In this document: positions 1 to 63,355 of the stretch, one piece after another
Layout of the letters: every line of letters begins with the position of its first letter
How positions within the stretch are numbered: position 1 is the stretch's first letter
Source: Chloroflexota bacterium
GTDB taxonomy: Bacteria > Chloroflexota > Anaerolineae > Anaerolineales > UBA11858
Direction: 5' to 3'
Assembly (NCBI GenBank): GCA_016865865.1
Contig: VGOC01000006.1
Span: 1-63,355, forward strand
DNA length: 63,355 bases
Translations under genes and position numbers: made by a program
The notes under the pieces: model-generated
Seen by the model: the letters and a program-made list of their open reading frames with translations, nothing else
What the model was told of the DNA's origin: nothing
Databases searched by the model: none

Positions 1-36
1 TGGAGCAATCTTCTTGTGACATAAGGACCGCCTGCC

Positions 37-441
37 GTGCATATCGAAGCGAAAGCCTCACGTGAAAACCTGCCCGACATCTTATCGTCTATCGGGCAAG
101 CCTGTCACCGCTATCACATACCCAAGCAAACCCGCCTGGATTTGCAGCTGGCTGTCGAAGAAGCCTGTGTCAATATCATCGAACATGGCTACGCCGATTT
201 GCAGCCAGGGATGATCGAGATAGATTTTCGGCGTGAGGAGGATCGAATTTTTGTCGCTATTACGGATTTCGGCCATGAATTCGACCCCACAACTTACCCA
301 CCTCCAGACCGCTCTTCCGAATGGGACCAACGCCCTGTCGGCGACCTGGGGGTGTTTTTGCTATCAAGTTTGATGGATGATGTCCGTTACATCGGCAATC
401 CAGAACAAGGAAATCGGTTGGAGCTGATCAAAAATATCTGA
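37..441 (+). CDS. Anti-sigma factor Ser/Thr kinase (RsbW/SpoIIAB-like, HATPase_c_2)
   Basis: LAVEEACVNIIEHGY N-box, DFGHEFDP and GDLGVFL motifs; adjacent to a STAS gene. Confidence 0.9.
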   Translation: MHIEAKASRENLPDILSSIGQACHRYHIPKQTRLDLQLAVEEACVNIIEHGYADLQPGMIEIDFRREEDRIFVAITDFGHEFDPTTYPPPDRSSEWDQRPVGDLGVFLLSSLMDDVRYIGNPEQGNRLELIKNI

Positions 442-456
442 ACCTGGAGAACACCC

Positions 457-795
457 ATGAAAATTACTTCTATACGAAAGGCCGCTGCCACAGTTGTCCA
501 GATCGCTGGAAGTGTAGACTCGCTGACCAGCGAAGAAGCCCAATCTTTCTTCGATGCGCAGATTGGGAGCGATCATACACGCCTGGTGGCCGATCTCAGC
601 CAGGTAGAGTATTTGAGCAGCGCCGGGCTGCGAGTGCTGCTCTCCGCCATGAAAAGCACGCGCCAGCGCGGCGGCGATTTGTACCTCGCCGGGCTACAAG
701 AGAATGTCCGCCAGGTGCTCGATCTGGCCGGCTTTACCAGCATCTTCAAGATATTCTCAACGGTTGAGGAAGCGCTTGACGCTTTTCTCCCCTAA
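457..795 (+). CDS. Anti-sigma factor antagonist (STAS, RsbV/SpoIIAA-like)
   Basis: DLSQVEYLSSAGLRVL phospho-Ser motif; 112 aa; GGAG RBS upstream. Confidence 0.92.
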   Translation: MKITSIRKAAATVVQIAGSVDSLTSEEAQSFFDAQIGSDHTRLVADLSQVEYLSSAGLRVLLSAMKSTRQRGGDLYLAGLQENVRQVLDLAGFTSIFKIFSTVEEALDAFLP

Positions 796-837
796 ACCAG
801 TGACCGCCTCGACAATGTCACATAACAGACAGGATGT

Positions 838-892
838 CCGAAAATAGGGGGTGGCAGGGGCGCTCCGCACCCCTGCCACCCCCTATTTTCGG
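838..892. repeat. Long palindrome (26-bp arms, TCC loop), member of the GNA-hairpin element family
   Basis: ccgaaaatagggggtggcaggggcgc-tcc-gcacccctgccaccccctattttcgg, one mismatch. Confidence 0.9.
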
Positions 893-941
893 TAATTCTC
901 TCTACGATGTTGTTTGCCGTAGAGGTGAAGTTACAGAAAAC

Positions 942-3215
942 ATGGCTCAAACGCAAAGCAAACCAAAACTCGTGCTGCCCCACGAAAAAACGCCGTTGAT
1001 CCTCCTGTCTCTGATCTTCGTGCTTTTCAGAGCCGGCCTGGAGATCAGCGGTAACTTCGCCGAGGTGATCTACTTCCGCCGGGTGGGGGTCGAAAATCTG
1101 CCCCAGCTCTACTCCGCTGAACCCCTGGCCATGGTCTTCGTGCTGGTGATCTTTAGCCTGATCGCCGACCGCATCAACCGACATCAATTGCTTCTAATCC
1201 TCAACCTGACTTTCGCCGCCGCGCTCATCGCAGCCCGGTTTTTGATCCTCCTGGCGGACTGGCAACCGATCTATTTCATACTTTACATCTGCCAGCGCAT
1301 CTTTTTCGCGCTGCTGCCGCTGACATTCTGGTTATTGTGCAGCGACCTGTTCGACATCCGTCAGGCTAAACGCCTGTTCGTGTTGATCACGGCAAGTGGT
1401 CTGGTGGGGATTCTATTGGGCAACCTGTTGACCGGTCTGCTCTCGGGGATTTTTGCGCCCGAGGAGATTCTAGCCCTGACGAGCGGCTTCTTCGTTGCCA
1501 GCCTTGGGGTGGGCGCCTGGCTTTCGAGGAGATCTTTGCCGAAGAGCTTTGTCAAACCGAAAGTCTCCACCGATGCGAGCTTTTCCCCCGTCCTTCCACT
1601 CGATATCCTCAAACAGCCCTTCATCCAGTTTTTCGCGCTGCTCATCCTCATCACCGGCATATTGGAACCGGTCTGGCGTTACGAATTGAACGCCATCGCC
1701 GATCAATCTTTCGCCGCTGAGAGCAGCCTGATCGCTTTCTACGGTTATTTCAAAGGCGCAGCTGTTCTGGTGGTAGTGATCTTCCAGCTTTTTCTGGCGG
1801 GCAGGTTGATCGAGATAATGGGAGTCCCCTGGGCGATCAGCACCCATCCCCTGGGGCTGGTCGGTATTATGCTTTTGCTGGGATTCTATCCTGTGCTCTG
1901 GATGGCTGTTGCCAGTGTGGCTCTGATCGGCGTCGTGCGCGTCGGCCTCGATGAATCTGGGCGTAAGGCGATCGTGGGCATTTACCCGCAGCACGAGCGC
2001 GCGCGGGCGAGCACCTTCGAGCGCCAGATGACCTATTTGGGGATTTTTCTGGGGGGATTATTTCTGATCTGGGCGGTGGATCATCTCAGCCTGGCGCAAA
2101 TCAACTGGATTGCCGCGGCCTTCGCGTCCACATGGATTATCGCCTTCCCTCGCTTCCGGGCGCAGTACGCCCAGGCCTGTCTGCGGCGTGGACGCTCGCC
2201 GCTCGACGACGCCGATCTACCTCAGTCTGCACGCCAACGCGGTACGCGCACCCTCTCGAACAGGAGCAACTCGAATGCCGCTTCCCTGATCGCCGACCAA
2301 CTCGAATGCGCCGATCAACTGGCCGCATGGCGCAGCATCCCTCATGTCCAAAAATTGATCGCGGAACAACGCGCCGCGGCTGCCCGGTCATGTTTGTTCC
2401 TGTTGGAAAGCCTCTACCCGGCGGGTGATATGCGGGTAGCCGCGCGGTTGTTACGCAGCCCGGCCTCGGACGTGCGCGCCAATGGCCTGGAAGCGCTGGA
2501 TATCATCCTTCGCAGGCCGCAAAAAAACCGCCTGATGATGCTCTTCGAAAGCGCCTTTGTTGAGGGCGACGAGCAGCGGGAAGATCTTCCAGAAGCAGAG
2601 CTTGTGACGTTTTTCGGAGAGATGTCGTTATCGCTCGATCCGGAAGCGGCCTTTTGGGGGAAGGTGTGGAGGCTGCGTTCTGGCGAGGGTGAGTATGCCC
2701 CGCCTGGTTATGGCATACCTGCTGAGTTGACTGTCCCGCTGGCGGCGGCGATCTACCCAAAAACTGGAGGTGAAGCGATGGAACTGGCCGATAAGATTGA
2801 TGCCCTACGGGCGAGCGACGCCTTCGCCGCCTTGAGCGAAGCAGAATTGCGCATAATTGCGTTATGCGCCAGAGAAGCCTATTATCCCCCCGACGAGGTG
2901 ATCTTCGAGGAGGGGCAGCAGGGCCATGCTCTTTACATTATATTAGATGGGCATGTCGAGTTGGCTTCCGTGGAGGAAAAGAAGAGTCTCCAGGCGCTCG
3001 GCCCCGGCGGCGTTTTCGGCGAGCACGCCCTTTTCACCGAAGAGCGTTACCCCCTGACTGCGGTAACTATTTCGGATAGCCGCATGTTGATCCTGGAACG
3101 GGAGATGTTCCTGGAGTTGATCCAATATTATCCCAATATTGCATTGAGCCTGCTAAAAAATCTAGCCAAACGCTTCGAAAAGGCCACTGCGCTGCTGCAG
3201 AAGGTTTGGGTGTGA
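942..3215 (+). CDS. NTT/TLC-like MFS membrane protein with short HEAT-like region and C-terminal cNMP-binding domain
   Basis: About 12 hydrophobic segments with FWLLCSDLFDIRQAKRLF; VRANGLEALD HEAT-like segment; IFEEGQQGHALYII...GGVFGEHALF cNMP domain. Start moved to ATG 942 because the ORF's 5' extension runs through the palindrome. Confidence 0.8.
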   Translation: MAQTQSKPKLVLPHEKTPLILLSLIFVLFRAGLEISGNFAEVIYFRRVGVENLPQLYSAEPLAMVFVLVIFSLIADRINRHQLLLILNLTFAAALIAARFLILLADWQPIYFILYICQRIFFALLPLTFWLLCSDLFDIRQAKRLFVLITASGLVGILLGNLLTGLLSGIFAPEEILALTSGFFVASLGVGAWLSRRSLPKSFVKPKVSTDASFSPVLPLDILKQPFIQFFALLILITGILEPVWRYELNAIADQSFAAESSLIAFYGYFKGAAVLVVVIFQLFLAGRLIEIMGVPWAISTHPLGLVGIMLLLGFYPVLWMAVASVALIGVVRVGLDESGRKAIVGIYPQHERARASTFERQMTYLGIFLGGLFLIWAVDHLSLAQINWIAAAFASTWIIAFPRFRAQYAQACLRRGRSPLDDADLPQSARQRGTRTLSNRSNSNAASLIADQLECADQLAAWRSIPHVQKLIAEQRAAAARSCLFLLESLYPAGDMRVAARLLRSPASDVRANGLEALDIILRRPQKNRLMMLFESAFVEGDEQREDLPEAELVTFFGEMSLSLDPEAAFWGKVWRLRSGEGEYAPPGYGIPAELTVPLAAAIYPKTGGEAMELADKIDALRASDAFAALSEAELRIIALCAREAYYPPDEVIFEEGQQGHALYIILDGHVELASVEEKKSLQALGPGGVFGEHALFTEERYPLTAVTISDSRMLILEREMFLELIQYYPNIALSLLKNLAKRFEKATALLQKVWV

Positions 3216-3216
3216 G

Positions 3217-3300
3217 ACCCCCCTTTCATCCCCCCATTTGCGCCGTGGAATTCCGAAGAATCGGTCAATCAGCAGCGCAAATGGGGGGAACGAGGGGGGT
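3217..3300. repeat. Intergenic REP-like inverted repeat (C-rich/G-rich arms)
   Basis: acccccctttcatccccccatttgcgc ... gcgcaaatggggggaacgaggggggt. Confidence 0.75.
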
Positions 3301-3311
3301 GGAGGTGAACT

Positions 3312-4169
3312 ATGCTAAAAGATTCCGATCGAAAGAACTGCCTGGCCATTGTAATCGGTTCAGGGAGCGTCAAATGCGCCGCGGGTCTTGGGATGTATAA
3401 AGTGCTTCAGCGGGAAGGCATCCAGGTTGATCTGGCGGTGGGATGCAGCGGCGGCAGCCTGATCGCCACGGCCATTGCGATGGGGTATAGCGCTGCAGAG
3501 ATCGAAGAGATGATGCTCACCATCTGGAGGCGCGAGTTGCTATCGAAAATATACTTCCGCTCCCTGCTGCGCCTGGTCTTGCCACGCTGGTTTGGTTTCA
3601 ACGAGCGCTTCGGGCTGATAGACGACCGTCCGATCATGAATAGCCTGCAGGAAGTCTTCGGCGGAATCTCCATCGAAGATACGTTAATGCCCCTTTTTTT
3701 GATGGCAACCGATCTGTGGAGCGGGGAGAAAGTCGTCCTCGACCGGGGATCGTTGGTTGACGCCATTCGCGCCAGCATCGCCTCGCCGATTGTCTTCCGC
3801 CCCTGGAGGGTTGATGGTCGCCTGTTGATTGATGGCGCCATGTCCGACCCGTTGCCAGTGGATGTCGCCATCCGCGAAGGCGCCGGGGTCATTATGGCCA
3901 TGGGTTTCGAGAGTCCTTACCATGCCCGCCTCTCCTCGATCCTATCCATCGTGCTGCAAATGTCCAGCATCGCCAATAACAATTTGCTGCGCGCCAGCTT
4001 CGCCTTCTACAACCTGGCGCACCACGCCGAGATCATCCCCATCGTCCCGCAATTCAAGCAGCGCATTGATTTTGCCGACACGCATTTGATCCCCTATATC
4101 ATCGAGGAAGGCGAGCGCGCCGCCGAGGAGCACGTGCCATATCTGAAGTGCTTGTTTCAGAAGGCGTAA
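3312..4169 (+). CDS. Patatin-like phospholipase
   Basis: GSGSVK glycine loop, GCSGG nucleophile elbow, DGA catalytic Asp. Confidence 0.9.
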   Translation: MLKDSDRKNCLAIVIGSGSVKCAAGLGMYKVLQREGIQVDLAVGCSGGSLIATAIAMGYSAAEIEEMMLTIWRRELLSKIYFRSLLRLVLPRWFGFNERFGLIDDRPIMNSLQEVFGGISIEDTLMPLFLMATDLWSGEKVVLDRGSLVDAIRASIASPIVFRPWRVDGRLLIDGAMSDPLPVDVAIREGAGVIMAMGFESPYHARLSSILSIVLQMSSIANNNLLRASFAFYNLAHHAEIIPIVPQFKQRIDFADTHLIPYIIEEGERAAEEHVPYLKCLFQKA

Positions 4170-4180
4170 AACGTGATGCT

Positions 4181-4212
4181 TTTTACGTTTTACGTTTTAC
4201 GTTCTACGTTCT
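4181..4212. repeat. Heptamer tandem repeat (TTTTACG/TTCTACG)
   Basis: ttttacg ttttacg ttttacg ttctacg ttct at the gene junction. Confidence 0.85.
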
Positions 4213-4227
4213 CCCTCAGGCCATTCT

Positions 4228-5589
4228 ATGAACAACAAACTCACCTCACCTGTATTCGTTCTGCTGCTTCTCGCGACGCTGGCCGCCTGCCAGACCGAAA
4301 GTCTCCCCCTGGCTGCGCCCACCGCGCGCCCGACCAGCTTTTCACCCGCAACGGAAACAGTCATCGAAGCGCCCACCGACGCGCCGACTCCAGCGACGCC
4401 ATCCGCCGCTGAACCCAATCCCCTTGCCCAATTGATCGCTTTACAAGGCGCCGGGCGCTGGCGCGCCTCGGACGCCGTCGAATGGGATTGCGCCAGCATC
4501 GGTCAGGCCCTGGCGCTCGAAAACCAGGTGCTCACCGAGACGGATGCCAAAGCGGTCATCCAATATCTGGACGGCTTGCTGGTGCATGTGGCTCCCAAGA
4601 CGCTCTTCACGGTGACGGAATTACATCAGGCCGAGGATAACTCGCTCTGGGCGACGATCCGGCTGCTGGTCGGTCAGTTGTTCGTCTCCTATGTCGGCGA
4701 AGATGGATCCCAAATCCGCGTCGAGACGGAGGCCGGCATCGCCGGGGTGCGCGGCACGATGATGAGCGTCAAAGTGACGCTCTCCGGTCGGGTGATCCTC
4801 ACCTGCCTGGAAGGGGTCTGCACGCTGGAAAACGACTACGGCCTGATCGTGCTCCAGGCCGGGCAACAGGCCGAACTTCTCAACGCCAATACGCCCCCCG
4901 TCTTTCTGGGGGCTATCGCCAACTATCAATTCAACGAGTGGTTCGCCAATCATCCAGAAGCCCTGCTCGTAGCCCTGAACAATGGCCTGCTCGCCCCATT
5001 GCCGCCGGGCTGCTCTCTGGAGGAGAGTCTGTCTTGCCAGATCGAGTTGGATTGCGACCCCAATACCGGCGCAGGCTGCCAGCTCCCCGGGGGCTGTAAT
5101 CCCGTCACCGGGGAAGGCTGCGAACTGCCCGGCAGCTGCAACCCGGTCACCGGGGAGGGCTGCGGATTACCGGAGAGCTGTGATCCACTCAGCGGGGAAG
5201 GCTGCCAGCTCGGAACTGGCTGCAACCCTGTCAACGGGCAGGGTTGTGCGCAGCCCTTGAATTGCAATCCACTCACCGGGATCGGCTGCCAGCCTGGGGC
5301 GGAGTGCGATCCGCAAACCGGCCAGGGATGTGAACTCCCCTCGGGCTGCAATCCAATCACAGGTGAAGGTTGCGATTGCGAGGGGGGGATCGGTTGCGCA
5401 GGAGGCCCTTTCCCTGGCGGACAACCTGCTCCCGCAGATGTGCCGCCAGCGGACGCCCCCGGTAACGGCGACCTCCCCTCCGAGGGCGATATCCCAGGCA
5501 AAGGGGACATCCCCGGTGAGGGAGATGTCCCCGATGAGGTTGACATTCCTGACGAGGAAGATCTCCCTGCCATTCCGCCTCTTCCCTGA
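4228..5589 (+). CDS. FecR-domain lipoprotein with Cys-rich 14-aa repeats and acidic Pro-rich tail
   Basis: Lipobox LAAC; VETEAGIAGVRGT FecR motif; 8 copies of C(N/D)PxxGxGCxxxxx; 6 copies of GDIPxE-like hexapeptide. Confidence 0.8.
   Translation: MNNKLTSPVFVLLLLATLAACQTESLPLAAPTARPTSFSPATETVIEAPTDAPTPATPSAAEPNPLAQLIALQGAGRWRASDAVEWDCASIGQALALENQVLTETDAKAVIQYLDGLLVHVAPKTLFTVTELHQAEDNSLWATIRLLVGQLFVSYVGEDGSQIRVETEAGIAGVRGTMMSVKVTLSGRVILTCLEGVCTLENDYGLIVLQAGQQAELLNANTPPVFLGAIANYQFNEWFANHPEALLVALNNGLLAPLPPGCSLEESLSCQIELDCDPNTGAGCQLPGGCNPVTGEGCELPGSCNPVTGEGCGLPESCDPLSGEGCQLGTGCNPVNGQGCAQPLNCNPLTGIGCQPGAECDPQTGQGCELPSGCNPITGEGCDCEGGIGCAGGPFPGGQPAPADVPPADAPGNGDLPSEGDIPGKGDIPGEGDVPDEVDIPDEEDLPAIPPLP
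5053..5388 (+). repeat. Eight 42-bp coding repeats (C-[ND]-P-x-[TSN]-G-x-G-C)
   Basis: Seen in DNA and translation. Confidence 0.9.
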
Positions 5590-5595
5590 TATGCC

Positions 5596-7971
5596 ATGAA
5601 AAACAAATCTGCTGCCAAACCATCTCGCCATCCCCGGCTGCGTGCGGCGCTGCTCGCGCTGCTGATAGCGGCCCTGTTGCTGTCCATCGAGGCGGCTGGC
5701 CTCTTGCCCGGCGTGACCACTCCGATAGAAAAATTCGAGCTTGCCAGCGGCGATCAACGCTTCCGCCTGCGGGGCGCATTGCCGCTGGACGCCCCCATCG
5801 TGATCGTCGCCATTGACGACTTCTCCTTCAGTTGGAGCGGCTTACAATGGCCCTGGCCGCGCGACTATCTGGCGAAGGTCCTCGCCGCCCTCGACCAGGA
5901 TGGCGCGGCGGTGATCGGCCTCGACATCCTGCTTACCGAGCCTTCACCCGACCCGCTAGCCGATGAAGCTCTGGCTGCGGCTATCCGGCAGGCCGGAAAC
6001 GTGGTCAGCATCGGCCAGATCGTCTACGACGCCGAACATCACACTCAATCCCTGGTCGAGCCGCTGCCATTACTCCAAGACGCCGGCCTGGCCTGGGGCA
6101 TCTCGGGGATCCTGCGGGACGAGGATGTGGTCGCCCGGCGCATCCTGGCCTACGATCATTTCGTGGATAACGCCTATCGCCACTGGGGGTTCGAGTTGGC
6201 GCGCGCCTATTGGGGTGATTCCGCCCCCGCGGGGATTTCCGTCCCCTTGATAGGGAAGACAGATCAACAAGCTGTGATGTTGATCGCCTACCCGGGGCCA
6301 TATGGCAGCTTCGAGAGCGTCTCCGCCGCCCTGGTCGCCGAGGGGAAGTTCCCGCCTGGGACTTTCCGCGACAAGATCGCCCTCGTCGGCCCGACCAGCG
6401 AGAGCTTGCACGACACGTACGCCACGCCGTTTTCGTCCGAGCATCTGACGCCTGGCGTGGAGATCGTCGCGGCTACCGTAGCGATGGCGCTGGAAGGCCA
6501 TTATTTGCAGGCCGCGCCGCCCTGGTTTTCCGCCGCGCTGATCCTGGCCTTCCTGTTTCTGGCCTTGCTTTCGACGCGCATCTATAACGCCCAGAAAATG
6601 CTCTGGGGAAGTCTTGGGTTGGCGGCCGCCTATATCGTCCTTTGGTACTCGCTCTTTCTTTTCGGGCGAATAGAAACCCCTCTGGTGACGCCCACGCTTG
6701 CCATTTTATTGGTCGTCGGCTTGCCCGCCGGGGATAGCTTGCTCGCCCGGCAGGTGCGCTTCCGCCGCGTCCACGCCACGCTCAACCCGCTGCTGACCTC
6801 GGCCGGCGACCTGGATTCCCTGGCCGGACGCTTGCTCCCTGCGCTCGGTGAGCATTTCCAGTTTGCCGGCGTAGAACTGCTCTTTCGCAATTCCAAAAGG
6901 GACCAATACATTCACCCGGCTGCAACCGTACCCGCCGCCGGCCTGCCCGCCGACCATCCCGCGTTGAGTACCTGCGAGAATCGCCAACCCCAGACCGCGC
7001 CAGGCGCTCCGCTCTTTGTTGCAATCGCAGCGGCGTTTCCAGATATCGTTGCCGATGTGCTTTTCCCCTTGACCAACCCCGAAGGTCTACTGGCGATCTT
7101 GTGCCTGCGCCTGGCCCCCGGCGCGAATCGGGAAAGCGAGTTGGAACTGCTCGATCTGCTTGCCGCGCCTCTGGCTCTGGCCTTCGAGAACGCTTACCTG
7201 GTGGAAGAGAGCAAAAAGCAGGCGCGCACGACGCGTGAGTTGGAGATCGCCCGCCAGATCCAGTACAGTTTCCTCCCCTCCAGTTTTCCCCAGAGCAAAC
7301 ATTTCCAGATCGCGGCCTATTACCTACCCGCCCGACAGGTGGGCGGCGATTTCTACGATGTCATCTCCCTGCCGGGTGGCAAATTCGCCCTGGTAATCGC
7401 GGATGTCTCCGACAAGGGCGTGCCAGCCGCGCTGTTCATGGCGCTCTCGCGCAGTTACGTGCGCGTCTATTCCAATCCCAGTGGGAAGGCGTTCGACATG
7501 CCGTCGCTGGAGGCTGTACTGCAGGCGGTCAACGATTCCCTGGTCGAGGGCAACGAGAAGAACATGTTCGTGACGCTTTTCTACGCGGTATTCGATCCGC
7601 AAACCTGCTCCCTGCACTACGTCAACGCCGGGCACAACCCCCCGCTGCTGATTGAGCCGGGGGAAGGCCGGGCAAGTTTCATCAGCGGGAAAGGGCTGGC
7701 CCTGGGCGTTTTCGGCGGCGTGAACTTCGAAGAACACAGCCTAGCCCTAGAACGCGGGCAGGGGATCATCTTCTATACCGACGGCGTCACAGAGGCGCGC
7801 GGCCCGACTGGGGAAATCTACGGTGAAGAACGGCTGGTCAACGCGGCTGCTGCTGGCATTGGCCTGGAGGCGGAGGCGGCCGTCACCCACATCCGCCGCG
7901 ACCTGGAAGCCTTCGTCGCCGACGCCCCCCAAGCGGATGATATTTCACTGCTGGTGCTAAAGATCATCTAG
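5596..7971 (+). CDS. CHASE2 sensor - TM - GAF-like - SpoIIE/PP2C phosphatase (RsbU-like)
   Basis: IVIVAIDD...WPWPR and TPGVEI CHASE2 motifs; VGGDFYD, IADVSDKG, YTDGVTEA, QADDIS PP2C motifs. Confidence 0.92.
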   Translation: MKNKSAAKPSRHPRLRAALLALLIAALLLSIEAAGLLPGVTTPIEKFELASGDQRFRLRGALPLDAPIVIVAIDDFSFSWSGLQWPWPRDYLAKVLAALDQDGAAVIGLDILLTEPSPDPLADEALAAAIRQAGNVVSIGQIVYDAEHHTQSLVEPLPLLQDAGLAWGISGILRDEDVVARRILAYDHFVDNAYRHWGFELARAYWGDSAPAGISVPLIGKTDQQAVMLIAYPGPYGSFESVSAALVAEGKFPPGTFRDKIALVGPTSESLHDTYATPFSSEHLTPGVEIVAATVAMALEGHYLQAAPPWFSAALILAFLFLALLSTRIYNAQKMLWGSLGLAAAYIVLWYSLFLFGRIETPLVTPTLAILLVVGLPAGDSLLARQVRFRRVHATLNPLLTSAGDLDSLAGRLLPALGEHFQFAGVELLFRNSKRDQYIHPAATVPAAGLPADHPALSTCENRQPQTAPGAPLFVAIAAAFPDIVADVLFPLTNPEGLLAILCLRLAPGANRESELELLDLLAAPLALAFENAYLVEESKKQARTTRELEIARQIQYSFLPSSFPQSKHFQIAAYYLPARQVGGDFYDVISLPGGKFALVIADVSDKGVPAALFMALSRSYVRVYSNPSGKAFDMPSLEAVLQAVNDSLVEGNEKNMFVTLFYAVFDPQTCSLHYVNAGHNPPLLIEPGEGRASFISGKGLALGVFGGVNFEEHSLALERGQGIIFYTDGVTEARGPTGEIYGEERLVNAAAAGIGLEAEAAVTHIRRDLEAFVADAPQADDISLLVLKII

Positions 7972-8085
7972 CTTCCGTCCAACCTTCCCGCTGAGCCTGT
8001 CGAATTCCTCTGAGTCCGGCGGCTTGCCGCCGATTATAGGAGCAAGTCCCTGACTCTAAATCGCCATCGGTTATTCGGATAGGTT

Positions 8086-9390
8086 CTATGGCAATACCTT
8101 CTTGCTCACTTGCCGGGGTCTGAACTCCGGCAGCAGCGTGGAGCGGAAAATCCACAGGAAATAGATCACCGCGCCGATGAACAGCAATTCGGTCGCTTCC
8201 TCCCAGAAGGTCGCCCAGGCTAGCGCCTCGGCGTAGACCAGCCCCAGCGTCACGCGGAACAGCCCAAAGCCGAGAAAGCCCGCCCCGCTGCAGAAAAGCA
8301 GCCGCGCCAGCGGGTGGATCGTTACACTCGGATTACGCTGCATGATCATCAGCGCCAGGCCGAGTTGGGCGATCCCCGCCAGCGGACTGAAACGCGCCTC
8401 GAACCACTGGTGGACGAACGGGCGGATGTAGTAGTGTGTGACCGGGCCGATCTGCGTGTTGTAAGCCGTGTAACTGAAGGGCGCCAACATCGGGATGAGC
8501 GCCAGAATGACGAGGGCGATGACCGTGAACTGCGCCACCCGGCGCACGCCGCAGCGCGTCGGCTGATATTTGGCGCACGGCCCGCAGACCGGCAGCAGGG
8601 CGCACTGCCTGTCCGCCTCGCTGAAATGAACCAGGCGCCTATCCAACCCTTCCAGCAGCGCGCAGGCAGCCAGGCCAAAAGCCAGCGCCATACTGTAGGA
8701 GTGGAGATATTCGGCCAGGTACGAGTTATCCCTGAGAAAGATGTAGTTGACGGCGCAGGCGACCTCCCCGATCAGAAAGACCAGCAGCCCCCAGCCCAGC
8801 AGGCGCAAGTCGGCGGCTTCGAGGCGCAGCAGGAAAAAGGAGAGCGCACCGCTGAGCAGCATGTAGGTCGGCTTGATCAAGAGCATGGCCAGCGCCGCCG
8901 CGCCCTGTTCCGCCTCGGTCATCTCCCGGAAAGGTTCCTCCACCACCCCGCTGGCCAGTTCGAAGCGGCTGAAGGAGCTACCGGGATACTCTGGCCAGGC
9001 GCGGCCCCAATCCTGCATCCCGCCGCGCAGGCTGTAGGCGGTCACGCCCAACTTTGCGAGATGCCGGGCTGCCTGGGCGCTGCGCACGCCCGCATCGCAG
9101 ACCAGCAGCAGGGTCTTGCCCTGCAAATCCGGCGGCAGCTCATCAGCGGAGTCAATCTCCACTATCTGCTCCAGCGGTAGCGATAACGCTCCGGTGATGC
9201 GCCGCGCCTGGTATTCCTCCTGCGGGCGCGCATCCACCAGCGCCGCCCTATTGCTGGAACCATCCAGCATAGCCAGCGCCTCGGCCGCGTGAATCTGCGG
9301 CGCGCCGCCGAACACGGCGAAATACAGCACGAGGGGCAACAGGCCGAGGAGGCAGGTGCAGGTCATCGTGGTTTTCATTTCACTGGCCAC
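8086..9390 (-). CDS. Rhodanese-domain polytopic membrane protein
   Basis: LVDARPQEEY...ITGA, LVCDAGVRS active-site Cys, LRGGMQDW; about 7 TM helices with a CxxxxxCGPC...C cluster. Confidence 0.75.
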   Translation of the reverse strand: MASEMKTTMTCTCLLGLLPLVLYFAVFGGAPQIHAAEALAMLDGSSNRAALVDARPQEEYQARRITGALSLPLEQIVEIDSADELPPDLQGKTLLLVCDAGVRSAQAARHLAKLGVTAYSLRGGMQDWGRAWPEYPGSSFSRFELASGVVEEPFREMTEAEQGAAALAMLLIKPTYMLLSGALSFFLLRLEAADLRLLGWGLLVFLIGEVACAVNYIFLRDNSYLAEYLHSYSMALAFGLAACALLEGLDRRLVHFSEADRQCALLPVCGPCAKYQPTRCGVRRVAQFTVIALVILALIPMLAPFSYTAYNTQIGPVTHYYIRPFVHQWFEARFSPLAGIAQLGLALMIMQRNPSVTIHPLARLLFCSGAGFLGFGLFRVTLGLVYAEALAWATFWEEATELLFIGAVIYFLWIFRSTLLPEFRPRQVSKKVLP

Positions 9391-9408
9391 CCACCAGACG
9401 AGGTTTTT

Positions 9409-10947
9409 TCATGATCTTAACCCCGGACGGAGCGTGGGATACTCAGGGATTGCGCGCCCAAGAGTAGTCCGCCCGACCAGTTCCGCCGTCACCTGCTCGC
9501 GGTAGCCGACCGAATTGTAGGCGCAAAATGGGATCATCCGCCCATCGGGGGTCAGGAAGTTCAGGCAGCATTTCATGGCATTCTTCATGTGGAAGGTCCA
9601 GGGGTCCATGAAATCGCGGATACCGACCATGAAGATGTGCCGTCCCAGGTCGCGCGGGGTGTGCTGGTTGATCGGCAGGTGGGTATGGCAGGAGGGGCAG
9701 CGTTCGGCGGCGCGGCTGTTTTCCAGTGACGTCTCCCCGAGGGCAGCGGCCAGGTCCAAATAGAGACCTTCCGAGCCGACCTGGGTTGAGGAACTCCACA
9801 GCCGCTCCAGGATCTGGCGCAGGTCTTCGTTTATCGCAGGCACAGAGCGGTTCTGGAGGTAATCCAGGTATTGTTCCACCGGCAGCACCCGCGGCGCCGG
9901 CAGCACGCTGTCGCCCTGGATCATGGCATAGGTGACGAAGTGGCAGACCGGCATACAGCACGGCACGGGGACGAAATCCTTCAAGGTGAATAAACCTTTC
10001 GACTGCGTTTCGATGGAGGAGACGATATCCGGGATGGTCAGGCGCGTCAGCGGATCGGCGGGGATGTGGCGCTGGGCGCGCATCGCGCAGTGGAAACTGA
10101 TCCCGAAGACCGCCGGGTGGCGCAGGCTGAATTCCAGGATGCGCCCGACCTCCTGCTCATTCACCCCGCGCTCGATGACCGCCACCAGCACCACGCGCAC
10201 ATCCGCCTCGGCCAGGCGCTCGAGGGCGCGCAGTTTTTCATCCAGCAAGTCGGATTTGCCGCGCAGGAGGCGGTTGGTCTGCGGCTCGAAGCCGTCGAAT
10301 TGCAGGTAGATGTGCGGCTTGAGTTTTGCGATGCCAGCCAGGAATTCGTCGTCGCGGGCAATGCGGATGCCGTTGGTGTTGAGCATCACATAGGAAATTC
10401 CCTTGCGCTGCGCCAAGGCGATGAAATCCAGGATCTGGGGATGCAGGGTCGGCTCGCCGCCGGAGAATTGCAGCACCTCCGGGTTGTTCTCCGAGGCGAT
10501 GAAGGTATCCAGCATGAAATTGACCTGCTCATGGGTCAGTTCGTAACCGCTGTGTTCATGGCGGTGTTTCGTCCCGGCGTTGGCGAAGCACAGCGGGCAA
10601 TCCAGGTTGCAGAGGTTGTTGACCTCGATCACCCCCAGGCAGGCGTGTTGCTGATGGTCAGTACACAGGCCGCAGTCGTATGGACAGCCTTCGCGCACTT
10701 CGGTGGCATGGCGGCGCGGCAGCGTGCCAGGTTTGTTGAAGCGGGCGATGTCGGTATAGAGTCCGGCATCCCCGAAGATCAGGGCTTCGAAAGGGCCGTG
10801 TTGCGGGCAGCGTTTTCGCAGATACACCTTCCCATCGCGCAGGTACACCTGGCCGTCAATCACCTGCTTGCAGGTCGGGCACAGGCTGCGGGTGTACTCC
10901 CACAAGATTTCACCTCGCTCGCTGGGAGGGTGAGGACTTGTCACCAT
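9409..10947 (-). CDS. Radical SAM enzyme, MJ0619/tetraether synthase (Tes, GDGT-MAS) family homolog
   Basis: N-terminal CPTC...CPQHG, GCPYDCGLCTDH, CNLDCPLC rSAM motif, SGGEPT, C-terminal KCC...DGRMIPFCAYN. Confidence 0.85.
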   Translation of the reverse strand: MVTSPHPPSERGEILWEYTRSLCPTCKQVIDGQVYLRDGKVYLRKRCPQHGPFEALIFGDAGLYTDIARFNKPGTLPRRHATEVREGCPYDCGLCTDHQQHACLGVIEVNNLCNLDCPLCFANAGTKHRHEHSGYELTHEQVNFMLDTFIASENNPEVLQFSGGEPTLHPQILDFIALAQRKGISYVMLNTNGIRIARDDEFLAGIAKLKPHIYLQFDGFEPQTNRLLRGKSDLLDEKLRALERLAEADVRVVLVAVIERGVNEQEVGRILEFSLRHPAVFGISFHCAMRAQRHIPADPLTRLTIPDIVSSIETQSKGLFTLKDFVPVPCCMPVCHFVTYAMIQGDSVLPAPRVLPVEQYLDYLQNRSVPAINEDLRQILERLWSSSTQVGSEGLYLDLAAALGETSLENSRAAERCPSCHTHLPINQHTPRDLGRHIFMVGIRDFMDPWTFHMKNAMKCCLNFLTPDGRMIPFCAYNSVGYREQVTAELVGRTTLGRAIPEYPTLRPGLRS

Positions 10948-11294
10948 AAGGTGGCCCCTGCCTCAGTCCAGGCGTAGATGAAGAAACAAACCACCCCGGC
11001 GATGATGCTCAAAATAATTGCCAGGCTGTTCAGCCCGGCGAAAGTCCCCAGCATCCCTAAGGCGATCCACTGGCGGGTGAGGGCGAAGTAGATGACCACT
11101 CCGATGTTCACCAGGAAGGGCAGAATTTGCCAGAAACCCATGAGAGCGGCAAGCGCGTAATCCTCAGTGAGCGATGAGGCCAACATGGTCAGAGGGTAGA
11201 GGAGGGCATTCAGGCCGACGAAGAGTATTACCCCGAAGATGAAATCACGCTTTTTTTCAGCGCAGTTCTCGTAGATTTTCTTTTGAAGTTTCAT
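10941..11294 (-). CDS. Small 3-TM membrane protein with a Cys ending the last helix (AGVVC)
   Basis: Hydrophobic 117 aa; GGAGG RBS; overlaps the rSAM start. Confidence 0.75.
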   Translation of the reverse strand: MKLQKKIYENCAEKKRDFIFGVILFVGLNALLYPLTMLASSLTEDYALAALMGFWQILPFLVNIGVVIYFALTRQWIALGMLGTFAGLNSLAIILSIIAGVVCFFIYAWTEAGATLW

Positions 11295-11361
11295 AGTGCT
11301 GCCTCCAATCGCAACTAAAAGCTCACCGCTATTGCCTACACATCGGGTATGGAAATCCGAC

Positions 11362-12127
11362 CTACGCCGCCGCCACTTGCCTCGACCGCCTGTAGTGGTT
11401 GGCGTAATACAGCCCGATGACCAGCAGCAGCCCCAGGCAGAACCATTGCTGCCCGGTCAACCCCCACCAAAGGATGCGGTTGTTACGCAGGAATTCGACG
11501 AAGAATCGGAATACCGCGTACCCCGCCAGGCCGAATTTCAGGAGATTGCCATCCTGCATCCGTGGATGGTTGCGCAGGGACAGCAGGACGCCGAACCAGG
11601 CCAGGTTGAAAGCCGCGTCGTAGAGCGGCGTGGGGTGCACCGCGAAATCCGCGTCCGGCAGCAGGACGCCCCTGGGCAGGGTGGTGGGCTTTCCCAGCCC
11701 GTCCTCGCCCGCCAGGAAGCAGCCGAAGCGCCCGACCACCATTGCCAGGGCCATGGCTGGAGCGAAGGCGTCGCAGGCGCAGCCGGCCTTGCCGATGGCA
11801 CGGCTGGCGATGAATCCAGCGATATAGGCCCCTGCCACCCCACCCAGGATGGGGCCGGGGCCGATGCGCGGGTCGAAGAGACGGAAGAAATCCAACGCCA
11901 GCAGCGCGGTCTCCCAGCCGTTGAAGAAGACGATGGAAACCCGCGCCCCGATCATCCCCCCCGACGAACGCGGCCAGGGTGATGGGGATGACCTCTTCCC
12001 TTGGCCATCGGCGGCGGGATTCCGATAACAACACCAGCGCGCAGACCACCAGCGCCAGGTTCAGGAAGAAACCATGTGCATGAATGGGAATGCCATTGAA
12101 TACGAACAGGATAGGATACAAGAGCAC
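11362..12127 (-). pseudogene. Prolipoprotein diacylglyceryl transferase (Lgt)-like gene with a +1 frameshift in a G7 run
   Basis: YPILF..HGFF N-terminus in one frame; GGVAG, GRFGCFLAG, HPTPLY, RFFVEFLR in the next frame; C7 at 11956-11962 (six bases would restore VGGMIGAR). Confidence 0.8.
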
Positions 12128-12203
12128 TTCCTTAATTCAAATGGCGGCGATGATGGAGAATATATTAAACCCCCCAGGCAGAGCACATTACTTTTATAGC
12201 ATT

Positions 12204-12330
12204 AATGAGTCCACTGCAAAAACTGCGAGCAGAGGATTCGGGGCGGCATATATGGGGGTGCGTGCTGCGCACGCACCCCCATATATGCCGCCCCGCCCCC
12301 TCGTTCAGGAGTTTTTTCAGTGAATTCATT
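12204..12330. mobile_element. MITE-like palindromic element, type A copy 1
   Basis: TIR cactgcaaaaact / agttttttcagtg; perfect 27-bp central arms 12239-12295 with TGC loop. Confidence 0.8.
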
Positions 12331-12446
12331 GATCTCACTAGATTACAAGAGGTCAGGGCGTTCTTAAAGTCTGAAAGGCTGTCATTACGAGGCGGTCTTT
12401 ACCAAAGCAATCCCCAAATATGGCAGGGTGTAAATCGCCACCAGGA

Positions 12447-12668
12447 CGTTTCCCGACCTGTACCCCGATGTGATCTCCTCCCTGGGCGGACTGGAAGGCC
12501 TATTGGCGATCCTGTGTCTGCGCTTGGCCTCGGGCGCAGATCAGGAAAGCGAGTTGGAACTGCTGCGGCTGTCTACATTGGCCTGGAGGCAGAGGCGGTC
12601 GTCGCGCACATCTGCCGCGACCTGGGATCCTTCGTCGCAGATGCCCCCCAGGCGGATGATATTTCACT
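12447..12668 (+). pseudogene. Internally deleted remnant of a paralog of the SpoIIE phosphatase at 5596-7971
   Basis: Matches ~7034-7151 (EGLLAILCLRLA..ESELELL) joined directly to 7843-7949 (IGLEAEA..APQADDISL). Confidence 0.85.
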
Positions 12669-15600
12669 AATTTGCAACTCCTGCCCCACATTCAGGAACA
12701 CCAGCAAAACCCGCGGGCGCTGACCGAGTAGTTTGGCGACCGCCTCAGCGTAACGCTGCACCTGCTCAGCGTACTCTTCTCGTTGGATCGTATCACGTAT
12801 TTCAGCCTCGGAGCGCAATTCATCGGTTTTGAAGTCTGCGACCACCCATTCGCTCCCTGAGCGGTAGAGGAGGTCAATGTAGCCGTGGCCTTCGGGAGAA
12901 AAGTAGGGAACTTCGTGATGGCGTTCTGCGGAGTCGAGTTCGCGGAAGAGAGAATGGGCGCGCAGGCGTTGGAGCAGGCGGCGGGATTCGTGAATGGCGG
13001 CGCGGATTTCATCCTCGGCAGTCAGCCCAGATTCGAGAGCGAAGGGGCGGAGGAAGGTTTCGAGATCGTCGAAGCGCCAGCGGCGGAGGGCTTCGTGGAC
13101 GAGTCGTCCGACCAGCCAGGCGGGGGCGCGGGGACGTTTGGTTTTGGAAACGATGCGCCAGACGCGTTGGGGAGGGTCGCTCTCGCGGGCGCGGGTTTTG
13201 TCGTCGGTGGGAGAAGGAGTCGGGGCGAGGGGCGGGAGGAGATCGGGCTCGGGGGGAGAGTCGGATTGGGAGGCCGCGTTCCGCGCGGGGGAGTCGGATG
13301 CGTCGGCTGGGGAGGAGGAAGAGATCGAGGCGGAGATTCCGTCTGGGAGGAGGGGAGGCTCGGGCGTAGACATCCCGCGTAAAAAATCGAAGTGGGGGAG
13401 CCAGCCTTTGAGGGAGAGGCCGTCTTTGGCGGGCTTGACGCCGCCGCTGATGAGGAGTTTTTCTTTGGCGCGGGTCGCGGCGACGTAGAGCAAGCGGGCG
13501 TCTTCAGCGGCGTCGAGATCATCGTTAGCGCGGGAGGCGAGTTGCCAGGCGGTGGCGTGGAAGTCATCGTCGCGGAGGTCGAGGAGGAGGGTGGAAGCGA
13601 GGAGGGTTTTGGCGCGGGCGTGGGGAGGCTCGTAGGCGGCGTCGGCGATGACGACGAGGGGGAACTCGAGGCCTTTGGCTTTGTGGACGGTCATCAGTTG
13701 GACGGCACCTGAGGAGGACGCGTCGGCTGGCGCTTCGCCCTCGCGCAGGCCGACATCGCGCAGGGTCTGGACGTAGGCGAGGAAGTCGGTGAGGGAGACG
13801 AGGCGGGAGCGGTGCGCGTCGGCGAGGAGCTTTTCGACGTTGCGAATCATGCGCGCGCCGTTGGGAACTAAGGAGAGAATGGCACGATAAGATGTGAGGT
13901 CGAGGAAACGTTTGAGAATTGTCGAGGCGGAAGCGCGACCCGCGAGGGCATGGAGTTCTTCGAGGATGGAATAAACGCGTTGATGATTTCGAATCATCGA
14001 ACCGCGAAGACCGCTAAGAACGCTAAGAAATTCTATTGGTTTTTCTTCGCGACCTTCGCGTGCTTCGCGGTTAATCTCTGGAACGCGCAGGCGATAGATT
14101 TCGGGATCGGGAATCGCGAAGGCGGGAGAACGGAGCAAGCCTACGAGAGCAAGGTCGTCGGTGGGGTCGGCGATGGCGGCGAGGGCGTTGAGCAGGTCGC
14201 GGATTTCGGGGCGGTCGTAGAAGCCGCGTCCCGCGATGGTGACGAAGGGGATGTGCGCGACTTCGAGCGCGGATTCGTAGACAGGGAAGGTCATGGAGGA
14301 ACGGAAGAGCAGAGCCATCTCGCCGTAGTCGAATCCTTCGGTTTCGTGGAGTTGGCGGAGGCGATTCGCGAGGGCTTGCGCGGCGGACTGGCGTCCTTCT
14401 TCGGCTGAGTCGCCGAGGCCGAGGTGAAATTCGATGAAGGGAGGTCGGATTTTTTCGCGTTTGGGGTTTTGACGATAGGCGCGGAGAGGCGCAAAGGGGA
14501 CGAGGTAGGGACGCGCGGGGTCATCCGCTTCACCGAGGATGGGAGCGAGGAGAGAGTTGAGGGAGTCGAGGAGGGGTTTGTGGGCGCGGAAGGTGAGGTC
14601 GAGGTCAATGAGTTGTCCGCCCGCGGATTGGATATCGGATTGCACTTTGCGAAAGACGGTGACATCGGCTTGACGAAAGCGGTAGATGGATTGTTTGGAA
14701 TCGCCGACGATGAAGAGGTCAACACCCGCCCTCACCCCCGACCCCTCTCCCAATGCTGGGAGAGGGGAGAAATTCGTCAGCGCGTAGACGATTTTTCGCT
14801 GGCGGTCGTTGGTGTCCTGGAATTCGTCCACGAGGACAGCGCGGAGTTCGGACTGCCATTGGGCGCGGACGGAGGGATGGTCGGTGAGGAGGCTGGCAGT
14901 GAGGGATTCAAGGTCGTCGAAGTCGAGGGCTTGACGTTCATCTTTGCGGGTTTGGTACTCACGCAGGGTCTGGTCGAAGAGGCGGCAGACAGCGGGGAGG
15001 AACGCGGCAACCTGTTCGTCGAGGGCAAAGCGGGATTTTTCGGCGAGGAATTTGAGATTCTCATCATAGAGATCGCGCAAGATTTTCATCGCTTCACGGA
15101 CGGTTTCGATGTCGTCCCAGTTGGCTTTTTGTCCCTGCGTGGAGATGGCTTTGCGGAGGGCGGTCAGGTTTTCGAGAATCGCGTCCCACTCTTGCGCGGC
15201 GCGGGATTTTTGGATTTCGTTCCATGCGGCGAGAACGGATTGGCGGGCGAGTTCAAGTTTGTCTTCGGGGGATTTGGAACGAAGAGAAGTGAGAACAGAA
15301 AGAGAGTCAAGCCATGTTTGCGAATCAAGATGAGTGGCGAGATGGGAGTTAAGGGATAAGGCAAATGCGGTACACGGATTTGACGGATTACGCGGATTCT
15401 CACGGATTTCTATTTGTTTTTCTCCATGCAATTCCGTGAAATCTGTGTCATCCGTGTACAAAGGTTGAACGTCCAGCCTGCGGTTCATCAAAGCGTTGAG
15501 AATCTGTCGCAGTTCGTTTTCTTTGAACGCGCCGAATAGCGCGGCGGATGGTTCATCGCCTGTCGCCCAGGCGAGGGCAGATTCAACGGCCTCGGCTTGC

Positions 15601-16013
15601 AAGGCGGAGGCGAGTCCTTCTTCGAGGACTTCAAAGGCGGGGTCGAGTCCCGCTTCAGCGGGATGAGAGCGAAGGAGTTCGGCGCAGAGAGAGTGGATAG
15701 TTCCTATGCGGGCAGAATCGAATGATGAAGGATGAATGATGAAGGATGAATTTTTGTCTTGCGAAACATCAGTCGAAGAACGAGATAGAGAATCGCGAAT
15801 CCGCGAGCGCATTTCACGCGCGGCTTTTTCGGTGAAGGTGATGGCGAGGATGGAGCGGATTGAGTAGCCTTGTTCGAGCAAATGCAGGTAGCGCCCCACC
15901 AGCGAGAGGGTTTTTCCTGAACCCGCGCCAGCCGTAACCGCGATGGCGCGCGCGGAATCGGTGACGGCTTTTTCCTGGTTGCCTTTGAAGGAGAATTGCA
16001 AAAGGAGCGACAT
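12573..16013 (-). CDS. addA: AddA-like UvrD helicase with C-terminal PD-(D/E)XK nuclease
   Basis: AGAGSGKT, TFTEKAAREM, VDEFQDT, VGDSKQSIYRFR, MTVHKAKGLEF, YVAATRA, GYIDLL..DFKT; start overlaps the addB-like stop (TGATG). Confidence 0.85.
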   Translation of the reverse strand: MSLLLQFSFKGNQEKAVTDSARAIAVTAGAGSGKTLSLVGRYLHLLEQGYSIRSILAITFTEKAAREMRSRIRDSLSRSSTDVSQDKNSSFIIHPSSFDSARIGTIHSLCAELLRSHPAEAGLDPAFEVLEEGLASALQAEAVESALAWATGDEPSAALFGAFKENELRQILNALMNRRLDVQPLYTDDTDFTELHGEKQIEIRENPRNPSNPCTAFALSLNSHLATHLDSQTWLDSLSVLTSLRSKSPEDKLELARQSVLAAWNEIQKSRAAQEWDAILENLTALRKAISTQGQKANWDDIETVREAMKILRDLYDENLKFLAEKSRFALDEQVAAFLPAVCRLFDQTLREYQTRKDERQALDFDDLESLTASLLTDHPSVRAQWQSELRAVLVDEFQDTNDRQRKIVYALTNFSPLPALGEGSGVRAGVDLFIVGDSKQSIYRFRQADVTVFRKVQSDIQSAGGQLIDLDLTFRAHKPLLDSLNSLLAPILGEADDPARPYLVPFAPLRAYRQNPKREKIRPPFIEFHLGLGDSAEEGRQSAAQALANRLRQLHETEGFDYGEMALLFRSSMTFPVYESALEVAHIPFVTIAGRGFYDRPEIRDLLNALAAIADPTDDLALVGLLRSPAFAIPDPEIYRLRVPEINREAREGREEKPIEFLSVLSGLRGSMIRNHQRVYSILEELHALAGRASASTILKRFLDLTSYRAILSLVPNGARMIRNVEKLLADAHRSRLVSLTDFLAYVQTLRDVGLREGEAPADASSSGAVQLMTVHKAKGLEFPLVVIADAAYEPPHARAKTLLASTLLLDLRDDDFHATAWQLASRANDDLDAAEDARLLYVAATRAKEKLLISGGVKPAKDGLSLKGWLPHFDFLRGMSTPEPPLLPDGISASISSSSPADASDSPARNAASQSDSPPEPDLLPPLAPTPSPTDDKTRARESDPPQRVWRIVSKTKRPRAPAWLVGRLVHEALRRWRFDDLETFLRPFALESGLTAEDEIRAAIHESRRLLQRLRAHSLFRELDSAERHHEVPYFSPEGHGYIDLLYRSGSEWVVADFKTDELRSEAEIRDTIQREEYAEQVQRYAEAVAKLLGQRPRVLLVFLNVGQELQISEISSAWGASATKDPRSRQMCATTASASRPM

Positions 16014-19000
16014 CAATACCCTCTCTTGTATCTCCAACAATAATTCGTCGCGGGACAATAACTTGGACAACCTTCGTCAGGCGGTTTCGGCTCGAAGTGT
16101 CCCGCGCGAATTCCCTTCACGTGATTCACCACATGTGCGACAGCCGTCTCGAACGCGCCGTTCACACCGCCGTCGAATTTCTCCAGCTTCAAACTGCTCG
16201 GCGCGGCTGAACCAATGTGCCAATAGAATCCGCTCGACACTTCGCCCAAGCCCAACGCGTCGCGCGCCGCCATCGCGTAGATCGGCAATTGCAACCTGCG
16301 CCCCTCTTTCAAATGCGTCGCGCTAATCGCCGCGCTGCCCGACTTGTAATCAATCACGCGCAACGTCCCATCGGGCGCGGCGTCGAGTCGGTCAATGTAA
16401 CCGTGCAATCGAATCTCGCCAATCGAAGTTTTCAAAACCAACGAAGGCTGTCCCATCCCGAAGCGCGCTTCCATTACACGCGGCGCGAATCCCTGCGACG
16501 CCTCGTCCAGCGCGGCAATTGTCTTCTCCAACATTCTCGTAAATTCTTTTTGCTCGACCTCCCACAACGCTGTCGGACGAAAACCATACTCAACGGGCGC
16601 TCTCGAAAAAACCTCCTGCGCGGCTTCCGTTAACGGTTTGCCGTTGTAATATTCCTCCAGAACCTTATGCCACATCGAACCGAGCATACGAATATCGTAC
16701 CCCTCCTCCGCCTCCTCCCTCGGCTTCAATTCCAACGCATACGCGACAAAAAACTCAAAGGGGCAAGTCCCATAACTTTCGAGTCGGCTCGCGCTCCATC
16801 CATGCCCCGCGCCGAACCTCTCGCTCAGATCGAACAACCCGCCCTCATATTTCCCCTCCGCCTTCGGACTCGTCCGCGCCCGCAGCGCTTCGATCCCATT
16901 TTGGATGTGGATGTCCCGCAGGGCCCGCGCCGATTCCACCCATTCGACTCTCGACGCCGCCTCAGCCGACTCCACCTCCCCGACCACGCTTCTCACCTGA
17001 CGTTTGGCCGGGTCGCCGTTTAGACGCGTTACCTCCGCCCAAAACGGGGACGCCTCCCACGCCTGCCCATCCTCCGCGAGATACGGACGCGTGAGTAGCA
17101 GCCTCCGCCGTCCGCGTGTGACGGCTTGATAGAAAAACGTTGCTTCGTCGCCGTGCAATTTGGTTTCGAGGGGAAGTCCGCGTTCGCGCAGAGTTGCTCG
17201 ATCAGACTCGCGCAGGAAAATATCTTCCCGTTCCTGCTTCGGGAATTCACCATCCGAGAGTCCCATCAATACAACAGCCTCGAACGACAACCCGCGCCCA
17301 TCCAACACCGACGCGACGAACACGCCCGACTCAGCAGGAACAGTAAAAGTTGCCGCGTCCACCGCGCCGCGCAGGTCTTTGTGGAAATCCGCGTAGGGAA
17401 TCGAGTCCGCGCCCAGGACGGATTCTGCCAGAACCAGCCCGCGTAAGATATCCTTGAACGCACGCAACGCAGCGATATCGCGTTCCGAAGTGGAAGGATT
17501 TTCACGAGCACGCCTGACGATGTTCAGCCCATCGCTTTCCCTTGATGAGAATTCGGTCAACAGCGCGGGGTCATCCCCAATCAACAATTCCACAAATGCG
17601 ACGAACTCTTTCATCGAAGCGTGGTTGGGCGGCGCGAGCAGGTCAACGAAGGATTCGAAGGCGGACTCCAAAGCCTCGCCCTGAGCCTGTTGAAGAGTCT
17701 CCAGACTTTGGAGACTCGAAAGTCGGGCACTTTCAGTGTGCTTCGCGAAGACTTTCGAGTCCAAATCGCCTGAAGGTAAGTCTTCTTCAAATTCAGTGAT
17801 CTTCCGCTTCTTCCACAACACAAACGCCTCGCGCCACTGGGACAATCCCTGCATAACCCTACCGACTCGCGAAATCTCATCCAGCGTCGCGGCAGACGCG
17901 GAAGTAATGCCAAGTCCGGTCCAATCGAAGTACGGACTGCGCCACGACTCGACCAACGCGCGTCGAGTCCAATCATCCGCGGGAAGTGAGAGAAGCGAGA
18001 GCAACGCGGCGATGGCGGGATTTTCGATCAGCGGTTGTCCACCCACGATTCGCAACGGAATCCCAAACTCCGCAGCGACTTCTTCGAGAAATGGACGATA
18101 CGGTTCCAAGTCACGCGCCAAAATTGCGACCTCACTCAACTTCATCCCATCTCGAACAACGCGCGCCTTCACCCATCGCAACGCAGCGCGGGCTTCGATG
18201 GCGCGGGTTTGGGCTTCGATGAACTCTATGTCATTGCGAGGAGGGCGTTCTTCCCGACGAAGCAATCTCCGATCAACCGGGGATAACTCCTCGATGGGAG
18301 TCTCCTCATCAACAGGTGATTGCTTCGCCAAAGAACGGCTCGCAATGACATCAAACAGATTGGCTTCTACATTCGCAATACCATTTGAAAGCATGGACGT
18401 GAAATCCATCGCTTCGGGTTGGATGCCGAAAGCAGAAGTGATCGCTTGCTGTGCGCGGTGAAAGCGATGATGTGCGGGGCGGTTCGGGTTTTGCAGGTCG
18501 CCCGTCAGCGTGATGAGGGTCTCTTCGGCGCGGCGGGCTAAATGGGAGAGGACGGCCAATTGCGTGGGATTGAATTCGTCGAAGCCAGAGACGGCTAAGA
18601 GGCGGGTATCCGCTCCGAGGCGCTGCCCTGAGCCTGTCGAAGGGTCGGGATTGGATTCGAGCGCAATCGCGGCCAGCCAGCCGCGCCCTTCGTTGTCCGC
18701 CCAGTTTTGTTTTTGCAGCCAATCCTGGTAGGCTGCGTAGACGCGGGCAATCTCCTCCAGCCGCGCGCCGAGTCCCTTGACCGCGCGGGAAAAATCGTCG
18801 GGGAAGACGCGGGCGCGTTTGAGTTCTTCGATGGCGTTGCGGAGGAGGGAGATGAAGCCTGGCTTGGCGCGCAGCGTCGCGTAGTGACGAATGCCCTCAC
18901 CCCTAGCCCCTCTCCCGAGTACGGGAGAGGGGGACGATTTGCCGCGTTCGCAGAGGTCGTCCACGATGGCGCGGAGCAGGCGAATCCGCACGGAGTCGGG

Positions 19001-19246
19001 CAGGAGCGGGATGGGTTGTCCCGCGCGGATCAAGATTTCGGCGTACAGCGTGTGAAAGGTGTGAACTTCGACCCCCAGCGCGCCGCCCGCCGCGCCCAAC
19101 CGCTGACGAAAGTTCGCCGCCTGAATCGCGTTCGGCACAATGGCGATCACGGGCGCAAACAGCTCCTCCGCCAGCAGTTGACGAATGCGCTGGATGAGGC
19201 GCTCGGTCTTGCCGTGCCCAGCCGGGGCGAGGAGGAATTGAACCAT
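16013..19246 (-). CDS. addB: AddB-like inactive helicase/nuclease subunit with Fe-S Cys motif
   Basis: APAGHGKT, WSASRLESYGTCPFEFF, GYIDRLD..IDYKSG, terminal CPSYCPATNYC. Confidence 0.85.
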   Translation of the reverse strand: MVQFLLAPAGHGKTERLIQRIRQLLAEELFAPVIAIVPNAIQAANFRQRLGAAGGALGVEVHTFHTLYAEILIRAGQPIPLLPDSVRIRLLRAIVDDLCERGKSSPSPVLGRGARGEGIRHYATLRAKPGFISLLRNAIEELKRARVFPDDFSRAVKGLGARLEEIARVYAAYQDWLQKQNWADNEGRGWLAAIALESNPDPSTGSGQRLGADTRLLAVSGFDEFNPTQLAVLSHLARRAEETLITLTGDLQNPNRPAHHRFHRAQQAITSAFGIQPEAMDFTSMLSNGIANVEANLFDVIASRSLAKQSPVDEETPIEELSPVDRRLLRREERPPRNDIEFIEAQTRAIEARAALRWVKARVVRDGMKLSEVAILARDLEPYRPFLEEVAAEFGIPLRIVGGQPLIENPAIAALLSLLSLPADDWTRRALVESWRSPYFDWTGLGITSASAATLDEISRVGRVMQGLSQWREAFVLWKKRKITEFEEDLPSGDLDSKVFAKHTESARLSSLQSLETLQQAQGEALESAFESFVDLLAPPNHASMKEFVAFVELLIGDDPALLTEFSSRESDGLNIVRRARENPSTSERDIAALRAFKDILRGLVLAESVLGADSIPYADFHKDLRGAVDAATFTVPAESGVFVASVLDGRGLSFEAVVLMGLSDGEFPKQEREDIFLRESDRATLRERGLPLETKLHGDEATFFYQAVTRGRRRLLLTRPYLAEDGQAWEASPFWAEVTRLNGDPAKRQVRSVVGEVESAEAASRVEWVESARALRDIHIQNGIEALRARTSPKAEGKYEGGLFDLSERFGAGHGWSASRLESYGTCPFEFFVAYALELKPREEAEEGYDIRMLGSMWHKVLEEYYNGKPLTEAAQEVFSRAPVEYGFRPTALWEVEQKEFTRMLEKTIAALDEASQGFAPRVMEARFGMGQPSLVLKTSIGEIRLHGYIDRLDAAPDGTLRVIDYKSGSAAISATHLKEGRRLQLPIYAMAARDALGLGEVSSGFYWHIGSAAPSSLKLEKFDGGVNGAFETAVAHVVNHVKGIRAGHFEPKPPDEGCPSYCPATNYCWRYKRGY

Positions 19247-19869
19247 TAAGTCCCAAACCAGCTCGACAAAATGGCCCTCAACTTTAAAAATGCGGGTTCA
19301 GTATGCCCTTGCAGGCTAACGCGTTCGGCAATTTGTTGGTAAATGGACGAGGAACGCGGTTTCCTGACCTGTCGTAGAGCGGCCTCCATTGCTTCTTTTG
19401 GTCTTTGCGGTTTTGCGTTTTCGTCTTGAGCAAAACCCTTCTGTACCAGCCAATTTCTCAGCGCACTCTCCCCATCCGCCCATCCCAAAGCATTCGCCAG
19501 ATGTGGCGAGCGTGTCCAAACCCAAACCTCGAGTTCGGGGTCAATAACAATTACTTTTCCCCGACCTCTCCAACCAACTTGTTGCAATCTGGATTCTCCC
19601 GATTCTTCCAATAATTCGCGACTTTCAAAACTGCCGCTGCCTTCGCGATCATAAACGATCAATCCATATTGATACTGCCTGGAAAAATGGCCAAGAAAAT
19701 TCGCCCCCTCAAGCCGACAACCTGGATCCCTGTAGGGATAAACGAAAATATCAAAGGAAAACTGGCGCACACTGAAGGCTTGCGGTCGGGACAACAACCC
19801 CTTAAAAGCCGCTTCCATGTTTTTGTCCGCAACCAGGACAATTAGATCTGTGGAAGGCGCGTCTGTCAT
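19246..19869 (-). CDS. MAD4-like protein (TOPRIM-like partner of the ABC/AAA ATPase)
   Basis: DLIVLVADKNME..LLSRP, DPGC, DREG, IDPELEVWVW, RPKEA; resembles MADS MAD4 (from recall). Confidence 0.65.
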   Translation of the reverse strand: MTDAPSTDLIVLVADKNMEAAFKGLLSRPQAFSVRQFSFDIFVYPYRDPGCRLEGANFLGHFSRQYQYGLIVYDREGSGSFESRELLEESGESRLQQVGWRGRGKVIVIDPELEVWVWTRSPHLANALGWADGESALRNWLVQKGFAQDENAKPQRPKEAMEAALRQVRKPRSSSIYQQIAERVSLQGHTEPAFLKLRAILSSWFGT

Positions 19870-21128
19870 CCTAGGACCCCCGAAGCGAACAATGTCCCCA
19901 AATTGGTTTCACCTTTCCAATCCCTGAGGGCGGGATGGCGATCACCAACAACGATATCGGTTGCCCCCTCATTATCACGCCCAAAGCAAAGCACCTGGGA
20001 AGTCTGAGCGACACTTAGAATGACAGGGGAGTGAGTGGCAAGCAAAATCTGAGCGTCATAAACCGATGAAAGCGACTGGAACATGGTCTCGACAGCGCGG
20101 GGATGGATACCATTTTCTGGTTCCTCGATCAAGTAGACACCGCCAATTATGTTTGGCAGATATGCCACGATGGTCAATGCTAACAAGCGGAGCGTGCCAT
20201 CTGAAGCCACCCAGGAAGGAATTTCCAATCCTCCAGTATAAGTAATTATCAAATAACGATGGCGATCATCCTCTCGCTCAACCGTGCGAATGGATTGAAG
20301 ATTGGGAAGAGCAGTTTTCAAGTGAGCAAGCCATTCATGAAATCTTCCGATATCCTGCTTTCGCAATTCCTCGATGACCCAGGGGAGGTTCGATCCGTCT
20401 GGCTTGAAGCCCTGCACTTGGCCAGGAGGACTTGCCTTGCGAATGAGCAAACTGTTAAGCGCCAATGTTTGTACCCCCTGCCCAAGCAGAATCTTCAACC
20501 AAGTAGCGGCAGGGAATTTTGTTTCATCAGCTGGCAAATTTCCAAGGGCAGATTTATGAGGTCCTAGTTTAAAGGCTGGCGCCCAGCCCTTTCCCGATTC
20601 CTGGTAGATTTCCGAATAAAAATTGTCATTCCCTTCCGGCACTTTATTAACCACAGTTCTTGTATTTCGTTTGCCTTTGGGCGTCAAAATAGTCTGCGCT
20701 GGAGGCAATGCCAGAGGCATGGGAAATAAGGTTTTGGGTTCTTTTTCCATTACATCCAAAGTCTTTAGCAAGACTTTCTCAGCCAGGATAGATACTTCTC
20801 CAGTTGCTGAACTGCTGCCAATAGCCACCTCATATCGAATAGTGTCGAAACCGTTCAACTTGGCGCGAATTCCGTCCGGGATGCGCGCTTCCACAGCCAA
20901 TTCAAAACTATTGCCAGTTCGTCCCCACACCAAATCCGAGAAATTCTGAGTTCTTTCCCGGATGGCGTAATCCAATCCGTCCGAAACCAAGCGCCCCAGA
21001 AATGCAATCGTATCAAGAAAGGTGGTTTTTCCGCTGGCATTCGGGCCGACCAGGACGTGAAAACGGTCAAGCGGTTGACGAATATAGAGTAAGCAACGAA
21101 AGTTGAGAGCCTCAATTAAGGTAATCAT
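19866..21128 (-). CDS. AAA_21/ABC-type ATPase, MAD3-like
   Basis: LVGPNASGKTT Walker A, SDGTLRLL signature, IEEPENGIHP Walker B, ATHSP. Confidence 0.85.
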   Translation of the reverse strand: MITLIEALNFRCLLYIRQPLDRFHVLVGPNASGKTTFLDTIAFLGRLVSDGLDYAIRERTQNFSDLVWGRTGNSFELAVEARIPDGIRAKLNGFDTIRYEVAIGSSSATGEVSILAEKVLLKTLDVMEKEPKTLFPMPLALPPAQTILTPKGKRNTRTVVNKVPEGNDNFYSEIYQESGKGWAPAFKLGPHKSALGNLPADETKFPAATWLKILLGQGVQTLALNSLLIRKASPPGQVQGFKPDGSNLPWVIEELRKQDIGRFHEWLAHLKTALPNLQSIRTVEREDDRHRYLIITYTGGLEIPSWVASDGTLRLLALTIVAYLPNIIGGVYLIEEPENGIHPRAVETMFQSLSSVYDAQILLATHSPVILSVAQTSQVLCFGRDNEGATDIVVGDRHPALRDWKGETNLGTLFASGVLG

Positions 21129-21144
21129 ATTTTCTCCTTCGCGA

Positions 21145-24009
21145 TTATAACCCGCCTACTGCAATTTGTTCGTGGGCAAGTGCCACCAACTCTTTGACCG
21201 ACTCCAGCAACGTCTCTCCCGTCTTTGCGGACAAGGGAACCGCTTCTTCCCCCGCTTCGGGCGGGGCGGTGAGGTCGCGGACCTGGGAGAGTTTTTGCGC
21301 CAATTCCGCGGGGAGATGATTCTTGTCCACGAGTTCGGCTTGGACGAGGCGCGGGGACGGCAGGTCGGAGGAGGGGTCGCGGTCGGTGTGGAGGGCGAGG
21401 AGGGAGGTGAGCGCCCAGGCGAGGGATTCGCGCAGGGGACGCGTCATCTCTTCGGGGAAGTCGCCTTTGAGCAGCAGGTCGGCGAGGGCGAAACGCTTCG
21501 CGGCAAAGGCGAGACCCTCAGACGCGCGTTTGCGGCGCGCGGACGGGAGGTCGGCTTTGCGCGCTGGGGCGGAGATTTTCTCGGCGCAGTAGGCAACGTC
21601 CTCGATCGCGGGTTCGGCGGCGAGGGCGGGGACGAAGGAGGCGAGCGACTGGAAACCTTCGGAGTCCATCAGGTGAAGTTGCGGGAGGCTTTCCGTGAAG
21701 TATTCAGAGAGAAGCGCTTCGACGGTCGGACGCAGGTCGGCGGGAGCGCCAGAGACGACGACGATGACTCCCTCGCCCGTCGCGCCTGGCATGTAGGGCG
21801 CTTTGCGGACGAGCAGGATTCGGTTCGGGACGCGATCAAGCAACAGGTCGGCGAACCCGCTCAAAGTCGGGAGCGGGGCGAGGATTTCGGCGGGGGGCGC
21901 GGCCTCTTCGGGTACGGGAGCAGGCTCGGCTGGGGCAAGCGCGAGTTCCACCTCCGCAGGAGTCTTCAAAAGATCGCCTAATTTTTGCAGCAGGCTTTGA
22001 CCCATGTCCGCGAATTTGATGGCGGTCGGAGATTCGTCTGTGCCGAAGACGGCTGCGAAGACATTTTTCTTGGCGGCGAGGGTGTCGAGCATTCTCTCTT
22101 CGATGGTGCCTTTGGCAACGAGGTTGATGACCTGCACGGAGGAGGGCTGACCGTGACGATGCGCGCGGGCGATGCGCTGTTCGAGCACGGCGGGATTCCA
22201 GGGGAGGTCGAGGTTGATGACGAGCGAGGCGGCTTGCAGGTTGAGACCGACGCCACCCGCGTCGGTGGAGAGGAAGACGCGGCAGTCGGGATCATCAAAG
22301 AATTTTTCGATGAGCGCGCCGCGCTTGGCGGAGGGGACTGCGCCCGTCAGTTTGACGTAGCCGAGGCCGACACGCTCGATGATTGGCTCGGTGAGCGCCA
22401 GCATGTTCGACCACTGACTGAAGACGATGGCTTTATGACCGTTGGAGGCGATCTCTTCGACAAGCACTTCTTCGAACTCGCCGAGTTTGGGCGCGGTCTT
22501 TTCGGCTTCTTTGGGTTCGATATCTTTGTCGTGGAGGGCGAGGGCGTCACAGATCAGACGCATCTTGATGAGGTACATCAGAAGCAATTCCTGCTCTTTG
22601 GGCGTGAGCGGGCGCTTCTTGGCCTGGGCAAGTAGTTTGGCGAGTTTTTCCTGGAATTCGCTGTAATGCTTCCATTGCTCGTCGCTCATCTCGACGAAGA
22701 AGTTGTTGTCCACGCGGGCGGGCAGGTCTTTGAGGACTTCGTCGCGGGTGCGGCGCAGGACGTGCGGCTTGATGAGGGCGCGCAGTTCGTCAATGTTTTT
22801 GTAGCCGAGAACTTTGTATGTGCCGCTCTCGCGTTTTTCGAGTTCGTAAAATCTATCGTTGAAATGCCAGAGGGGTCCGAGGATGCGCTGGTCGAGAAAT
22901 TGGAAGATGCTGTACAACTCGTCAATGCGATTTTCGAGCGGCGTGCCTGTCAGGACGAAGGCGTAACGGCTCGGCAGGGACTTGACCATCATCGCAGTCT
23001 TGGCGCGCCAGTTCTTGATGCGTTGGGCTTCGTCGAGGATGATGAGGTCGGGGCGCAGTTTGAGCAATTCGTCCATGTCGTGACGGGCGAGTTCGTAGTT
23101 GATGATTTTGAAGAAGGAGGAGTCGGTGTAGAGTTTGCGGCGGTCGAGCAATCCGCCTTCGACGACGGTGACGGAGAGGGATGTGAAGCGGCGAATCTCG
23201 CGCGCCCATTGGTGCTTCAAAGAGGCGGGGCAGATGATGAGGGCGGTTTGGATGTCGCGGAGTTCTTTTAGCAATGCAGAAGCGGCAATCGCCTGGACCG
23301 TTTTTCCTAGGCCCATATCGTCCGCCAGCATGGCGCGACGGCCGAAGGCGAGGTGCATAGCGCCCTGTTCCTGGTACGGATACAGTTTCGTGGAAAGAAC
23401 GTCGAAGGTGCGGCGTCCGCTTTTGACTTGTTCGAGGAACCATTCTTTTTGTCTCGCCACTTCTTCGCGGTTTTGCAGGAGGGCGAGGTGCTCGTGGACG
23501 GCTTCGGTCACGCGGACGAGGGAGCGGTCGCGGGCGGGGAGGGATTCGATGTCCGCTAGAAGGGAGGGCAAGGTTTGGAGCGGCGCGCCCGCTAAAAGTC
23601 CAGAGGGATCGAAATAGCGGGCAAGCAGGTCTTTGACGCGGGCATCCTCGGGAATCGGGAGGGCGACGCGCACGGTCACGTCCATGCCGTGATGCAGGTA
23701 GATTTGAGTCCCGCGCGGGCGTTCGGCAGCGAGTTTCGCGAGTTTTTCCCCATGTTCCTTTTCGAGCGAGATCAACACGCCTTCGATGTGCTTGCAGGTG
23801 CCGATCAGATTGTTCTTGTAATCGGGGCAAGTGCAGGAGTTGTGCAGTTCGTCGAGGGAACGGATTTCCACCCGATAAGATTTCTTGGAAACCGAACTGA
23901 CTTCGAAGACGCTGAAGACGGGATGGTTGCCTTTGTTGGCAATCTTGAGAATTTCAGCGCGGGCGCGCTCGCGGCGGCGTTCGATCTGTTCCTGGATGTC
24001 GGTGGGCAT
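21145..24009 (-). CDS. SWIM Zn-finger SNF2-family helicase with HEPN-like C-terminal helical domain
   Basis: CTCPD..CKH SWIM; LADDMGLGKT, DEAQRIKN, LTGTPLEN, GGVGLNLQ, QRIARAHR; the HEPN-like tail is tentative. Confidence 0.85.
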   Translation of the reverse strand: MPTDIQEQIERRRERARAEILKIANKGNHPVFSVFEVSSVSKKSYRVEIRSLDELHNSCTCPDYKNNLIGTCKHIEGVLISLEKEHGEKLAKLAAERPRGTQIYLHHGMDVTVRVALPIPEDARVKDLLARYFDPSGLLAGAPLQTLPSLLADIESLPARDRSLVRVTEAVHEHLALLQNREEVARQKEWFLEQVKSGRRTFDVLSTKLYPYQEQGAMHLAFGRRAMLADDMGLGKTVQAIAASALLKELRDIQTALIICPASLKHQWAREIRRFTSLSVTVVEGGLLDRRKLYTDSSFFKIINYELARHDMDELLKLRPDLIILDEAQRIKNWRAKTAMMVKSLPSRYAFVLTGTPLENRIDELYSIFQFLDQRILGPLWHFNDRFYELEKRESGTYKVLGYKNIDELRALIKPHVLRRTRDEVLKDLPARVDNNFFVEMSDEQWKHYSEFQEKLAKLLAQAKKRPLTPKEQELLLMYLIKMRLICDALALHDKDIEPKEAEKTAPKLGEFEEVLVEEIASNGHKAIVFSQWSNMLALTEPIIERVGLGYVKLTGAVPSAKRGALIEKFFDDPDCRVFLSTDAGGVGLNLQAASLVINLDLPWNPAVLEQRIARAHRHGQPSSVQVINLVAKGTIEERMLDTLAAKKNVFAAVFGTDESPTAIKFADMGQSLLQKLGDLLKTPAEVELALAPAEPAPVPEEAAPPAEILAPLPTLSGFADLLLDRVPNRILLVRKAPYMPGATGEGVIVVVSGAPADLRPTVEALLSEYFTESLPQLHLMDSEGFQSLASFVPALAAEPAIEDVAYCAEKISAPARKADLPSARRKRASEGLAFAAKRFALADLLLKGDFPEEMTRPLRESLAWALTSLLALHTDRDPSSDLPSPRLVQAELVDKNHLPAELAQKLSQVRDLTAPPEAGEEAVPLSAKTGETLLESVKELVALAHEQIAVGGL

Positions 24010-24047
24010 AGTGAGCCTCCACAATTCATGACTGAGAAGATATCCCG

Positions 24048-24105
24048 ATTATAACGCGAGATCGCATATTCAGTTGTGATACTCGAGTTGTGATCGTGCT
24101 ATAAT
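24048..24105. promoter_or_regulatory. Divergent promoter region with AGTTGTGAT direct repeat
   Basis: TATAAT on - strand (24048-24053); TGcTATAAT on + strand (24097-24105); agttgtgat at 24072 and 24086. Confidence 0.45.
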
Positions 24106-24135
24106 GCTCGTGTTGCATTTTCGAAGGGACGCTCC

Positions 24136-24696
24136 ATGTTTATTACCCCGATACACACGATTGGATATGGTTCACGAGGGATAGATGCTTTCCTGGCTGC
24201 CCTGCAAGCCCATCAGATTCATTACCTGATAGATGTGCGCACCAGCCCATATTCCAGTTATAAGCCTGAATTTTCTAGAGCAAACCTGCAAAATACCGTT
24301 GAAGCGAACGGTATACGATATATCTTCATGGGCGACACCCTGGGGGGACAGCCGGATGACCCCGCTTGTTATACCAACGGCAAGGTAGATTACGAAAAAG
24401 TGGCCGATCAACCCTTTTACCAGCAGGGCATCGCCCGATTGCACGAAGCCAGCCGCCGGGGACAGCGTGTGGCACTGATGTGTAGCGAGGGTAAGCCGGA
24501 GAATTGTCACCGCAGCAAGTTGATCGGGAAGACGCTGGCCGCGGAGAGATTGGAAGTTCTGCATATTGATGAGGAGGATGAAGTCATCACCCAGGCGCAG
24601 GTGCTGCTACGCCTGACCGGCGGCCAGCCCAGCCTATTCGGGGATGATTTCTTCGCCTTTACATCGCGAAAGCGATACCGGGACGAATATAGGTAA
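24136..24696 (+). CDS. DUF488 family protein
   Basis: IHTIGYG, LIDVRTSPYS, LMCSEGKPENCHR. Confidence 0.9.
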   Translation: MFITPIHTIGYGSRGIDAFLAALQAHQIHYLIDVRTSPYSSYKPEFSRANLQNTVEANGIRYIFMGDTLGGQPDDPACYTNGKVDYEKVADQPFYQQGIARLHEASRRGQRVALMCSEGKPENCHRSKLIGKTLAAERLEVLHIDEEDEVITQAQVLLRLTGGQPSLFGDDFFAFTSRKRYRDEYR

Positions 24697-24737
24697 ACAA
24701 GGGATATCCTGCTTACCTTATAACACCATATTCCAAG

Positions 24738-24891
24738 CGGGCACAAATTGCGCTTTCGACCCAAACGGCGCCGGATGAATCCAGCTTTAGCCTCTTGCGG
24801 GGCAGGTTCAGCCGGATTCATCCGACGCAGCTTCGTAGCCCGGCGATTTATCGCCGGGCTGGTTGGCAGGCTAAAGCGCCTTCTATGCCCG
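24738..24891. repeat. Composite REP/REPIN-like element
   Basis: cgggca..tgcccg ends; gccggatgaatcc / ggattcatccg; GTAG-led palindrome gtagcccggcgatttatcgccgggct. Confidence 0.65.
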
Positions 24892-24913
24892 TGAGCAGTA
24901 TGACAAAGCTGCC

Positions 24914-25398
24914 ATGCTAAAAATTGTGACCATCGGCGTCTACGGATTTTCCGAAACCCAATTCTTCGAAACGCTGCAAGAGGCTGGCGTGGATGTCTTT
25001 TGCGATGTGCGCTGGCGGCGCGGGGTGCGCGGGTCGGAGTATGCCTTCGCCAATCATCAGCGCCTGCAAGCACGCCTGGAGAGCATGGGGATCGAATATA
25101 TCCATCGCAAAGACCTGGCCCCCATGCCGGAAATCCGCCAGCGACAAAGCGAAGCCGACCGCCGCGAACGGATCGCCAAGCGAAAACGCGAGTCGTTGAG
25201 CGCAGAGTTTGTCTCGGCGTATCAGGCGGAAATTCTATCCGCTTTCGACCCCCATGAATTCATCACTGCGCTGCCCGAGGGAAAGGAGGTGGTTGCCTTG
25301 TTTTGCGTAGAGAGAGAGCCTGCGGCCTGCCATCGCTCGCTGCTCGCGGAGAGTTTGCGTTGTATCGAGGGCATTGAAATAGAACATCTGAGGATAAA

Positions 25399-25402
<4 letters not shown>
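24914..25402 (+). CDS. DUF488 family protein (second paralog)
   Basis: IVTIGVYG, CDVR, LFCVEREPAACHRS. Confidence 0.88.
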
Positions 25403-28332
<2,930 letters not shown>

Positions 28333-28341
28333 TAAGATGTC

Positions 28342-28461
28342 TGAGTTCCCTGAAAAAACTCATGAATGAGGGGGCGGGGAGGCATATATGGGGGTGCGTG
28401 CTGCGCACGCACCCCCATATATGCCTCCCCGAATCCTCTACCCGTAGTTTTTTCAGTCGAG
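28342..28461. mobile_element. MITE-like palindromic element, type A copy 2 (inverted relative to copy 1)
   Basis: TIR ctgaaaaaact / agttttttcag; perfect 27-bp arms 28375-28431, TGC loop. Confidence 0.8.
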
Positions 28462-28486
28462 TAACTTCTTACTGCCCAGGTACGAA

Positions 28487-29548
28487 ATGTCCCCAGATAC
28501 GAGACTCTTCTCATCTTCGGTCTGGATAGTTCTCCTGGTAGTAACCACCTTACTACCAACGCGGAGCGTCCTTGCTCACCCCTCTCGACAGGAGCAACCT
28601 CCTCCCACCCCCGCCGAACTCATCGCGGCGGTCAATAATCTACGCCTGTCGTATAGCCTGGAACCTCTGAACGTCCACCCCATCCTGATGCAGGTCGCCC
28701 AAAGCCAGGCAGACGCCCTGGCGGCTACCGGCGGCGCCATCGGACATACACGCCCATCAGGCATTTCGCTGACCCAGCAACTGCTTTTATTGGGATACCC
28801 ACTGTCAGGCGACTTGACCCTGGGAGGCTACCGGTCGGAAAATTTCGTTGTCGTCCCTGGGTCGAGCATCGAGGAGATCATCGCGATCTGGATGATGGAC
28901 GAATTGCACGCCACTACCATGTTATCCGAATACCGCACCGACATCGGCGCGGGGATCGCCTTCGACGACGAGGGACAGACATACTACGTCATTGATACCG
29001 CGCTCCAAACACCGAGCGGCAAGCAGCAGGCCATCGCCGGGCTTATCCTGACCGGCATCCCCATGACGCAAACCAGCCTTTTGGGGGACGCCACCCAGGC
29101 TGCGCAGAGCCTGCAAATCTCCCAATATATCGTTCCTGTCACCCGCAGCACCGCCCGGCCCAATGGAGATGTGATCCACGAAGTGCGCTACGGTCAGGCC
29201 CTATGGAGCATCGCCATTGCCTATGGAGTCAAGATAGATCAGATCCGCCGCTACAATAACCTGGCCGACACGACCATCTATACCGGTCAAACCCTGTTAG
29301 TGCAAAAGGGCGCCACGCAGCCCCCGGCTACGCCAACCGCCACAGGCTCACTCCCCCCCACGCCGTCGCCAAAACCCGCCTCGCCGACGCTCACCACCAC
29401 CCCCGAACCGGCTGTCCCATCGCCCATCCCCGAGAGTTCCAACGCAGCCCTGTGGTTGAAGATGCTGGCGCAGGTCATTCTCCTGGCGCTGTTCTTCCAT
29501 GGGCTGATCACCATACTGCGAAAATTGCAGAAGAAGAAAGACGAATAG
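28487..29548 (+). CDS. Secreted CAP/SCP + LysM protein with C-terminal membrane anchor
   Basis: Signal peptide; AVNNLR..AQSQAD..SENF..H CAP; HEVRYGQALWSIAIAYGV LysM; Pro/Thr linker; TM followed by KKK. Confidence 0.85.
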   Translation: MSPDTRLFSSSVWIVLLVVTTLLPTRSVLAHPSRQEQPPPTPAELIAAVNNLRLSYSLEPLNVHPILMQVAQSQADALAATGGAIGHTRPSGISLTQQLLLLGYPLSGDLTLGGYRSENFVVVPGSSIEEIIAIWMMDELHATTMLSEYRTDIGAGIAFDDEGQTYYVIDTALQTPSGKQQAIAGLILTGIPMTQTSLLGDATQAAQSLQISQYIVPVTRSTARPNGDVIHEVRYGQALWSIAIAYGVKIDQIRRYNNLADTTIYTGQTLLVQKGATQPPATPTATGSLPPTPSPKPASPTLTTTPEPAVPSPIPESSNAALWLKMLAQVILLALFFHGLITILRKLQKKKDE

Positions 29549-29558
29549 AGAAAACATC

Positions 29559-31652
29559 ATGCCAATCGATCCCTCCCTGAACCCCTTTTTCAATCCCCAG
29601 GGCGTCGTCGTCATCGGCGCATCGAACGATCCCACCAAGCTGGGCTACGGCCTGGCGATCAACCTGGTGCGCAGCAACTACCAGGGGGCGGTGCATTTCG
29701 TCAACATCAAAGGCGGCAAGCTGTTTGGACGCCCGATCTACACCAACGTGCTCGAAGTCCCCAACCCGGTTGACCTGGCCGCGGTGCTGATCCCTGCGCC
29801 CCTTGTGGCCGACGCCTTGCGCCAATGCGGGCAGCGCGGCATCCAGGCTGTCATCATCGGTTCTGGCGGATTCCGTGAGGTGGGCGCCGAAGGCGCAAAA
29901 CTCGAAGCAGAGGTCCTGGAAGTCGCCCGCCAATACCGCATCCGGCTGATCGGCCCGAACTGCATCGGACTGCTCGACACTCACTTACCGATAGATACAA
30001 CCTTCCTGCCGCCGCCCGGCCCTACCCCGGGCGATGTGGCCTTCATCTCCCATTCTGGCGCCATCTGCGCGGCGGTCATTGATTGGGCGCGCGGCCAGGG
30101 GTATGGCCTCTCGCGCTTGTTGAGTTTGGGCAATCAGGCCGATGTCAGCGAGACGGATATGCTGGTTCCCGTGGCTGCCGATCCCTACACGCGGGTGCTG
30201 GCGTTGTATCTGGAAGGCGTCAAAGATGGACGACGGTTCATCGAGCAAGCGCGTCAGGTGGTGCGCGAGAAGCCGATCATCGCCCTCAAGGTCGGTCGTT
30301 TCGGGAGCGGCCAAAGGGCGGTGGCCTCTCACACCGGCGCGCTGGCTGGCCAGGAGAGCGCCTACAACGCCGCTTTCCGCCGCGCAGGGGTATTGCGTGC
30401 TGAAACCAGTGAGGAGATGTTCGACCAGGCGCGCGCCCTGGCCTGGTGTCCGCCGACGAGGGGGCGACGGGTAGCCGTGTTGACCAATGCGGGCGGACCG
30501 GGAGTCACGGCGGCGGACGCCCTCGAATCTTTGGGGCTGGAACTGGCTGAATTCAGCGGACATACGCGCGCCGCCCTGGGGGTGATTCTGCCTCCCGCAG
30601 CCAGCCTGCACAATCCGGTGGATATGCTGGCATCCGCCACCCCCGATCAATTCGCCGAGAGCCTGCGCATTGCGCTGGCCGACCCCGGCGTAGATAACGT
30701 GATGATCATCTTCCCCACGCCGCCGATGTACACCGCCGGCTCGGTTGCCAAAGCCGTCATTCCTGTGATCCACAGCGCCGAGAAGCCGGTGGTGGTTGCT
30801 GTGATGGGGGAGCGTTTGATCCAGGAGGCCGTGGAACACTTCCGCGCCGCTCATGTGCCCGAATATCGCTTCCCCGAGCGTGCAGCCGCAGCCCTGGCCG
30901 CGCTGGTCGAGCGCGCCGAATTGCTCGAATACGCCCTGGCTGAGCCAGTGAGACCGGTCGAGACTTCCGAAGTCTTTACGCAGCGCTTCGAGCGCAGCGA
31001 GGAAGCAGAGACTTCGGAAGTCTTGATGCTGCTCGACGCCTACGGCATCCCCATGGCCAGGATGGAATTAGCCCGATCTGCGGACGAAGCCCTTGCCATT
31101 GCACGTCGAATAGGGTTGCCGGTCGCCCTCAAAGTCGCCTCGCCAGAGATCTCTCACAAATCTGATGTCGGCGGGGTGTTGCTCAATTTAGGGGATGAAG
31201 CGGCCATCTGCAGCGGATACGAAGAGATCCTTCGACGGGCGCGATCAGCCCACCCCCAGGCCGAAATCCAGGGGGTCTTCGTCCAGCCCATGATCCCCTC
31301 GGGTCAAGAAGTCATCATCGGAGCGGTGCAGGACCCCCAGTTCGGCGCACAGGTGATGTTCGGCTCTGGAGGCACGGAGGTCGAGGGGCTGAAAGATATC
31401 GCCTTCGGATTGGCGCCCCTGACCCGGCTCGAAGCAGAATACATGTTGAAGAGCACCTGGGCTGGTCGCAAGCTCGAAGGTTTTCGCAACATTCCGCCCG
31501 CCGACCGGGAGGCCGTGTTAGATGTCCTCATCAGGCTGGCGCAACTGGCTGCCGACCACCCCGCTCTAGGGGAAATCGAAATCAATCCACTGCGGGTGTT
31601 GCCCAAAGGCCAGGGCGTTGTGGCCGTAGATGTGAGGACGGGTTGCCGATGA
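29559..31652 (+). CDS. Acetate/acyl-CoA ligase (ADP-forming), fused alpha-beta
   Basis: VIGASNDPTKLG, IGPNCIG, ASHTGALAG, TNAGGPG, HKSDVGGV, EINPL. Confidence 0.92.
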   Translation: MPIDPSLNPFFNPQGVVVIGASNDPTKLGYGLAINLVRSNYQGAVHFVNIKGGKLFGRPIYTNVLEVPNPVDLAAVLIPAPLVADALRQCGQRGIQAVIIGSGGFREVGAEGAKLEAEVLEVARQYRIRLIGPNCIGLLDTHLPIDTTFLPPPGPTPGDVAFISHSGAICAAVIDWARGQGYGLSRLLSLGNQADVSETDMLVPVAADPYTRVLALYLEGVKDGRRFIEQARQVVREKPIIALKVGRFGSGQRAVASHTGALAGQESAYNAAFRRAGVLRAETSEEMFDQARALAWCPPTRGRRVAVLTNAGGPGVTAADALESLGLELAEFSGHTRAALGVILPPAASLHNPVDMLASATPDQFAESLRIALADPGVDNVMIIFPTPPMYTAGSVAKAVIPVIHSAEKPVVVAVMGERLIQEAVEHFRAAHVPEYRFPERAAAALAALVERAELLEYALAEPVRPVETSEVFTQRFERSEEAETSEVLMLLDAYGIPMARMELARSADEALAIARRIGLPVALKVASPEISHKSDVGGVLLNLGDEAAICSGYEEILRRARSAHPQAEIQGVFVQPMIPSGQEVIIGAVQDPQFGAQVMFGSGGTEVEGLKDIAFGLAPLTRLEAEYMLKSTWAGRKLEGFRNIPPADREAVLDVLIRLAQLAADHPALGEIEINPLRVLPKGQGVVAVDVRTGCR

Positions 31653-32782
31653 ATGAAGCCTGGCGGGTCGCTGAGCTATTTACTCTCGCGGGGAGGGTAA
31701 TAGATGTCAGGGCGCACGGCGAAGGCAACATCAACGATACCTACCTGGTCACAATCGCTCGAAAGCCCCAGCCCTCCGAGAAATTCATCTTACAACGCAT
31801 CAATACCCACGTATTCAAACGCCCGGAATGGATCGTTGCCAACATGCGCGCCATCACGGAACATGTCGGAGGCAAATCGGTACACGAAAGCGGCGCTTCG
31901 AACCGCAGATGGGAGCTGCCGACGCTACGATCCACGCAGCAGGGAGAGGATTTCTTCGTGGATTCCCAGGGGGCCTTTTGGCGGGCGATCAACTTCATCG
32001 CTGGCGCAAGGGCTTTCGATACCGTCCAAAGCCAGGCGCATGCCCGCGAGGCAGGCTATGCCCTGGGGCGCTTCCAGAGACTGCTGAGCGATCTCGATCC
32101 TGGAAGGCTCCACGATACGCTGGTCGGTTTTCACATCACCCCACGATATCTGCACGCCTATGACGAAGCGGTGAGTCGTCCCTCTCGGGTCGTCGAGTCG
32201 CCTGAGACGCGCTATTGCCACCGCATGATCGCAGAACGCCGCCATTGGGCCTCGGTTCTGGAGGACGCCAGGGATCGAGGCAGGCTGCAAGTCCGCATCA
32301 TGCACGGGGACCCCAAAATAGACAATATCATGATCTGCGAGGAGACTGGCCAGGCGGTCAGCATCATTGATCTGGATACGGTCAAACCAGGCCTGATACA
32401 GTATGACATCGGCGATTGCCTGCGTTCCAGTTGCAATCCTTTGGGTGAGACCACCAGTAAGCTCGATGATGTGCGTTTCGAAACCGACCTCGCCCAGGCC
32501 ATCCTCGAAGGATATTGTTCGGTCGCCGATGAATTCCTGACCGAGAACGACTACGCATACATGTACGACAGCATCCGTCTGTTGACCTTCGAATTGGGGT
32601 TGAGATTTTTCACAGACTTTCTGGCGGGGGATGTGTACTACAAGATCAAATACCCCGAACACAACCTGGAACGCGCCATGGTGCAGTTCAGGTTGACGGA
32701 GAGCATCGAGGTTCAAGAGGCGGCTATACGCGCCATCATCGCTGATCTTATCCCCTTTGCAGCAGCGATGGCTGCAAAGTAA
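31649..32782 (+). CDS. APH/choline-kinase-fold phosphotransferase (N-acetylhexosamine 1-kinase-like)
   Basis: GEGNINDTY, ILQRIN, HGDPKIDN, IDLDTV, YDIGD. Confidence 0.85.
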   Translation: MNEAWRVAELFTLAGRVIDVRAHGEGNINDTYLVTIARKPQPSEKFILQRINTHVFKRPEWIVANMRAITEHVGGKSVHESGASNRRWELPTLRSTQQGEDFFVDSQGAFWRAINFIAGARAFDTVQSQAHAREAGYALGRFQRLLSDLDPGRLHDTLVGFHITPRYLHAYDEAVSRPSRVVESPETRYCHRMIAERRHWASVLEDARDRGRLQVRIMHGDPKIDNIMICEETGQAVSIIDLDTVKPGLIQYDIGDCLRSSCNPLGETTSKLDDVRFETDLAQAILEGYCSVADEFLTENDYAYMYDSIRLLTFELGLRFFTDFLAGDVYYKIKYPEHNLERAMVQFRLTESIEVQEAAIRAIIADLIPFAAAMAAK

Positions 32783-33022
32783 CACCCGTCCTCGGGCGCC
32801 CCGGGGACGGGGCTGGAGATCGTTTTTGTGTGATTTTTCGTTGGGATACTAAGCTGTCGAGGGTAACAGTTTCTCGTAACTCTCAACCAGAATCGCTCCG
32901 GGCTTTTCACCCCGTCTATTGTCTATTGGATTCAGGATCGGTTGACGAGCTTTCCGTAGGTTATATCCATTGCAGCTGATTTCCGATTCGGGAAGTGTCA
33001 ACTTTTATACTGCTCTCAATAA

Positions 33023-33134
33023 TAGGACTTACGCAGTTGCATAAGAGAAGCCCGGAAATTGGGGGTGTGCGGGGTGCTTCGCACCCCGCACACCCCCAAT
33101 TTCCGGTATTTTTTATCGAACTGCGTAAGTCCTG
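33023..33134. mobile_element. MITE-like palindromic element, type B, with target-site duplication
   Basis: 15-bp TIR aggacttacgcagtt / aactgcgtaagtcct; 26-bp central arms with TTC loop; flanking direct repeat tcaataa (33016, 33135). Confidence 0.85.
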
Positions 33135-33160
33135 TCAATAATAGACTTCGCTTCATGCCT

Positions 33161-34180
33161 TCAGAGTTTATGGGCCGATTGACGGAGGGAGTCGAGCCGC
33201 GCCTGGGGCAGGCCGGGCAACACTTCCAGGGCAAAGAAAATGCCTGTCCCTTCGGAAACGATCGAGGCCGAAACGTTGCCATTCAGCACTGCCTCGAGTG
33301 GATCGTATGTGCGCCGATAGCCGGCCAGGAATCCGCCGCAAAATGCGTCACCCACCCCGGTAGGGTTGACCAGCCGCGCCGGATAGGCAGGGATCTCCCA
33401 ACGAGACCCCGAGGCTGCCTCATAGAGCCATTGGCCGCGCTCCCCGCGTTTGATGACCACGAAATCGCATCCATAGGCCGCGATGGCTTCGGCCATTTCC
33501 CATGGGTCTTTGGAGCGTCCTTCGAAGAGCGCCCGCAGGTCCTCCTCCGCCGGAAGAAAGGCGGTCAGCCCGGTGATCAGGCTGGGGACATCATTCCAGA
33601 AAGTCGCATTCATATACCCTGGGGCCGGGTCGAGCGTAACGGTGGTGATGCTCCCCTGGCGCAACACCGCCGGGATCAGGCTGTGAGTCATATAATCGAG
33701 CGGACATAGATGCGCGGCCGATGCCTCCAGATAGATAGCGGGGATATCCCCCTGGCGCAACGAGACTGGCGTCAGCTTCATACGACTATCGAGGGCCTCG
33801 CTGGAGTCTCTATATCCCAACAAAGCCTTCGGGAAAGGCACTCCCAGACGAGCGAAGTGCGTCACCGGGTTGCCTTTGACGCGAGTGGCTTTATCGGTGT
33901 ATATGTAGAAATTCCTCACGTCAACGGCCTCGGGAAGCACGTTCACGCCTCGGGTGTCGAACCCCCTTTGGGCCAGTTCGTCCAGCCAGCCTTGGGGATA
34001 GTCCTCGCCAACACGGGCGATCAACCCTGGGGGAGGCGTGTCCTCCCATAGCTTCGATCCAACGGCGGCATAGGGCGCATTGCCCCCCAGCACATCTACC
34101 ATGGCTTTATCGTCAGCCGTGATGAAGAAGTCACGGTATAACTCCCCAGCGAAGATGAAGCGCGGCGTTTCCATTGTCAT
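33161..34180 (-). CDS. PfkB family carbohydrate kinase
   Basis: GGNAPYAA, VIKRGERG, NPTGVGDAFCGGF. Confidence 0.9.
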   Translation of the reverse strand: MTMETPRFIFAGELYRDFFITADDKAMVDVLGGNAPYAAVGSKLWEDTPPPGLIARVGEDYPQGWLDELAQRGFDTRGVNVLPEAVDVRNFYIYTDKATRVKGNPVTHFARLGVPFPKALLGYRDSSEALDSRMKLTPVSLRQGDIPAIYLEASAAHLCPLDYMTHSLIPAVLRQGSITTVTLDPAPGYMNATFWNDVPSLITGLTAFLPAEEDLRALFEGRSKDPWEMAEAIAAYGCDFVVIKRGERGQWLYEAASGSRWEIPAYPARLVNPTGVGDAFCGGFLAGYRRTYDPLEAVLNGNVSASIVSEGTGIFFALEVLPGLPQARLDSLRQSAHKL

Positions 34181-34222
34181 GAGGTCATTATACTGATCTT
34201 TTCGTTATTGTGCATGCTTTTT

Positions 34223-34331
34223 GTGTGCGCACAAAATATGTAAGGGATTGTCCCGAAAAAGGGGTGTGGGCGTGCTCCGCACGCCCACACCCCTTTTTCG
34301 GGAATCCCTCTGACAACATTTGCACGCACAC
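34223..34331. mobile_element. MITE-like palindromic element, type C
   Basis: Imperfect TIR gtgtgcgcacaaa / tttgcacgcacac; 25-bp arms 34251-34303 with TCC loop. Confidence 0.75.
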
Positions 34332-34375
34332 TACTTGTTCGTAATCATGCGAAATGGCGCGAATGTTGATAAAAT

Positions 34376-34487
34376 GTAACTACTCAGCCAAACGGGGAAG
34401 TTCCCGAAAAAAGGGTGTGCGTAGGGGGCTGCGCCCCCTACGCACACCCTTTTTTCGGGCTAATCCGTTCGATGGCTGAGCAGTTAC
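34376..34487. mobile_element. MITE-like palindromic element, type D, with target-site duplication
   Basis: TIR gtaactactcagcca / tggctgagcagttac; 27-bp arms with TGC loop; flanks gataaaat / gataaaaa. Confidence 0.85.
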
Positions 34488-34506
34488 GATAAAAAGTGTT
34501 TATCTT

Positions 34507-35991
34507 ATGGCCGGAATACAACTTCATCTCCCTTCGATTGGCTCTTCGCGAGAGGAAATTCTTGCAAGAATGCGCGCTGTGCGCGACCATGATGTCAGAT
34601 GGCAGCAAGGCCGCGCCTTCGGGATGACTTATTACATCAGCGAAGAGGTAGACGAGCTGCTCAAAGAGGCCTACACCCTGTTCTTCTCCGAAAACGGCCT
34701 CAACCCGACCGCTTTTCCCAGCCTGCGCAAATTCGAGACCGAAGTGGTCGCCATGACCGCCGCGCTGCTCGGCGGCGACCCTTCGGCATGCTCAGGGGAG
34801 GTCGTGGGCAACATCACAACCGGCGGCACCGAGTCGCTGTTGATGGCTGTCAAAACCGCGCGCGATTGGGCGCGCCAACACAAGCCCGAGGCGCGTGAAC
34901 CGGAGATGGTGCTGCCGCTCTCGGCGCATCCGGCTTTCGACAAGGCTGGCGAATACTTTGGCGTGCGCGTGATCCACACGCCGCTGCGCGAGGACTACCG
35001 CGCCGACGTGGGCGCCATGCGCGCGGCCATCACTCCGAATACGATCTTGATGGCCGCCTCGGCGCCCGCCTATCCTCACGGCGTTGTGGATCCCATCCAC
35101 GAGCTGGCCGAGGTAGCCCAGGAACACGACCTGCTCTTCCACACCGATGCCTGCGTGGGCGGCTTCATGCTGCCGTTCGTGCGCAAATTGGGTTACCCGG
35201 TACCGGACTTCGACTTCAGCGTGACGGGCGTGACTTCTATGTCAGCTGACCTGCACAAATTCGGTTATGCCGCCAAACCGGCCTCGGTAGTGCTCTACCG
35301 GGACGCAGAACTGCGCCGCCATCAAATGTTCGTCTATACCGATTGGCCGGGCGGCATCTACCCCTCGCCGACCATGACTGGCTCACGCGCTGGCGGCCCG
35401 GTAGCCGCAGCCTGGGCTTTGATGAACTTCCTGGGCGAAGAAGGCTACCTGCATATTGCCGGGGCAGTGATGGAGACGACCAAATATATCCAGGCGGGCA
35501 TCGCCGCCATCCCCGGTATCCGGGTGATCTCCGATCCCGAGATGAGCGTCTTCGCCATTGGCCCCTCCGAGGAGGATGGATTGGACGTTTACGAGCTGGC
35601 CGACGAACTCTCGCTGCGAGGCTGGCACTTCGACCGGCAGCACTTTCCGGCCAGTCTGCACGTGACGGTCAGCTACATTCACCAGGCCATTCGGGAGGAG
35701 TTTCTGCGCGATCTGGTCGAGTGCGCTGAGATCGTCCGTCGGCCCAGTCTGCGAAAATCTATCAACCGCGCTGTGATCAGTGTAGCCAATGCCGCCGCCC
35801 GCCTGCTGCCGGAGAAGTGGATGAGCGCCGCCATGGACAAAGCCTCCGCCCTGCTGGGCGGCTCTGGCAGCGGTCTGCCCTCGCGCATGGCGCCCATGTA
35901 CGGACTGATCGGCTCTCTGCCCAATCGAGGCGACTTGAAAGAATTCGTGTTAGATTTGATTGACGGGATTAATCGGTACAGTGAACAGTAA
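34507..35991 (+). CDS. Sphingosine-1-phosphate lyase-like PLP enzyme (group II decarboxylase fold)
   Basis: NGLNPTAFPSLRKFE, TGGTES, HTDACVGG, SADLHKFGY, WPGGIYPSPTMTGSR. Confidence 0.85.
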   Translation: MAGIQLHLPSIGSSREEILARMRAVRDHDVRWQQGRAFGMTYYISEEVDELLKEAYTLFFSENGLNPTAFPSLRKFETEVVAMTAALLGGDPSACSGEVVGNITTGGTESLLMAVKTARDWARQHKPEAREPEMVLPLSAHPAFDKAGEYFGVRVIHTPLREDYRADVGAMRAAITPNTILMAASAPAYPHGVVDPIHELAEVAQEHDLLFHTDACVGGFMLPFVRKLGYPVPDFDFSVTGVTSMSADLHKFGYAAKPASVVLYRDAELRRHQMFVYTDWPGGIYPSPTMTGSRAGGPVAAAWALMNFLGEEGYLHIAGAVMETTKYIQAGIAAIPGIRVISDPEMSVFAIGPSEEDGLDVYELADELSLRGWHFDRQHFPASLHVTVSYIHQAIREEFLRDLVECAEIVRRPSLRKSINRAVISVANAAARLLPEKWMSAAMDKASALLGGSGSGLPSRMAPMYGLIGSLPNRGDLKEFVLDLIDGINRYSEQ

Positions 35992-36035
35992 GCAGTGGGC
36001 AGGAGACAGTAAAAAAACATGACCTGCGCAATCAT

Positions 36036-36126
36036 GCCTGACACCCCGGCGCCTGGCACTTGGCACATGACACTTGACACCTGACACTCGACACCCTCAC
36101 ACTTGACACCCTCACACCTGACACTT
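36036..36126. repeat. Degenerate heptamer array (CTGACAC-like)
   Basis: cctggcacttggcacatgacacttgacacctgacactcgacaccctcacac... Confidence 0.8.
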
Positions 36127-36147
36127 CTATTGCCAAAGGAGCATCCC

Positions 36148-37584
36148 ATGACAGCAGCCACGCACCCCCAATCGAAAAGCGGTAAAATTTCATTCTGGGC
36201 TAAACTGGTCTTCGGTTCAGGCGACTGGAGCACATCCAGCGCCGGCACCCTGCGCCAGATTTTCTACGCCATCTTCTTGACCGATGTGGTGGGCCTGGAG
36301 CCGCGTCTGGCATCGCTCGCAGCGCTGGCCGGGATCATCTGGGACGCCATCAACGATCCGTTGGTGGGCATGCTAAGCGATCGAATCCAAACGCGCTGGG
36401 GACGCCGCCGCCCCTTCCTGTTGTTTGGCGCTATACCCTACGGGCTGAGCTTCCTGATCCTGTGGTGGGCCCCGCCCTGGGAGAGTCAGATCGCTCTTGC
36501 GGTGACTGTCTCGCTGGCGTTCATGCTCAGCGACACCTTCCAGACTCTGATCGGCGTGCCGCTGTACGCCCTGACCCCCGAGATCACACCCGACTACGAC
36601 GAGCGCACCTCCCTGACCACCTATCGCATGTTCTTCAATTTGTTTGCCTCGCTGGCGACAGCCGTAGCCGCGCCTGCTATCGTCGACTCAGCCCTGGCCA
36701 GCGGAGCGACGCAGCAGCAGGGCTATTTGATCGTTTCGGCTCTTTTCGGGGGGTTGGCGGTGATCCCTCTGCTGCTGATCTTCTTCGTGGTGCGCGAGCG
36801 CGTCCGTTCGGAGGAGGAGATCGAACGCGAGCAAAAGACGCCCTTCAGCGAAACCCTGCGCACTGCCTGGGCCAACATCCCCTTCCGCTTCGCCACCGCC
36901 ATCTACATGCTCAACTGGATCACCTTCGACCTGGTAGCCCTGGCGCTGCCTTTCTTCCTGACCTATTGGGTAGCCAGCGGGGATCTGCTCGAAAAAGCCC
37001 TCGGACTGCCGCTCGAATCGGCGGTCTTTGCCCTGCTGCTCGTCACCTCGGTAGTGGTGCTGCCTTTCTGGCTGTGGCTCTCCAAGCGGTTCAACAAACA
37101 CATCGCCTACATCATCGGCATGTCCTTCTGGGCGGGGGTGCAATTGCTCATCTTCACCATCCAGCCAGGGCAGATCACTTATATTCTCGTGCTTTCCGTG
37201 CTGGCCGGCATCTCGGTCTCGGTGGCGCATGTGCTGCCCGACGCCATCTTCCCCGACGTGATCGAATGGGGCGAGCTGCGCACCCGCCGCCGTCAGGAGG
37301 GCATCTATTACGGCGTGAAGAACTTCATCCGCAAACTGACCGGGGCTTTAGCCATCTTCATTGCCCTGCAAGTGCTGGGCTGGTTCGGTTACCAGACCCC
37401 GCCGGAGGGAGCAACATTTTTCACCCAATCTGACGTCACCCTGACCGCCATCCGCGTGATGATTGGGCCCTTCGGCGCGGTGCTGCTCTTCAGTGCAGTC
37501 ATCATGGCCTGGTTCTATCCCCTGACCCGCGAACGCCACGCCCGCATCCGGAATCTGCTGGAGCAGCGGCAGGGACGCGCCTGA
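36148..37584 (+). CDS. GPH/MFS_2 family cation symporter
   Basis: WDAINDPLVG.LSDR..TRWGRRRPF, YDERTSL, RRQEGIYYG. Confidence 0.9.
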   Translation: MTAATHPQSKSGKISFWAKLVFGSGDWSTSSAGTLRQIFYAIFLTDVVGLEPRLASLAALAGIIWDAINDPLVGMLSDRIQTRWGRRRPFLLFGAIPYGLSFLILWWAPPWESQIALAVTVSLAFMLSDTFQTLIGVPLYALTPEITPDYDERTSLTTYRMFFNLFASLATAVAAPAIVDSALASGATQQQGYLIVSALFGGLAVIPLLLIFFVVRERVRSEEEIEREQKTPFSETLRTAWANIPFRFATAIYMLNWITFDLVALALPFFLTYWVASGDLLEKALGLPLESAVFALLLVTSVVVLPFWLWLSKRFNKHIAYIIGMSFWAGVQLLIFTIQPGQITYILVLSVLAGISVSVAHVLPDAIFPDVIEWGELRTRRRQEGIYYGVKNFIRKLTGALAIFIALQVLGWFGYQTPPEGATFFTQSDVTLTAIRVMIGPFGAVLLFSAVIMAWFYPLTRERHARIRNLLEQRQGRA

Positions 37585-37619
37585 CTTTCGAAATCGCGGT
37601 TTTCGGTCGAGAGCATGGA

Positions 37620-39113
37620 ATGATGATGATCGAACCGACTCTCCTGTCTCAAGGTGGTGGGCCGGAACCCACGCATCTCATCCTGTGTGGTAGTCTCCTG
37701 TTGATCATCGCCCTCGCAGCCATCGTTCTATTCCTGCTACGGAGACAGGAGCAGCCGTGGCGGGTGAAAGCGGAGGCTGCCATTCCGAGACCTGCTCAGC
37801 CGGAGGAGGTCTCCAAAGTCCCCCGGATAAAGAAGGGGTACGCCTCCCGGGCTGTAGGATTCACCATCAACCTGTTTTCCAGTTTTGTCGCCGCGATCTT
37901 TGCCGTGTTGTTTTTCGTCAGCGCGCTGCTGACTCTGATCTTATTCAACGTCGGCAGGCAACTATTCGATCCGGACCTGTATAAGCGCGCCCTGGTCGAA
38001 CAGGGCGTCTACGAGAAATTCCCAGCGTTGGTGGCCGATCAGATGACGTTTCAACTTGCCTATGCTGAGAAGCGCGCCGGCACAGACATCGAGAACATGA
38101 CCGCCTCGCCCGAGTTGGAAGCCTGTCTGAGGGGGGCGCTGGGTGACGAAGCCTTCGAAGCTATCGCCGCTTTCGAGCGAGAACCGGACGATGCCGAGAT
38201 CGAAGGGATGAAGCCGTGCTTCGCCCAATATGGGGAGACGGAAAGCGACGGGGGAGGCGGGCCGCCGCCCGGTCTGGCCACCCTCACCCCCGCAGACTGG
38301 GAGGCGATTCTCTCTCATCTCATCCCGAGCGCCTGGATGCAAGCCCAGACCGAAAGCCTGATAGACCAGGCCTTTGCTTCCCTCGAATCAGACGGTCCGG
38401 CTCCGCCGATCACGATCTCGCTGACAGCGTTGAGGGAACATCTCGCTGGAGGCGCGGCGGTGGAGGCCTTCCTGCAAGTCGTGCGGGCGCGGCCGCCATG
38501 CAACGAAGAACAACTGGCAGCGCTCGCCATCGAGCCGCTCGGGGACCTGCCGACCTGCCGCCCGCCCGAGGCAATACTCGACGCGCTGGCCCAGGAGGGC
38601 GGGGAGATTCTGAGCGAGGCCATCCTCGATATCCCCGACGAGGTCAACCTCAGCAAGGCCTTCCAGGGCGAAGGCGAACCTGGCGCAGCGCAGCCTTCGG
38701 AGGGCGGAGGGCCGTTCGGCAACAACCCGCGACAGACTTTGCGGTGGATTCGGGTTGGCCTGAATTTAAGCCCGCTGCTCCCGATCGTCCTGCTTCTACT
38801 GGTCACTCTATTTGGCGTGCGCTCGTGGAGAGGCTGGTTGAGCTGGTGGGGCGCTCTTTTCTTTTTCGTCGGTTTCACCGGCCTCGGTATGGCTTTGGTC
38901 GTTTTACCGGCGATGAACTGGGCAATTGACGCCTACGTAGTCGGCAAGTTGCCGCCGAGCATCTCCCCCGATCTGGCGCAGGTGGGATTGGACGTGGGGC
39001 GGTACATCGTGCGAACGCTCGTGACGTGGATCGGGGGCGAGGCCGGAGTCATCGCGCTGGTCGGGGTGGCTCTCCTGTTGGGTCTGTTTTTCGTCAGACC
39101 GAAGCGCAAATAA
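37620..39113 (+). CDS. Hypothetical membrane protein with large extracytoplasmic domain
   Basis: Two N-terminal and three C-terminal TM segments; paired Cys. Confidence 0.7.
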   Translation: MMMIEPTLLSQGGGPEPTHLILCGSLLLIIALAAIVLFLLRRQEQPWRVKAEAAIPRPAQPEEVSKVPRIKKGYASRAVGFTINLFSSFVAAIFAVLFFVSALLTLILFNVGRQLFDPDLYKRALVEQGVYEKFPALVADQMTFQLAYAEKRAGTDIENMTASPELEACLRGALGDEAFEAIAAFEREPDDAEIEGMKPCFAQYGETESDGGGGPPPGLATLTPADWEAILSHLIPSAWMQAQTESLIDQAFASLESDGPAPPITISLTALREHLAGGAAVEAFLQVVRARPPCNEEQLAALAIEPLGDLPTCRPPEAILDALAQEGGEILSEAILDIPDEVNLSKAFQGEGEPGAAQPSEGGGPFGNNPRQTLRWIRVGLNLSPLLPIVLLLLVTLFGVRSWRGWLSWWGALFFFVGFTGLGMALVVLPAMNWAIDAYVVGKLPPSISPDLAQVGLDVGRYIVRTLVTWIGGEAGVIALVGVALLLGLFFVRPKRK

Positions 39114-39125
39114 TAATAAACCCCC

Positions 39126-39232
39126 ATGAAACGCCCAATACTTGCTGTACTTGCAATCCTGCTCCTGGCGACGCTGGCCTGCGGAGAGTCTGCGGCGACT
39201 GTGACGCCGCCCGCAGAGATCCCCCGCTGCCC
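39126..39232 (+). pseudogene. Truncated lipoprotein N-terminus
   Basis: MKRPILAVLAILLLATLAC lipobox, then runs into antisense HepT. Confidence 0.6.
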
Positions 39233-39577
39233 TTACGCTTCCCCAGGTGGTACATGTGGCTGCAGGGTTGCGATCAGCATGGGCAAATCGTCTTGCGTGG
39301 TTTTCCACAGGATGTTCAGGTTGATATCAAAATAGGCGTGCACCAAACGGTGGCGCATCCCGATAATGTCATCCCAGGGAACGGCCGGCACTTCCGCTCT
39401 GCTGTCCGGGTGCATCTGATAAGCCGCTTCGCCGATGATCTCGACAGCCTTCACCAATGCCCACACGAGCTGAAGGTCGTGATCGAGGTCGTCACGGGAG
39501 CGGCCTTGAGCAAAACGAATCGCCTCGCGTGCGGCATCCAGAATGTGCCGTAACCGTATCGCGTCATCCGGTCGCAT
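39233..39577 (-). CDS. hepT: HepT (DUF86) HEPN ribonuclease toxin
   Basis: [32 protein letters not shown] (Rx4HxY). Confidence 0.9.
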
Positions 39578-39869
39578 ACTGCACCTCGGCTTCCATGAGG
39601 ACATTCTGCCGAAAATAGCGGCTGAGGTCCTCGGGCGTACGCAAATCAACCTTGTGGCCGCCCAGTAGAATGGAAAGCTCCCGCTCCATACGCGCGATGC
39701 CGAAAAGGCTGGGGATGCAGTCGGGCTCAAACTCAACCAGCACGTCGATGTCACTCTCCGGGCGGAAGTTGTCGCGCAGCGCTGACCCAAAAACCGCAAG
39801 CCGCCGGATCCCCCGCTCGCGGCAAAACCCGGCAAGAGCATCACGGGGTACTGATATTCGTGGATTCAT
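39564..39869 (-). CDS. mntA: MNT minimal nucleotidyltransferase antitoxin
   Basis: [26 protein letters not shown]. Confidence 0.9.
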
Positions 39870-40065
39870 GGTTCCACCTCCATAACCTTCAGGCTCTCGA
39901 TCCCCCGGTCGTCCACGATCTTGAGGGCGATGCGCTTGTGCTCACCCCCGCGTCCGGGTCGGTCTCCGGCGTCACCAGCCCAACGGGAGGATTATTGACG
40001 CGCTGCTTGTCCTTGTGCTCGTAGGAGTCGATCGGGCGTTTCGTGTTGGTCTTCTTTCGTGTCAT
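39866..40065 (-). pseudogene. Collapsed type III-like DNA methyltransferase (first ~40 and last ~27 codons only)
   Basis: RBS + MTRKK..YEHKDKQRVNNPPVGLVTPETDPDAG joined out of frame to [21 protein letters not shown], stop overlapping the MNT ATG. Confidence 0.7.
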
Positions 40066-40317
40066 CAAGTCTCTCCTGTCCGACGATTCATGCGCTGGTA
40101 CGTGAGGCTAGCATTGAGATCTTCAGAACGCACCCCGCTCTGCCAATCCTGGCGCTGCCAATAGATTTCCCCGCCGGTACCCAGGTCGGCGACATATTCC
40201 AGCCATTCGAGGTGCTATGGGTAATGAGAGGGGGATATTTTGTGTATTCATGACCATATCTCCACGTAAACAAGTATAGCACGTATCTACGTGAAGCAGA
40301 CATGCAACGTTCGGCCT

Positions 40318-41232
40318 TCACCCCTGCGCCAGCGACAGGAACACATCCTCCAACGTCGGCTCGACGCGCCCGATCTGGACGTGATTGCCCCCTAAAGCCT
40401 CCAACGCTCGCCGCAAATCCGCTTCATGTATCCCCGGCTCGGTGACCGCCCGCAGGTGATCCCCCGCCAGCCCAGCCCGCAGCACACCCGGGGTCTTTTC
40501 CAGAATGCCCAGGGCGGGCAGCAACCCTCCTTCAGGGGCGACCACGTCCCAGGCCAGACCGGGCAGGGCGCTCTCCTTCAAGGCCGAGGGGGTATCCATC
40601 GCCAGCAATCGCCCGCTGCTCATGATCCCCACCCGCCCGCAGTACTCGGCCTCGTCCATGTAATGGGTGGTCACAAAGGCCGTCACCCCCTCCTCGACGA
40701 ATTCATAGATCAAATCCCAGAAATCCCGCCGGGCGGTGGGGTCTACACCGCTGGTGGGTTCATCCAAAAAGAGCAGTTTCGGGCGGTGCACGATGGCCGT
40801 CCCCAGGGCAAGACGCTGGCGCCAGCCCACCGGCAAATCCCCGGCCAATTCACCCTTCAATTCCATCAAATCCAAACGCGCCAGAGTCTCCTCGAGATAC
40901 GCCCGATCCCGCACGCCGTAGACTCCAGCGTAGAACTCCAGGTTTTCCCACAAGGTCAACTCATCGTACAGGGCGAACTTCTGCGACATATAGCCAACCC
41001 GCTCGCGGATGGCTTCGGAATCCCGTACGATATCGTAACCCAACACTTTCGCCGACCCTTGTGTGGGCAACAGCAGCCCCAACAACATGCGGATGGTGGT
41101 GGTCTTGCCAGAACCGTTAGGCCCCAGGTAGCCCAGTACTTCCCCGGCGCGCACTTCGAAGGTCACGCCATCCACGGCGCAGAAATCGCCGAAATATTTG
41201 GTCAAAGCGTTAGTTTCGATAACCGTGTCCAT
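40318..41232 (-). CDS. ABC-2 type transporter ATP-binding protein
   Basis: GPNGSGKTT, LPVGWRQR, LDEPTSGVDP. Confidence 0.92.
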   Translation of the reverse strand: MDTVIETNALTKYFGDFCAVDGVTFEVRAGEVLGYLGPNGSGKTTTIRMLLGLLLPTQGSAKVLGYDIVRDSEAIRERVGYMSQKFALYDELTLWENLEFYAGVYGVRDRAYLEETLARLDLMELKGELAGDLPVGWRQRLALGTAIVHRPKLLFLDEPTSGVDPTARRDFWDLIYEFVEEGVTAFVTTHYMDEAEYCGRVGIMSSGRLLAMDTPSALKESALPGLAWDVVAPEGGLLPALGILEKTPGVLRAGLAGDHLRAVTEPGIHEADLRRALEALGGNHVQIGRVEPTLEDVFLSLAQG

Positions 41233-41244
41233 AAAGTTCAAGTT

Positions 41245-42270
41245 TTACGTTTCACGTTCAACGTTTGACGTTTCTAACAACGCGATGAAAACATCTTCCA
41301 GACCTGGGGGAATGGTCTCGATTTTATGGATTTCCAGGCCCTGTTGCCTGGCCGATTTCTTGAGATTTCCGATCACCGCGCCGGAGCTGCCTTCCCGGAC
41401 CCGCAGGTGGAGCCTGTCCCCAAAGGTTTGCACGCTCTCGACGTTTTCGTCTGCCCCCGCCAGGGCCCGGAGTTTGGTCAGCGATTCTCCGCGCAGCTCG
41501 ACGATGCGTTCTTCCAGCCGCCTGCGCAGCGTGGCCGGCTTATCCTCCACCACCAGCCGCCCCTCGCACATAAACCCGACATAGGTGCAGCGCACGGCTT
41601 CGTCCATGTAGGGGGTGCTGACGAGAACGGCGACACCTCCCTCACCTCCCTCCCCGGCTTCGCCACCCCTCCCTCCTCTCCCAATTTGGGAGAGGAGGGA
41701 GGGGCCAGGGGTGGGGGGTGAGGGCGCAACCAGCTTAATAATCAACTGCCAGAAATCCTGCCGCGTGACCGGGTCTACGCCGCCGGTGGGTTCATCGAGC
41801 AATAGGACGCGCGGACGGTGCACCAACGCTGTCGCCAATCCTAGTTTTTGCTTCATGCCCCCGGAGAGCTGTCCGGCGCGGCGATTCGCGAAATCGGCCA
41901 GGCCGACGAATTCGAGGATCTCCATCGCCCGGTCATGCCACTCACTTCGTGGGATGCCGCGCACCTCGGCGAAGAAGCGCAGATTTTCCAACACAGTCAA
42001 CTCCCCATAGAGCGAGAAGCGCTGCGAGAGATAGCCGATCTGCTCACGGGCGCGGTCGGGGTCGCGGATCATCGAATGCCCGCCCACCATGATATCTCCC
42101 CTATCAGGTCGCAGCGCCCCGCACAGCAGCCGTATGGTAGTGGTCTTGCCCGCGCCGTCAGGACCGACCAGACCGTAGATTTCCCCAGCGCGCACTTGCA
42201 GGCTGAGATCGTCCACGGCGGTCGTGCCGCCGAAGGTTTTGGTGAGATTGGTGGCGTGGATGAGTTTCAT
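41245..42270 (-). CDS. ABC-2 type transporter ATP-binding protein with in-frame palindromic insertion
   Basis: GPDGAGKTT, LSGGMKQK, LDEPTGGVDP; insertion PSPPTPGPSLLSQIGRGGRGGEAGEGGEG. Confidence 0.92.
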   Translation of the reverse strand: MKLIHATNLTKTFGGTTAVDDLSLQVRAGEIYGLVGPDGAGKTTTIRLLCGALRPDRGDIMVGGHSMIRDPDRAREQIGYLSQRFSLYGELTVLENLRFFAEVRGIPRSEWHDRAMEILEFVGLADFANRRAGQLSGGMKQKLGLATALVHRPRVLLLDEPTGGVDPVTRQDFWQLIIKLVAPSPPTPGPSLLSQIGRGGRGGEAGEGGEGGVAVLVSTPYMDEAVRCTYVGFMCEGRLVVEDKPATLRRRLEERIVELRGESLTKLRALAGADENVESVQTFGDRLHLRVREGSSGAVIGNLKKSARQQGLEIHKIETIPPGLEDVFIALLETSNVERET

Positions 42271-42274
42271 AATC

Positions 42275-42378
42275 TTGGAAGCTGGATGTTGGAAGTTGGA
42301 TGTTAGGAGGAGTCACGAAATCACTCCAACATCCAACATCCAACATCCAATATCCAATCTCCAGTCTCTAATCTCCAA
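42275..42378. repeat. Inverted heptamer arrays (TTGGATG / CATCCAA)
   Basis: ttggaagctggatgttggaagttggatg ... tccaacatccaacatccaacatccaatatccaat. Confidence 0.85.
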
Positions 42379-43708
42379 ACACCACATCCGCCGGCATGCC
42401 TGGCTTGAGCCTGCCATCAGGGTTTTCGACGGAAAGCTTGACAGCGAAGACGGTTGTGCGGCGGCCTTCGGCGGTCTGCACATTACGAGGGGTGAATTCG
42501 GCCTCGTCGGCGATGCGAGTCACTGTCGCCTCGAATATCTCGCCGGGGAAGGAGTCTACCGTCACGCTGACCTCCTGCCCCAACACGATCTCGCCATAGC
42601 GATCTTCAGGGACATAGACGGTGATCGTCAGGCTGTCCAGGCGAGCCAGGGTCAACAGGGGCACGCCGGGCTGCACCACCTCGCCAGGCTCCACCGAGCG
42701 ATACAAAACGATGCCATCCATCGGCGCAGTGATAGTCAATTTATCCAGTTGGGCGCGAATGACCGCTGCGGCAGCCTGGGCAGTATCAATCTGCGCCTGG
42801 GCAACCGCCAGTTCTTCGGCGCTCGCTCCAGATTGCGCCAGCGCTAATTGTGATTGGGCGTTCTTTAAGCGCGCCTCAGCCAGAGCAAGCGCATCGGGGT
42901 CAGCCCCATCGGCCATCTTTTCGTACTGTCGCTGGGCATCCGCCAGATGAGCCTGGGCCGCCGCCAAATCCGCTTCGGCCTGAGCCAGATCGATTTCGTT
43001 CGCTCCTCCGGTCAAATTATTGAGCAGCCGGACAGCGTTATCATACACCGCCTGAGCCTGCGCTTTGACGCTCAATAACGCTGCGCGAGTCAGATCATCC
43101 TCTGGCTTGTTCTCATAGGGTTCGTAATCTTCGACGGCTTTGTCCAGCTTATCCTTTGCCAAAACGACATTAGCCTCGGCCTGCTCGATATCCGTTTGTT
43201 TGGAAGTCCCCAGCAAATTATCCACTTGCCGCTGGGCATCGCGCACGGCATCGCGGGCATCGGCGATGGTCTGGAGCGCGGCAGCCCTGGCAAGATCTAC
43301 ATCTTCATAGAGATTGTCCAGGGCTTGTTGCGCATTGACCAATTCCAACTCAGCCGTAGAAATGGCAGCCTGACGTTTTTCGAAGGACAGACCCGCGGCG
43401 ATGAGGTCGTAGTTAGCCTGGGCCTGTTTCAGGGCTGCTTCAGCCTGATCGAGTTGGGCCAGCAGCAAAGCGTCGTTGAAACGCGCCAGGCCTTCACCAG
43501 CCTCCACCCGATCCCCCTCTTCGACAAGGATTTCCTCGATCCGGCCGCCGAACTCGGGCGCGATGACCACTTCGACAGCTTCCACTGTGCCAGAAGCCTG
43601 TAGCACGCCATCTTGCTCAGCGACGACCCAATTGAAGTAATAAACCGTCCCTGCAATGATGAGCAAAATAAAAATCACGGGGATGATGCGAGTTATTTTA
43701 GTGTGCAT
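42368..43708 (-). CDS. HlyD-family efflux membrane fusion protein
   Basis: N-terminal TM, ASGTVEA, long coiled coil, AEFTPRNVQT, LKPGMPADV. Confidence 0.92.
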   Translation of the reverse strand: MHTKITRIIPVIFILLIIAGTVYYFNWVVAEQDGVLQASGTVEAVEVVIAPEFGGRIEEILVEEGDRVEAGEGLARFNDALLLAQLDQAEAALKQAQANYDLIAAGLSFEKRQAAISTAELELVNAQQALDNLYEDVDLARAAALQTIADARDAVRDAQRQVDNLLGTSKQTDIEQAEANVVLAKDKLDKAVEDYEPYENKPEDDLTRAALLSVKAQAQAVYDNAVRLLNNLTGGANEIDLAQAEADLAAAQAHLADAQRQYEKMADGADPDALALAEARLKNAQSQLALAQSGASAEELAVAQAQIDTAQAAAAVIRAQLDKLTITAPMDGIVLYRSVEPGEVVQPGVPLLTLARLDSLTITVYVPEDRYGEIVLGQEVSVTVDSFPGEIFEATVTRIADEAEFTPRNVQTAEGRRTTVFAVKLSVENPDGRLKPGMPADVVFGD

Positions 43709-43803
43709 AGGTACCTCCGAAACAGTTGAAGGTTATGAGTTGAAGGTTGAAGGTTGAAGGTTTTCTCAGCGGTCAGCGGTCGTCTGTCGTCTGTCGTCCG
43801 TTG

Positions 43804-44937
43804 TCAGTCCAACCGTTTGCGGAAGCGCATGGCTGCCGCGGTCATCAATACGATGCCGAAGATCACCAGGGCGATGACCTCGTTCTGCAGGGCTGACACA
43901 CTGGTGCCTTTCAACAACAGAGAACGAATGATCACCAGATAGTAACGCAAGGGTAAGACATACGATACCCATCGTAAAACCAGCGGCATGGCCTCCAACG
44001 GGAAGAAAAATCCAGAAAGGAAAATCGTGGGTAGCAGCAGCATCCACACCGTCAACATAGCCTCCTGTTGGGTATTGGCGATGGTCGAGGCCAGCAAACC
44101 GATGCTCAGGCTGGTCACCAGGAAGAGGGACGAGAGCAGCATAATCACCCACATCTCGCTGCGCACCGGGACGCCGAACCACCATGAGCCGATCACCAGC
44201 ACTTCGACGGTGTTGGTCAATGCAAGGATCACATAAGGCAGCAGCTTGCCGACCACCAGTTCCCAGGGGCGGATGGGGGTGACGATCAACTGCTCCATGG
44301 TGCCGCGCTCGCGCTCGCGCACGATCGTGGTGGCGGTGAGAATCGAGGTGATGGCAAACAGGATCATGCCGATGATCGCCGGGATCATGAAGTAGGCGTC
44401 TACCAGGTCAGGGTTGTACCAGACTTGCGTACGGATCTCCAACGGCATCTCGCCCGAAATGGGAACACCAGCCCGGCTCAAGCGCTGCTGCTGGATCTCG
44501 GTGGCGTGCTGCCAGCCGATCTGTTGGGCGGCGGCCAGGGCGGTCGAAGTTGCTGTGGGATCAGAGCCATCGAAGACAAAGACCACCTTGGCGCTGCCGT
44601 TGCCCCCAATTTCCGCGCTGTAATTCGGTGGAATGATCAGCCCCAGGCGGGCGTCGCCGGCTTCGATCAACTCCCGAATTTGAGCCTCCGAGTCGACATC
44701 GAAGGCGATGTCGAAATAATCAGCGGCGCGGTAGGCAGCCAGCAGCGCCCGCGCTGCCGGCCCCCGATCCTGGTCGAACACCGCCATCGGCAGGTTGCGG
44801 ATGTTGTTGGTGGCGGCATACCCCAATAAGAACAATTGCATGATGGGGATGAACAAGATCAGCATCAGGGTGCGCGGGTCGCGCCAGATTTGGATGAATT
44901 CCTTGCGGATGAGGGAGAGCAGGCGGGAGTTGAGCAT
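43804..44937 (-). CDS. ABC-2 type transporter permease
   Basis: KEFIQIWRD, WYNP, RERERGTMEQL.VTP, LSGFFFP. Confidence 0.92.
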   Translation of the reverse strand: MLNSRLLSLIRKEFIQIWRDPRTLMLILFIPIMQLFLLGYAATNNIRNLPMAVFDQDRGPAARALLAAYRAADYFDIAFDVDSEAQIRELIEAGDARLGLIIPPNYSAEIGGNGSAKVVFVFDGSDPTATSTALAAAQQIGWQHATEIQQQRLSRAGVPISGEMPLEIRTQVWYNPDLVDAYFMIPAIIGMILFAITSILTATTIVRERERGTMEQLIVTPIRPWELVVGKLLPYVILALTNTVEVLVIGSWWFGVPVRSEMWVIMLLSSLFLVTSLSIGLLASTIANTQQEAMLTVWMLLLPTIFLSGFFFPLEAMPLVLRWVSYVLPLRYYLVIIRSLLLKGTSVSALQNEVIALVIFGIVLMTAAAMRFRKRLD

Positions 44938-44995
44938 GGCTGCACCGTTCAAGTTACAAGTTGCGAGTTGTGAGTTAGGAGTTAGGAGTTGTGGA

Positions 44996-45640
44996 TTAGG
45001 TTTTTTTGAAGATGAGCGTGTAATAGAAAAAGTTACCGATTTTCTCTTTCAAGCGGAAGCCTTCGGACTCGACCCGGCGCGTGAGTGCATTTGCCAGGGG
45101 ATAATCTGGATCCGGGAACAATTCACTGAAAACCAACCTCCCGTCAGGCTTCAACACCCGGTGAAATTCAGCCAACGCCCGAGGAACATCGGGGATTTCG
45201 CCGATCACGGTGATCATGAAAATGAGATCGAAGATTCCATCATCGAAGGGGAGATCATAAACATCGGCGACGCGGGCTTCGAGATTGACAACACCCTCGG
45301 CCCGGATGCGGCGGTTCAGACGCTCGATGATCTTGGGTTCGATGTCAATGGCGACGACTTTGCCCTCGGGGCCAACCCGCCGCGCCGCGGCCAGAGTGTA
45401 TGTCCCCGTGCCGGGGCCGACTTCGAGCACGCACATGCCTGGCCGGATGCCATGGCGGATGGCGGTTTTATCGGGTGGTTGGATGAATTTCCGCCTCAAC
45501 GGGTGGTCTATCAATTGCGTCAAAGCCTGAGGAATAGGGAATTTGGAAAAATGGCGCGCCAGCCGAACGGTAATATGCAGCGCAATGATGGCCAGAGGTA
45601 CTCCACAACAGACGGCAAATATCCATTCAGACATTTTCAC
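44996..45640 (-). CDS. Class I SAM-dependent methyltransferase
   Basis: VLEVGPGTG, LPFDDGIFD, RVLKPDG. Confidence 0.9.
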   Translation of the reverse strand: MKMSEWIFAVCCGVPLAIIALHITVRLARHFSKFPIPQALTQLIDHPLRRKFIQPPDKTAIRHGIRPGMCVLEVGPGTGTYTLAAARRVGPEGKVVAIDIEPKIIERLNRRIRAEGVVNLEARVADVYDLPFDDGIFDLIFMITVIGEIPDVPRALAEFHRVLKPDGRLVFSELFPDPDYPLANALTRRVESEGFRLKEKIGNFFYYTLIFKKT

Positions 45641-46275
45641 ACCTGCTTTCCCAGAACGCCATGTAGATAAATATCCACAAAATGCTGCATGGCATTTTGG
45701 CTGAATTCGGGGGAAGCGATGTTGGCGAAAACCAGTTCTGTGAGGAAATACGAAAAGAACAAGCCGATGAAAGCGCGAACCAACATTGGCTCGGGGATCG
45801 GTCGCAATTTGTCCGGGGCATTTTTCATACGCTCCAGAATACGCATCGCGCGCGGCAGCAGTTCGGTAAAGAGTTCTCGCGTGTGGACGTTTTTGAATTC
45901 GACGATCTCGATAAACATGAGGTTGAGGAAATGGGGCCGCTTTTTGAGCGCCGCCAGCATTTGTTCGGCGGCGTTGCGCACGAATTCCTCCACGGTTTGC
46001 CCCTCAGCCTGCTCGATAGCAGGGATAACATCATAATAAGGATGATGGGCTAAGAATACAGCTTCGAAAATATCTTCCTTGCCGGAGAAATGGTTATATA
46101 TGCCGCCAACAGCAATCCCGGTATTGTCGGCAATCTGGCGCATGGAGGTGCCATGATAGCCCTGGAGGATAAAAAGCTCGTGGGCTGCCTGGACGATAGC
46201 CTCGCGTGTAAGTTCTCCTTTGGTCAGATCAGGTGATGGCATAACGACCTTTCGTGAACGAACGTTCGTTTCCAT
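45637..46275 (-). CDS. TetR/AcrR family regulator
   Basis: TREAIVQAA..F..GYHGTSMRQIA..G.IYNHF..KE; start may be 46242. Confidence 0.9.
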   Translation of the reverse strand: METNVRSRKVVMPSPDLTKGELTREAIVQAAHELFILQGYHGTSMRQIADNTGIAVGGIYNHFSGKEDIFEAVFLAHHPYYDVIPAIEQAEGQTVEEFVRNAAEQMLAALKKRPHFLNLMFIEIVEFKNVHTRELFTELLPRAMRILERMKNAPDKLRPIPEPMLVRAFIGLFFSYFLTELVFANIASPEFSQNAMQHFVDIYLHGVLGKQV

Positions 46276-46314
46276 AATAGCAAATTATCCCCATGGAGTC
46301 AAGCGCGTAAAATC

Positions 46315-46347
46315 AAACTTCGGAAATCTTTGAGATTTCCGAAGTTT
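46315..46347. repeat. Palindrome aaacttcggaaatct-ttg-agatttccgaagttt (ETSEV-type repeat family)
   Basis: Perfect 15-bp arms; related to the element at 30960-31024. Confidence 0.75.
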
Positions 46348-46380
46348 GGCTTCTTGATATCAGGCTTGATCTTTCGGATA

Positions 46381-47343
46381 TCAGTAGTCCAGAAGAACCC
46401 AAGGCGCTAATTGCCGGGCAATAAACCGATGTCCTGTGACGTTGGGATGCCATACCCCGGGGGCATAGTACGCGGGCAACTCCCCGCTCTCTTCGAAAGC
46501 TTCCAGCAGATCGAGATATTGAATATCGTTCTCTTCTAGAAACACCCCAATTTCTTTGTTCATCTCCTCCAGGGGATAATTCTGAAAAGTGCCTGAGAAG
46601 ATCGGCAGCAATACCACTCGAAAAACGACCCCTTCTTGCTCCAGCAGGTCTCTCATTTCGAGTATCTTCTCGAAAACCTCATCCTTGTTCTTGTGGAAAA
46701 AATATTCATGGAAATCGCCCCCAATCAATCTACGGTAGGCCTTCTCGGCCGTCATCAAAAAGAAACTTTTGGGTTTTTGGAAATAGAGAATTTTGTCGCC
46801 AGAGGCTTGGGTGAAATCGAAATCGTTCATGCACATCGCATAAACGACGATATCTGGTGAAAACCCCAACACTTTCGTCCGAATCATCTCGTAGATCTGG
46901 GGCGTGTTGTAACCGTCTACAGCAAAATCGAGCGCCTGAACCTGATATTGTAATTCCAACTGACCCGCTTCGATCTCGAACTGGCGGACGAACGTCTCTT
47001 CCAGTTCGACGCCCATTCCTAACGTGACCGAGTCACCCGCAAACGCTACCCGAAGGGTATTCTCCGGTTTGGCGGTCGATTCGTAATCGAGGTCTCTGAA
47101 TCCATAGCGATTGGTCTTGATCCCTTCATTCTCGCCATAAGGACGGTATTCCCACATCAGCACAGGGTTTGGCGAAGGGATGGTAATTTTTCCGAACCAT
47201 CCGTAGTTGTCGAAATCAGCCTTCCAGCGATAATAGAGGATGTTACTGATGATCTCGAAAGTGCCAATGAACAGAACAGCGGATAGAATCGAACTGAGTA
47301 GAATCAATCCCACTTTAGACTTGGCAAAAGAGAACATATTCAA
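46381..47343 (-). CDS. SGNH/GDSL hydrolase family membrane-anchored protein
   Basis: TNRYGFRD, AGDSVTLG, MND, WHPNVTGH. Confidence 0.85.
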   Translation of the reverse strand: MNMFSFAKSKVGLILLSSILSAVLFIGTFEIISNILYYRWKADFDNYGWFGKITIPSPNPVLMWEYRPYGENEGIKTNRYGFRDLDYESTAKPENTLRVAFAGDSVTLGMGVELEETFVRQFEIEAGQLELQYQVQALDFAVDGYNTPQIYEMIRTKVLGFSPDIVVYAMCMNDFDFTQASGDKILYFQKPKSFFLMTAEKAYRRLIGGDFHEYFFHKNKDEVFEKILEMRDLLEQEGVVFRVVLLPIFSGTFQNYPLEEMNKEIGVFLEENDIQYLDLLEAFEESGELPAYYAPGVWHPNVTGHRFIARQLAPWVLLDY

Positions 47344-47365
47344 TGTTTCGGAAAGTGTTGATATT

Positions 47366-47578
47366 CTATAGCTGAGAGACCTGGCGTAAAAAACTAAAGA
47401 GCGTAACGCCCAGCTTGGCGCCCTCGCCAGGGGTCAGTTTGATCCCCTCTTCTTGATCAGCGCGTTGGATGAGCAGGTAGGCTGTCCCTAAACCGGTCAG
47501 GGCGCCAAGGACGATTCCGATAATCAACACTTTCGTCTTCCATTTTTCAGATGGGATTCGTTCGTTTGTGGTTGTCAT
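47366..47578 (-). CDS. Small single-TM hypothetical protein
   Basis: 70 aa, overlapping upstream stop, one TM. Confidence 0.65.
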   Translation of the reverse strand: MTTTNERIPSEKWKTKVLIIGIVLGALTGLGTAYLLIQRADQEEGIKLTPGEGAKLGVTLFSFLRQVSQL

Positions 47579-48042
47579 AGTTCTCGAGGTCCTTCGTCAG
47601 GGAAATCATTGCGTATTTTTCGGGGTGTGAGTTCACGTCTCAAGGCGTGCATGCTGGCGGCTGCGCTTTTCATTTGCAAAGCTGGCTCCACCGCCTTATC
47701 GGCTGCCTTCCGAACGCCAGCTCGGATACGGTCGAAGAAGCCTTGCAAGAGGTAGAATTTCTGGGGCAAAAACCCCAGGAGGCGAGCCATCCCATAGATC
47801 AAGCCGATCAATACAGCCAAAAGGATGAAGGCCATCACCAGGAGGGGGACGATCAAAAAGATCAGAGAGACATCGGCGGCCTGGCTGGTGTTTCCTCCTC
47901 CCGAAGGAGCCATGACCGCCAAAACAGCCAATCCCAGCACAGCAAGCCCACCAAGGATCAGAGGGAAGGCGATCTGCCAGAAGGTTTCCTTGCGGTGGAC
48001 TTGCCTGGTGATAAGGTTTCGTGTAGGCCTTTGCGCTTGCAT
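47575..48042 (-). CDS. Two-TM hypothetical membrane protein
   Basis: HRKETFWQIAFPL followed by two TM helices. Confidence 0.65.
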   Translation of the reverse strand: MQAQRPTRNLITRQVHRKETFWQIAFPLILGGLAVLGLAVLAVMAPSGGGNTSQAADVSLIFLIVPLLVMAFILLAVLIGLIYGMARLLGFLPQKFYLLQGFFDRIRAGVRKAADKAVEPALQMKSAAASMHALRRELTPRKIRNDFPDEGPREL

Positions 48043-48117
48043 AACGATTGTATTGTAGCACAACTTATATTTGGCGCGTATACCACAGCGGCCTCTCCGC
48101 TGATATACTTGACGGAA

Positions 48118-49362
48118 ATGAACACCACCTCTGATAACCCCCAAAATGGGCTGCGCACCCTGCCCCGTAACGTCTGGGCGCTGGGACTCACCAGTTTCTT
48201 CACCGACATCTCTAGCGAGATGGTCTTGAACCTGGTGCCGTTATTCCTCTTCAACGTCATCGGCGTCAAAACCAGCTTGATCGGTCTGATCGAGGGGATC
48301 GCCGAATCGACGGCCAGCCTGCTGAAGGTTTTCTCCGGTTATCTCTCGGATCGCATCGGCCAGCGCAAATGGCTGACGGTGAGCGGCTACGCTCTCTCGG
48401 CGGTCGCCAAACCCTTGTTGTACTTCGCCAACACCTGGGGCTGGGTGCTGGGCATCCGCTTCATTGACCGCACCGGCAAGGGCATCCGCACCGCGCCGCG
48501 AGATGCGCTGATCGCCGACAGCATCCATGAGGATCAGCGCGGGCTGGCTTTCGGCGTCCACCGCGCCGCCGATACAGGCGGGGCGATGATCGGCCTGATC
48601 ATCGCTGCGCTGGTGGTGTGGGGCGCGCAGGCCGGATTGCACACCCTGGCGCGCGATACCTTCCAGACCGTTGTGCTGCTCAGCATCGTCCCCGGCCTGT
48701 TGGGGGTGTTGAGCGTCGCGTTGGGGGCGCGCGAGACCAGCGAAGTGCGCCGCCCAGCCCAGCCTCCGCGCCTCTCGCTGCGCAGCTTCGACTCTCGTTT
48801 CAAGGCCTTTCTTTTCATCGTCGTGCTGTTCACACTGGGGAACTCCTCCGATGCTTTCTTGATCTTGAGGGCGCAGGAACGCGGCCTCAGCGTGCTGCAA
48901 GTCATGGGGATGTTGATCACCTTCACCCTGGTCTACACAGTGATCTCCGGCCCGGCAGGGGCGCTCTCCGACCGGGTGGGGCGTCAGCGTTTACTGGTCG
49001 GCGGCTGGCTGGTATACGGGTTGATCTACCTGGGCTTTGCGCTTGCCAGGTCTGGCTGGCAGGTTTGGGGTTTGTACGCGCTGTATGGGGTATATTACGG
49101 CATGGTCGAAGGTACGGCCAAAGCCTTCGTCGCTGATTTGGTCTCCCCCAAACAACGCGGCACGGCTTACGGGGTGTACAACGCCGCCGTTGGCCTGACG
49201 GCGTTCCCGGCCTCGTTCATCGCCGGGCTGCTGTGGCAGGGCGCAGGCGCATGGGGTGGATTCGGCCCCTCCGCGCCTTTCTTCTTCGGGGCCGGCCTGG
49301 CCTTGATGGCGACGGCACTCATTCGAATCTGGTTGCCCCGGCAGAAAGAGATTGTTCCATAG
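48118..49362 (+). CDS. MFS transporter
   Basis: SFFTDISSEM, GYLSDRIGQRK, DRTGKGIRTAPRDALIAD. Confidence 0.92.
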   Translation: MNTTSDNPQNGLRTLPRNVWALGLTSFFTDISSEMVLNLVPLFLFNVIGVKTSLIGLIEGIAESTASLLKVFSGYLSDRIGQRKWLTVSGYALSAVAKPLLYFANTWGWVLGIRFIDRTGKGIRTAPRDALIADSIHEDQRGLAFGVHRAADTGGAMIGLIIAALVVWGAQAGLHTLARDTFQTVVLLSIVPGLLGVLSVALGARETSEVRRPAQPPRLSLRSFDSRFKAFLFIVVLFTLGNSSDAFLILRAQERGLSVLQVMGMLITFTLVYTVISGPAGALSDRVGRQRLLVGGWLVYGLIYLGFALARSGWQVWGLYALYGVYYGMVEGTAKAFVADLVSPKQRGTAYGVYNAAVGLTAFPASFIAGLLWQGAGAWGGFGPSAPFFFGAGLALMATALIRIWLPRQKEIVP

Positions 49363-49388
49363 AACGTAACTGAACAGTTACCATCCTC

Positions 49389-50558
49389 CTATACCAGACG
49401 CGTGATGCTGACGCGGGTGTAAATATCTAATTTCTCAAGCTCCTCGAAGAATGGTTCAGGCTCGATGACAATTTCAGGGGGGTAGACGCCGGGGGCGATC
49501 TTCCCTTCGGCCAGCCAGATGGCCGCCAGGGCTGGCACAGCCCCGGTCGGCAGGGCGCCTTTACAGGTCATCGTCCCCAAGCGATAGGTGACATCTTTTC
49601 CATTCTTAGTACCCTTGATCTCGGAGACGATCTCCTTGACCCAATCGGGAGGCCGGTTCTTGGGCGGAGACAGGAACTCGGTGATCTCCGGGACGTAACT
49701 GGACATCATGGCGATCATGAAGTCTCGCGGCGCGACCAACTGCCCATTGACATCCACCGGCTCGCGGCGGTCGAAACCGAAATCAACCAACACGCGCACC
49801 TTTTCGACGGTCTGTTTGGCCATGCCCCAGTAATTGATCTTGAAGAAACACTCTCTGACGCCCTTATGGGCAAACGACGCTGGCAGCGTGGCTACTTCGG
49901 AGTGCAGCGAGAGGTGCATGGGCAGCGCTCCCAGCGGCTCGACGAACCAATAATCTTCTAAGCCGCTCAAGGGGGGTTTGGCTCTGAATTCGCCCTCCTC
50001 GAAGACCATTGGCTCCACGGTCAGCTCATCAACGATGGTCGGCACAGCATAGGTGAAGCGCAGATCATCGGGCGGCGGCGGCTTGATGCCGTCATAGATT
50101 TTGATACTCTCGATCGTGTCCAGACGGTCGGCGGCATAACGAGCCTGGATATTGGGCATGCCGGGCGCAGAGCCTAACCCCAGGATGGCGCTGACTCCGG
50201 CGGCGTCGAAGCGATCGTGCAGTTCGAGCTGCTTGCGAGTGGTGAAGAACAACCCTCCCATATCGTTGTAATGGACGCCAGCCTCCAGGCAGGCTTCCAT
50301 GACCTTCAGGTTGGTGTAATAGACGGTGGCGTTCAGGCAAACGTCCGAACCTTTCAAGGCGGCTACGAAATCTTCCTTGTCGTTGATATCCACCTGACGA
50401 ACGCTGACCTTGGGGACGCCGAGATAATCGGCCACAACCTGGGCGGTCTTCATGTCAATGTCAGCGATGACCACTTCGTCGACGCGCGGATCATTGGCCA
50501 ATGTCTGGACCGAGATGCAGCCCATTTTCCCAGCGCCGCCTAGAACAGTAATCCGCAT
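49389..50558 (-). CDS. Saccharopine dehydrogenase / lysine 6-dehydrogenase family oxidoreductase
   Basis: VLGGAGKMG, HYNDMGG, GLGSAPG, HSEVATLP. Confidence 0.88.
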   Translation of the reverse strand: MRITVLGGAGKMGCISVQTLANDPRVDEVVIADIDMKTAQVVADYLGVPKVSVRQVDINDKEDFVAALKGSDVCLNATVYYTNLKVMEACLEAGVHYNDMGGLFFTTRKQLELHDRFDAAGVSAILGLGSAPGMPNIQARYAADRLDTIESIKIYDGIKPPPPDDLRFTYAVPTIVDELTVEPMVFEEGEFRAKPPLSGLEDYWFVEPLGALPMHLSLHSEVATLPASFAHKGVRECFFKINYWGMAKQTVEKVRVLVDFGFDRREPVDVNGQLVAPRDFMIAMMSSYVPEITEFLSPPKNRPPDWVKEIVSEIKGTKNGKDVTYRLGTMTCKGALPTGAVPALAAIWLAEGKIAPGVYPPEIVIEPEPFFEELEKLDIYTRVSITRLV

Positions 50559-50576
50559 TTCTGCCTCCTGGATGAT

Positions 50577-51884
<1,308 letters not shown>

Positions 51885-51914
51885 TTATGCCTCCAATCGG
51901 TAGAGTTTGTCGAG

Positions 51915-52038
51915 CAAACCCTCGATCGCTCTGAAGCTCGAATAATGGAACCACCGCAGGAAAACACCTGCGCCGAGGCGTCCCTATGACGCTGAGGCCA
52001 TTCCTCGCAGGCGGCAACCCGGGCAACCGGGCGAGGTT
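51915..52038 (-). promoter_or_regulatory. Candidate structured 5' leader RNA
   Basis: Stems gcgtc/gacgc and cgcagg/cctgcg closed by aatgg/ccatt, between a TATACT -10 and the GGAGG RBS. Confidence 0.35.
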
Positions 52039-52110
52039 TTTTCTCCAACCTAGTATATCATGGCAAGGGTGTATAATCAGATTCAAGACTCGAATGTACC
52101 GAGGTGTAAA

Positions 52111-52272
52111 ATGGCAAAAGATAAGAAGGCGCGGTTCTTAGATCGTTACATCGTTATTGACCCAGAAATTTGTCACGGCGAACCCACTTTTCGTGGAACA
52201 CGAATAACGAGTTCCTGCGTGAACATTCTTGACGAGCAAATCGTTGAAAGCCAGCGGCAAAATATGGGTTGA
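52111..52272 (+). pseudogene. Collapsed DUF433 antitoxin / PIN-like toxin remnant
   Basis: YIVIDPEICHGEPTFRGTRI fused to VNILDEQIVESQRQ. Confidence 0.7.
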
Positions 52273-52334
52273 AAATCACAACCTATTTATGACAGACTAT
52301 TGACTTTTCCAGCGCCAACATCTACACTTGATTC

Positions 52335-53858
52335 ATGCTTGCGCGTGTATTCTCCTGCGCCGTGATCGGGCTTGAGGGAGTCGTCGTCGAAGTCGAAGTT
52401 GACACCAGCAGCGGTCTGCCCAAGACAACCATTGTGGGACTGCCCGACATCGCGGTGCAAGAAAGCCGCGAGCGCGTCGAGGCTGCCGTAAAAAACTCGG
52501 GCTTCACCTTCCCACGAAAGCGGGTGACGGTCAACCTGGCCCCGGCCACGGTGCGCAAGGCCGGCCCAGTCTACGATCTGCCCATCGCCGTGGGCATCCT
52601 GATCGCCACCGCTCAGCTCCCTCCCCACGCTCTCGATGACGCCCTGGTGATCGGGGAACTCTCCCTCGATGGGGGCGTGCGCCATGTGCGCGGCGTTCTC
52701 CCCATGGCTGCCCTGGCTCGCGGAGAAGGTTTTCGGGGGATTTTCGTGCCCGAGGCGGACGCGCTCGAAGCCGCCCTGATCCCTGATCTCGAGGTGATTC
52801 CTGTGCCCTCACTGGCAGCTCTGTATGACCACCTCACGGGTGGGCCGCTGTTATCCCCAAAGATTGGCCCTGCCCCCGAGGGATTCCTCCTCGGCCCTCC
52901 CACCACCGATTTCAGGGAAGTCAAAGGCCAGGAGCAGGTCAAGCGCGCCCTGGAAGTCGCCTCGGCGGGCAATCATAATGTCTTGATGATCGGGCCGCCG
53001 GGGTCAGGTAAAACCCTGTTGGCGCGCGCCATCCCGGGCATCTTGCCTCAGATGACCATTGACGAAGCCCTGGATGTCACCCGCATCTACTCCATCGCCG
53101 ACCAACTCCCCCCAGACGTCCCACTGATCCAGCAGCGCCCCTTCCGCGCCCCGCACCACACGATATCCCACGCAGGGCTGGTGGGCGGCGGCAACTGGCC
53201 CACACCGGGAGAGATCTCGCTAGCTCACCGCGGCGTGCTCTTCCTCGATGAATTTCCAGAGTTCGGCAGCCGCGTGTTGGAAGTCATGCGCCAGCCACTC
53301 GAAGACAAACACGTCACCATCTCCCGCGCACAAGGCTCGTTGACCTTCCCAGCTAATTTCCAACTGATTGCCGCGATGAACCCCTGCCCGTGCGGCTACG
53401 CGGGGGACACCGTCAAAGAATGCACCTGTTCCAACCAGGTGATCACGCGCTATCAGAAGCGCATCTCCGGCCCGATGCTCGACCGCATTGACATCCATAT
53501 CGAAGTGCCGCGCGTGGAGTACGAGAAACTCAGCGACGACCGCCTGGGGGAGCCGTCGGCGGCGATCCAGGCGCGCGTCGAAGCTGCTCGCGAACGCCAA
53601 CGAAAACGCTTCGATAGCACGGCCATATCGTGCAATGCAGATATGGGGCCGGCCACATTGCGCCAGCACTGCCAACTCGATCAGGCCGGGCGTGCCCTAA
53701 TGCGCACCGCCATGAGCCAGTTGCAGCTCTCGGCGCGCGGCTACCACCGCCTGCTCAAGCTGGCGCGCACGATTGCCGATTTAGCGGGGGAGGAGAATAT
53801 CGCCCCCGCACATATCGCGGAGGCGCTGCAATACAGGCCGAAGCAGGAGTTGATGTAA
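52335..53858 (+). CDS. comM: YifB/ComM Mg-chelatase-like AAA+ ATPase
   Basis: IVGLPD.AV.ESRERV, GPPGSGKT, PFRAPHHT, LAHRGVLFLDE, AAMNPCPCG. Confidence 0.93.
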   Translation: MLARVFSCAVIGLEGVVVEVEVDTSSGLPKTTIVGLPDIAVQESRERVEAAVKNSGFTFPRKRVTVNLAPATVRKAGPVYDLPIAVGILIATAQLPPHALDDALVIGELSLDGGVRHVRGVLPMAALARGEGFRGIFVPEADALEAALIPDLEVIPVPSLAALYDHLTGGPLLSPKIGPAPEGFLLGPPTTDFREVKGQEQVKRALEVASAGNHNVLMIGPPGSGKTLLARAIPGILPQMTIDEALDVTRIYSIADQLPPDVPLIQQRPFRAPHHTISHAGLVGGGNWPTPGEISLAHRGVLFLDEFPEFGSRVLEVMRQPLEDKHVTISRAQGSLTFPANFQLIAAMNPCPCGYAGDTVKECTCSNQVITRYQKRISGPMLDRIDIHIEVPRVEYEKLSDDRLGEPSAAIQARVEAARERQRKRFDSTAISCNADMGPATLRQHCQLDQAGRALMRTAMSQLQLSARGYHRLLKLARTIADLAGEENIAPAHIAEALQYRPKQELM

Positions 53859-53904
53859 TCCGAAGCGGGTGAATGGAAAAAAATATTCAGTCATCAGCAT
53901 CTTT

Positions 53905-54672
53905 CTAAATATAGAACCTCTCCCGATCCACCTCTTCTCTCAGAATACGCAACTCCTCCTCACTGGGCGGAGGATTCTCTACGACCTGATCGGCCAACAG
54001 CAATTCGAAGCCGGTGTTCTCCAGCACTTCCTCGACGCTGACGCCCGGCTGGGTGGCCAGCAGCATCATGCGTTTGGACTCGGGGTGGAAGCCCAGCAAG
54101 GCCAGGTTGGTGACCACGCGGTAAGGGCCGGTGCCGGGCGGCAATCCGGTGGCTTCACGCGCGCCGGGGCCGGTCAGATAGCCGGGGGTGGTGATGAAAT
54201 CCACCTTTTCGATGAAACGGCGCCTGTCGTGGCGCATGATGGCAATCGTCTGCCAGCAGTGCGAGCCGACATCGTTGCCGCCGCCGCTGCCCGGCAGGCG
54301 CACCTTGGGTTTATAGAAATCGCCGATCACCGTGCTGTTGAGATTGCCATAGGGGTCAATTTGCGCCCCGCCGATGAAACCATATTCAATGAAACCGCGT
54401 CCGGCGGCCTCGATAACGTCCAGGATCCCCAGCGCGGACAAAGCTCTATGGAAGGTGCGCCGCCCGCCGACGGCCACCGGCAAATCATCCAGGATGGCGC
54501 CCATGCCGCCGAACTCGAAGATGGTGGTCAGGTTGGGGGCGTGCATCTTCTGCGCCAGCGAAGCCGCCAGCATGGGGATGCCGGTGCCGATGAAAGCGGT
54601 GCTGTTATCGGTCATCAGGCGCGAGGCGGTGCAGATCAACATTTCAGTGGAGTTATAGGTTGGCTGGGACAT
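53905..54672 (-). CDS. Glutaconate-type CoA-transferase, beta subunit
   Basis: IGTGIP, GAQIDPYGNLNST, LPGSGGGND, VDFITTPG. Confidence 0.9.
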   Translation of the reverse strand: MSQPTYNSTEMLICTASRLMTDNSTAFIGTGIPMLAASLAQKMHAPNLTTIFEFGGMGAILDDLPVAVGGRRTFHRALSALGILDVIEAAGRGFIEYGFIGGAQIDPYGNLNSTVIGDFYKPKVRLPGSGGGNDVGSHCWQTIAIMRHDRRRFIEKVDFITTPGYLTGPGAREATGLPPGTGPYRVVTNLALLGFHPESKRMMLLATQPGVSVEEVLENTGFELLLADQVVENPPPSEEELRILREEVDRERFYI

Positions 54673-54677
54673 CTTGA

Positions 54678-55652
54678 TTACCTCGTCTTAGGAACCATCT
54701 CGCGCAACTCCCGCAGCCGTTCTTCCCCGATCAGTTCCAGATATTCCCGGTGATCCTTCAGATTGTAGATGTATTTATCCAGGTAGGCTTTCGTGGTATC
54801 GGGTTCTTTCGAAACCTCTGCCCAAAGCTGGATATGTCCCTCGTCCCGCTCATAGAGATAACACATCTCTCCGGGATGCGATCCAAAGGGGGCATGCACC
54901 ACCGCGTCTACCAGGTAGTAGGGGATGATGGTGCGGTCTGGCTGACGGCGGATTTGCTCGGTGGGGATGATTTCCTCGGCGCTGACGATCAGCGTTTTAG
55001 AAGCGCGTGACATCTCATAGGCAAAACCAGTGATGCCGTCTATCTGACAGTTGCCGTACATGTCGGCGCGATGCACATGGATGATGCCAACGTCGAGGAT
55101 CAGAGCCGGCGCCAGGGCGATGGGGTCGCCGGTAAACGGACATTCCACCAGCTTGGCGGCGCTGTACTCGAAGGTGTCGGTGCCCAGCATGGATCGCACC
55201 GGGATGAAGGGTACTCCCATCGCCGCAGCTTTGAAACGCCACACCAGGGCGCCGTTGCTCCATTCGACGATCTTCTCGACCCGCCCGGCGTCTATCTCGC
55301 GGCGGATGACATGCGAGATGCCGTACAGCTCCAGCCCGATGTACGTGAAGTCCATCTCTTTAACCAGCCCGGCAGCCAGCAGGATATCGGAATCATAGAC
55401 CCCCTGCCCCACCAGGCGCAGACCTTTTATATCCTGGCGCACGATCTCGTTGACGATGGACATGGGGCAGCGCACCGTGCCGTAGAGTTCGGTGCCAATA
55501 AAATCCCCGTTGTGAACGAAGCGGCCCACCGCCTCAGCCTCGCTCATGCGCTTATCAACCAGACTCTTCGATTTCTTTCGATTCCACTCACGAAAGGCAT
55601 TGATGTCCGGCGGTTGAAGAATTTCGCCGCGACCTTCCCGTAGTATCTTCAT
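54678..55652 (-). CDS. Glutaconate-type CoA-transferase, alpha subunit
   Basis: AAAMGVPF, CPFTG, HVHRAD.YGN, VVHAPFGSHP. Confidence 0.9.
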   Translation of the reverse strand: MKILREGRGEILQPPDINAFREWNRKKSKSLVDKRMSEAEAVGRFVHNGDFIGTELYGTVRCPMSIVNEIVRQDIKGLRLVGQGVYDSDILLAAGLVKEMDFTYIGLELYGISHVIRREIDAGRVEKIVEWSNGALVWRFKAAAMGVPFIPVRSMLGTDTFEYSAAKLVECPFTGDPIALAPALILDVGIIHVHRADMYGNCQIDGITGFAYEMSRASKTLIVSAEEIIPTEQIRRQPDRTIIPYYLVDAVVHAPFGSHPGEMCYLYERDEGHIQLWAEVSKEPDTTKAYLDKYIYNLKDHREYLELIGEERLRELREMVPKTR

Positions 55653-55769
55653 AGGCAAATCTCCTGTCTCCCAATATCCCAATCTCCCAACCACCCAATT
55701 CCCAATCTACCGATACAAGAACCCCATAAAACTCCCCAGCGCAAGGTATCCGATCTCGCTGCCATTGTA

Positions 55770-58277
55770 TCACTTGATTTCTATCTCTGCGATTTGATCG
55801 AAGCTAACCGGGAAGATATAACAATCCTGGCCAGTCGTTTGCCAGGGGATATCTTTTCGATTCATGGTTACCCTTCGAGGGGGGCGCGGCAAATAAAGCT
55901 CGATCTCGCCCTGGGCTTTTCCCAGCCTTTCGAGCCGCAGGCGGACTCCCCCTGAGGGGGTCGCTGTCCATTTGGTTACTTCTAATCCCTGGGAGATATG
56001 CAGGTCACTGCCCAGATAGACCCCCACGCTTTCCTCCCCGAAATCAGTGGGGATGGAAGGAGGGGTAGGACGTAGAGCAAGCAGTTTCACCCCATGGGGC
56101 GGGATTCCACTCAGATCGAGCGCGCCGCCCGAAACCCGACCCGAATCGCCCTCCCAAAAAGAGCGGGAGAGAAAACCTTGATCGGGATCAAGATCGAATT
56201 TCTCTAGCGGTAGTCGCACATCGTGTGGCTGATCTGCCCAATTGAAAACGGCCAATACATGCCATAGGCCGGTGGTGTTTTCCAAATCTAACCGTAACAG
56301 GCGCGGCATAGGAGCATCGAACCAATCCGGTACACGGGGAGTTTTGCCGATCAATGGAAGCAATTGTTCGGCGATGCGCAGGCGGTCAGGAGCCAATTGG
56401 GGCAGGTCGTCGGAGAGCAGCAGCGAGCCGCCGCTCAAGGCGATGGCGGTAGCCAGGGATCGAACCTCAGCCAGACTGAGCTCAGAATCCGGCCGGATGA
56501 GCAGGCAATCGGGATCGTTGACCCACCAGCGGCGGTGGAGCGGGGCGCGAGTGAGTATGTTTTGCAAGGCGTTACGGACGGATGGCAGATTGGGTTCGCG
56601 CCGCAAGGGGGTCTCGATACCTTTTTCCCGCGGCAGCCAGCGAGGCGCCACATCCGCGCCGATGCGCATGGCATCCACCAGGCCAATCGCCGAACCCAGA
56701 GGACAACCGCAGCCCAGCAATTCCACCCCCGGCCCGGCTGCCTGGCGCAGCGCTTCCAGGCCCATACGCAGCACCTGAGCACGAGTCCTGGCGCGATCAC
56801 GGAAACGCCCATCGAGAGCCGCGGCGTAGAGGAAATCCAGCTTCAAGTAAGAGAATCCCCACTCATGAACCGCTGTCCGCACGACATCGCTAGCGTATGC
56901 AAGCGCGTCGGGGTGGGTCAGGTCGAGGGCTTTGTCGAAGTTATCCCACACGAATCCGGCGTTCACAGGCAATCCCCAGCGATCTCGCAGCAACCAATCG
57001 GGATGATGTTTTGCCACCCTGGATTTGGAATGGACGATGAATGGCGCAAGCCAAAGCCCCGGCGTGAATCCAGCTTTTCGGATTTCACAAGCGAGGGGCG
57101 CGACCCCCTCAGGGAAGCCGGGATCGAACTCGAACCAGTCGCCGATTTGGGCCTCGAAGCCATCGTCTATCTGAATCAGGTCGAGAGAATGACCCCCTCC
57201 CCCAATTTTAGGGGAGGGAGGGCTTGTCTCTGAGTGTGGGAATAGTTCAATAGCAGCGTCCAAGTTGGCGCGGATTTTGGCTTCGTCAATGTCCTGGAAG
57301 AAGTGGTACCAACTGCACCAACCCACTCCCCCTTCCATCTCCCCCGATTTCGAGGGGGATAGAGAGGGGGTATTCTCGCGCGCAACCGCGTCCAAGTAGG
57401 GCGCCAGCGGATCGGGATCATCAACGTCCACAAACTGTATGCACGCCCAATCGGTCGTTATCGCCGCGCCGGGGTCGAGTTGGGCCAGGTCGCCATTGGC
57501 CCACAGGCGCAGGGCGGGGTAAAGCGGCTCATCAATGCGGGCATATAAGGAGCCAAAATGCTGTTTTTGAGAGAGGAACCCCGCCAGGATTCCAGTGCGA
57601 TGTCCCCGGTCGCCGAGTAGACCGAACATATCGCTGGCGAGGCAGCCGGGCTTTTTGGGGCGTGGGGTGCCGGGGTTATACCACATGGGGGCATTCAGAA
57701 GGTCCAATCGGGTATTCCGGTAGCGCTCATCTGCTCCGAAAGCGCCCGTGTGCGACCAGCTCTGCCAGCCGTTGGAGAAGAAGGCTAATTCTCCAGGGTC
57801 GGGGTGTGGGCGGATCACGCCGCAGCCGGCGGGCGGCGTTGATGCATGTACCCTGGCCAGCACCGCCCGGGGTAAAAAACGTTTCGCTGGGAAGAACCCC
57901 GCCGAAAGCATTTCGATCTGTTCGATGCGCACCGGCCTGGCGCCCTGGTTGCTGATCTCGGCTTTCCAAAGCATCAGCGGGTGACGCTCTGAGAGGGCGT
58001 AAGTCAAGACGCAACTCAGACCGTTCTGGTCAGGGGCGACCTCGACTTGCAGTTGTCGTAAATCTCCATGAGCAGAGAGAACTCGCTCGCGCGCCTCGAT
58101 GCGATGATCGGGCCACGTTACCAGGACAGTGAATTTCTTGCGCTTGCACCGGTAGCGAACTCGTTGCGATACGCCATCTAAGTAAGGGCCATCCCGCCGG
58201 GCGCTGAACAAACTCCAGGCGGCGGCAGCGGAGTCGAGAGTGAATTGCATGTACGGGGATTGGAGGACGTAGATCAT
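55770..58277 (-). CDS. GH36 alpha-galactosidase-like glycoside hydrolase
   Basis: NGWQSWS, GWCSWY, QIDDGFE, GLWLAPF, YLKLDFLY, RIGADV, NDPDCL. Confidence 0.9.
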   Translation of the reverse strand: MIYVLQSPYMQFTLDSAAAAWSLFSARRDGPYLDGVSQRVRYRCKRKKFTVLVTWPDHRIEARERVLSAHGDLRQLQVEVAPDQNGLSCVLTYALSERHPLMLWKAEISNQGARPVRIEQIEMLSAGFFPAKRFLPRAVLARVHASTPPAGCGVIRPHPDPGELAFFSNGWQSWSHTGAFGADERYRNTRLDLLNAPMWYNPGTPRPKKPGCLASDMFGLLGDRGHRTGILAGFLSQKQHFGSLYARIDEPLYPALRLWANGDLAQLDPGAAITTDWACIQFVDVDDPDPLAPYLDAVARENTPSLSPSKSGEMEGGVGWCSWYHFFQDIDEAKIRANLDAAIELFPHSETSPPSPKIGGGGHSLDLIQIDDGFEAQIGDWFEFDPGFPEGVAPLACEIRKAGFTPGLWLAPFIVHSKSRVAKHHPDWLLRDRWGLPVNAGFVWDNFDKALDLTHPDALAYASDVVRTAVHEWGFSYLKLDFLYAAALDGRFRDRARTRAQVLRMGLEALRQAAGPGVELLGCGCPLGSAIGLVDAMRIGADVAPRWLPREKGIETPLRREPNLPSVRNALQNILTRAPLHRRWWVNDPDCLLIRPDSELSLAEVRSLATAIALSGGSLLLSDDLPQLAPDRLRIAEQLLPLIGKTPRVPDWFDAPMPRLLRLDLENTTGLWHVLAVFNWADQPHDVRLPLEKFDLDPDQGFLSRSFWEGDSGRVSGGALDLSGIPPHGVKLLALRPTPPSIPTDFGEESVGVYLGSDLHISQGLEVTKWTATPSGGVRLRLERLGKAQGEIELYLPRPPRRVTMNRKDIPWQTTGQDCYIFPVSFDQIAEIEIK

Positions 58278-58281
58278 GGTT

Positions 58282-58350
58282 GTCGTTTGTCGTATCACGA
58301 GTCACGTGTCAGGTGTCAGGTGTCACGTGTCACGGGTCACGTGGCACGTT
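58282..58350. repeat. Heptamer array (GTGTCA[CG])
   Basis: gtcacgtgtcaggtgtcaggtgtcacgtgtcacgggtcacgtggcacg. Confidence 0.8.
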
Positions 58351-59397
58351 TTATGTTTTTCGAAGAATTCGCCCCGTTTCCACGAGGATGGAAAGTACTT
58401 CCTCAGCGATTTCGACAGTCGTCGGCCCCAGACCACAGGCGGGGGTGACCAGGCTGCGAGAATCGAACTCCTCTGGGAGGATCGTCACACCGCGGCCGGC
58501 GGCCTTTTTGGAAATGAGCTGGAATCCCGCCCGGAGCTGGTCGGCCAATCCCTGGGGAGTGACGTGATAAATCTGCTCGTTATTAGGCGTAATCCCCCAG
58601 GCGATCACGCCGCCGCGGTCGAGAAAGCCCCGTAATTCAGCAGGGTAGAGCGCAAGGTTCTCCAGGTAGCCGTATGCGTCCAGGTTGAGGATGTCGGCTT
58701 TGGTTTCGAGCAGGAGCGACCAGTCGGTGTTGGCGCAGCAATGCACTCCGGCGATGGCCCCCTCGGCATGGATGGCGTCGAAGATTTCATCCAGCGCGGC
58801 GACGGCCTGGGCGCGGCCGATGCTGACATAGGCCGAACCATACGAGGCCAGGTAAGGCTCATCCACGAAGAGAATTACCCTGGGGCGCACGGTTCTGAGT
58901 TGGCGGATCTGCCAGCGAGCGTTCATAGCCATGTTCTTGATGATCACATCTGCCAGCATGTCGTGATAGAACACCGCCCGCCTGTCCTGATCGGCGACGG
59001 TCAGGCCGAAGGTCAACGGGCCGACCACCTGTCCCTTGACCCATTCGCCAGTTGATTCTTCCAGAATGGGCAGCAGTTCGTGAAAGCCGGCGGCGATTTC
59101 GCAGGGCAGGGCGAAATAATCCAGGTCGTTGGCCAGGTAATGCTCGTAGAAGGTTTCCAGGTCGGGAGTCAGGTCGCCGGTGGTGTCCAGGGCGAGTCTC
59201 TGGTTGGCTTCGTCAATGACCACGCGGGGCAGCGAGGCGGCGTATTGAATGTAGATGCTCTCGCGGAAATCGCGCCGCGGCATTTGCGGCCAGCAGGGGA
59301 TGTCAACCGTCTCGACGATCCGACGGCAGATAATAGCAGGGTCGGTGTGTGGCACAGAGCCGACCAGGGTGGTGAGAAAATGGGAGAGGAAGCTCAT
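58351..59397 (-). CDS. Cobalamin-independent methionine synthase-like (core MetE/URO-D fold)
   Basis: GSVPH, WPQMP, KGQVVGPLT, DEP, GVHCC, TPACGLG. Confidence 0.85.
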   Translation of the reverse strand: MSFLSHFLTTLVGSVPHTDPAIICRRIVETVDIPCWPQMPRRDFRESIYIQYAASLPRVVIDEANQRLALDTTGDLTPDLETFYEHYLANDLDYFALPCEIAAGFHELLPILEESTGEWVKGQVVGPLTFGLTVADQDRRAVFYHDMLADVIIKNMAMNARWQIRQLRTVRPRVILFVDEPYLASYGSAYVSIGRAQAVAALDEIFDAIHAEGAIAGVHCCANTDWSLLLETKADILNLDAYGYLENLALYPAELRGFLDRGGVIAWGITPNNEQIYHVTPQGLADQLRAGFQLISKKAAGRGVTILPEEFDSRSLVTPACGLGPTTVEIAEEVLSILVETGRILRKT

Positions 59398-59558
59398 AGC
59401 GGCAGGGGGGTGTGAACGTTACAAGGCCAATTATAAGCCAGAGTTTTGCCGAGCACGAGATAGGAAAACGCTCACAAACCGGGAAATTGCGCAGCGAATG
59501 GGTCGTCCAATTGCGATGGTATTCCCTTTAGATTAGAAATGGAGGGGATATTCTGCGA

Positions 59559-60363
59559 ATGGTTCACCAGCGGCACATCGGCGTGGCGGTGACGGCCATC
59601 CGCGTAGACACGGCAACTTCCACCCGGAAGAATATCTTTACTTTCGAGGAAGCCCGGGCGTTCTGGGGTGAATCCAGCCGCACGGCCAACGCGCTCAGCC
59701 GCCTGGCCCGCAAGGGCTGGATCAAACGCCTCGACCGGGGAACCTACCTGATCGTCCCGTTGGAGGCGGGGCCGGAGCGGAACTGGTCAGAGAGCGGGCT
59801 GGTGATCGCGCCCTATCTGGTCAAGCCGGCGGCCGTGGCGTACTGGTCGGCCATGCACTATTGGAATATGACCGAGCAAATCCCGCGGCTTACTTTTGTC
59901 CAAACCACCGTGCGCAAGAAACCAATAACCTTGTTCGGTCAGGAGTTTCGGTTCATCACTGTCCAGGCGGGACGTTTCTTTGGGGTTTGCGAGCAGAACC
60001 TCGATGACCGGCGCGTCGTGGTGACGGATCGGGAGAAGACGCTGTTGGATGCAGCCGCACGACCTGATCTGAGCGGTGGGATTGCGCAGCTCTTCCCTGC
60101 GCTCAAAACGGCCGCTTCCGATCTGGACTGAGAGAAGTTGGATGCCTATCTCGAGACCTGGGGCGGTGGGACGGTAGTCAAGCGCCTGGGCTATCTGTTG
60201 GAGAAGGCTGCTCTCGACCTGTCTGGAATCGAGCAACGCCTGGACAGGTGGCGTGAGGTGCTTTCGGCGGGAATTTCCCTGCTCGAGCCGGGCACCCAGG
60301 CTCACGGTCCGATCGTGACCCGCTGGCGGTTGAGGGTCAATACCTCATTTGAGAAGGAGAGCG
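59559..60363 (+). pseudogene. AbiEi-like antitoxin (COG5340-type) with internal TGA
   Basis: LSRLARKGWIKRLDRGTY, YWSAMHYWNMTEQIP, DREKTLLD, LD*EKL (Trp to TGA at 60129), VKRLGYLLE. Confidence 0.75.
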
Positions 60364-61009
60364 ATGATACCAGAAACGGAAGGACATCCTGGGGGCGATC
60401 GAAGCCGCCTCGAACTGGGCCGGGAGGCTCGGCGGACCGGATTTCGCGGCTGCGCCGATCAAAATGGGGATCGTTGACGATGAGTATGGCAGCGAGGCTT
60501 TCCAGGCGCGCCTGTATAATCACGGCCCGTTGAAATGGGGAGGGTCGCCGCGCTCGATCCGGCTGGATATCACCCGGCAGGAAAAGGTGCTCCTGCCGCT
60601 GGCGCGCCGGCCTCTGCTGCATCCTTACAGCGACAGCGCGCTGCTGGAGGGCGCGGCATTGACCTGCTATTCTTTGGAGGAAGTGCTTGCCGAGAAATTA
60701 CGCGCCCTGGGCGGACAGCGGCGGTTCATCATCTCGCGGGATATATACGACATTCACAGCCTTTTGCAGGTCGGGGTATTGGTCGAGCAGGCTATCCATT
60801 TGTTGCCGGGGAAATTAGAGATACGCGGGATGGCAGTATCTGACCTTGACCCGGAACGATTGGTGAAGCACAAGGCTGAATTCGAACTGGATCGGGAGCG
60901 CCGATTGGGATATCTGGTGAAGCCTCTGCAAAAGGTGGATTTCGAGCCGGCGTGGGAGTCGGCGGTGGATTGTATCCGACAAGCACGGAGGAGGCTGCAA
61001 AAGAGATAA
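60364..61009 (+). pseudogene. AbiEii-like nucleotidyltransferase with N-terminal internal deletion
   Basis: RBS + MIPETE, then shifts frame; retains IRLDIT, YSLEEVLAEKLRAL, RDIYD; lacks the GGT...SxDxD catalytic motif. Confidence 0.7.
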
Positions 61010-61124
61010 TCTCAATCTGGAATCATATCGGCGGATTTGTCTTCGCTGATACTTGGCATCCTGCCCTTCCAGGGTGTTTACCAGATAACCGGAACGGCGG
61101 AGGCGCGTATAAACGGGAGGTAGA

Positions 61125-61191
61125 TTGACAAAACTCCATTTGTGTATAGAATTAACTGTAGAACCATAAATTATCAGTTAATTCTATACAC
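61125..61191 (+). promoter_or_regulatory. Sigma70 promoter with overlapping 17-bp inverted-repeat operator
   Basis: TTGACA 61125, TAGAAT 61147; gtgtatagaattaactg-16nt-cagttaattctatacac. Confidence 0.8.
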
Positions 61192-61192
61192 C

Positions 61193-61795
61193 ATGAAAAT
61201 GACCGCGATAGAAAAAGCACTGGCTACTTTCCAGCAGTATTCGGGCACCCTGCGCACATCTCAAGCCATCCGGCTGGGGATTGCCCCGCGCACCCTGTAC
61301 GCCCTGCGGGATGCCGGCCGGATTGTGGAAGTGACTCGTGGAGTCTACCGGCTGCCCGATATACCTCTCAGTCAGCACGCTGACCTGGTGCAGGTTGCCC
61401 TGCGGGTTTCCAAAGGGGTCATCTGCCTGGTTTCCGCACTGGCCTTTCATAACCTGACGACCCAGATTCCCCATCAAGTTTACGTTGCCCTGCCGCTGTA
61501 TGCAGAAAAGCCGCGCCTGGCTTACCCGCCAGTGCGCCTGTTCTGGCTCTCCCAGGCAGCCTATTCCGCAGGCATCGTAGAACACATCCTGGAAGGGGTG
61601 ATCCTGCGGGTGTACAGCCGCGAGAAGACGGTTGCCGACTGCTTCAAGTACCGCAACAAGATCGGCCTGGAAGTGGCGCTCGAAGCGCTGAAGGATGGCC
61701 TCGCCCAGGGATGCAAGCCGGAACGCCTGATGGAATTCGCCCGCATTGACCGGGTCGAGAAGGTCATGCGCCCTTACCTGGAGGCTCTGCTGTGA
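61193..61795 (+). CDS. abiEi: AbiEi type IV TA antitoxin
   Basis: RGVYRL, GVICLVSALAFHNLTTQIP, YSREKTVADCFKYRNKIG. Confidence 0.9.
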   Translation: MKMTAIEKALATFQQYSGTLRTSQAIRLGIAPRTLYALRDAGRIVEVTRGVYRLPDIPLSQHADLVQVALRVSKGVICLVSALAFHNLTTQIPHQVYVALPLYAEKPRLAYPPVRLFWLSQAAYSAGIVEHILEGVILRVYSREKTVADCFKYRNKIGLEVALEALKDGLAQGCKPERLMEFARIDRVEKVMRPYLEALL

Positions 61796-62676
61796 GTAAA
61801 CCGACCATCAAGAACCTGCCCGCTTCTATCCAGGACCGTCTGATGAACCAGGCGCGGCTCAGCGGCCGGCCTTTCAACGAACTTCTGCAATACTATGCTA
61901 TCGAACGGTTTCTCTACCGGCTGTCTCAATCGAAATATACCGGGAAGTTCGTTCTCAAGGGGGCGCTTTTGTTTCGCGTCTGGGGTTTGACGGCTTTCCG
62001 TCCGACTCGTGATATTGACATGCTCGGCTTTACCAGCAACGAAGTGGTAAATCTGATATCCGTAATCCGCGAAGTATGTGGGCAAAAGGTCCAGAATGAT
62101 GGCCTTTCATTCGATCCCCAAACAGTGGCCGGTGAACGAATCAAGGAGGATGCAGATTACGAGGGCGTCCGGGTGCGACTTTCCGGGCTTCTTGGAAAGG
62201 CCCGTGTCCATCTGCAGATTGATGTCGGTTTTGCCGATGTTGTTTCTCCTGCTCCTGTGGAGATGAAATACCCGGTCATCCTGCCCATGCCTGCCCCAGT
62301 GTTGTATGGTTACCCGCCCGAGACGGTGATGGCTGAAAAACTGCAAGCCATGATCTATCTTGGGACCGCCAACAGCCGGATGAAGGATTTCTATGACCTC
62401 TGGGTAATGGCCAACCGCTTCGAGTTCAATGGGAAAGTGTTACAGGAAGCCATCCGCCGGACGTTCGAACGCAGGAATACCCAAATCCCCGCAACCGAGC
62501 CGGCAGCCTTTTCAGCGCAACTCGCCCGGGAAAAACAAAGTCAGTGGGTGGCATTCCTCAAAACCAGCGCCATTACGGATGCGCCCGACCAATTGGAGTC
62601 CATTCTGGCATGCTTACGAGAATTCATTTCACCCATCTTTCAAGCCCTTTGCGCAGGGCGGACATTCGTCAATTAA
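61792..62676 (+). CDS. abiEii: AbiEii nucleotidyltransferase toxin
   Basis: ERFLYRL, FVLKGAL, RPTRDID, AEKLQA, NSRMKDFYD. Confidence 0.9.
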   Translation: MSKPTIKNLPASIQDRLMNQARLSGRPFNELLQYYAIERFLYRLSQSKYTGKFVLKGALLFRVWGLTAFRPTRDIDMLGFTSNEVVNLISVIREVCGQKVQNDGLSFDPQTVAGERIKEDADYEGVRVRLSGLLGKARVHLQIDVGFADVVSPAPVEMKYPVILPMPAPVLYGYPPETVMAEKLQAMIYLGTANSRMKDFYDLWVMANRFEFNGKVLQEAIRRTFERRNTQIPATEPAAFSAQLAREKQSQWVAFLKTSAITDAPDQLESILACLREFISPIFQALCAGRTFVN

Positions 62677-62739
62677 TGGAATGCGGGTGGACCGTGGATT
62701 ACATGAGAGACAGCGAGCAGTGGGGTTGACTGTTTGCAC

Positions 62740-62811
62740 GGCCAACCAGCTCAACGGTAGAGCAGTGGACTCTTAATCCATTGGTTCGGGGTTCAAATCC
62801 CCGGTCGGTCA
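62740..62811 (+). tRNA. tRNA-Lys(CTT), with deviant acceptor stem (possibly degenerate)
   Basis: D-arm gctc/gagc, anticodon arm gtgga-ctCTTaa-tccat, T-arm cgggg-ttcaaat-ccccg; A5:C68 mismatch, C at position 8, no encoded CCA. Confidence 0.8.
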
Positions 62812-62813
62812 TA

Positions 62814-62838
62814 GAAGCCCCCGCAAACCGGGGGCTTC
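62814..62838. terminator. GC-rich hairpin after the tRNA
   Basis: gaagcccccg-caaac-cgggggcttc; no U tract. Confidence 0.45.
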
Positions 62839-62864
62839 GCTGTTATACATCGTGCTGGCACTGG

Positions 62865-63000
62865 CCGCGGAATGTCTCGCCAGGGAAATCTTCGCCGTGG
62901 ACTTCTTTCGGGTCGAGATTGTAGCGGAGTTCATCGGGGACGTGACCGTAGAGACAGGCGTAGCAGGCGTCCAGTTCAGCGCAGAGTTGGGCGCGGCGGA
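62865..63000 (-). pseudogene. C-terminal remnant of an Eco57I/type IIG-like restriction-modification enzyme
   Basis: RRAQLCAELDACYACLYG..DELRYNLDPKEVHGEDFPGETFR. Confidence 0.65.
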
Positions 63001-63015
63001 CTTTGGTTGGTTGTG

Positions 63016-63225
63016 TCATTTTGTCATTCCGAAATGGCGCAATGCTGCTCGAATGTACGCCGCCTTTTCGGGCGGACATGGCTTGACCCGCTTCGCACCT
63101 TTGCGGTTCGGCGCGGTTCTCATCGGCAAGCCTGCCTGAGACTTTACATCCGCAATCCAACAAGTTTCAGGGACAAAATCATAGTTTTGTTTTACCCACG
63201 CTTGAATTTGTTTGTAGGTCGCCAT
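63016..63225 (-). CDS. Small standalone domain resembling the C-terminal extension of some RlmD/TrmA methyltransferases
   Basis: ATYKQIQ..WIADVK..G..R...CPPEK..I..AL.HFGM; GGAGG RBS. Confidence 0.7.
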   Translation of the reverse strand: MATYKQIQAWVKQNYDFVPETCWIADVKSQAGLPMRTAPNRKGAKRVKPCPPEKAAYIRAALRHFGMTK

Positions 63226-63355
63226 TGATTTTCCTCCATGGAATCAAACTGTGGGCAAATTCGATGTATAACGCAAAGTCAAATCCATCAATTCAGTTCC
63301 ACAAGAAACAAGAAAGTCGTCACGATCCATCTGGAAAGCGTCCAAGTCAACTTTA

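Follow-up and report, generated by a model that had tools for sequence, protein, structure and literature searches.

Loop orientation of GC-GNA-GC-tipped hairpins follows large-scale strand skew in MITE families of an Anaerolineales bacterium

Analysis of the window, the whole stretch of 63,355 nucleotides under study, revealed six long palindromes with arms of 25 to 27 nt and a 3-nt loop (Table 1). An earlier note on this DNA had listed all six at these positions, and the GC-TNC-GC apex that it assigned to the + strand was read in every one of them. Random sequence of 63 kb would contain a perfect 25-bp arm pair about 6e-11 times (63355 x 4^-25), and the palindrome of the first family B copy was predicted to fold as DNA with -39.1 kcal/mol on either strand. 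The note had counted five palindromes inside a TIR layout; all six, including that at 838, lie in repeated TIR-type elements. Their arms, described there as different in sequence, are not wholly unrelated, and a G-rich core like GGGGTGTGCG is common to all. The window holds five families and not six unrelated sequences, because the palindromes at 12239 and 28375 belong to the same family. None of the 46 predicted proteins in the window matched a transposase family (E<=1e-5), in agreement with the note.

Table 1. Positions of the MITEs, their central palindromes and flanking duplications in the window
Feature	Position	Structure	Further details
MITE family E	807..903	left TIR like CCTCGACAATGTCA; right TIR degenerate, may reach ~925	BLAST vs genome
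Palindrome E	838..892	26-nt arms, one C.A mismatch three pairs from loop	+ strand loop TCC at 864-866
MITE family B copy 1	12207..12327	TIR GAGTCCACTGCAAAAACT / GAATTCACTGAAAAAACT	
Palindrome B copy 1	12239..12295	perfect 27-nt arms	+ strand loop TGC at 12266-12268
MITE family B copy 2	28343..28463	body inverted vs copy 1	same + strand loop as copy 1
Palindrome B copy 2	28375..28431	perfect 27-nt arms	+ strand loop TGC at 28402-28404
MITE family D	33023..33134	TIR TAGGACTTACGCAGTT	direct repeat TCAATAA at 33016-33022 and 33135-33141
Palindrome D	33052..33106	perfect 26-nt arms	+ strand loop TTC at 33078-33080
MITE family F	34223..34331	TIR GTGTGCGCRCAAAA	6 copies; 9-bp TSDs in other copies
Palindrome F	34251..34303	perfect 25-nt arms	+ strand loop TCC at 34276-34278
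MITE family A	34376..34487	TIR GTAACTACTCAGCC / GTAACTGCTCAGCC	177 complete copies
Palindrome A	34403..34459	perfect 27-nt arms	+ strand loop TGC at 34430-34432
TSD of family A	34368-34375 and 34488-34495	GATAAAAT and GATAAAAA	8 bp, 7/8 positions identical

The six palindromes are best read as stem-loops at the center of ordinary MITEs, non-autonomous and of the cut-and-paste (DDE) type, of families A, B (twice), D, E and F, which multiplied in this uncultured Anaerolineales (Chloroflexota) lake bacterium. The elements are short (90 to 121 bp) and non-coding, carry TIRs and TSDs of fixed length, and occur in many dispersed copies. Their stems (50 to 59 bp) are perfect and begin with CCCGAAAA, CGGGGCGGCAT or GGGGGGTG. 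Clear TIRs were found in families A, B, C, D and F; alignment of the family E copies revealed a TIR in the copy on contig C107 whose counterpart in the window has degenerated. The claim of several TIR- and TSD-bearing families was borne out, with differing TIRs and TSDs of 5, 8, 8 and 9 bp. Among the complete copies of family A, 169 fall in the 110- to 119-bp bin, and an exact 8-bp TSD flanks 113 of 177. Family C has 26 complete copies, 11 of which are flanked in the same register by an exact TSD of 8 bp, and family B has 56, with TSDs of 6 to 8 bp that are not clear-cut and are missing in 18. Family D is present as four full copies and a fifth, partial match on contig C27, with 30 hairpins of this type in the sister species G010; BLAST against the genome revealed four copies of family E, the other three on C24, C107 and C102. 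Two duplications in the note required correction: the direct repeat TCAATAA is real, but three of the four family D copies have 5-bp duplications, and GATAAAA is only part of the 8-bp duplication of family A. A search of this MAG for an IS with matching ends found none, and TIR pairs 200 to 4000 bp apart enclosed only ordinary genes (completeness of the MAG is 94%, and copies of IS often stay unassembled).

The GC-GNA-GC apex recurs throughout the genome, as 265 of 293 triloop palindromes (~90%) carry GC-GNA-GC or GC-TNC-GC, with 142 GCGNAGC and 123 GCTNCGC tips on the + strand. All except five of the 265 lie outside genes, 22 between convergent and 60 between divergent genes. The hairpin cores of different families look alike, so the "convergent" origin proposed in the note is unproven. 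Passages in PMC13037366 describe GCGNAGC mini-hairpins as extraordinarily stable. Nearest-neighbor folding gave equal energies for the GNA strand and its complement; a strand asymmetry would thus rest on the published biophysics of 7-mers, and not on tests of 57-mers.

Comparison of loop and flank orientation showed that the two are independent in family A (40/31/32/23; Fisher p=0.86) and in family B (9/10/7/11; p=0.74), and the two family B copies of the window have opposite bodies and identical loop orientation. Identical stems carry the loop pairs GCA/TGC, GTA/TAC, GAA/TTC and GGA/TCC, which are exact reverse complements, and within subfamilies the middle base moves with the flip (GTA to TAC, GCA to TGC, and back). 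In family C, with arms of 18 nt, the loop still tends to follow the body (13 vs 5, p=0.07). Thus, the hairpin is not a cargo with a polarity fixed in the element, and the uncoupling indicates that loop orientation is set after insertion. Between lake samples, no difference was seen at 34251, the one single-copy locus covered by k=31 contigs: a 1297-nt contig spanning 33105-34401 showed the same orientation in all four other samples (runs X2, X3, X4 and X6).

To relate loop strand to strand composition, the genome was scanned with gene-corrected GC/AT skew in a window of +/-40 kb. Orientation was not random: of 195 copies scored, 137 had GNA on the G/T-rich strand (p=1.5e-8). Contig-wide, gene-corrected third-position skew agreed with 161 of 240 hairpins and with 136 of 189 at |skew|>=0.05. 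A contig-level sign-flip test gave p=2e-4, and the majority of loops agreed with skew in 61 of 83 contigs. The skew itself was coherent, with the same sign in both halves of 31 of 37 contigs of at least 30 kb (r=0.81). Agreement persisted in the gaps between divergent or convergent genes, places without a net direction of transcription (46/61), and at sites whose genes are oriented opposite to the G/T-rich strand, loops still leaned to the skew (29/48). Between tandem genes, a slight excess of GNA was found on the sense strand (91/159). Neighboring hairpins on a contig were concordant in 107 of 158 pairs, compared with 79.1 +/- 6.2 after permutation, a value that none of 5000 permutations reached. 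In the controls, the body agreed with skew in 53 of 97 elements of family A and 18 of 30 of family B, whereas the loops of the same elements agreed in 65 and 26; for family B, GNA lay on the G/T-rich strand in 34 of 38. Arms of at least 25 nt agreed in 117 of 161 cases, shorter arms in 20 of 34 and family C in 6 of 13. Outside hairpins, GCGNAGC showed no strand polarity (892 vs 861).

The sister species, which has its own assembly and other MITE families, gave the same picture: 46 of 66 hairpins agreed with skew (p=0.002), 29 of 36 did so at |skew|>=0.15, and a sign-flip test over 50 contigs gave p=8e-4. These results show that in two species the orientation of the loop, and not that of the body, follows large-scale GC/AT skew. 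The earlier proposal of a loop polarity tied to a DNA strand therefore stands at the scale of the genome, but not as a property fixed in the element. The 1/32 chance quoted for six loops on one strand holds as a two-sided value; the corrected skew of the window's contig is close to zero (0.007), and thus its six loops cannot be assigned to a replichore.

On balance, the most probable explanation is that these are DDE-type MITEs whose loops are inverted after insertion by template switching, toward an equilibrium tied to the direction of replication. Such switching, intermolecular and between the two perfect arms as they are replicated, would invert the loop repeatedly and would also keep the arms perfectly complementary. 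Inversion of spacers and homogenization of arms by template switching are documented in passages of PMC8604942 as reversible and favored by long perfect arms. The two loop states would not be equivalent, d(GCGNAGC) being a very stable single-stranded mini-hairpin and its complement not, and flip rates would therefore depend on which template strand bears GNA. The population would settle at about 70 to 90% GNA on the G/T-rich strand, which would have the same sequence as the leading strand and as the lagging-strand template, the latter being single-stranded at the fork. By the same logic, GNA may be slightly favored on the non-template strand of transcription as well. We infer that the G/T-rich strand is the leading strand; it is the sense strand of the S10 ribosomal-protein operon, rpoB and 23S rRNA, and each of the contigs with these genes has one hairpin, with GNA on the G/T-rich strand.

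Several results weigh against this mechanism. The polarity is incomplete, at only ~70%. Concordance of pairs was 0.70 to 0.73 up to 40 kb, 29 of 61 at 40 to 70 kb and 4 of 10 beyond, the long distances being drawn from a handful of large contigs; this decay counts against the replichore, because a replichore-wide property is not expected to decay. Internal skew switches occur in four or five contigs, and on contig C2 eight of ten loops past the switch (~31 kb) oppose the local sign. No skew switch was found at dnaA, tRNA genes were not co-oriented with the G/T-rich strand (20 vs 23), and only 52.8% of coding bases were. Within family A, no clear effect of age was seen (30/46, 31/44 and 12/17).

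Selection instead of mutation bias, with flips or insertions into the wrong state being purged, is an unlikely source of the polarity, though the least unlikely of the alternatives. A stable GNA hairpin might be useful or harmless on the lagging-strand template, where it could act as a signal for priming or for exclusion of SSB, like the mini-hairpins of the phage G4 and RSF1010 ssi sites, and on the leading-strand template it might impede the replisome. Selection predicts the direction that was observed. It is consistent with the recurrence of a GNA tip across MITE families that are unrelated and in two other genomes of this order, and with mini-hairpins of this sequence at sites recognized by primase and by N4 RNA polymerase (PMC13037366). 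However, about 30% of copies are in the "wrong" state, sister species have the same MITE with apexes that are quite different, and free GCGNAGC is not polar.

It is improbable that the pattern arose by chance or as an artifact of short-read assemblers, which might settle a 3-nt center between perfect arms of 27 bp arbitrarily or by a rule and so create runs within contigs. Both genomes (G000, studied here, and G010) are short-read MAGs, and the k=31 contigs are broken by highly repeated elements. In a third genome, G042, similar hairpins were found 4 times forward and 20 times reverse in arbitrary contig coordinates, an unexplained split which cautions that loops of this kind may be handled non-randomly in some assemblies. 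Skew is invisible to an assembler and contig orientation is arbitrary, yet the tests that flip whole contigs were significant in both species. Loop strands were balanced in total (142 vs 123, and 38 vs 34 in G010), contigs were not uniform in loop orientation, and the 34251 loop was reproduced in four independent assemblies.

A cause at the level of RNA is quite improbable. The hairpins would then be bidirectional intrinsic terminators or RNA stabilizers whose loop, GNA or UNC, is chosen for the transcript, and the strand pattern would mirror gene orientation only. Terminator-like A-runs and T-runs stand at the stem base in families A, D, E and F, the T-runs following the stems, and a simple scan of 27-36 kb called one of four hairpins (28375, 33052, 34251 and 34403) terminator-like, at 33056-33102; the sense-strand excess between tandem genes points the same way. 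In contrast, the correlation of loop orientation with local gene strand was not significant (r=0.05-0.14), and the skew measure is already corrected for gene orientation. The polarity persists between divergent or convergent genes and leans to the skew where genes oppose it, and hairpins are fewer between convergent than between divergent genes.

Imposition of the polarity by a Y1/HUH single-strand transposase of the REP/RAYT or IS200/IS605 kind, acting on the lagging-strand template, is very improbable. The genome encodes three Y1 domains, one of which matches a REP-associated tyrosine transposase (93 bits), and such enzymes target hairpins of the lagging-strand template (PMC5027513 and PMC6006769). 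Nevertheless, the Y1 genes are flanked by different repeats of their own, namely, 161-nt units on C1 and CAAAAGCAAGCTTTTGCA hairpins on C51; TIRs with TSDs of 5 to 9 bp are not products of Y1 transposition, and the polarity lies in the loop alone. The version in the earlier note, a hairpin fixed in elements that insert or survive one way relative to the replichore, is hardly credible. Orientation biases of IS relative to replication are known (PMC3971601), but loop and body are independent and the body is unrelated to skew in families A and B, which contradicts it there, even if it could still hold for the short-armed family C.

Loop flipping itself is already known; the strand polarity of the loops appears to be new, as no earlier description was found. 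Prokaryotic MITEs with a terminator-like stem-loop include Correia of Neisseria, RUP, BOX and SPRITE of Streptococcus pneumoniae and Nezha of cyanobacteria. The present elements resemble them in being non-coding and ~100 bp long, in having TIRs, TSDs and a strong hairpin at the center, and in occurring between genes in tens to hundreds of copies. They differ in that one hairpin design, a perfect 25- to 28-bp stem with a GC-GNA-GC tip, spans families with unrelated TIRs and TSD lengths, and in that this tip is oriented independently of the element and is polar with respect to the chromosome strand. Chi, KOPS and other "architecture imparting sequences" are words read by proteins and polar wherever present. 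As with these words, orientation correlates with the replication-associated strand; unlike them, GCGNAGC is not polar outside hairpins.

Spacer inversion by template switching (Ripley model) likewise involves perfect arms and a 2- to 5-nt spacer that is replaced by its reverse complement, reversibly and more commonly with long arms. Several of the yeast examples in passages of PMC8604942 are also GC-tcc-GC or CC-ttc-GG. Those reports concern undirected events at single loci, whereas here hundreds of loci show a steady-state strand bias. The d(GCGNAGC) mini-hairpin of Hirao and co-workers (PMC13037366, in part) has the identical 7-mer tip, and here, too, all four middle bases are used. The published cases are isolated 7- to 10-mers located at priming sites of phages and plasmids and at an N4 promoter, whereas here the motif caps a predicted 25- to 28-bp stem in chromosomal MITEs.

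REP/BIME with RAYT and the ends of IS200/IS605 also combine hairpin DNA with a biology linked to the lagging-strand template. They are without TIRs and TSDs; here the polarity is confined to the loop, and the RAYT-like genes have other partner repeats. A REP is an imperfect palindrome of 20 to 40 bp that is tagged on one side by GTAG or CGTC (PMC3733652). Identity with REP/RAYT was rejected, with no GTAG or CGTC tag at either stem end and other repeats at the three Y1 loci. The TIRs and TSDs rule out IS200/IS605-derived PATE, which have subterminal hairpins and neither TIR nor TSD. Finally, integron attC sites (PMC5371416) share a folded single strand whose availability is tied to the lagging-strand template; their orientation is fixed by the array and read by the integrase, whereas the hairpin described here would re-orient its own tip.

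The window comprises all of contig C6 in a metagenome-assembled genome (MAG) of an uncultured Anaerolineales bacterium (3.25 Mb in 168 contigs, 94% complete), which is present in lake-water metagenomes. All six long palindromes that the earlier note had described were found exactly where it had placed them. Five of the six have perfect arms of 25 to 27 nt; in the palindrome at 838 one pair is mismatched. Each is closed by a 3-nt loop, which on the + strand reads TNC with GC on either side, corresponding to GC-GNA-GC on the complementary strand. Single-strand folding predicted energies of -36.5 to -39.1 kcal/mol (z about -12), identical for both strands in the nearest-neighbour model. An Rfam search of the window matched only one tRNA.

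Every palindrome in the window forms the core of a repeated element with terminal inverted repeats (TIRs), and these elements were grouped into families A, B, D, E, and F; a further family, C, occurs only elsewhere in the genome. The TIRs are unlike between families and the target-site duplications (TSDs) differ in length, which indicates that several transposase families were involved. A comparison of transposase families with the 46 predicted proteins of the window gave no match, and pairs of TIRs spaced 0.2 to 4 kb apart in the genome, screened for a partner insertion sequence, enclosed only ordinary genes. The palindrome-bearing elements are thus ordinary MITEs. Two family B copies flank a DNA-repair/helicase gene cluster encoding an AddA-like UvrD helicase, an AddB-like PD-(D/E)XK nuclease, an SNF2 helicase, two DUF488 proteins, and a RecQ whose N-terminus carries a dual-OB domain. 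The window also contains heptamer-like tandem repeats (GGATGTT / AACATCC) that form inverted arrays, and short palindromes of the AGACTTCGGAAGTCT kind with arms of 16 to 18 nt, which recur genome-wide with 1-nt or 3-nt loops.

Coordinates of MITE families, other repeats, and associated genes
Feature	Position	Genome copies	TSD or remark
Family A	window 34376-34487	177 complete	exact 8 bp in 113/177
Family B	window 12207-12327, 28343-28463	56 complete (69 hairpins by pattern)	6-8 bp, ill-defined
Family C	outside the window	26	8 bp
Family D	window 33023-33134	4 full, partial match on contig C27	5 bp in 3/4
Family E	window 807-903	4	
Family F	window 34223-34331	6	9 bp
Other repeat types (heptamer arrays, short palindromes)	window 42272-42371, 14000-14072, 15370-15459, 30958-31026, 46314-46348		
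DNA-repair/helicase cluster	window 12576-19246, 21148-28329		
Two tandem AbiEi/AbiEii pairs	window 59559-62673		type IV toxin-antitoxin; adjoin the tRNA
tRNA	window 62740-62811		
Family D element of a relative (G009)	L009:2560-2650		21-nt apex
12-nt apex module, examples	L020:1711-1790, L042:4290-4360		among relatives' loci L020-L071
IS200-like Y1 gene	contig C1:23455-26796 (L005), repeats included		
RAYT-like gene	contig C51:1-2272 (L007), repeats included		
dnaA	contig C9:18894-20186		

The hairpin cores are alike across the families, with an A/T-rich base, a GGGGTGTGCG-like core, a G-rich top, and the GC-GNA-GC apex. This common design could reflect either convergence or a shared module. 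A search for empty sites in congeners encountered flanking genes only 70 to 81% identical and intergenic DNA that did not align. In the relative G009 this junction also holds a family D element, but its stem is not the same and its apex is 21 nt long. Logan contigs (k=31) of lake samples over 32500-35500 gave no sign of empty alleles, and their single joint, from 32812 to 34375 (side 28), falls within repeats. Repeats other than the GNA hairpins flank all three Y1 (IS200/RAYT-like) genes found in the genome. The IS200-like gene lies among five or six 161-nt tandem units, and 103-nt tandem units with CAAAAGCAAGCTTTTGCA palindromes border the RAYT-like gene. The third Y1 domain belongs to a 525-aa protein (L006), in which it is joined to a response-regulator receiver.

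A genome-wide census (arms of at least 16 nt, at most two mismatches) revealed 423 hairpins, 293 of them with a 3-nt loop. The apex reads GCGNAGC in 142 and GCTNCGC in 123 (265/293), and all four middle bases occur. Nearly all of these (260/265) lie outside genes, between tandem (159), divergent (60), or convergent (22) genes or at contig edges (19). Seven triloops outside this type (ACA three times, TCT twice, ATA, and TTT) are each one transition away from GNA/TNC. All seven correspond to a single C-to-T change at the TNC loop cytosine, as deamination of an unpaired C would give.

The two ends of the element are distinguishable in families A, B, and C, so that the orientation of the body could be scored against that of the loop. 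Body and loop orientation can combine in four ways, and the counts were 40, 31, 32, and 23 in family A (13 unassigned; Fisher p=0.86) and 9, 10, 7, and 11 in family B (15 unassigned; p=0.74). Only family C, with arms of 18 nt, still links loop to body (13 versus 5, p=0.07). In the window, the bodies of the two B copies point in opposite directions and their loops read alike. Among members of a subfamily that share one stem sequence, the loop occurs as X or as its reverse complement. Such a pattern is the known mark left when intermolecular template switching inverts a spacer. The switching also homogenises the arms (PMC8604942), which accounts for stems that are perfect and yet differ in sequence between subfamilies. 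The k=31 contigs break at the high-copy A and D elements and bridge only the single-copy F hairpin (32500-35500); no loop flip was seen directly at that locus. In sister species, the family A hairpin often ends not in GNA but in an asymmetric module of 12 nt (GCCGCTTTGCGC or the complement), which occurs in both orientations.

Loop orientation was compared between neighbouring hairpins and with strand composition. Neighbours on the same contig agreed in 107 of 158 pairs (79.1 +/- 6.2 when permuted; 0/5000 permutations reached 107), and beyond 40 kb agreement fell to 29/61 pairs, contributed by few contigs. Raw GC skew in the vicinity correlated with orientation (r=0.22-0.32), AT skew did so inversely, and gene strand did not. 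Gene-corrected GC/AT skew at third codon positions holds over distance: both halves had the same sign in 31 of the 37 contigs of at least 30 kb (r=0.81). By this measure, GNA lay on the G/T-rich strand in 161/240 hairpins, in 136/189 at |skew|>=0.05, and in 137/195 when the skew was taken over +/-40 kb (p=1.5e-8). Random flipping of whole contigs gave p=2e-4, and the contig majority was concordant in 61/83 contigs. The same-strand GNA apices reported in the earlier note are confirmed for the six palindromes.

Concordance was 73/107 in family A, 34/38 in B, 6/13 in C, and 24/37 in other families; it was 117/161 for arms of at least 25 nt and 20/34 for shorter arms. Hairpins between divergent or convergent genes were concordant in 46/61 cases, and those between tandem genes in 54/72 along the G/T-rich strand and 29/48 against it. 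Family A showed no clear trend with age, with 30/46, 31/44, and 12/17 concordant at rising divergence. As controls, MITE bodies (A, 53/97; B, 18/30) were scored against skew, and non-hairpin GCGNAGC was counted (892 versus 861). The corrected skew of the window's own contig is 0.007. On contig C2 the loops are at odds with the local skew and uniform across its skew switch. The gene-corrected skew switches sharply inside contigs C2 (near 31 kb), C16 (near 19 kb), C12, and C35.

The polarity was also analysed in the sister species (G010), whose genome is a separate assembly; both are short-read MAGs. In 1.22 Mb fetched around the 75 apex matches reached, 72 hairpins were found, 66 with enough flanking genes, mainly of family D (30 hairpins) and a GGGCGC-GNA-GCGCCC family. 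Concordance was 46/66 (p=0.002), rising to 43/59 at |skew|>=0.05 and 29/36 at |skew|>=0.15; a contig sign-flip test gave p=8e-4. In G009, the 12-nt GCGCAAAGCGGC apex module was concordant in 6/12 cases, scored in 8-kb windows only. In a genome from another family of the order (67% GC), the skews (absolute values up to 0.07) are too small for strands to be assigned. In contig coordinates, 4 of its GGGGAGC-GNA-GCTCCCC hairpins (24 sites on 23 contigs, L105-L124) run forward and the other 20 in reverse, a split with a two-sided binomial probability of about 0.002 under arbitrary contig orientation. Either non-random orienting by the assembler or submitter or chance accounts for it.

In bacteria, the G-rich, T-rich strand is as a rule the leading strand. 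The G/T-rich strand is the sense strand of the S10 ribosomal-protein operon, of rpoB, and of 23S rRNA, and the single hairpin on each of their contigs carries GNA on that strand. Of the coding bases, 52.8% are co-oriented with it. The tRNA genes gave no calibration (20 co-oriented versus 23 anti, 6/49 skipped), and no skew switch was found at dnaA. The four or five contigs with an internal switch exceed what one origin and one terminus would give, which suggests rearrangements or chimeric contigs. We infer that the G/T-rich strand is leading, with caution because the gene markers agree but coding bases, tRNAs, and dnaA are weak or against. GNA would then lie on the lagging-strand-template sequence.

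Template switching might itself generate this polarity. A nascent strand would copy the first arm, pair with the second arm on the other template, and copy the loop there, at a rate that should depend on the ease of self-folding of either template strand. On the lagging-strand template, a GNA-tipped hairpin would hide the landing site; on the leading-strand template, it would stall the polymerase and promote the switch. Both effects would push the population towards GNA on the lagging-strand template, matching the observed polarity. Selection on the hairpin, for example as a priming site (PMC13037366), may yield the same sign. Survivorship after loop-cytosine deamination is ruled out, the seven such loops being far too few for a 70:30 bias. 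An assembler artefact would not explain the skew association, which survives contig flipping in both assemblies.

More speculatively, and with rather low confidence, the hairpin tips could be a compass that resets itself to the direction of replication. Loops would flip quickly with a strand-dependent bias from the GNA mini-hairpin, so that orientation would mark the current lagging-strand template and re-set after a rearrangement sooner than base-composition skew re-equilibrates. Such faster re-setting would explain near-unanimous loops where the skew is weak or switched (the window, C2). GNA hairpins on the lagging-strand template might additionally serve as priming or SSB-exclusion sites.

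Full-text literature searches, which also covered single-strand transposition, gave no report of strand-polar GNA loops in bacterial repeats; loop flipping is known, and its GNA polarity appears undescribed in the literature searched. Template switching at palindromes is usually regarded as a sporadic, undirected source of mutation. A reproducible genome-wide bias over hundreds of loops would mean that it is directional in vivo and can be steered by the sequence of a 3-nt loop. The same bias would provide a natural read-out of fork direction with which contigs of uncultured genomes could be oriented and rearrangements dated. The polarity would in addition be a simple way to ask if the extraordinary stability that d(GCGNAGC) shows in vitro matters in a living chromosome.

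Follow-up and report, generated by a model that had tools for sequence, protein, structure and literature searches.

Tes, or GDGT-MAS (MJ0619; PDB 7TOL and 7TOM; NF045702), and TrsS (NF045646), the latter reportedly defined by Haft and Tolstoy in 2025, are the described enzymes closest to the radical SAM protein considered here. Genome surveys take bacterial Tes homologs as markers in counting the producers of membrane-spanning lipids, which are the basis of palaeoclimate proxies in wide use (PMC8941075). TrsS is a selenoprotein, and a rhodanese/DsbD fusion selenoprotein is listed next to it (PMC13188914). Mss, from Thermotoga and Thermoanaerobacter, resembles the present enzyme in being a radical SAM protein proposed or shown to couple bacterial lipid tails; its producers lack a Tes homolog, so that Mss represents a different radical SAM family, and the passages on it describe neither an Lgt nor a Cys-protein partner (PMC13159169).

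The cassette analyzed here associates a Tes-like enzyme with an Lgt-family paralog and a small Cys-bearing membrane protein, and is without described function. The literature that we searched does not describe the pairing of an Lgt paralog with a Tes-like enzyme; tables in the supplements to the work on Tes and on Mss, which lay outside this search, could list the clade.

The locus and its radical SAM enzyme

The window, that is the whole stretch of 63,355 nucleotides under analysis, belongs to an Anaerolineae genome and carries at positions 8086–12127 the four tightly spaced genes claimed by the initial annotation, whose ORFs are all present on the minus strand. They encode an Lgt-family paralog of a cassette subtype (11362..12127), split into two frames by one additional G, a protein of 117 aa with three TM helices (10941..11294), a radical SAM enzyme of 512 aa (9409..10947), and a rhodanese-membrane protein of 434 aa (8086..9390). 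The Lgt and small-protein genes are 67 nt apart, the latter overlaps the radical SAM gene by 7 nt, and 18 nt separate the radical SAM gene from the rhodanese gene. A promoter and terminator scan gave no usefully placed signal above shuffled controls.

The radical SAM enzyme matches Pfam Radical_SAM (PF04055, 77.9 bits) and the N-terminal HMPTM-type zinc ribbon Zn_ribbon_HMPTM (PF23545, 69.1 bits), and its homology with Tes extends over the full length (7TOL, E 9e-73, residues 11–486). It shares with Tes the Zn-ribbon (ligands C23, C26, C47, and H50), the invariant CxxxCxxC motif (C113/C117/C120), and every Cys column that is invariant among nine Tes representatives; the auxiliary-cluster Cys 88, 92, 95, 335, 460, and 475 are present, and the same columns hold Cys in 9/9 of these representatives. 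However, its score on NF045702 is 327.8 bits (326.7 in the genome search) for a cut-off of 450, and its similar score on NF045646, 322 bits, lies below the cut-off of 490. Furthermore, the enzyme has extra Cys residues, since those at positions 103, 330, 331, 417, and 420 are invariant and occur in 0–1 of the nine Tes representatives. Three of them (331, 417, and 420) are found in 22/22 members of three related clades and in 0/9 Tes representatives, and Cys103 is common to 17/17 TrsS representatives. In a FastTree phylogeny of 117 rows, unrooted and with SH-like support only, the nine Tes representatives fall together in one clade (support 99) and those of TrsS in another, and the enzyme of the window clusters with six cassette-type rows (support 100) within a separate bacterial clade. 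Compared by score, tree, and Cys columns, it thus shares a superfamily and Cys103 with TrsS but falls in another clade and is devoid of selenocysteine. In G027, a related genome with the same gene order, a candidate selenocysteine TGA inside the match was rejected, as it is most likely the gene's own stop, the ORF ending at the match edge.

On sequence grounds, the enzyme is a member of the MJ0619/Tes superfamily that belongs to a separate bacterial clade and is not a Tes ortholog. Calling it an MJ0619/Tes-like radical SAM protein, as had been done initially, therefore holds for the superfamily, given the 7TOL match and the Tes cluster Cys residues, but not for the Tes clade, given the scores and the tree, and tetraether-type coupling cannot be assumed. 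Unlike Tes, it comes from bacteria and has an Lgt paralog and a Cys protein as partners. The genes adjoining its sister clades encode class I methyltransferases, disulfide-reductase-like flavoproteins, and thiol-redox membrane proteins (Pyr_redox_2, MauE, VKOR, DsbD, and AhpD-like genes are among them), not Lgt, while some of these loci hold genes for CDP-alcohol phosphatidyltransferases (clusters of 4 and 3 loci) or SRPBCC lipid-binding proteins (12 loci). Other members of the superfamily carry a fused MobA-like or DUF5714 domain, and so not all of the superfamily is directed at lipids.

The Lgt-family paralog and its membrane partners

The N-terminal part of the Lgt paralog (57 aa, with TTG 12121 or GTG 12127 as the likely start) and its C-terminal part (197 aa, from ATG 11955) lie in different reading frames. 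The frameshift maps to a G7 homopolymer (11956..11962, minus strand) having one G too many by comparison with four orthologs, which read GGC GGC/GGG there. Of four public sequencing runs, only three cover the site, and their contigs reproduce the frameshift without a gap; two of these three may represent the source sample. With Pfam LGT (PF01790), the C-terminal part gives 89.3 bits. Intact orthologs have 253–265 aa and 65–75% identity, and the LGT domain spans the whole of the G027 ortholog (118.5 bits, profile positions 1–236 of 240). On TIGR00544, two intact orthologs (L116 and L013) score 71.8 and 74.8 bits, below the equivalog cut-off of 118.9. Two canonical Lgts are also encoded in the source genome, at 228 and 202 bits.

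In the alignment, the positions of the motifs GR.G...E...G and Y..FR..VE..R are invariant across cassette paralogs and canonical Lgts. Among the residues that we take to form the catalytic core of E. coli Lgt (Y26, R143, N146, E151, Y235, R239, and E243), those equivalent to R143, E151, Y235, R239, and E243 are invariant in the cassette paralogs. In every one of these, the equivalent of Tyr26 (N-terminal W/F-Y-G) is a His and that of Asn146 (GRxGN) an Asp or a Cys, both positions being presumably essential in the E. coli enzyme. Judging from these alignments, the cassette protein is a distinct subtype in which the Arg/Glu/Tyr core of Lgt is retained. It thus resembles Lgt (E. coli structure 5AZB) in the full-length LGT domain and in the positions of the two conserved motifs, and differs from it by its sub-cut-off TIGR00544 scores, the substitutions of Tyr and Asn, and an added CxC motif (8/8 aligned cassette-type paralogs).

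Pfam and NCBIfam searches with the small protein gave no family match. It had initially been described as a 117-aa, three-TM protein ending in IIAGVVCFF; the protein and the string are real, but 12 further residues follow the string. Its Cys103 is located at the outer end of TM3, in a position like that of a lipobox Cys, and this residue is invariant in 20/20 small proteins (15/15 and 16/16 in aligned homologs, three more by eye). A second conserved motif reads N..FA.TR..IALG. According to charge bias, the N-terminus and loop 2 are predicted to be inside and the C-terminal tail outside. The Cys is preceded by a positive loop and then a long hydrophobic helix, which is the layout of a signal peptide followed by a lipobox Cys. 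However, the residues before it (GVV, SIV, TVW, NAF, and others) do not fit a canonical lipobox, and the presumed substrate differs from that of Lgt in being the C-terminal helix of a polytopic protein. Each locus has 1–4 small proteins, some of which carry HEAT repeats at the N-terminus; they are the only multi-copy, variable component of the cassette, as substrates usually are. A single-sequence search with the small protein returned only four relatives, owing to the word index. The predicted complex of the Lgt paralog with the small protein scored 0.26 for a mark of 0.32 and counts neither way.

In the fourth protein, an N-terminal TM helix is followed by a rhodanese domain predicted to be exported (PF00581, residues 35–130, 55.5 bits for a cut-off of 22.2), a 7-TM domain, and a cytoplasmic Cys4 loop. 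The rhodanese catalytic residue is Cys98 (ORF numbering), and the active-site column holds Cys in 50/51 members with the domain. Cys212, within the 7-TM domain, is near-invariant, and the loop C-x5-C-x2-C-x7-C (Cys 263, 269, 272, and 280) is kept in 60–61 of 62–65 members. The family is small (65 clusters, 49 carrying rhodanese). An AF2 model, with a mean pLDDT of only 53, places helices at residues 159–414, and a Foldseek search of the PDB with it gave nothing at E ≤ 0.001, just generic 7-TM bundles. Charge bias predicts the rhodanese domain outside the cytoplasm, which makes it an unlikely source of sulfur for the cytoplasmic radical SAM enzyme.

Conservation and probable acquisition of the cassette

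The Lgt paralog, the small protein, and the radical SAM enzyme follow one another in Anaerolineae genomes and metagenome contigs (G027, L017–L021, L116, and L118) as they do in the window, and the arrangement is therefore more than chance. All 11 close loci in which the region directly upstream of the radical SAM gene can be seen encode a small Cys protein there, 9/9 loci with enough upstream sequence have the Lgt subtype, and a 7-TM protein lies beside close radical SAM genes in nine loci, while it is absent from G027 and L018. Among 41 related genomes, a cassette-type Lgt (at least 64% identity) was found only in G000 and G027, both of which have a close radical SAM enzyme; in G036, adjacent fragments of the Lgt and radical SAM genes remain. 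The proposal that the four genes are conserved as a unit and that the Lgt paralog accompanies the radical SAM enzyme is thus borne out. Moreover, a natural fusion from another clade, P0157, combines an LGT domain (residues 4–236) with Zn-ribbon and radical SAM domains, and its Lgt part has the changes of the cassette subtype (His for Tyr, GRxGC). In 200 sampled genomes of the class, a single other match was obtained, of the methyltransferase-linked type and with 58% identity, so that the cassette is too rare for a class-wide phylogenetic profile. The ESM Atlas returned unnamed clusters only (scores 0.83–0.92), which are leads at best.

The cassette is missing from 24 genomes of the same family (13 of the same genus and 11 others). 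It is bracketed by an intact CHASE2-PP2C gene (5596–7971) and by a degenerate copy of its 3' part, with an internal deletion (12447..12668, plus strand); the direct repeats D2 and D3 have 75% and 85% identity. Because of this absence and of the flanking duplicated gene fragments, the cassette was probably acquired horizontally, as far as comparison of these sequences can tell. Just upstream of the cassette lies a palindromic repeat element of ~125 nt (12201..12333, inverted repeat I1, no strand assigned), which is not cassette-specific, as it gives 216 BLAST pieces in the genome and a run depth of 1000–5000; searching the region with Rfam gave just sub-threshold hairpin matches, located on this element. 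One contig each of X2 and X8 joins position 7130 to 12544 and could be a cassette-free variant; the sides of this joint measure 43–47 letters, and it is not relied on.

Possible roles of the cassette

The reading that we favor, although tentatively, is that of a horizontally acquired, conserved membrane module centered on one Cys of a dedicated small membrane protein, which would be lipid modified. The Lgt paralog would, at the outer leaflet, move a glyceryl-lipid from a phospholipid onto this Cys; the lipid tails, or the protein so lipidated, would next undergo radical C–C or C–S chemistry by the cytoplasmic Tes-like enzyme; and the rhodanese/7-TM/Cys4 protein may carry out thiol or sulfur chemistry across the membrane. 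Gene order, co-occurrence, the P0157 fusion, the Lgt core, the invariant Cys, the 7TOL match, and the 7-TM adjacency count for such a module. Against it count the noncanonical residues preceding the Cys, the replacement of Tyr26 and Asn146 in the Lgt paralog, and the three TM helices of the small proteins, which leave a lipid anchor without obvious purpose. Furthermore, with the radical SAM enzyme in the cytoplasm and both the Cys and the rhodanese at the outer face, the chemistries could not be directly coupled. The sister-clade neighborhoods, which hold methyltransferase or thiol-redox genes instead of Lgt, the MobA-like and DUF5714 fusions, and the lack of the 7-TM protein in G027 and L018 also speak against it, as does the Lgt frameshift, owing to which the module may be inactive in the source genome.

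It is somewhat unlikely that the Tes-like enzyme joins or modifies phospholipid tails to yield a free membrane-spanning lipid, with the Lgt paralog just binding or presenting phosphatidylglycerol, the small and 7-TM proteins acting as membrane adaptors, and no protein being lipidated. The complete Tes architecture and cluster ligands would fit such a pathway, as would the phosphatidylglycerol binding generally known for Lgt and the CDP-alcohol phosphatidyltransferase and SRPBCC genes of some sister-clade loci. Bacterial Tes homologs have indeed been proposed as branched-tetraether synthases (PMC8941075). However, the enzyme scores below the cut-off and lies outside the Tes clade, Tes homologs occur in only 3/14 Acidobacteria producing iso-diabolic acid in a published survey (PMC13159169), and the invariant Cys and the multi-copy, variable small proteins would be left unexplained. 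Quite unlikely in our estimation is a non-lipid thiol or sulfur chemistry, in which the radical SAM and rhodanese/Cys4 proteins would make or repair a sulfur modification (persulfide, thioether, or cluster-derived sulfur) on the small protein or a small molecule, the Lgt-like protein being a scaffold only. The clade-specific Cys residues, the rhodanese catalytic Cys, the Cys4 loop, the CxC of the Lgt paralogs, the thiol-redox genes beside sister clades, and the listing of the related TrsS with a rhodanese/DsbD fusion selenoprotein are consistent with it, but the rhodanese is predicted outside the cell and the radical SAM enzyme inside, and the conserved Lgt core and its fusion in P0157 would rather argue for an enzymatic role in lipid transfer.

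That the cassette is a decaying acquired island devoid of present function in the source genome also appears unlikely. The frameshift seen in three runs, the flanking degenerate duplicate and high-copy repeat, the absence from the same-genus and other same-family genomes, and the mere fragments retained in G036 point in this direction; yet the remaining three genes are intact and full-length with all conserved residues present, a one-base homopolymer change may be recent or reversible, and such decay concerns activity in the source genome, not the role of the module.

A more specific form of the lipidation reading is decidedly doubtful. The Cys of the small protein, or of a cleaved C-terminal lipopeptide, would bear a glyceryl-lipid added by the Lgt subtype, the Tes-like enzyme would weld the acyl tails to one another or to sulfur, yielding a protein-linked membrane-spanning or macrocyclic lipid, and this Cys would also be a target, on the outer side of the membrane, of the exported rhodanese/7-TM protein. 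If true, such a product would have no known counterpart, and archaeal tetraether chemistry would have a protein-bound analogue in bacteria.

The cassette clade would clear usual BLAST thresholds, as the 7TOL match illustrates, and yet its partners are a lipoprotein-type transferase and a Cys protein and not lipid-synthesis genes; counts of membrane-spanning-lipid producers may therefore be overstated. If a dedicated protein is indeed lipidated and remodeled, the cassette would represent a second, specialized branch of bacterial protein lipidation and would provide a testable substrate for the uncharacterized bacterial Tes-like enzymes.

Gene layout and genomic setting of the cassette

As the initial annotation had described, the cassette consists of four tightly spaced genes on the minus strand: an Lgt-like gene (11362–12127; two reading frames, Pfam LGT), an ORF for a small protein of 117 residues with three TM helices (10941–11294), the gene of a 512-residue radical SAM enzyme (9409–10947; Pfam Radical_SAM and Zn_ribbon_HMPTM), and that of a 434-residue rhodanese-membrane protein (8086–9390; rhodanese domain at residues 35–130). 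In the order given, neighboring genes are 67 nt apart, overlap by 7 nt, and are 18 nt apart. Searches of Pfam and NCBIfam returned zero family matches for the small protein and no family for the membrane domain of the rhodanese protein.

The Lgt-like gene is broken. Its N-terminal part of 57 residues stops at a run of seven G (11956–11962), and the C-terminal part of 197 residues, which matches Pfam LGT with 89.3 bits, begins at the ATG at 11955. In the alignment at this run, the window carries one G too many with respect to the GGC GGC/GGG of four orthologues, whose proteins read uninterrupted through the site (AAFVGGM(I/L)GAR). When contigs from four public lake-water sequencing runs were placed on window positions 7000–13000, the G-run was spanned in three of them (X1, X2, and X7; X8 has no cover there) with zero gaps and zero alternative letters; X1 and X2 may represent the source sample of the genome. 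Since the contigs from X1, X2, and X7 all carry the seven-G run, the frameshift belongs to the assembled population and is not a slip in one assembly.

The cassette is flanked on one side by an intact CHASE2-PP2C gene (5596–7971) and on the other by a degenerate duplicate of the 3' region of this gene, with an internal deletion (12447–12668, 75–85% identity). At 12201–12333 there is a repeated palindrome of about 125 nt whose 65-nt arms are 80% complementary. It resembles a MITE or REP-like element: 216 BLAST pieces on both strands across the genome contigs correspond to about a hundred copies, the depth reaches 1000–5000 in the lake metagenome runs, and contigs break there. The bracketing gene copy, the repeat, and the lack of a cassette in genomes of the same genus all point to acquisition by insertion or recombination. 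One contig each of X2 and X8 joins position 7130 to 12544 and skips the cassette, with sides of 43–47 letters; this joint may reflect a variant that lacks the cassette, or an artefact of a repeat. On the other strand, the C-terminal tail of an AddA/UvrD-like helicase ORF (12573–16070) reads the antisense of the degenerate CHASE2-PP2C copy, and the true helicase end may have been altered by rearrangement. Elsewhere in the window, a secreted-looking protein (4228–5589) has a C-terminal half made of 42-nt tandem repeats that encode a Cys-rich unit of 14 residues, C-[DN]-P-x-[TS]-G-x-G-C-x-L-P-x-x.

Relationship of the radical SAM enzyme to tetraether synthase

The radical SAM enzyme shows full-length homology to GDGT-MAS, a tetraether synthase of solved structure (PDB 7TOL; E 9.3e-73, residues 11–486 on chain residues 17–500). 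The curated model of tetraether synthase (Tes) scores it at 327.8 bits, below the cut-off of 450, so that by this model it is no Tes orthologue, and the model of TrsS, a related radical SAM selenoprotein family, at 322 bits, likewise below its cut-off of 490. Searched without a profile, 1.84 billion representatives gave 6989 matches at E 0.001 or better, of which the best 150 were used; 95 of these were scanned with NCBIfam, the 55 omitted being short fragments or long fused forms. Nine of the scanned representatives exceed the Tes cut-off, 16 the TrsS cut-off, and 70 neither.

An unrooted FastTree phylogeny with SH-like support, built from 117 rows (the 95 representatives, the window, five cassette loci, and 16 other loci), places Tes in a single clade (support 99), with TrsS as a neighboring clade. 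The window enzyme forms a group (support 100) with one representative and the enzymes of the five Anaerolineae cassette loci. The sister of this group is a clade of Acidobacteriota, Dormibacterota, Ktedonobacteria, and others, next to which stands an Actinomycetota clade. Every Cys column invariant in the nine Tes representatives is present in the window enzyme, namely Cys23, 26, and 47, accompanied by His50; Cys88, 92, and 95; Cys113, 117, and 120; and Cys335, 460, and 475. Cys331, 417, and 420 occur in 22/22 members of three related bacterial clades, versus 0/9 Tes representatives, and Cys103 and Cys330 are common to other non-Tes groups. The assignment to the MJ0619/Tes kind made in the initial annotation thus holds as regards the full-length match to 7TOL and the conserved Tes cysteines, but not as regards the Tes cut-off and the Tes clade.

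The relatives of the enzyme occur in other settings as well. Among the best 80 of 591 relatives in a scan of species genomes, a member of a merged methyltransferase gene cluster lies directly downstream of the Tes-like gene in 33 of the 79 gene-called loci; it is a class I SAM methyltransferase, identified by Pfam on three representatives and one fused form (L083), and follows the Tes-like gene in sister-clade loci (L015, L016, L023, and 30 more). These methyltransferase-linked clades are often found near genes for a Pyr_redox_2 flavoprotein (21 loci) or DUF3179, MauE, VKOR, DsbD, or AhpD-like proteins, a context different from the cassette and likewise undescribed. The Tes-like core is also naturally fused to other domains (representatives P0213, P0223, P0237, P0217, and P0251): at its N-terminus to a class I methyltransferase or to a MobA-like NTP transferase, the latter in some cases together with an HD domain, and at its C-terminus to DUF5714. 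Judged from such domain architectures, the Tes-like superfamily is functionally diverse.

Conserved partners and distribution of the cassette

Within the order, LGT-family genes as such are found in 40 of the 41 genomes of the close-relative search (the window's genome and 40 relatives), at 1–6 per genome, and the window's genome itself holds two canonical Lgt genes (227.7 and 202 bits). The intact cassette Lgt paralogs reach only 72–75 bits with the Lgt equivalog model TIGR00544 (cut-off 118.9). An alignment with canonical Lgts and the E. coli structure 5AZB shows that these paralogs retain the GR.G...E and Y..FR..VE..R positions. The Tyr of W/F-Y-G is replaced by His and the Asn of GRxGN by Asp or Cys, the latter motif is one residue longer, and a CxC stands just ahead of a conserved Asp; the E. 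coli residues at the positions compared are functionally important. A domain scan of the long forms among the best 150 of 6989 matches revealed a natural fusion of 733 residues (P0157), in which an LGT domain (4–236) is followed by a zinc ribbon and then a radical SAM domain. Its Lgt part resembles the cassette subtype in the His and GRxGC changes and lacks the CxC. P0157 falls in a different clade from the cassette enzymes in the unrooted tree, and the tie between the Lgt subtype and Tes-like enzymes is therefore older than the Anaerolineae cassette.

The small proteins occur in one to four copies per locus (four in the close relative G027, two each in L017 and L116), some with an N-terminal HEAT-repeat region. 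Their Cys is invariant in 15/15 and 16/16 aligned sequences that share 20–64% identity with the reference row, and three more proteins read by eye bring the total to 20/20, which bears out the expectation that this residue is conserved. Asn29, Asn63, F70-A71, R74, and G80 (window numbering) are also conserved, and the tails are of two types, C-F/L-x(3-13) and C-[FLG]-[IV]-P-F-[FYL]. Over 16 sequences, the mean count of Lys and Arg is 5.5 before TM1, 0.06 in loop 1, 1.06 in loop 2, and 0.12 in the tail, from which the positive-inside rule predicts a cytoplasmic N-terminus and loop 2. TM3 would therefore be directed outward, with the Cys at its outer end, 4–14 residues from the C-terminus. With positive charge followed by a hydrophobic helix and an outer-leaflet Cys, we infer that this region is laid out like a lipoprotein signal peptide. 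The residues preceding the Cys differ from the canonical lipobox.

The membrane-domain family of the fourth protein comprises 65 clusters, 49 of them with a rhodanese domain; the longest contigs of seven clusters equal in size that of a close radical SAM cluster, which suggests shared contigs. Conserved features are the rhodanese active-site Cys98 (50/51; ORF numbering), Cys212 in a TM helix (64/65), a C-x5-C-x2-C-x7-C loop (60–61 of 62–65), and acidic or aromatic residues including E227, H230, E331, and W396-E397-E398. A model of low confidence, with a pLDDT of 53 overall and 60–84 in the helices, shows one N-terminal helix, seven helices at 159–414, and a beta hairpin. Charge counts on its segments fit a rhodanese outside and a Cys4 loop and C-tail inside. 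If so, no direct hand-over of sulfur to the cytoplasmic radical SAM enzyme would take place, and the rhodanese would act on the face of the small-protein Cys.

Full-length radical SAM orthologues are found in six of the 41 genomes, namely the window's own, G027 (69% identity), and G026, G029, G033, and G036 (57–59%), and are absent from all 13 same-genus and 11 other same-family genomes of that search. Among the relatives with an orthologue, only G027 has the neighboring Lgt paralog and small proteins. In G036 (C1:2097070–2097359), adjacent fragments match the cassette-type radical SAM C-terminus (73%, 64 residues) and the Lgt-paralog N-terminus (64%, 42 residues); they appear to be the remnant of a deleted cassette. 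G036 also holds a methyltransferase-linked copy. In the species genomes, where neighbors were sought by tblastn, the five closest loci (L017–L021, Anaerolineae, 65–68% identity) all have the order Lgt paralog, small protein, radical SAM enzyme, and four of them a 7-TM protein without rhodanese divergently upstream (none in L018). In the remaining 75 of the best 80 loci, an upstream Lgt is present in three related Actinomycetota loci and is of canonical type (227.5 bits).

Metagenome contigs returned 11 loci, of which the six with 73–84% identity were examined. The set is complete in one of them (L116), with an intact Lgt paralog of 259 residues, two genes for small proteins, that of the radical SAM enzyme, an additional ORF, and finally the rhodanese-7-TM fusion. 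This fusion also follows the radical SAM enzyme in L115, L122, and L123, the small Cys protein lies just upstream of the enzyme in L115, L117, and L118, and the end of the Lgt paralog is visible in L118. The extra gene between the radical SAM and fusion genes (L116:6476–7192, L122:334–1260, and a 288-residue ORF in L115 and L123) is of two unrelated types with no family match, and the window has neither.

Taken over all loci, the small Cys protein is directly upstream of the radical SAM enzyme in 11/11 with this region visible, the Lgt paralog is present in 9/9 with at least 1 kb of upstream sequence, and the 7-TM protein adjoins in nine; the whole genome of G027 gives zero matches to the 7-TM membrane domain. 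Within the 41 genomes, the cassette-type Lgt (at least 64% identity) is found only in the window's genome and G027, all other matches being at most 35% identical. The co-occurrence of the Lgt paralog, a check proposed in the initial annotation, is observed, and the cassette genes very likely form one functional unit. The cassette is rare: 200 genomes drawn evenly from the class yielded one other match at E 1e-150, with 58% identity. Metagenome protein collections hold at least 119 clusters besides the window's own that are 64–82% identical to the radical SAM enzyme, all unnamed.

Possible function of the cassette

In the best-supported reading, which we hold tentatively, the Lgt subtype would lipidate the small proteins at their invariant Cys, radical chemistry on the lipid or the lipidated protein would fall to the Tes-like enzyme, and the rhodanese/7-TM protein would assist by handling thiols or sulfur across the membrane. 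A pathway acting on free lipid is rather unlikely. Publications that bear on it describe bacterial Tes homologues as widespread, untested, and proposed makers of branched tetraethers (PMC8941075), report that Mss, the bacterial synthase with demonstrated tail coupling, belongs to a radical SAM family other than Tes, and count Tes homologues in only 3/14 acidobacterial producers (both PMC13159169). Sulfur chemistry that involves no lipid is improbable. In a 2026 review, the Tes mechanism proceeds via a carbon–sulfur bond to an auxiliary cluster (PMC13459092), and TrsS is listed as a selenoprotein in a published table, in which its function is not given (PMC13188914). For this genome, where the Lgt paralog is frameshifted, a decaying and inactive island is an unlikely explanation, and one that would bear on activity here only.

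In the literature searched, taken without supplementary files, the pairing of an Lgt paralog with a Tes-like enzyme is nowhere described. What had been observed in the initial annotation is confirmed and extended, and its interpretation as a lipid or lipoprotein modification pathway is supported in part only. The module joins enzymes of known kinds in an undescribed combination; in the window it comprises four genes, with the Lgt paralog broken.
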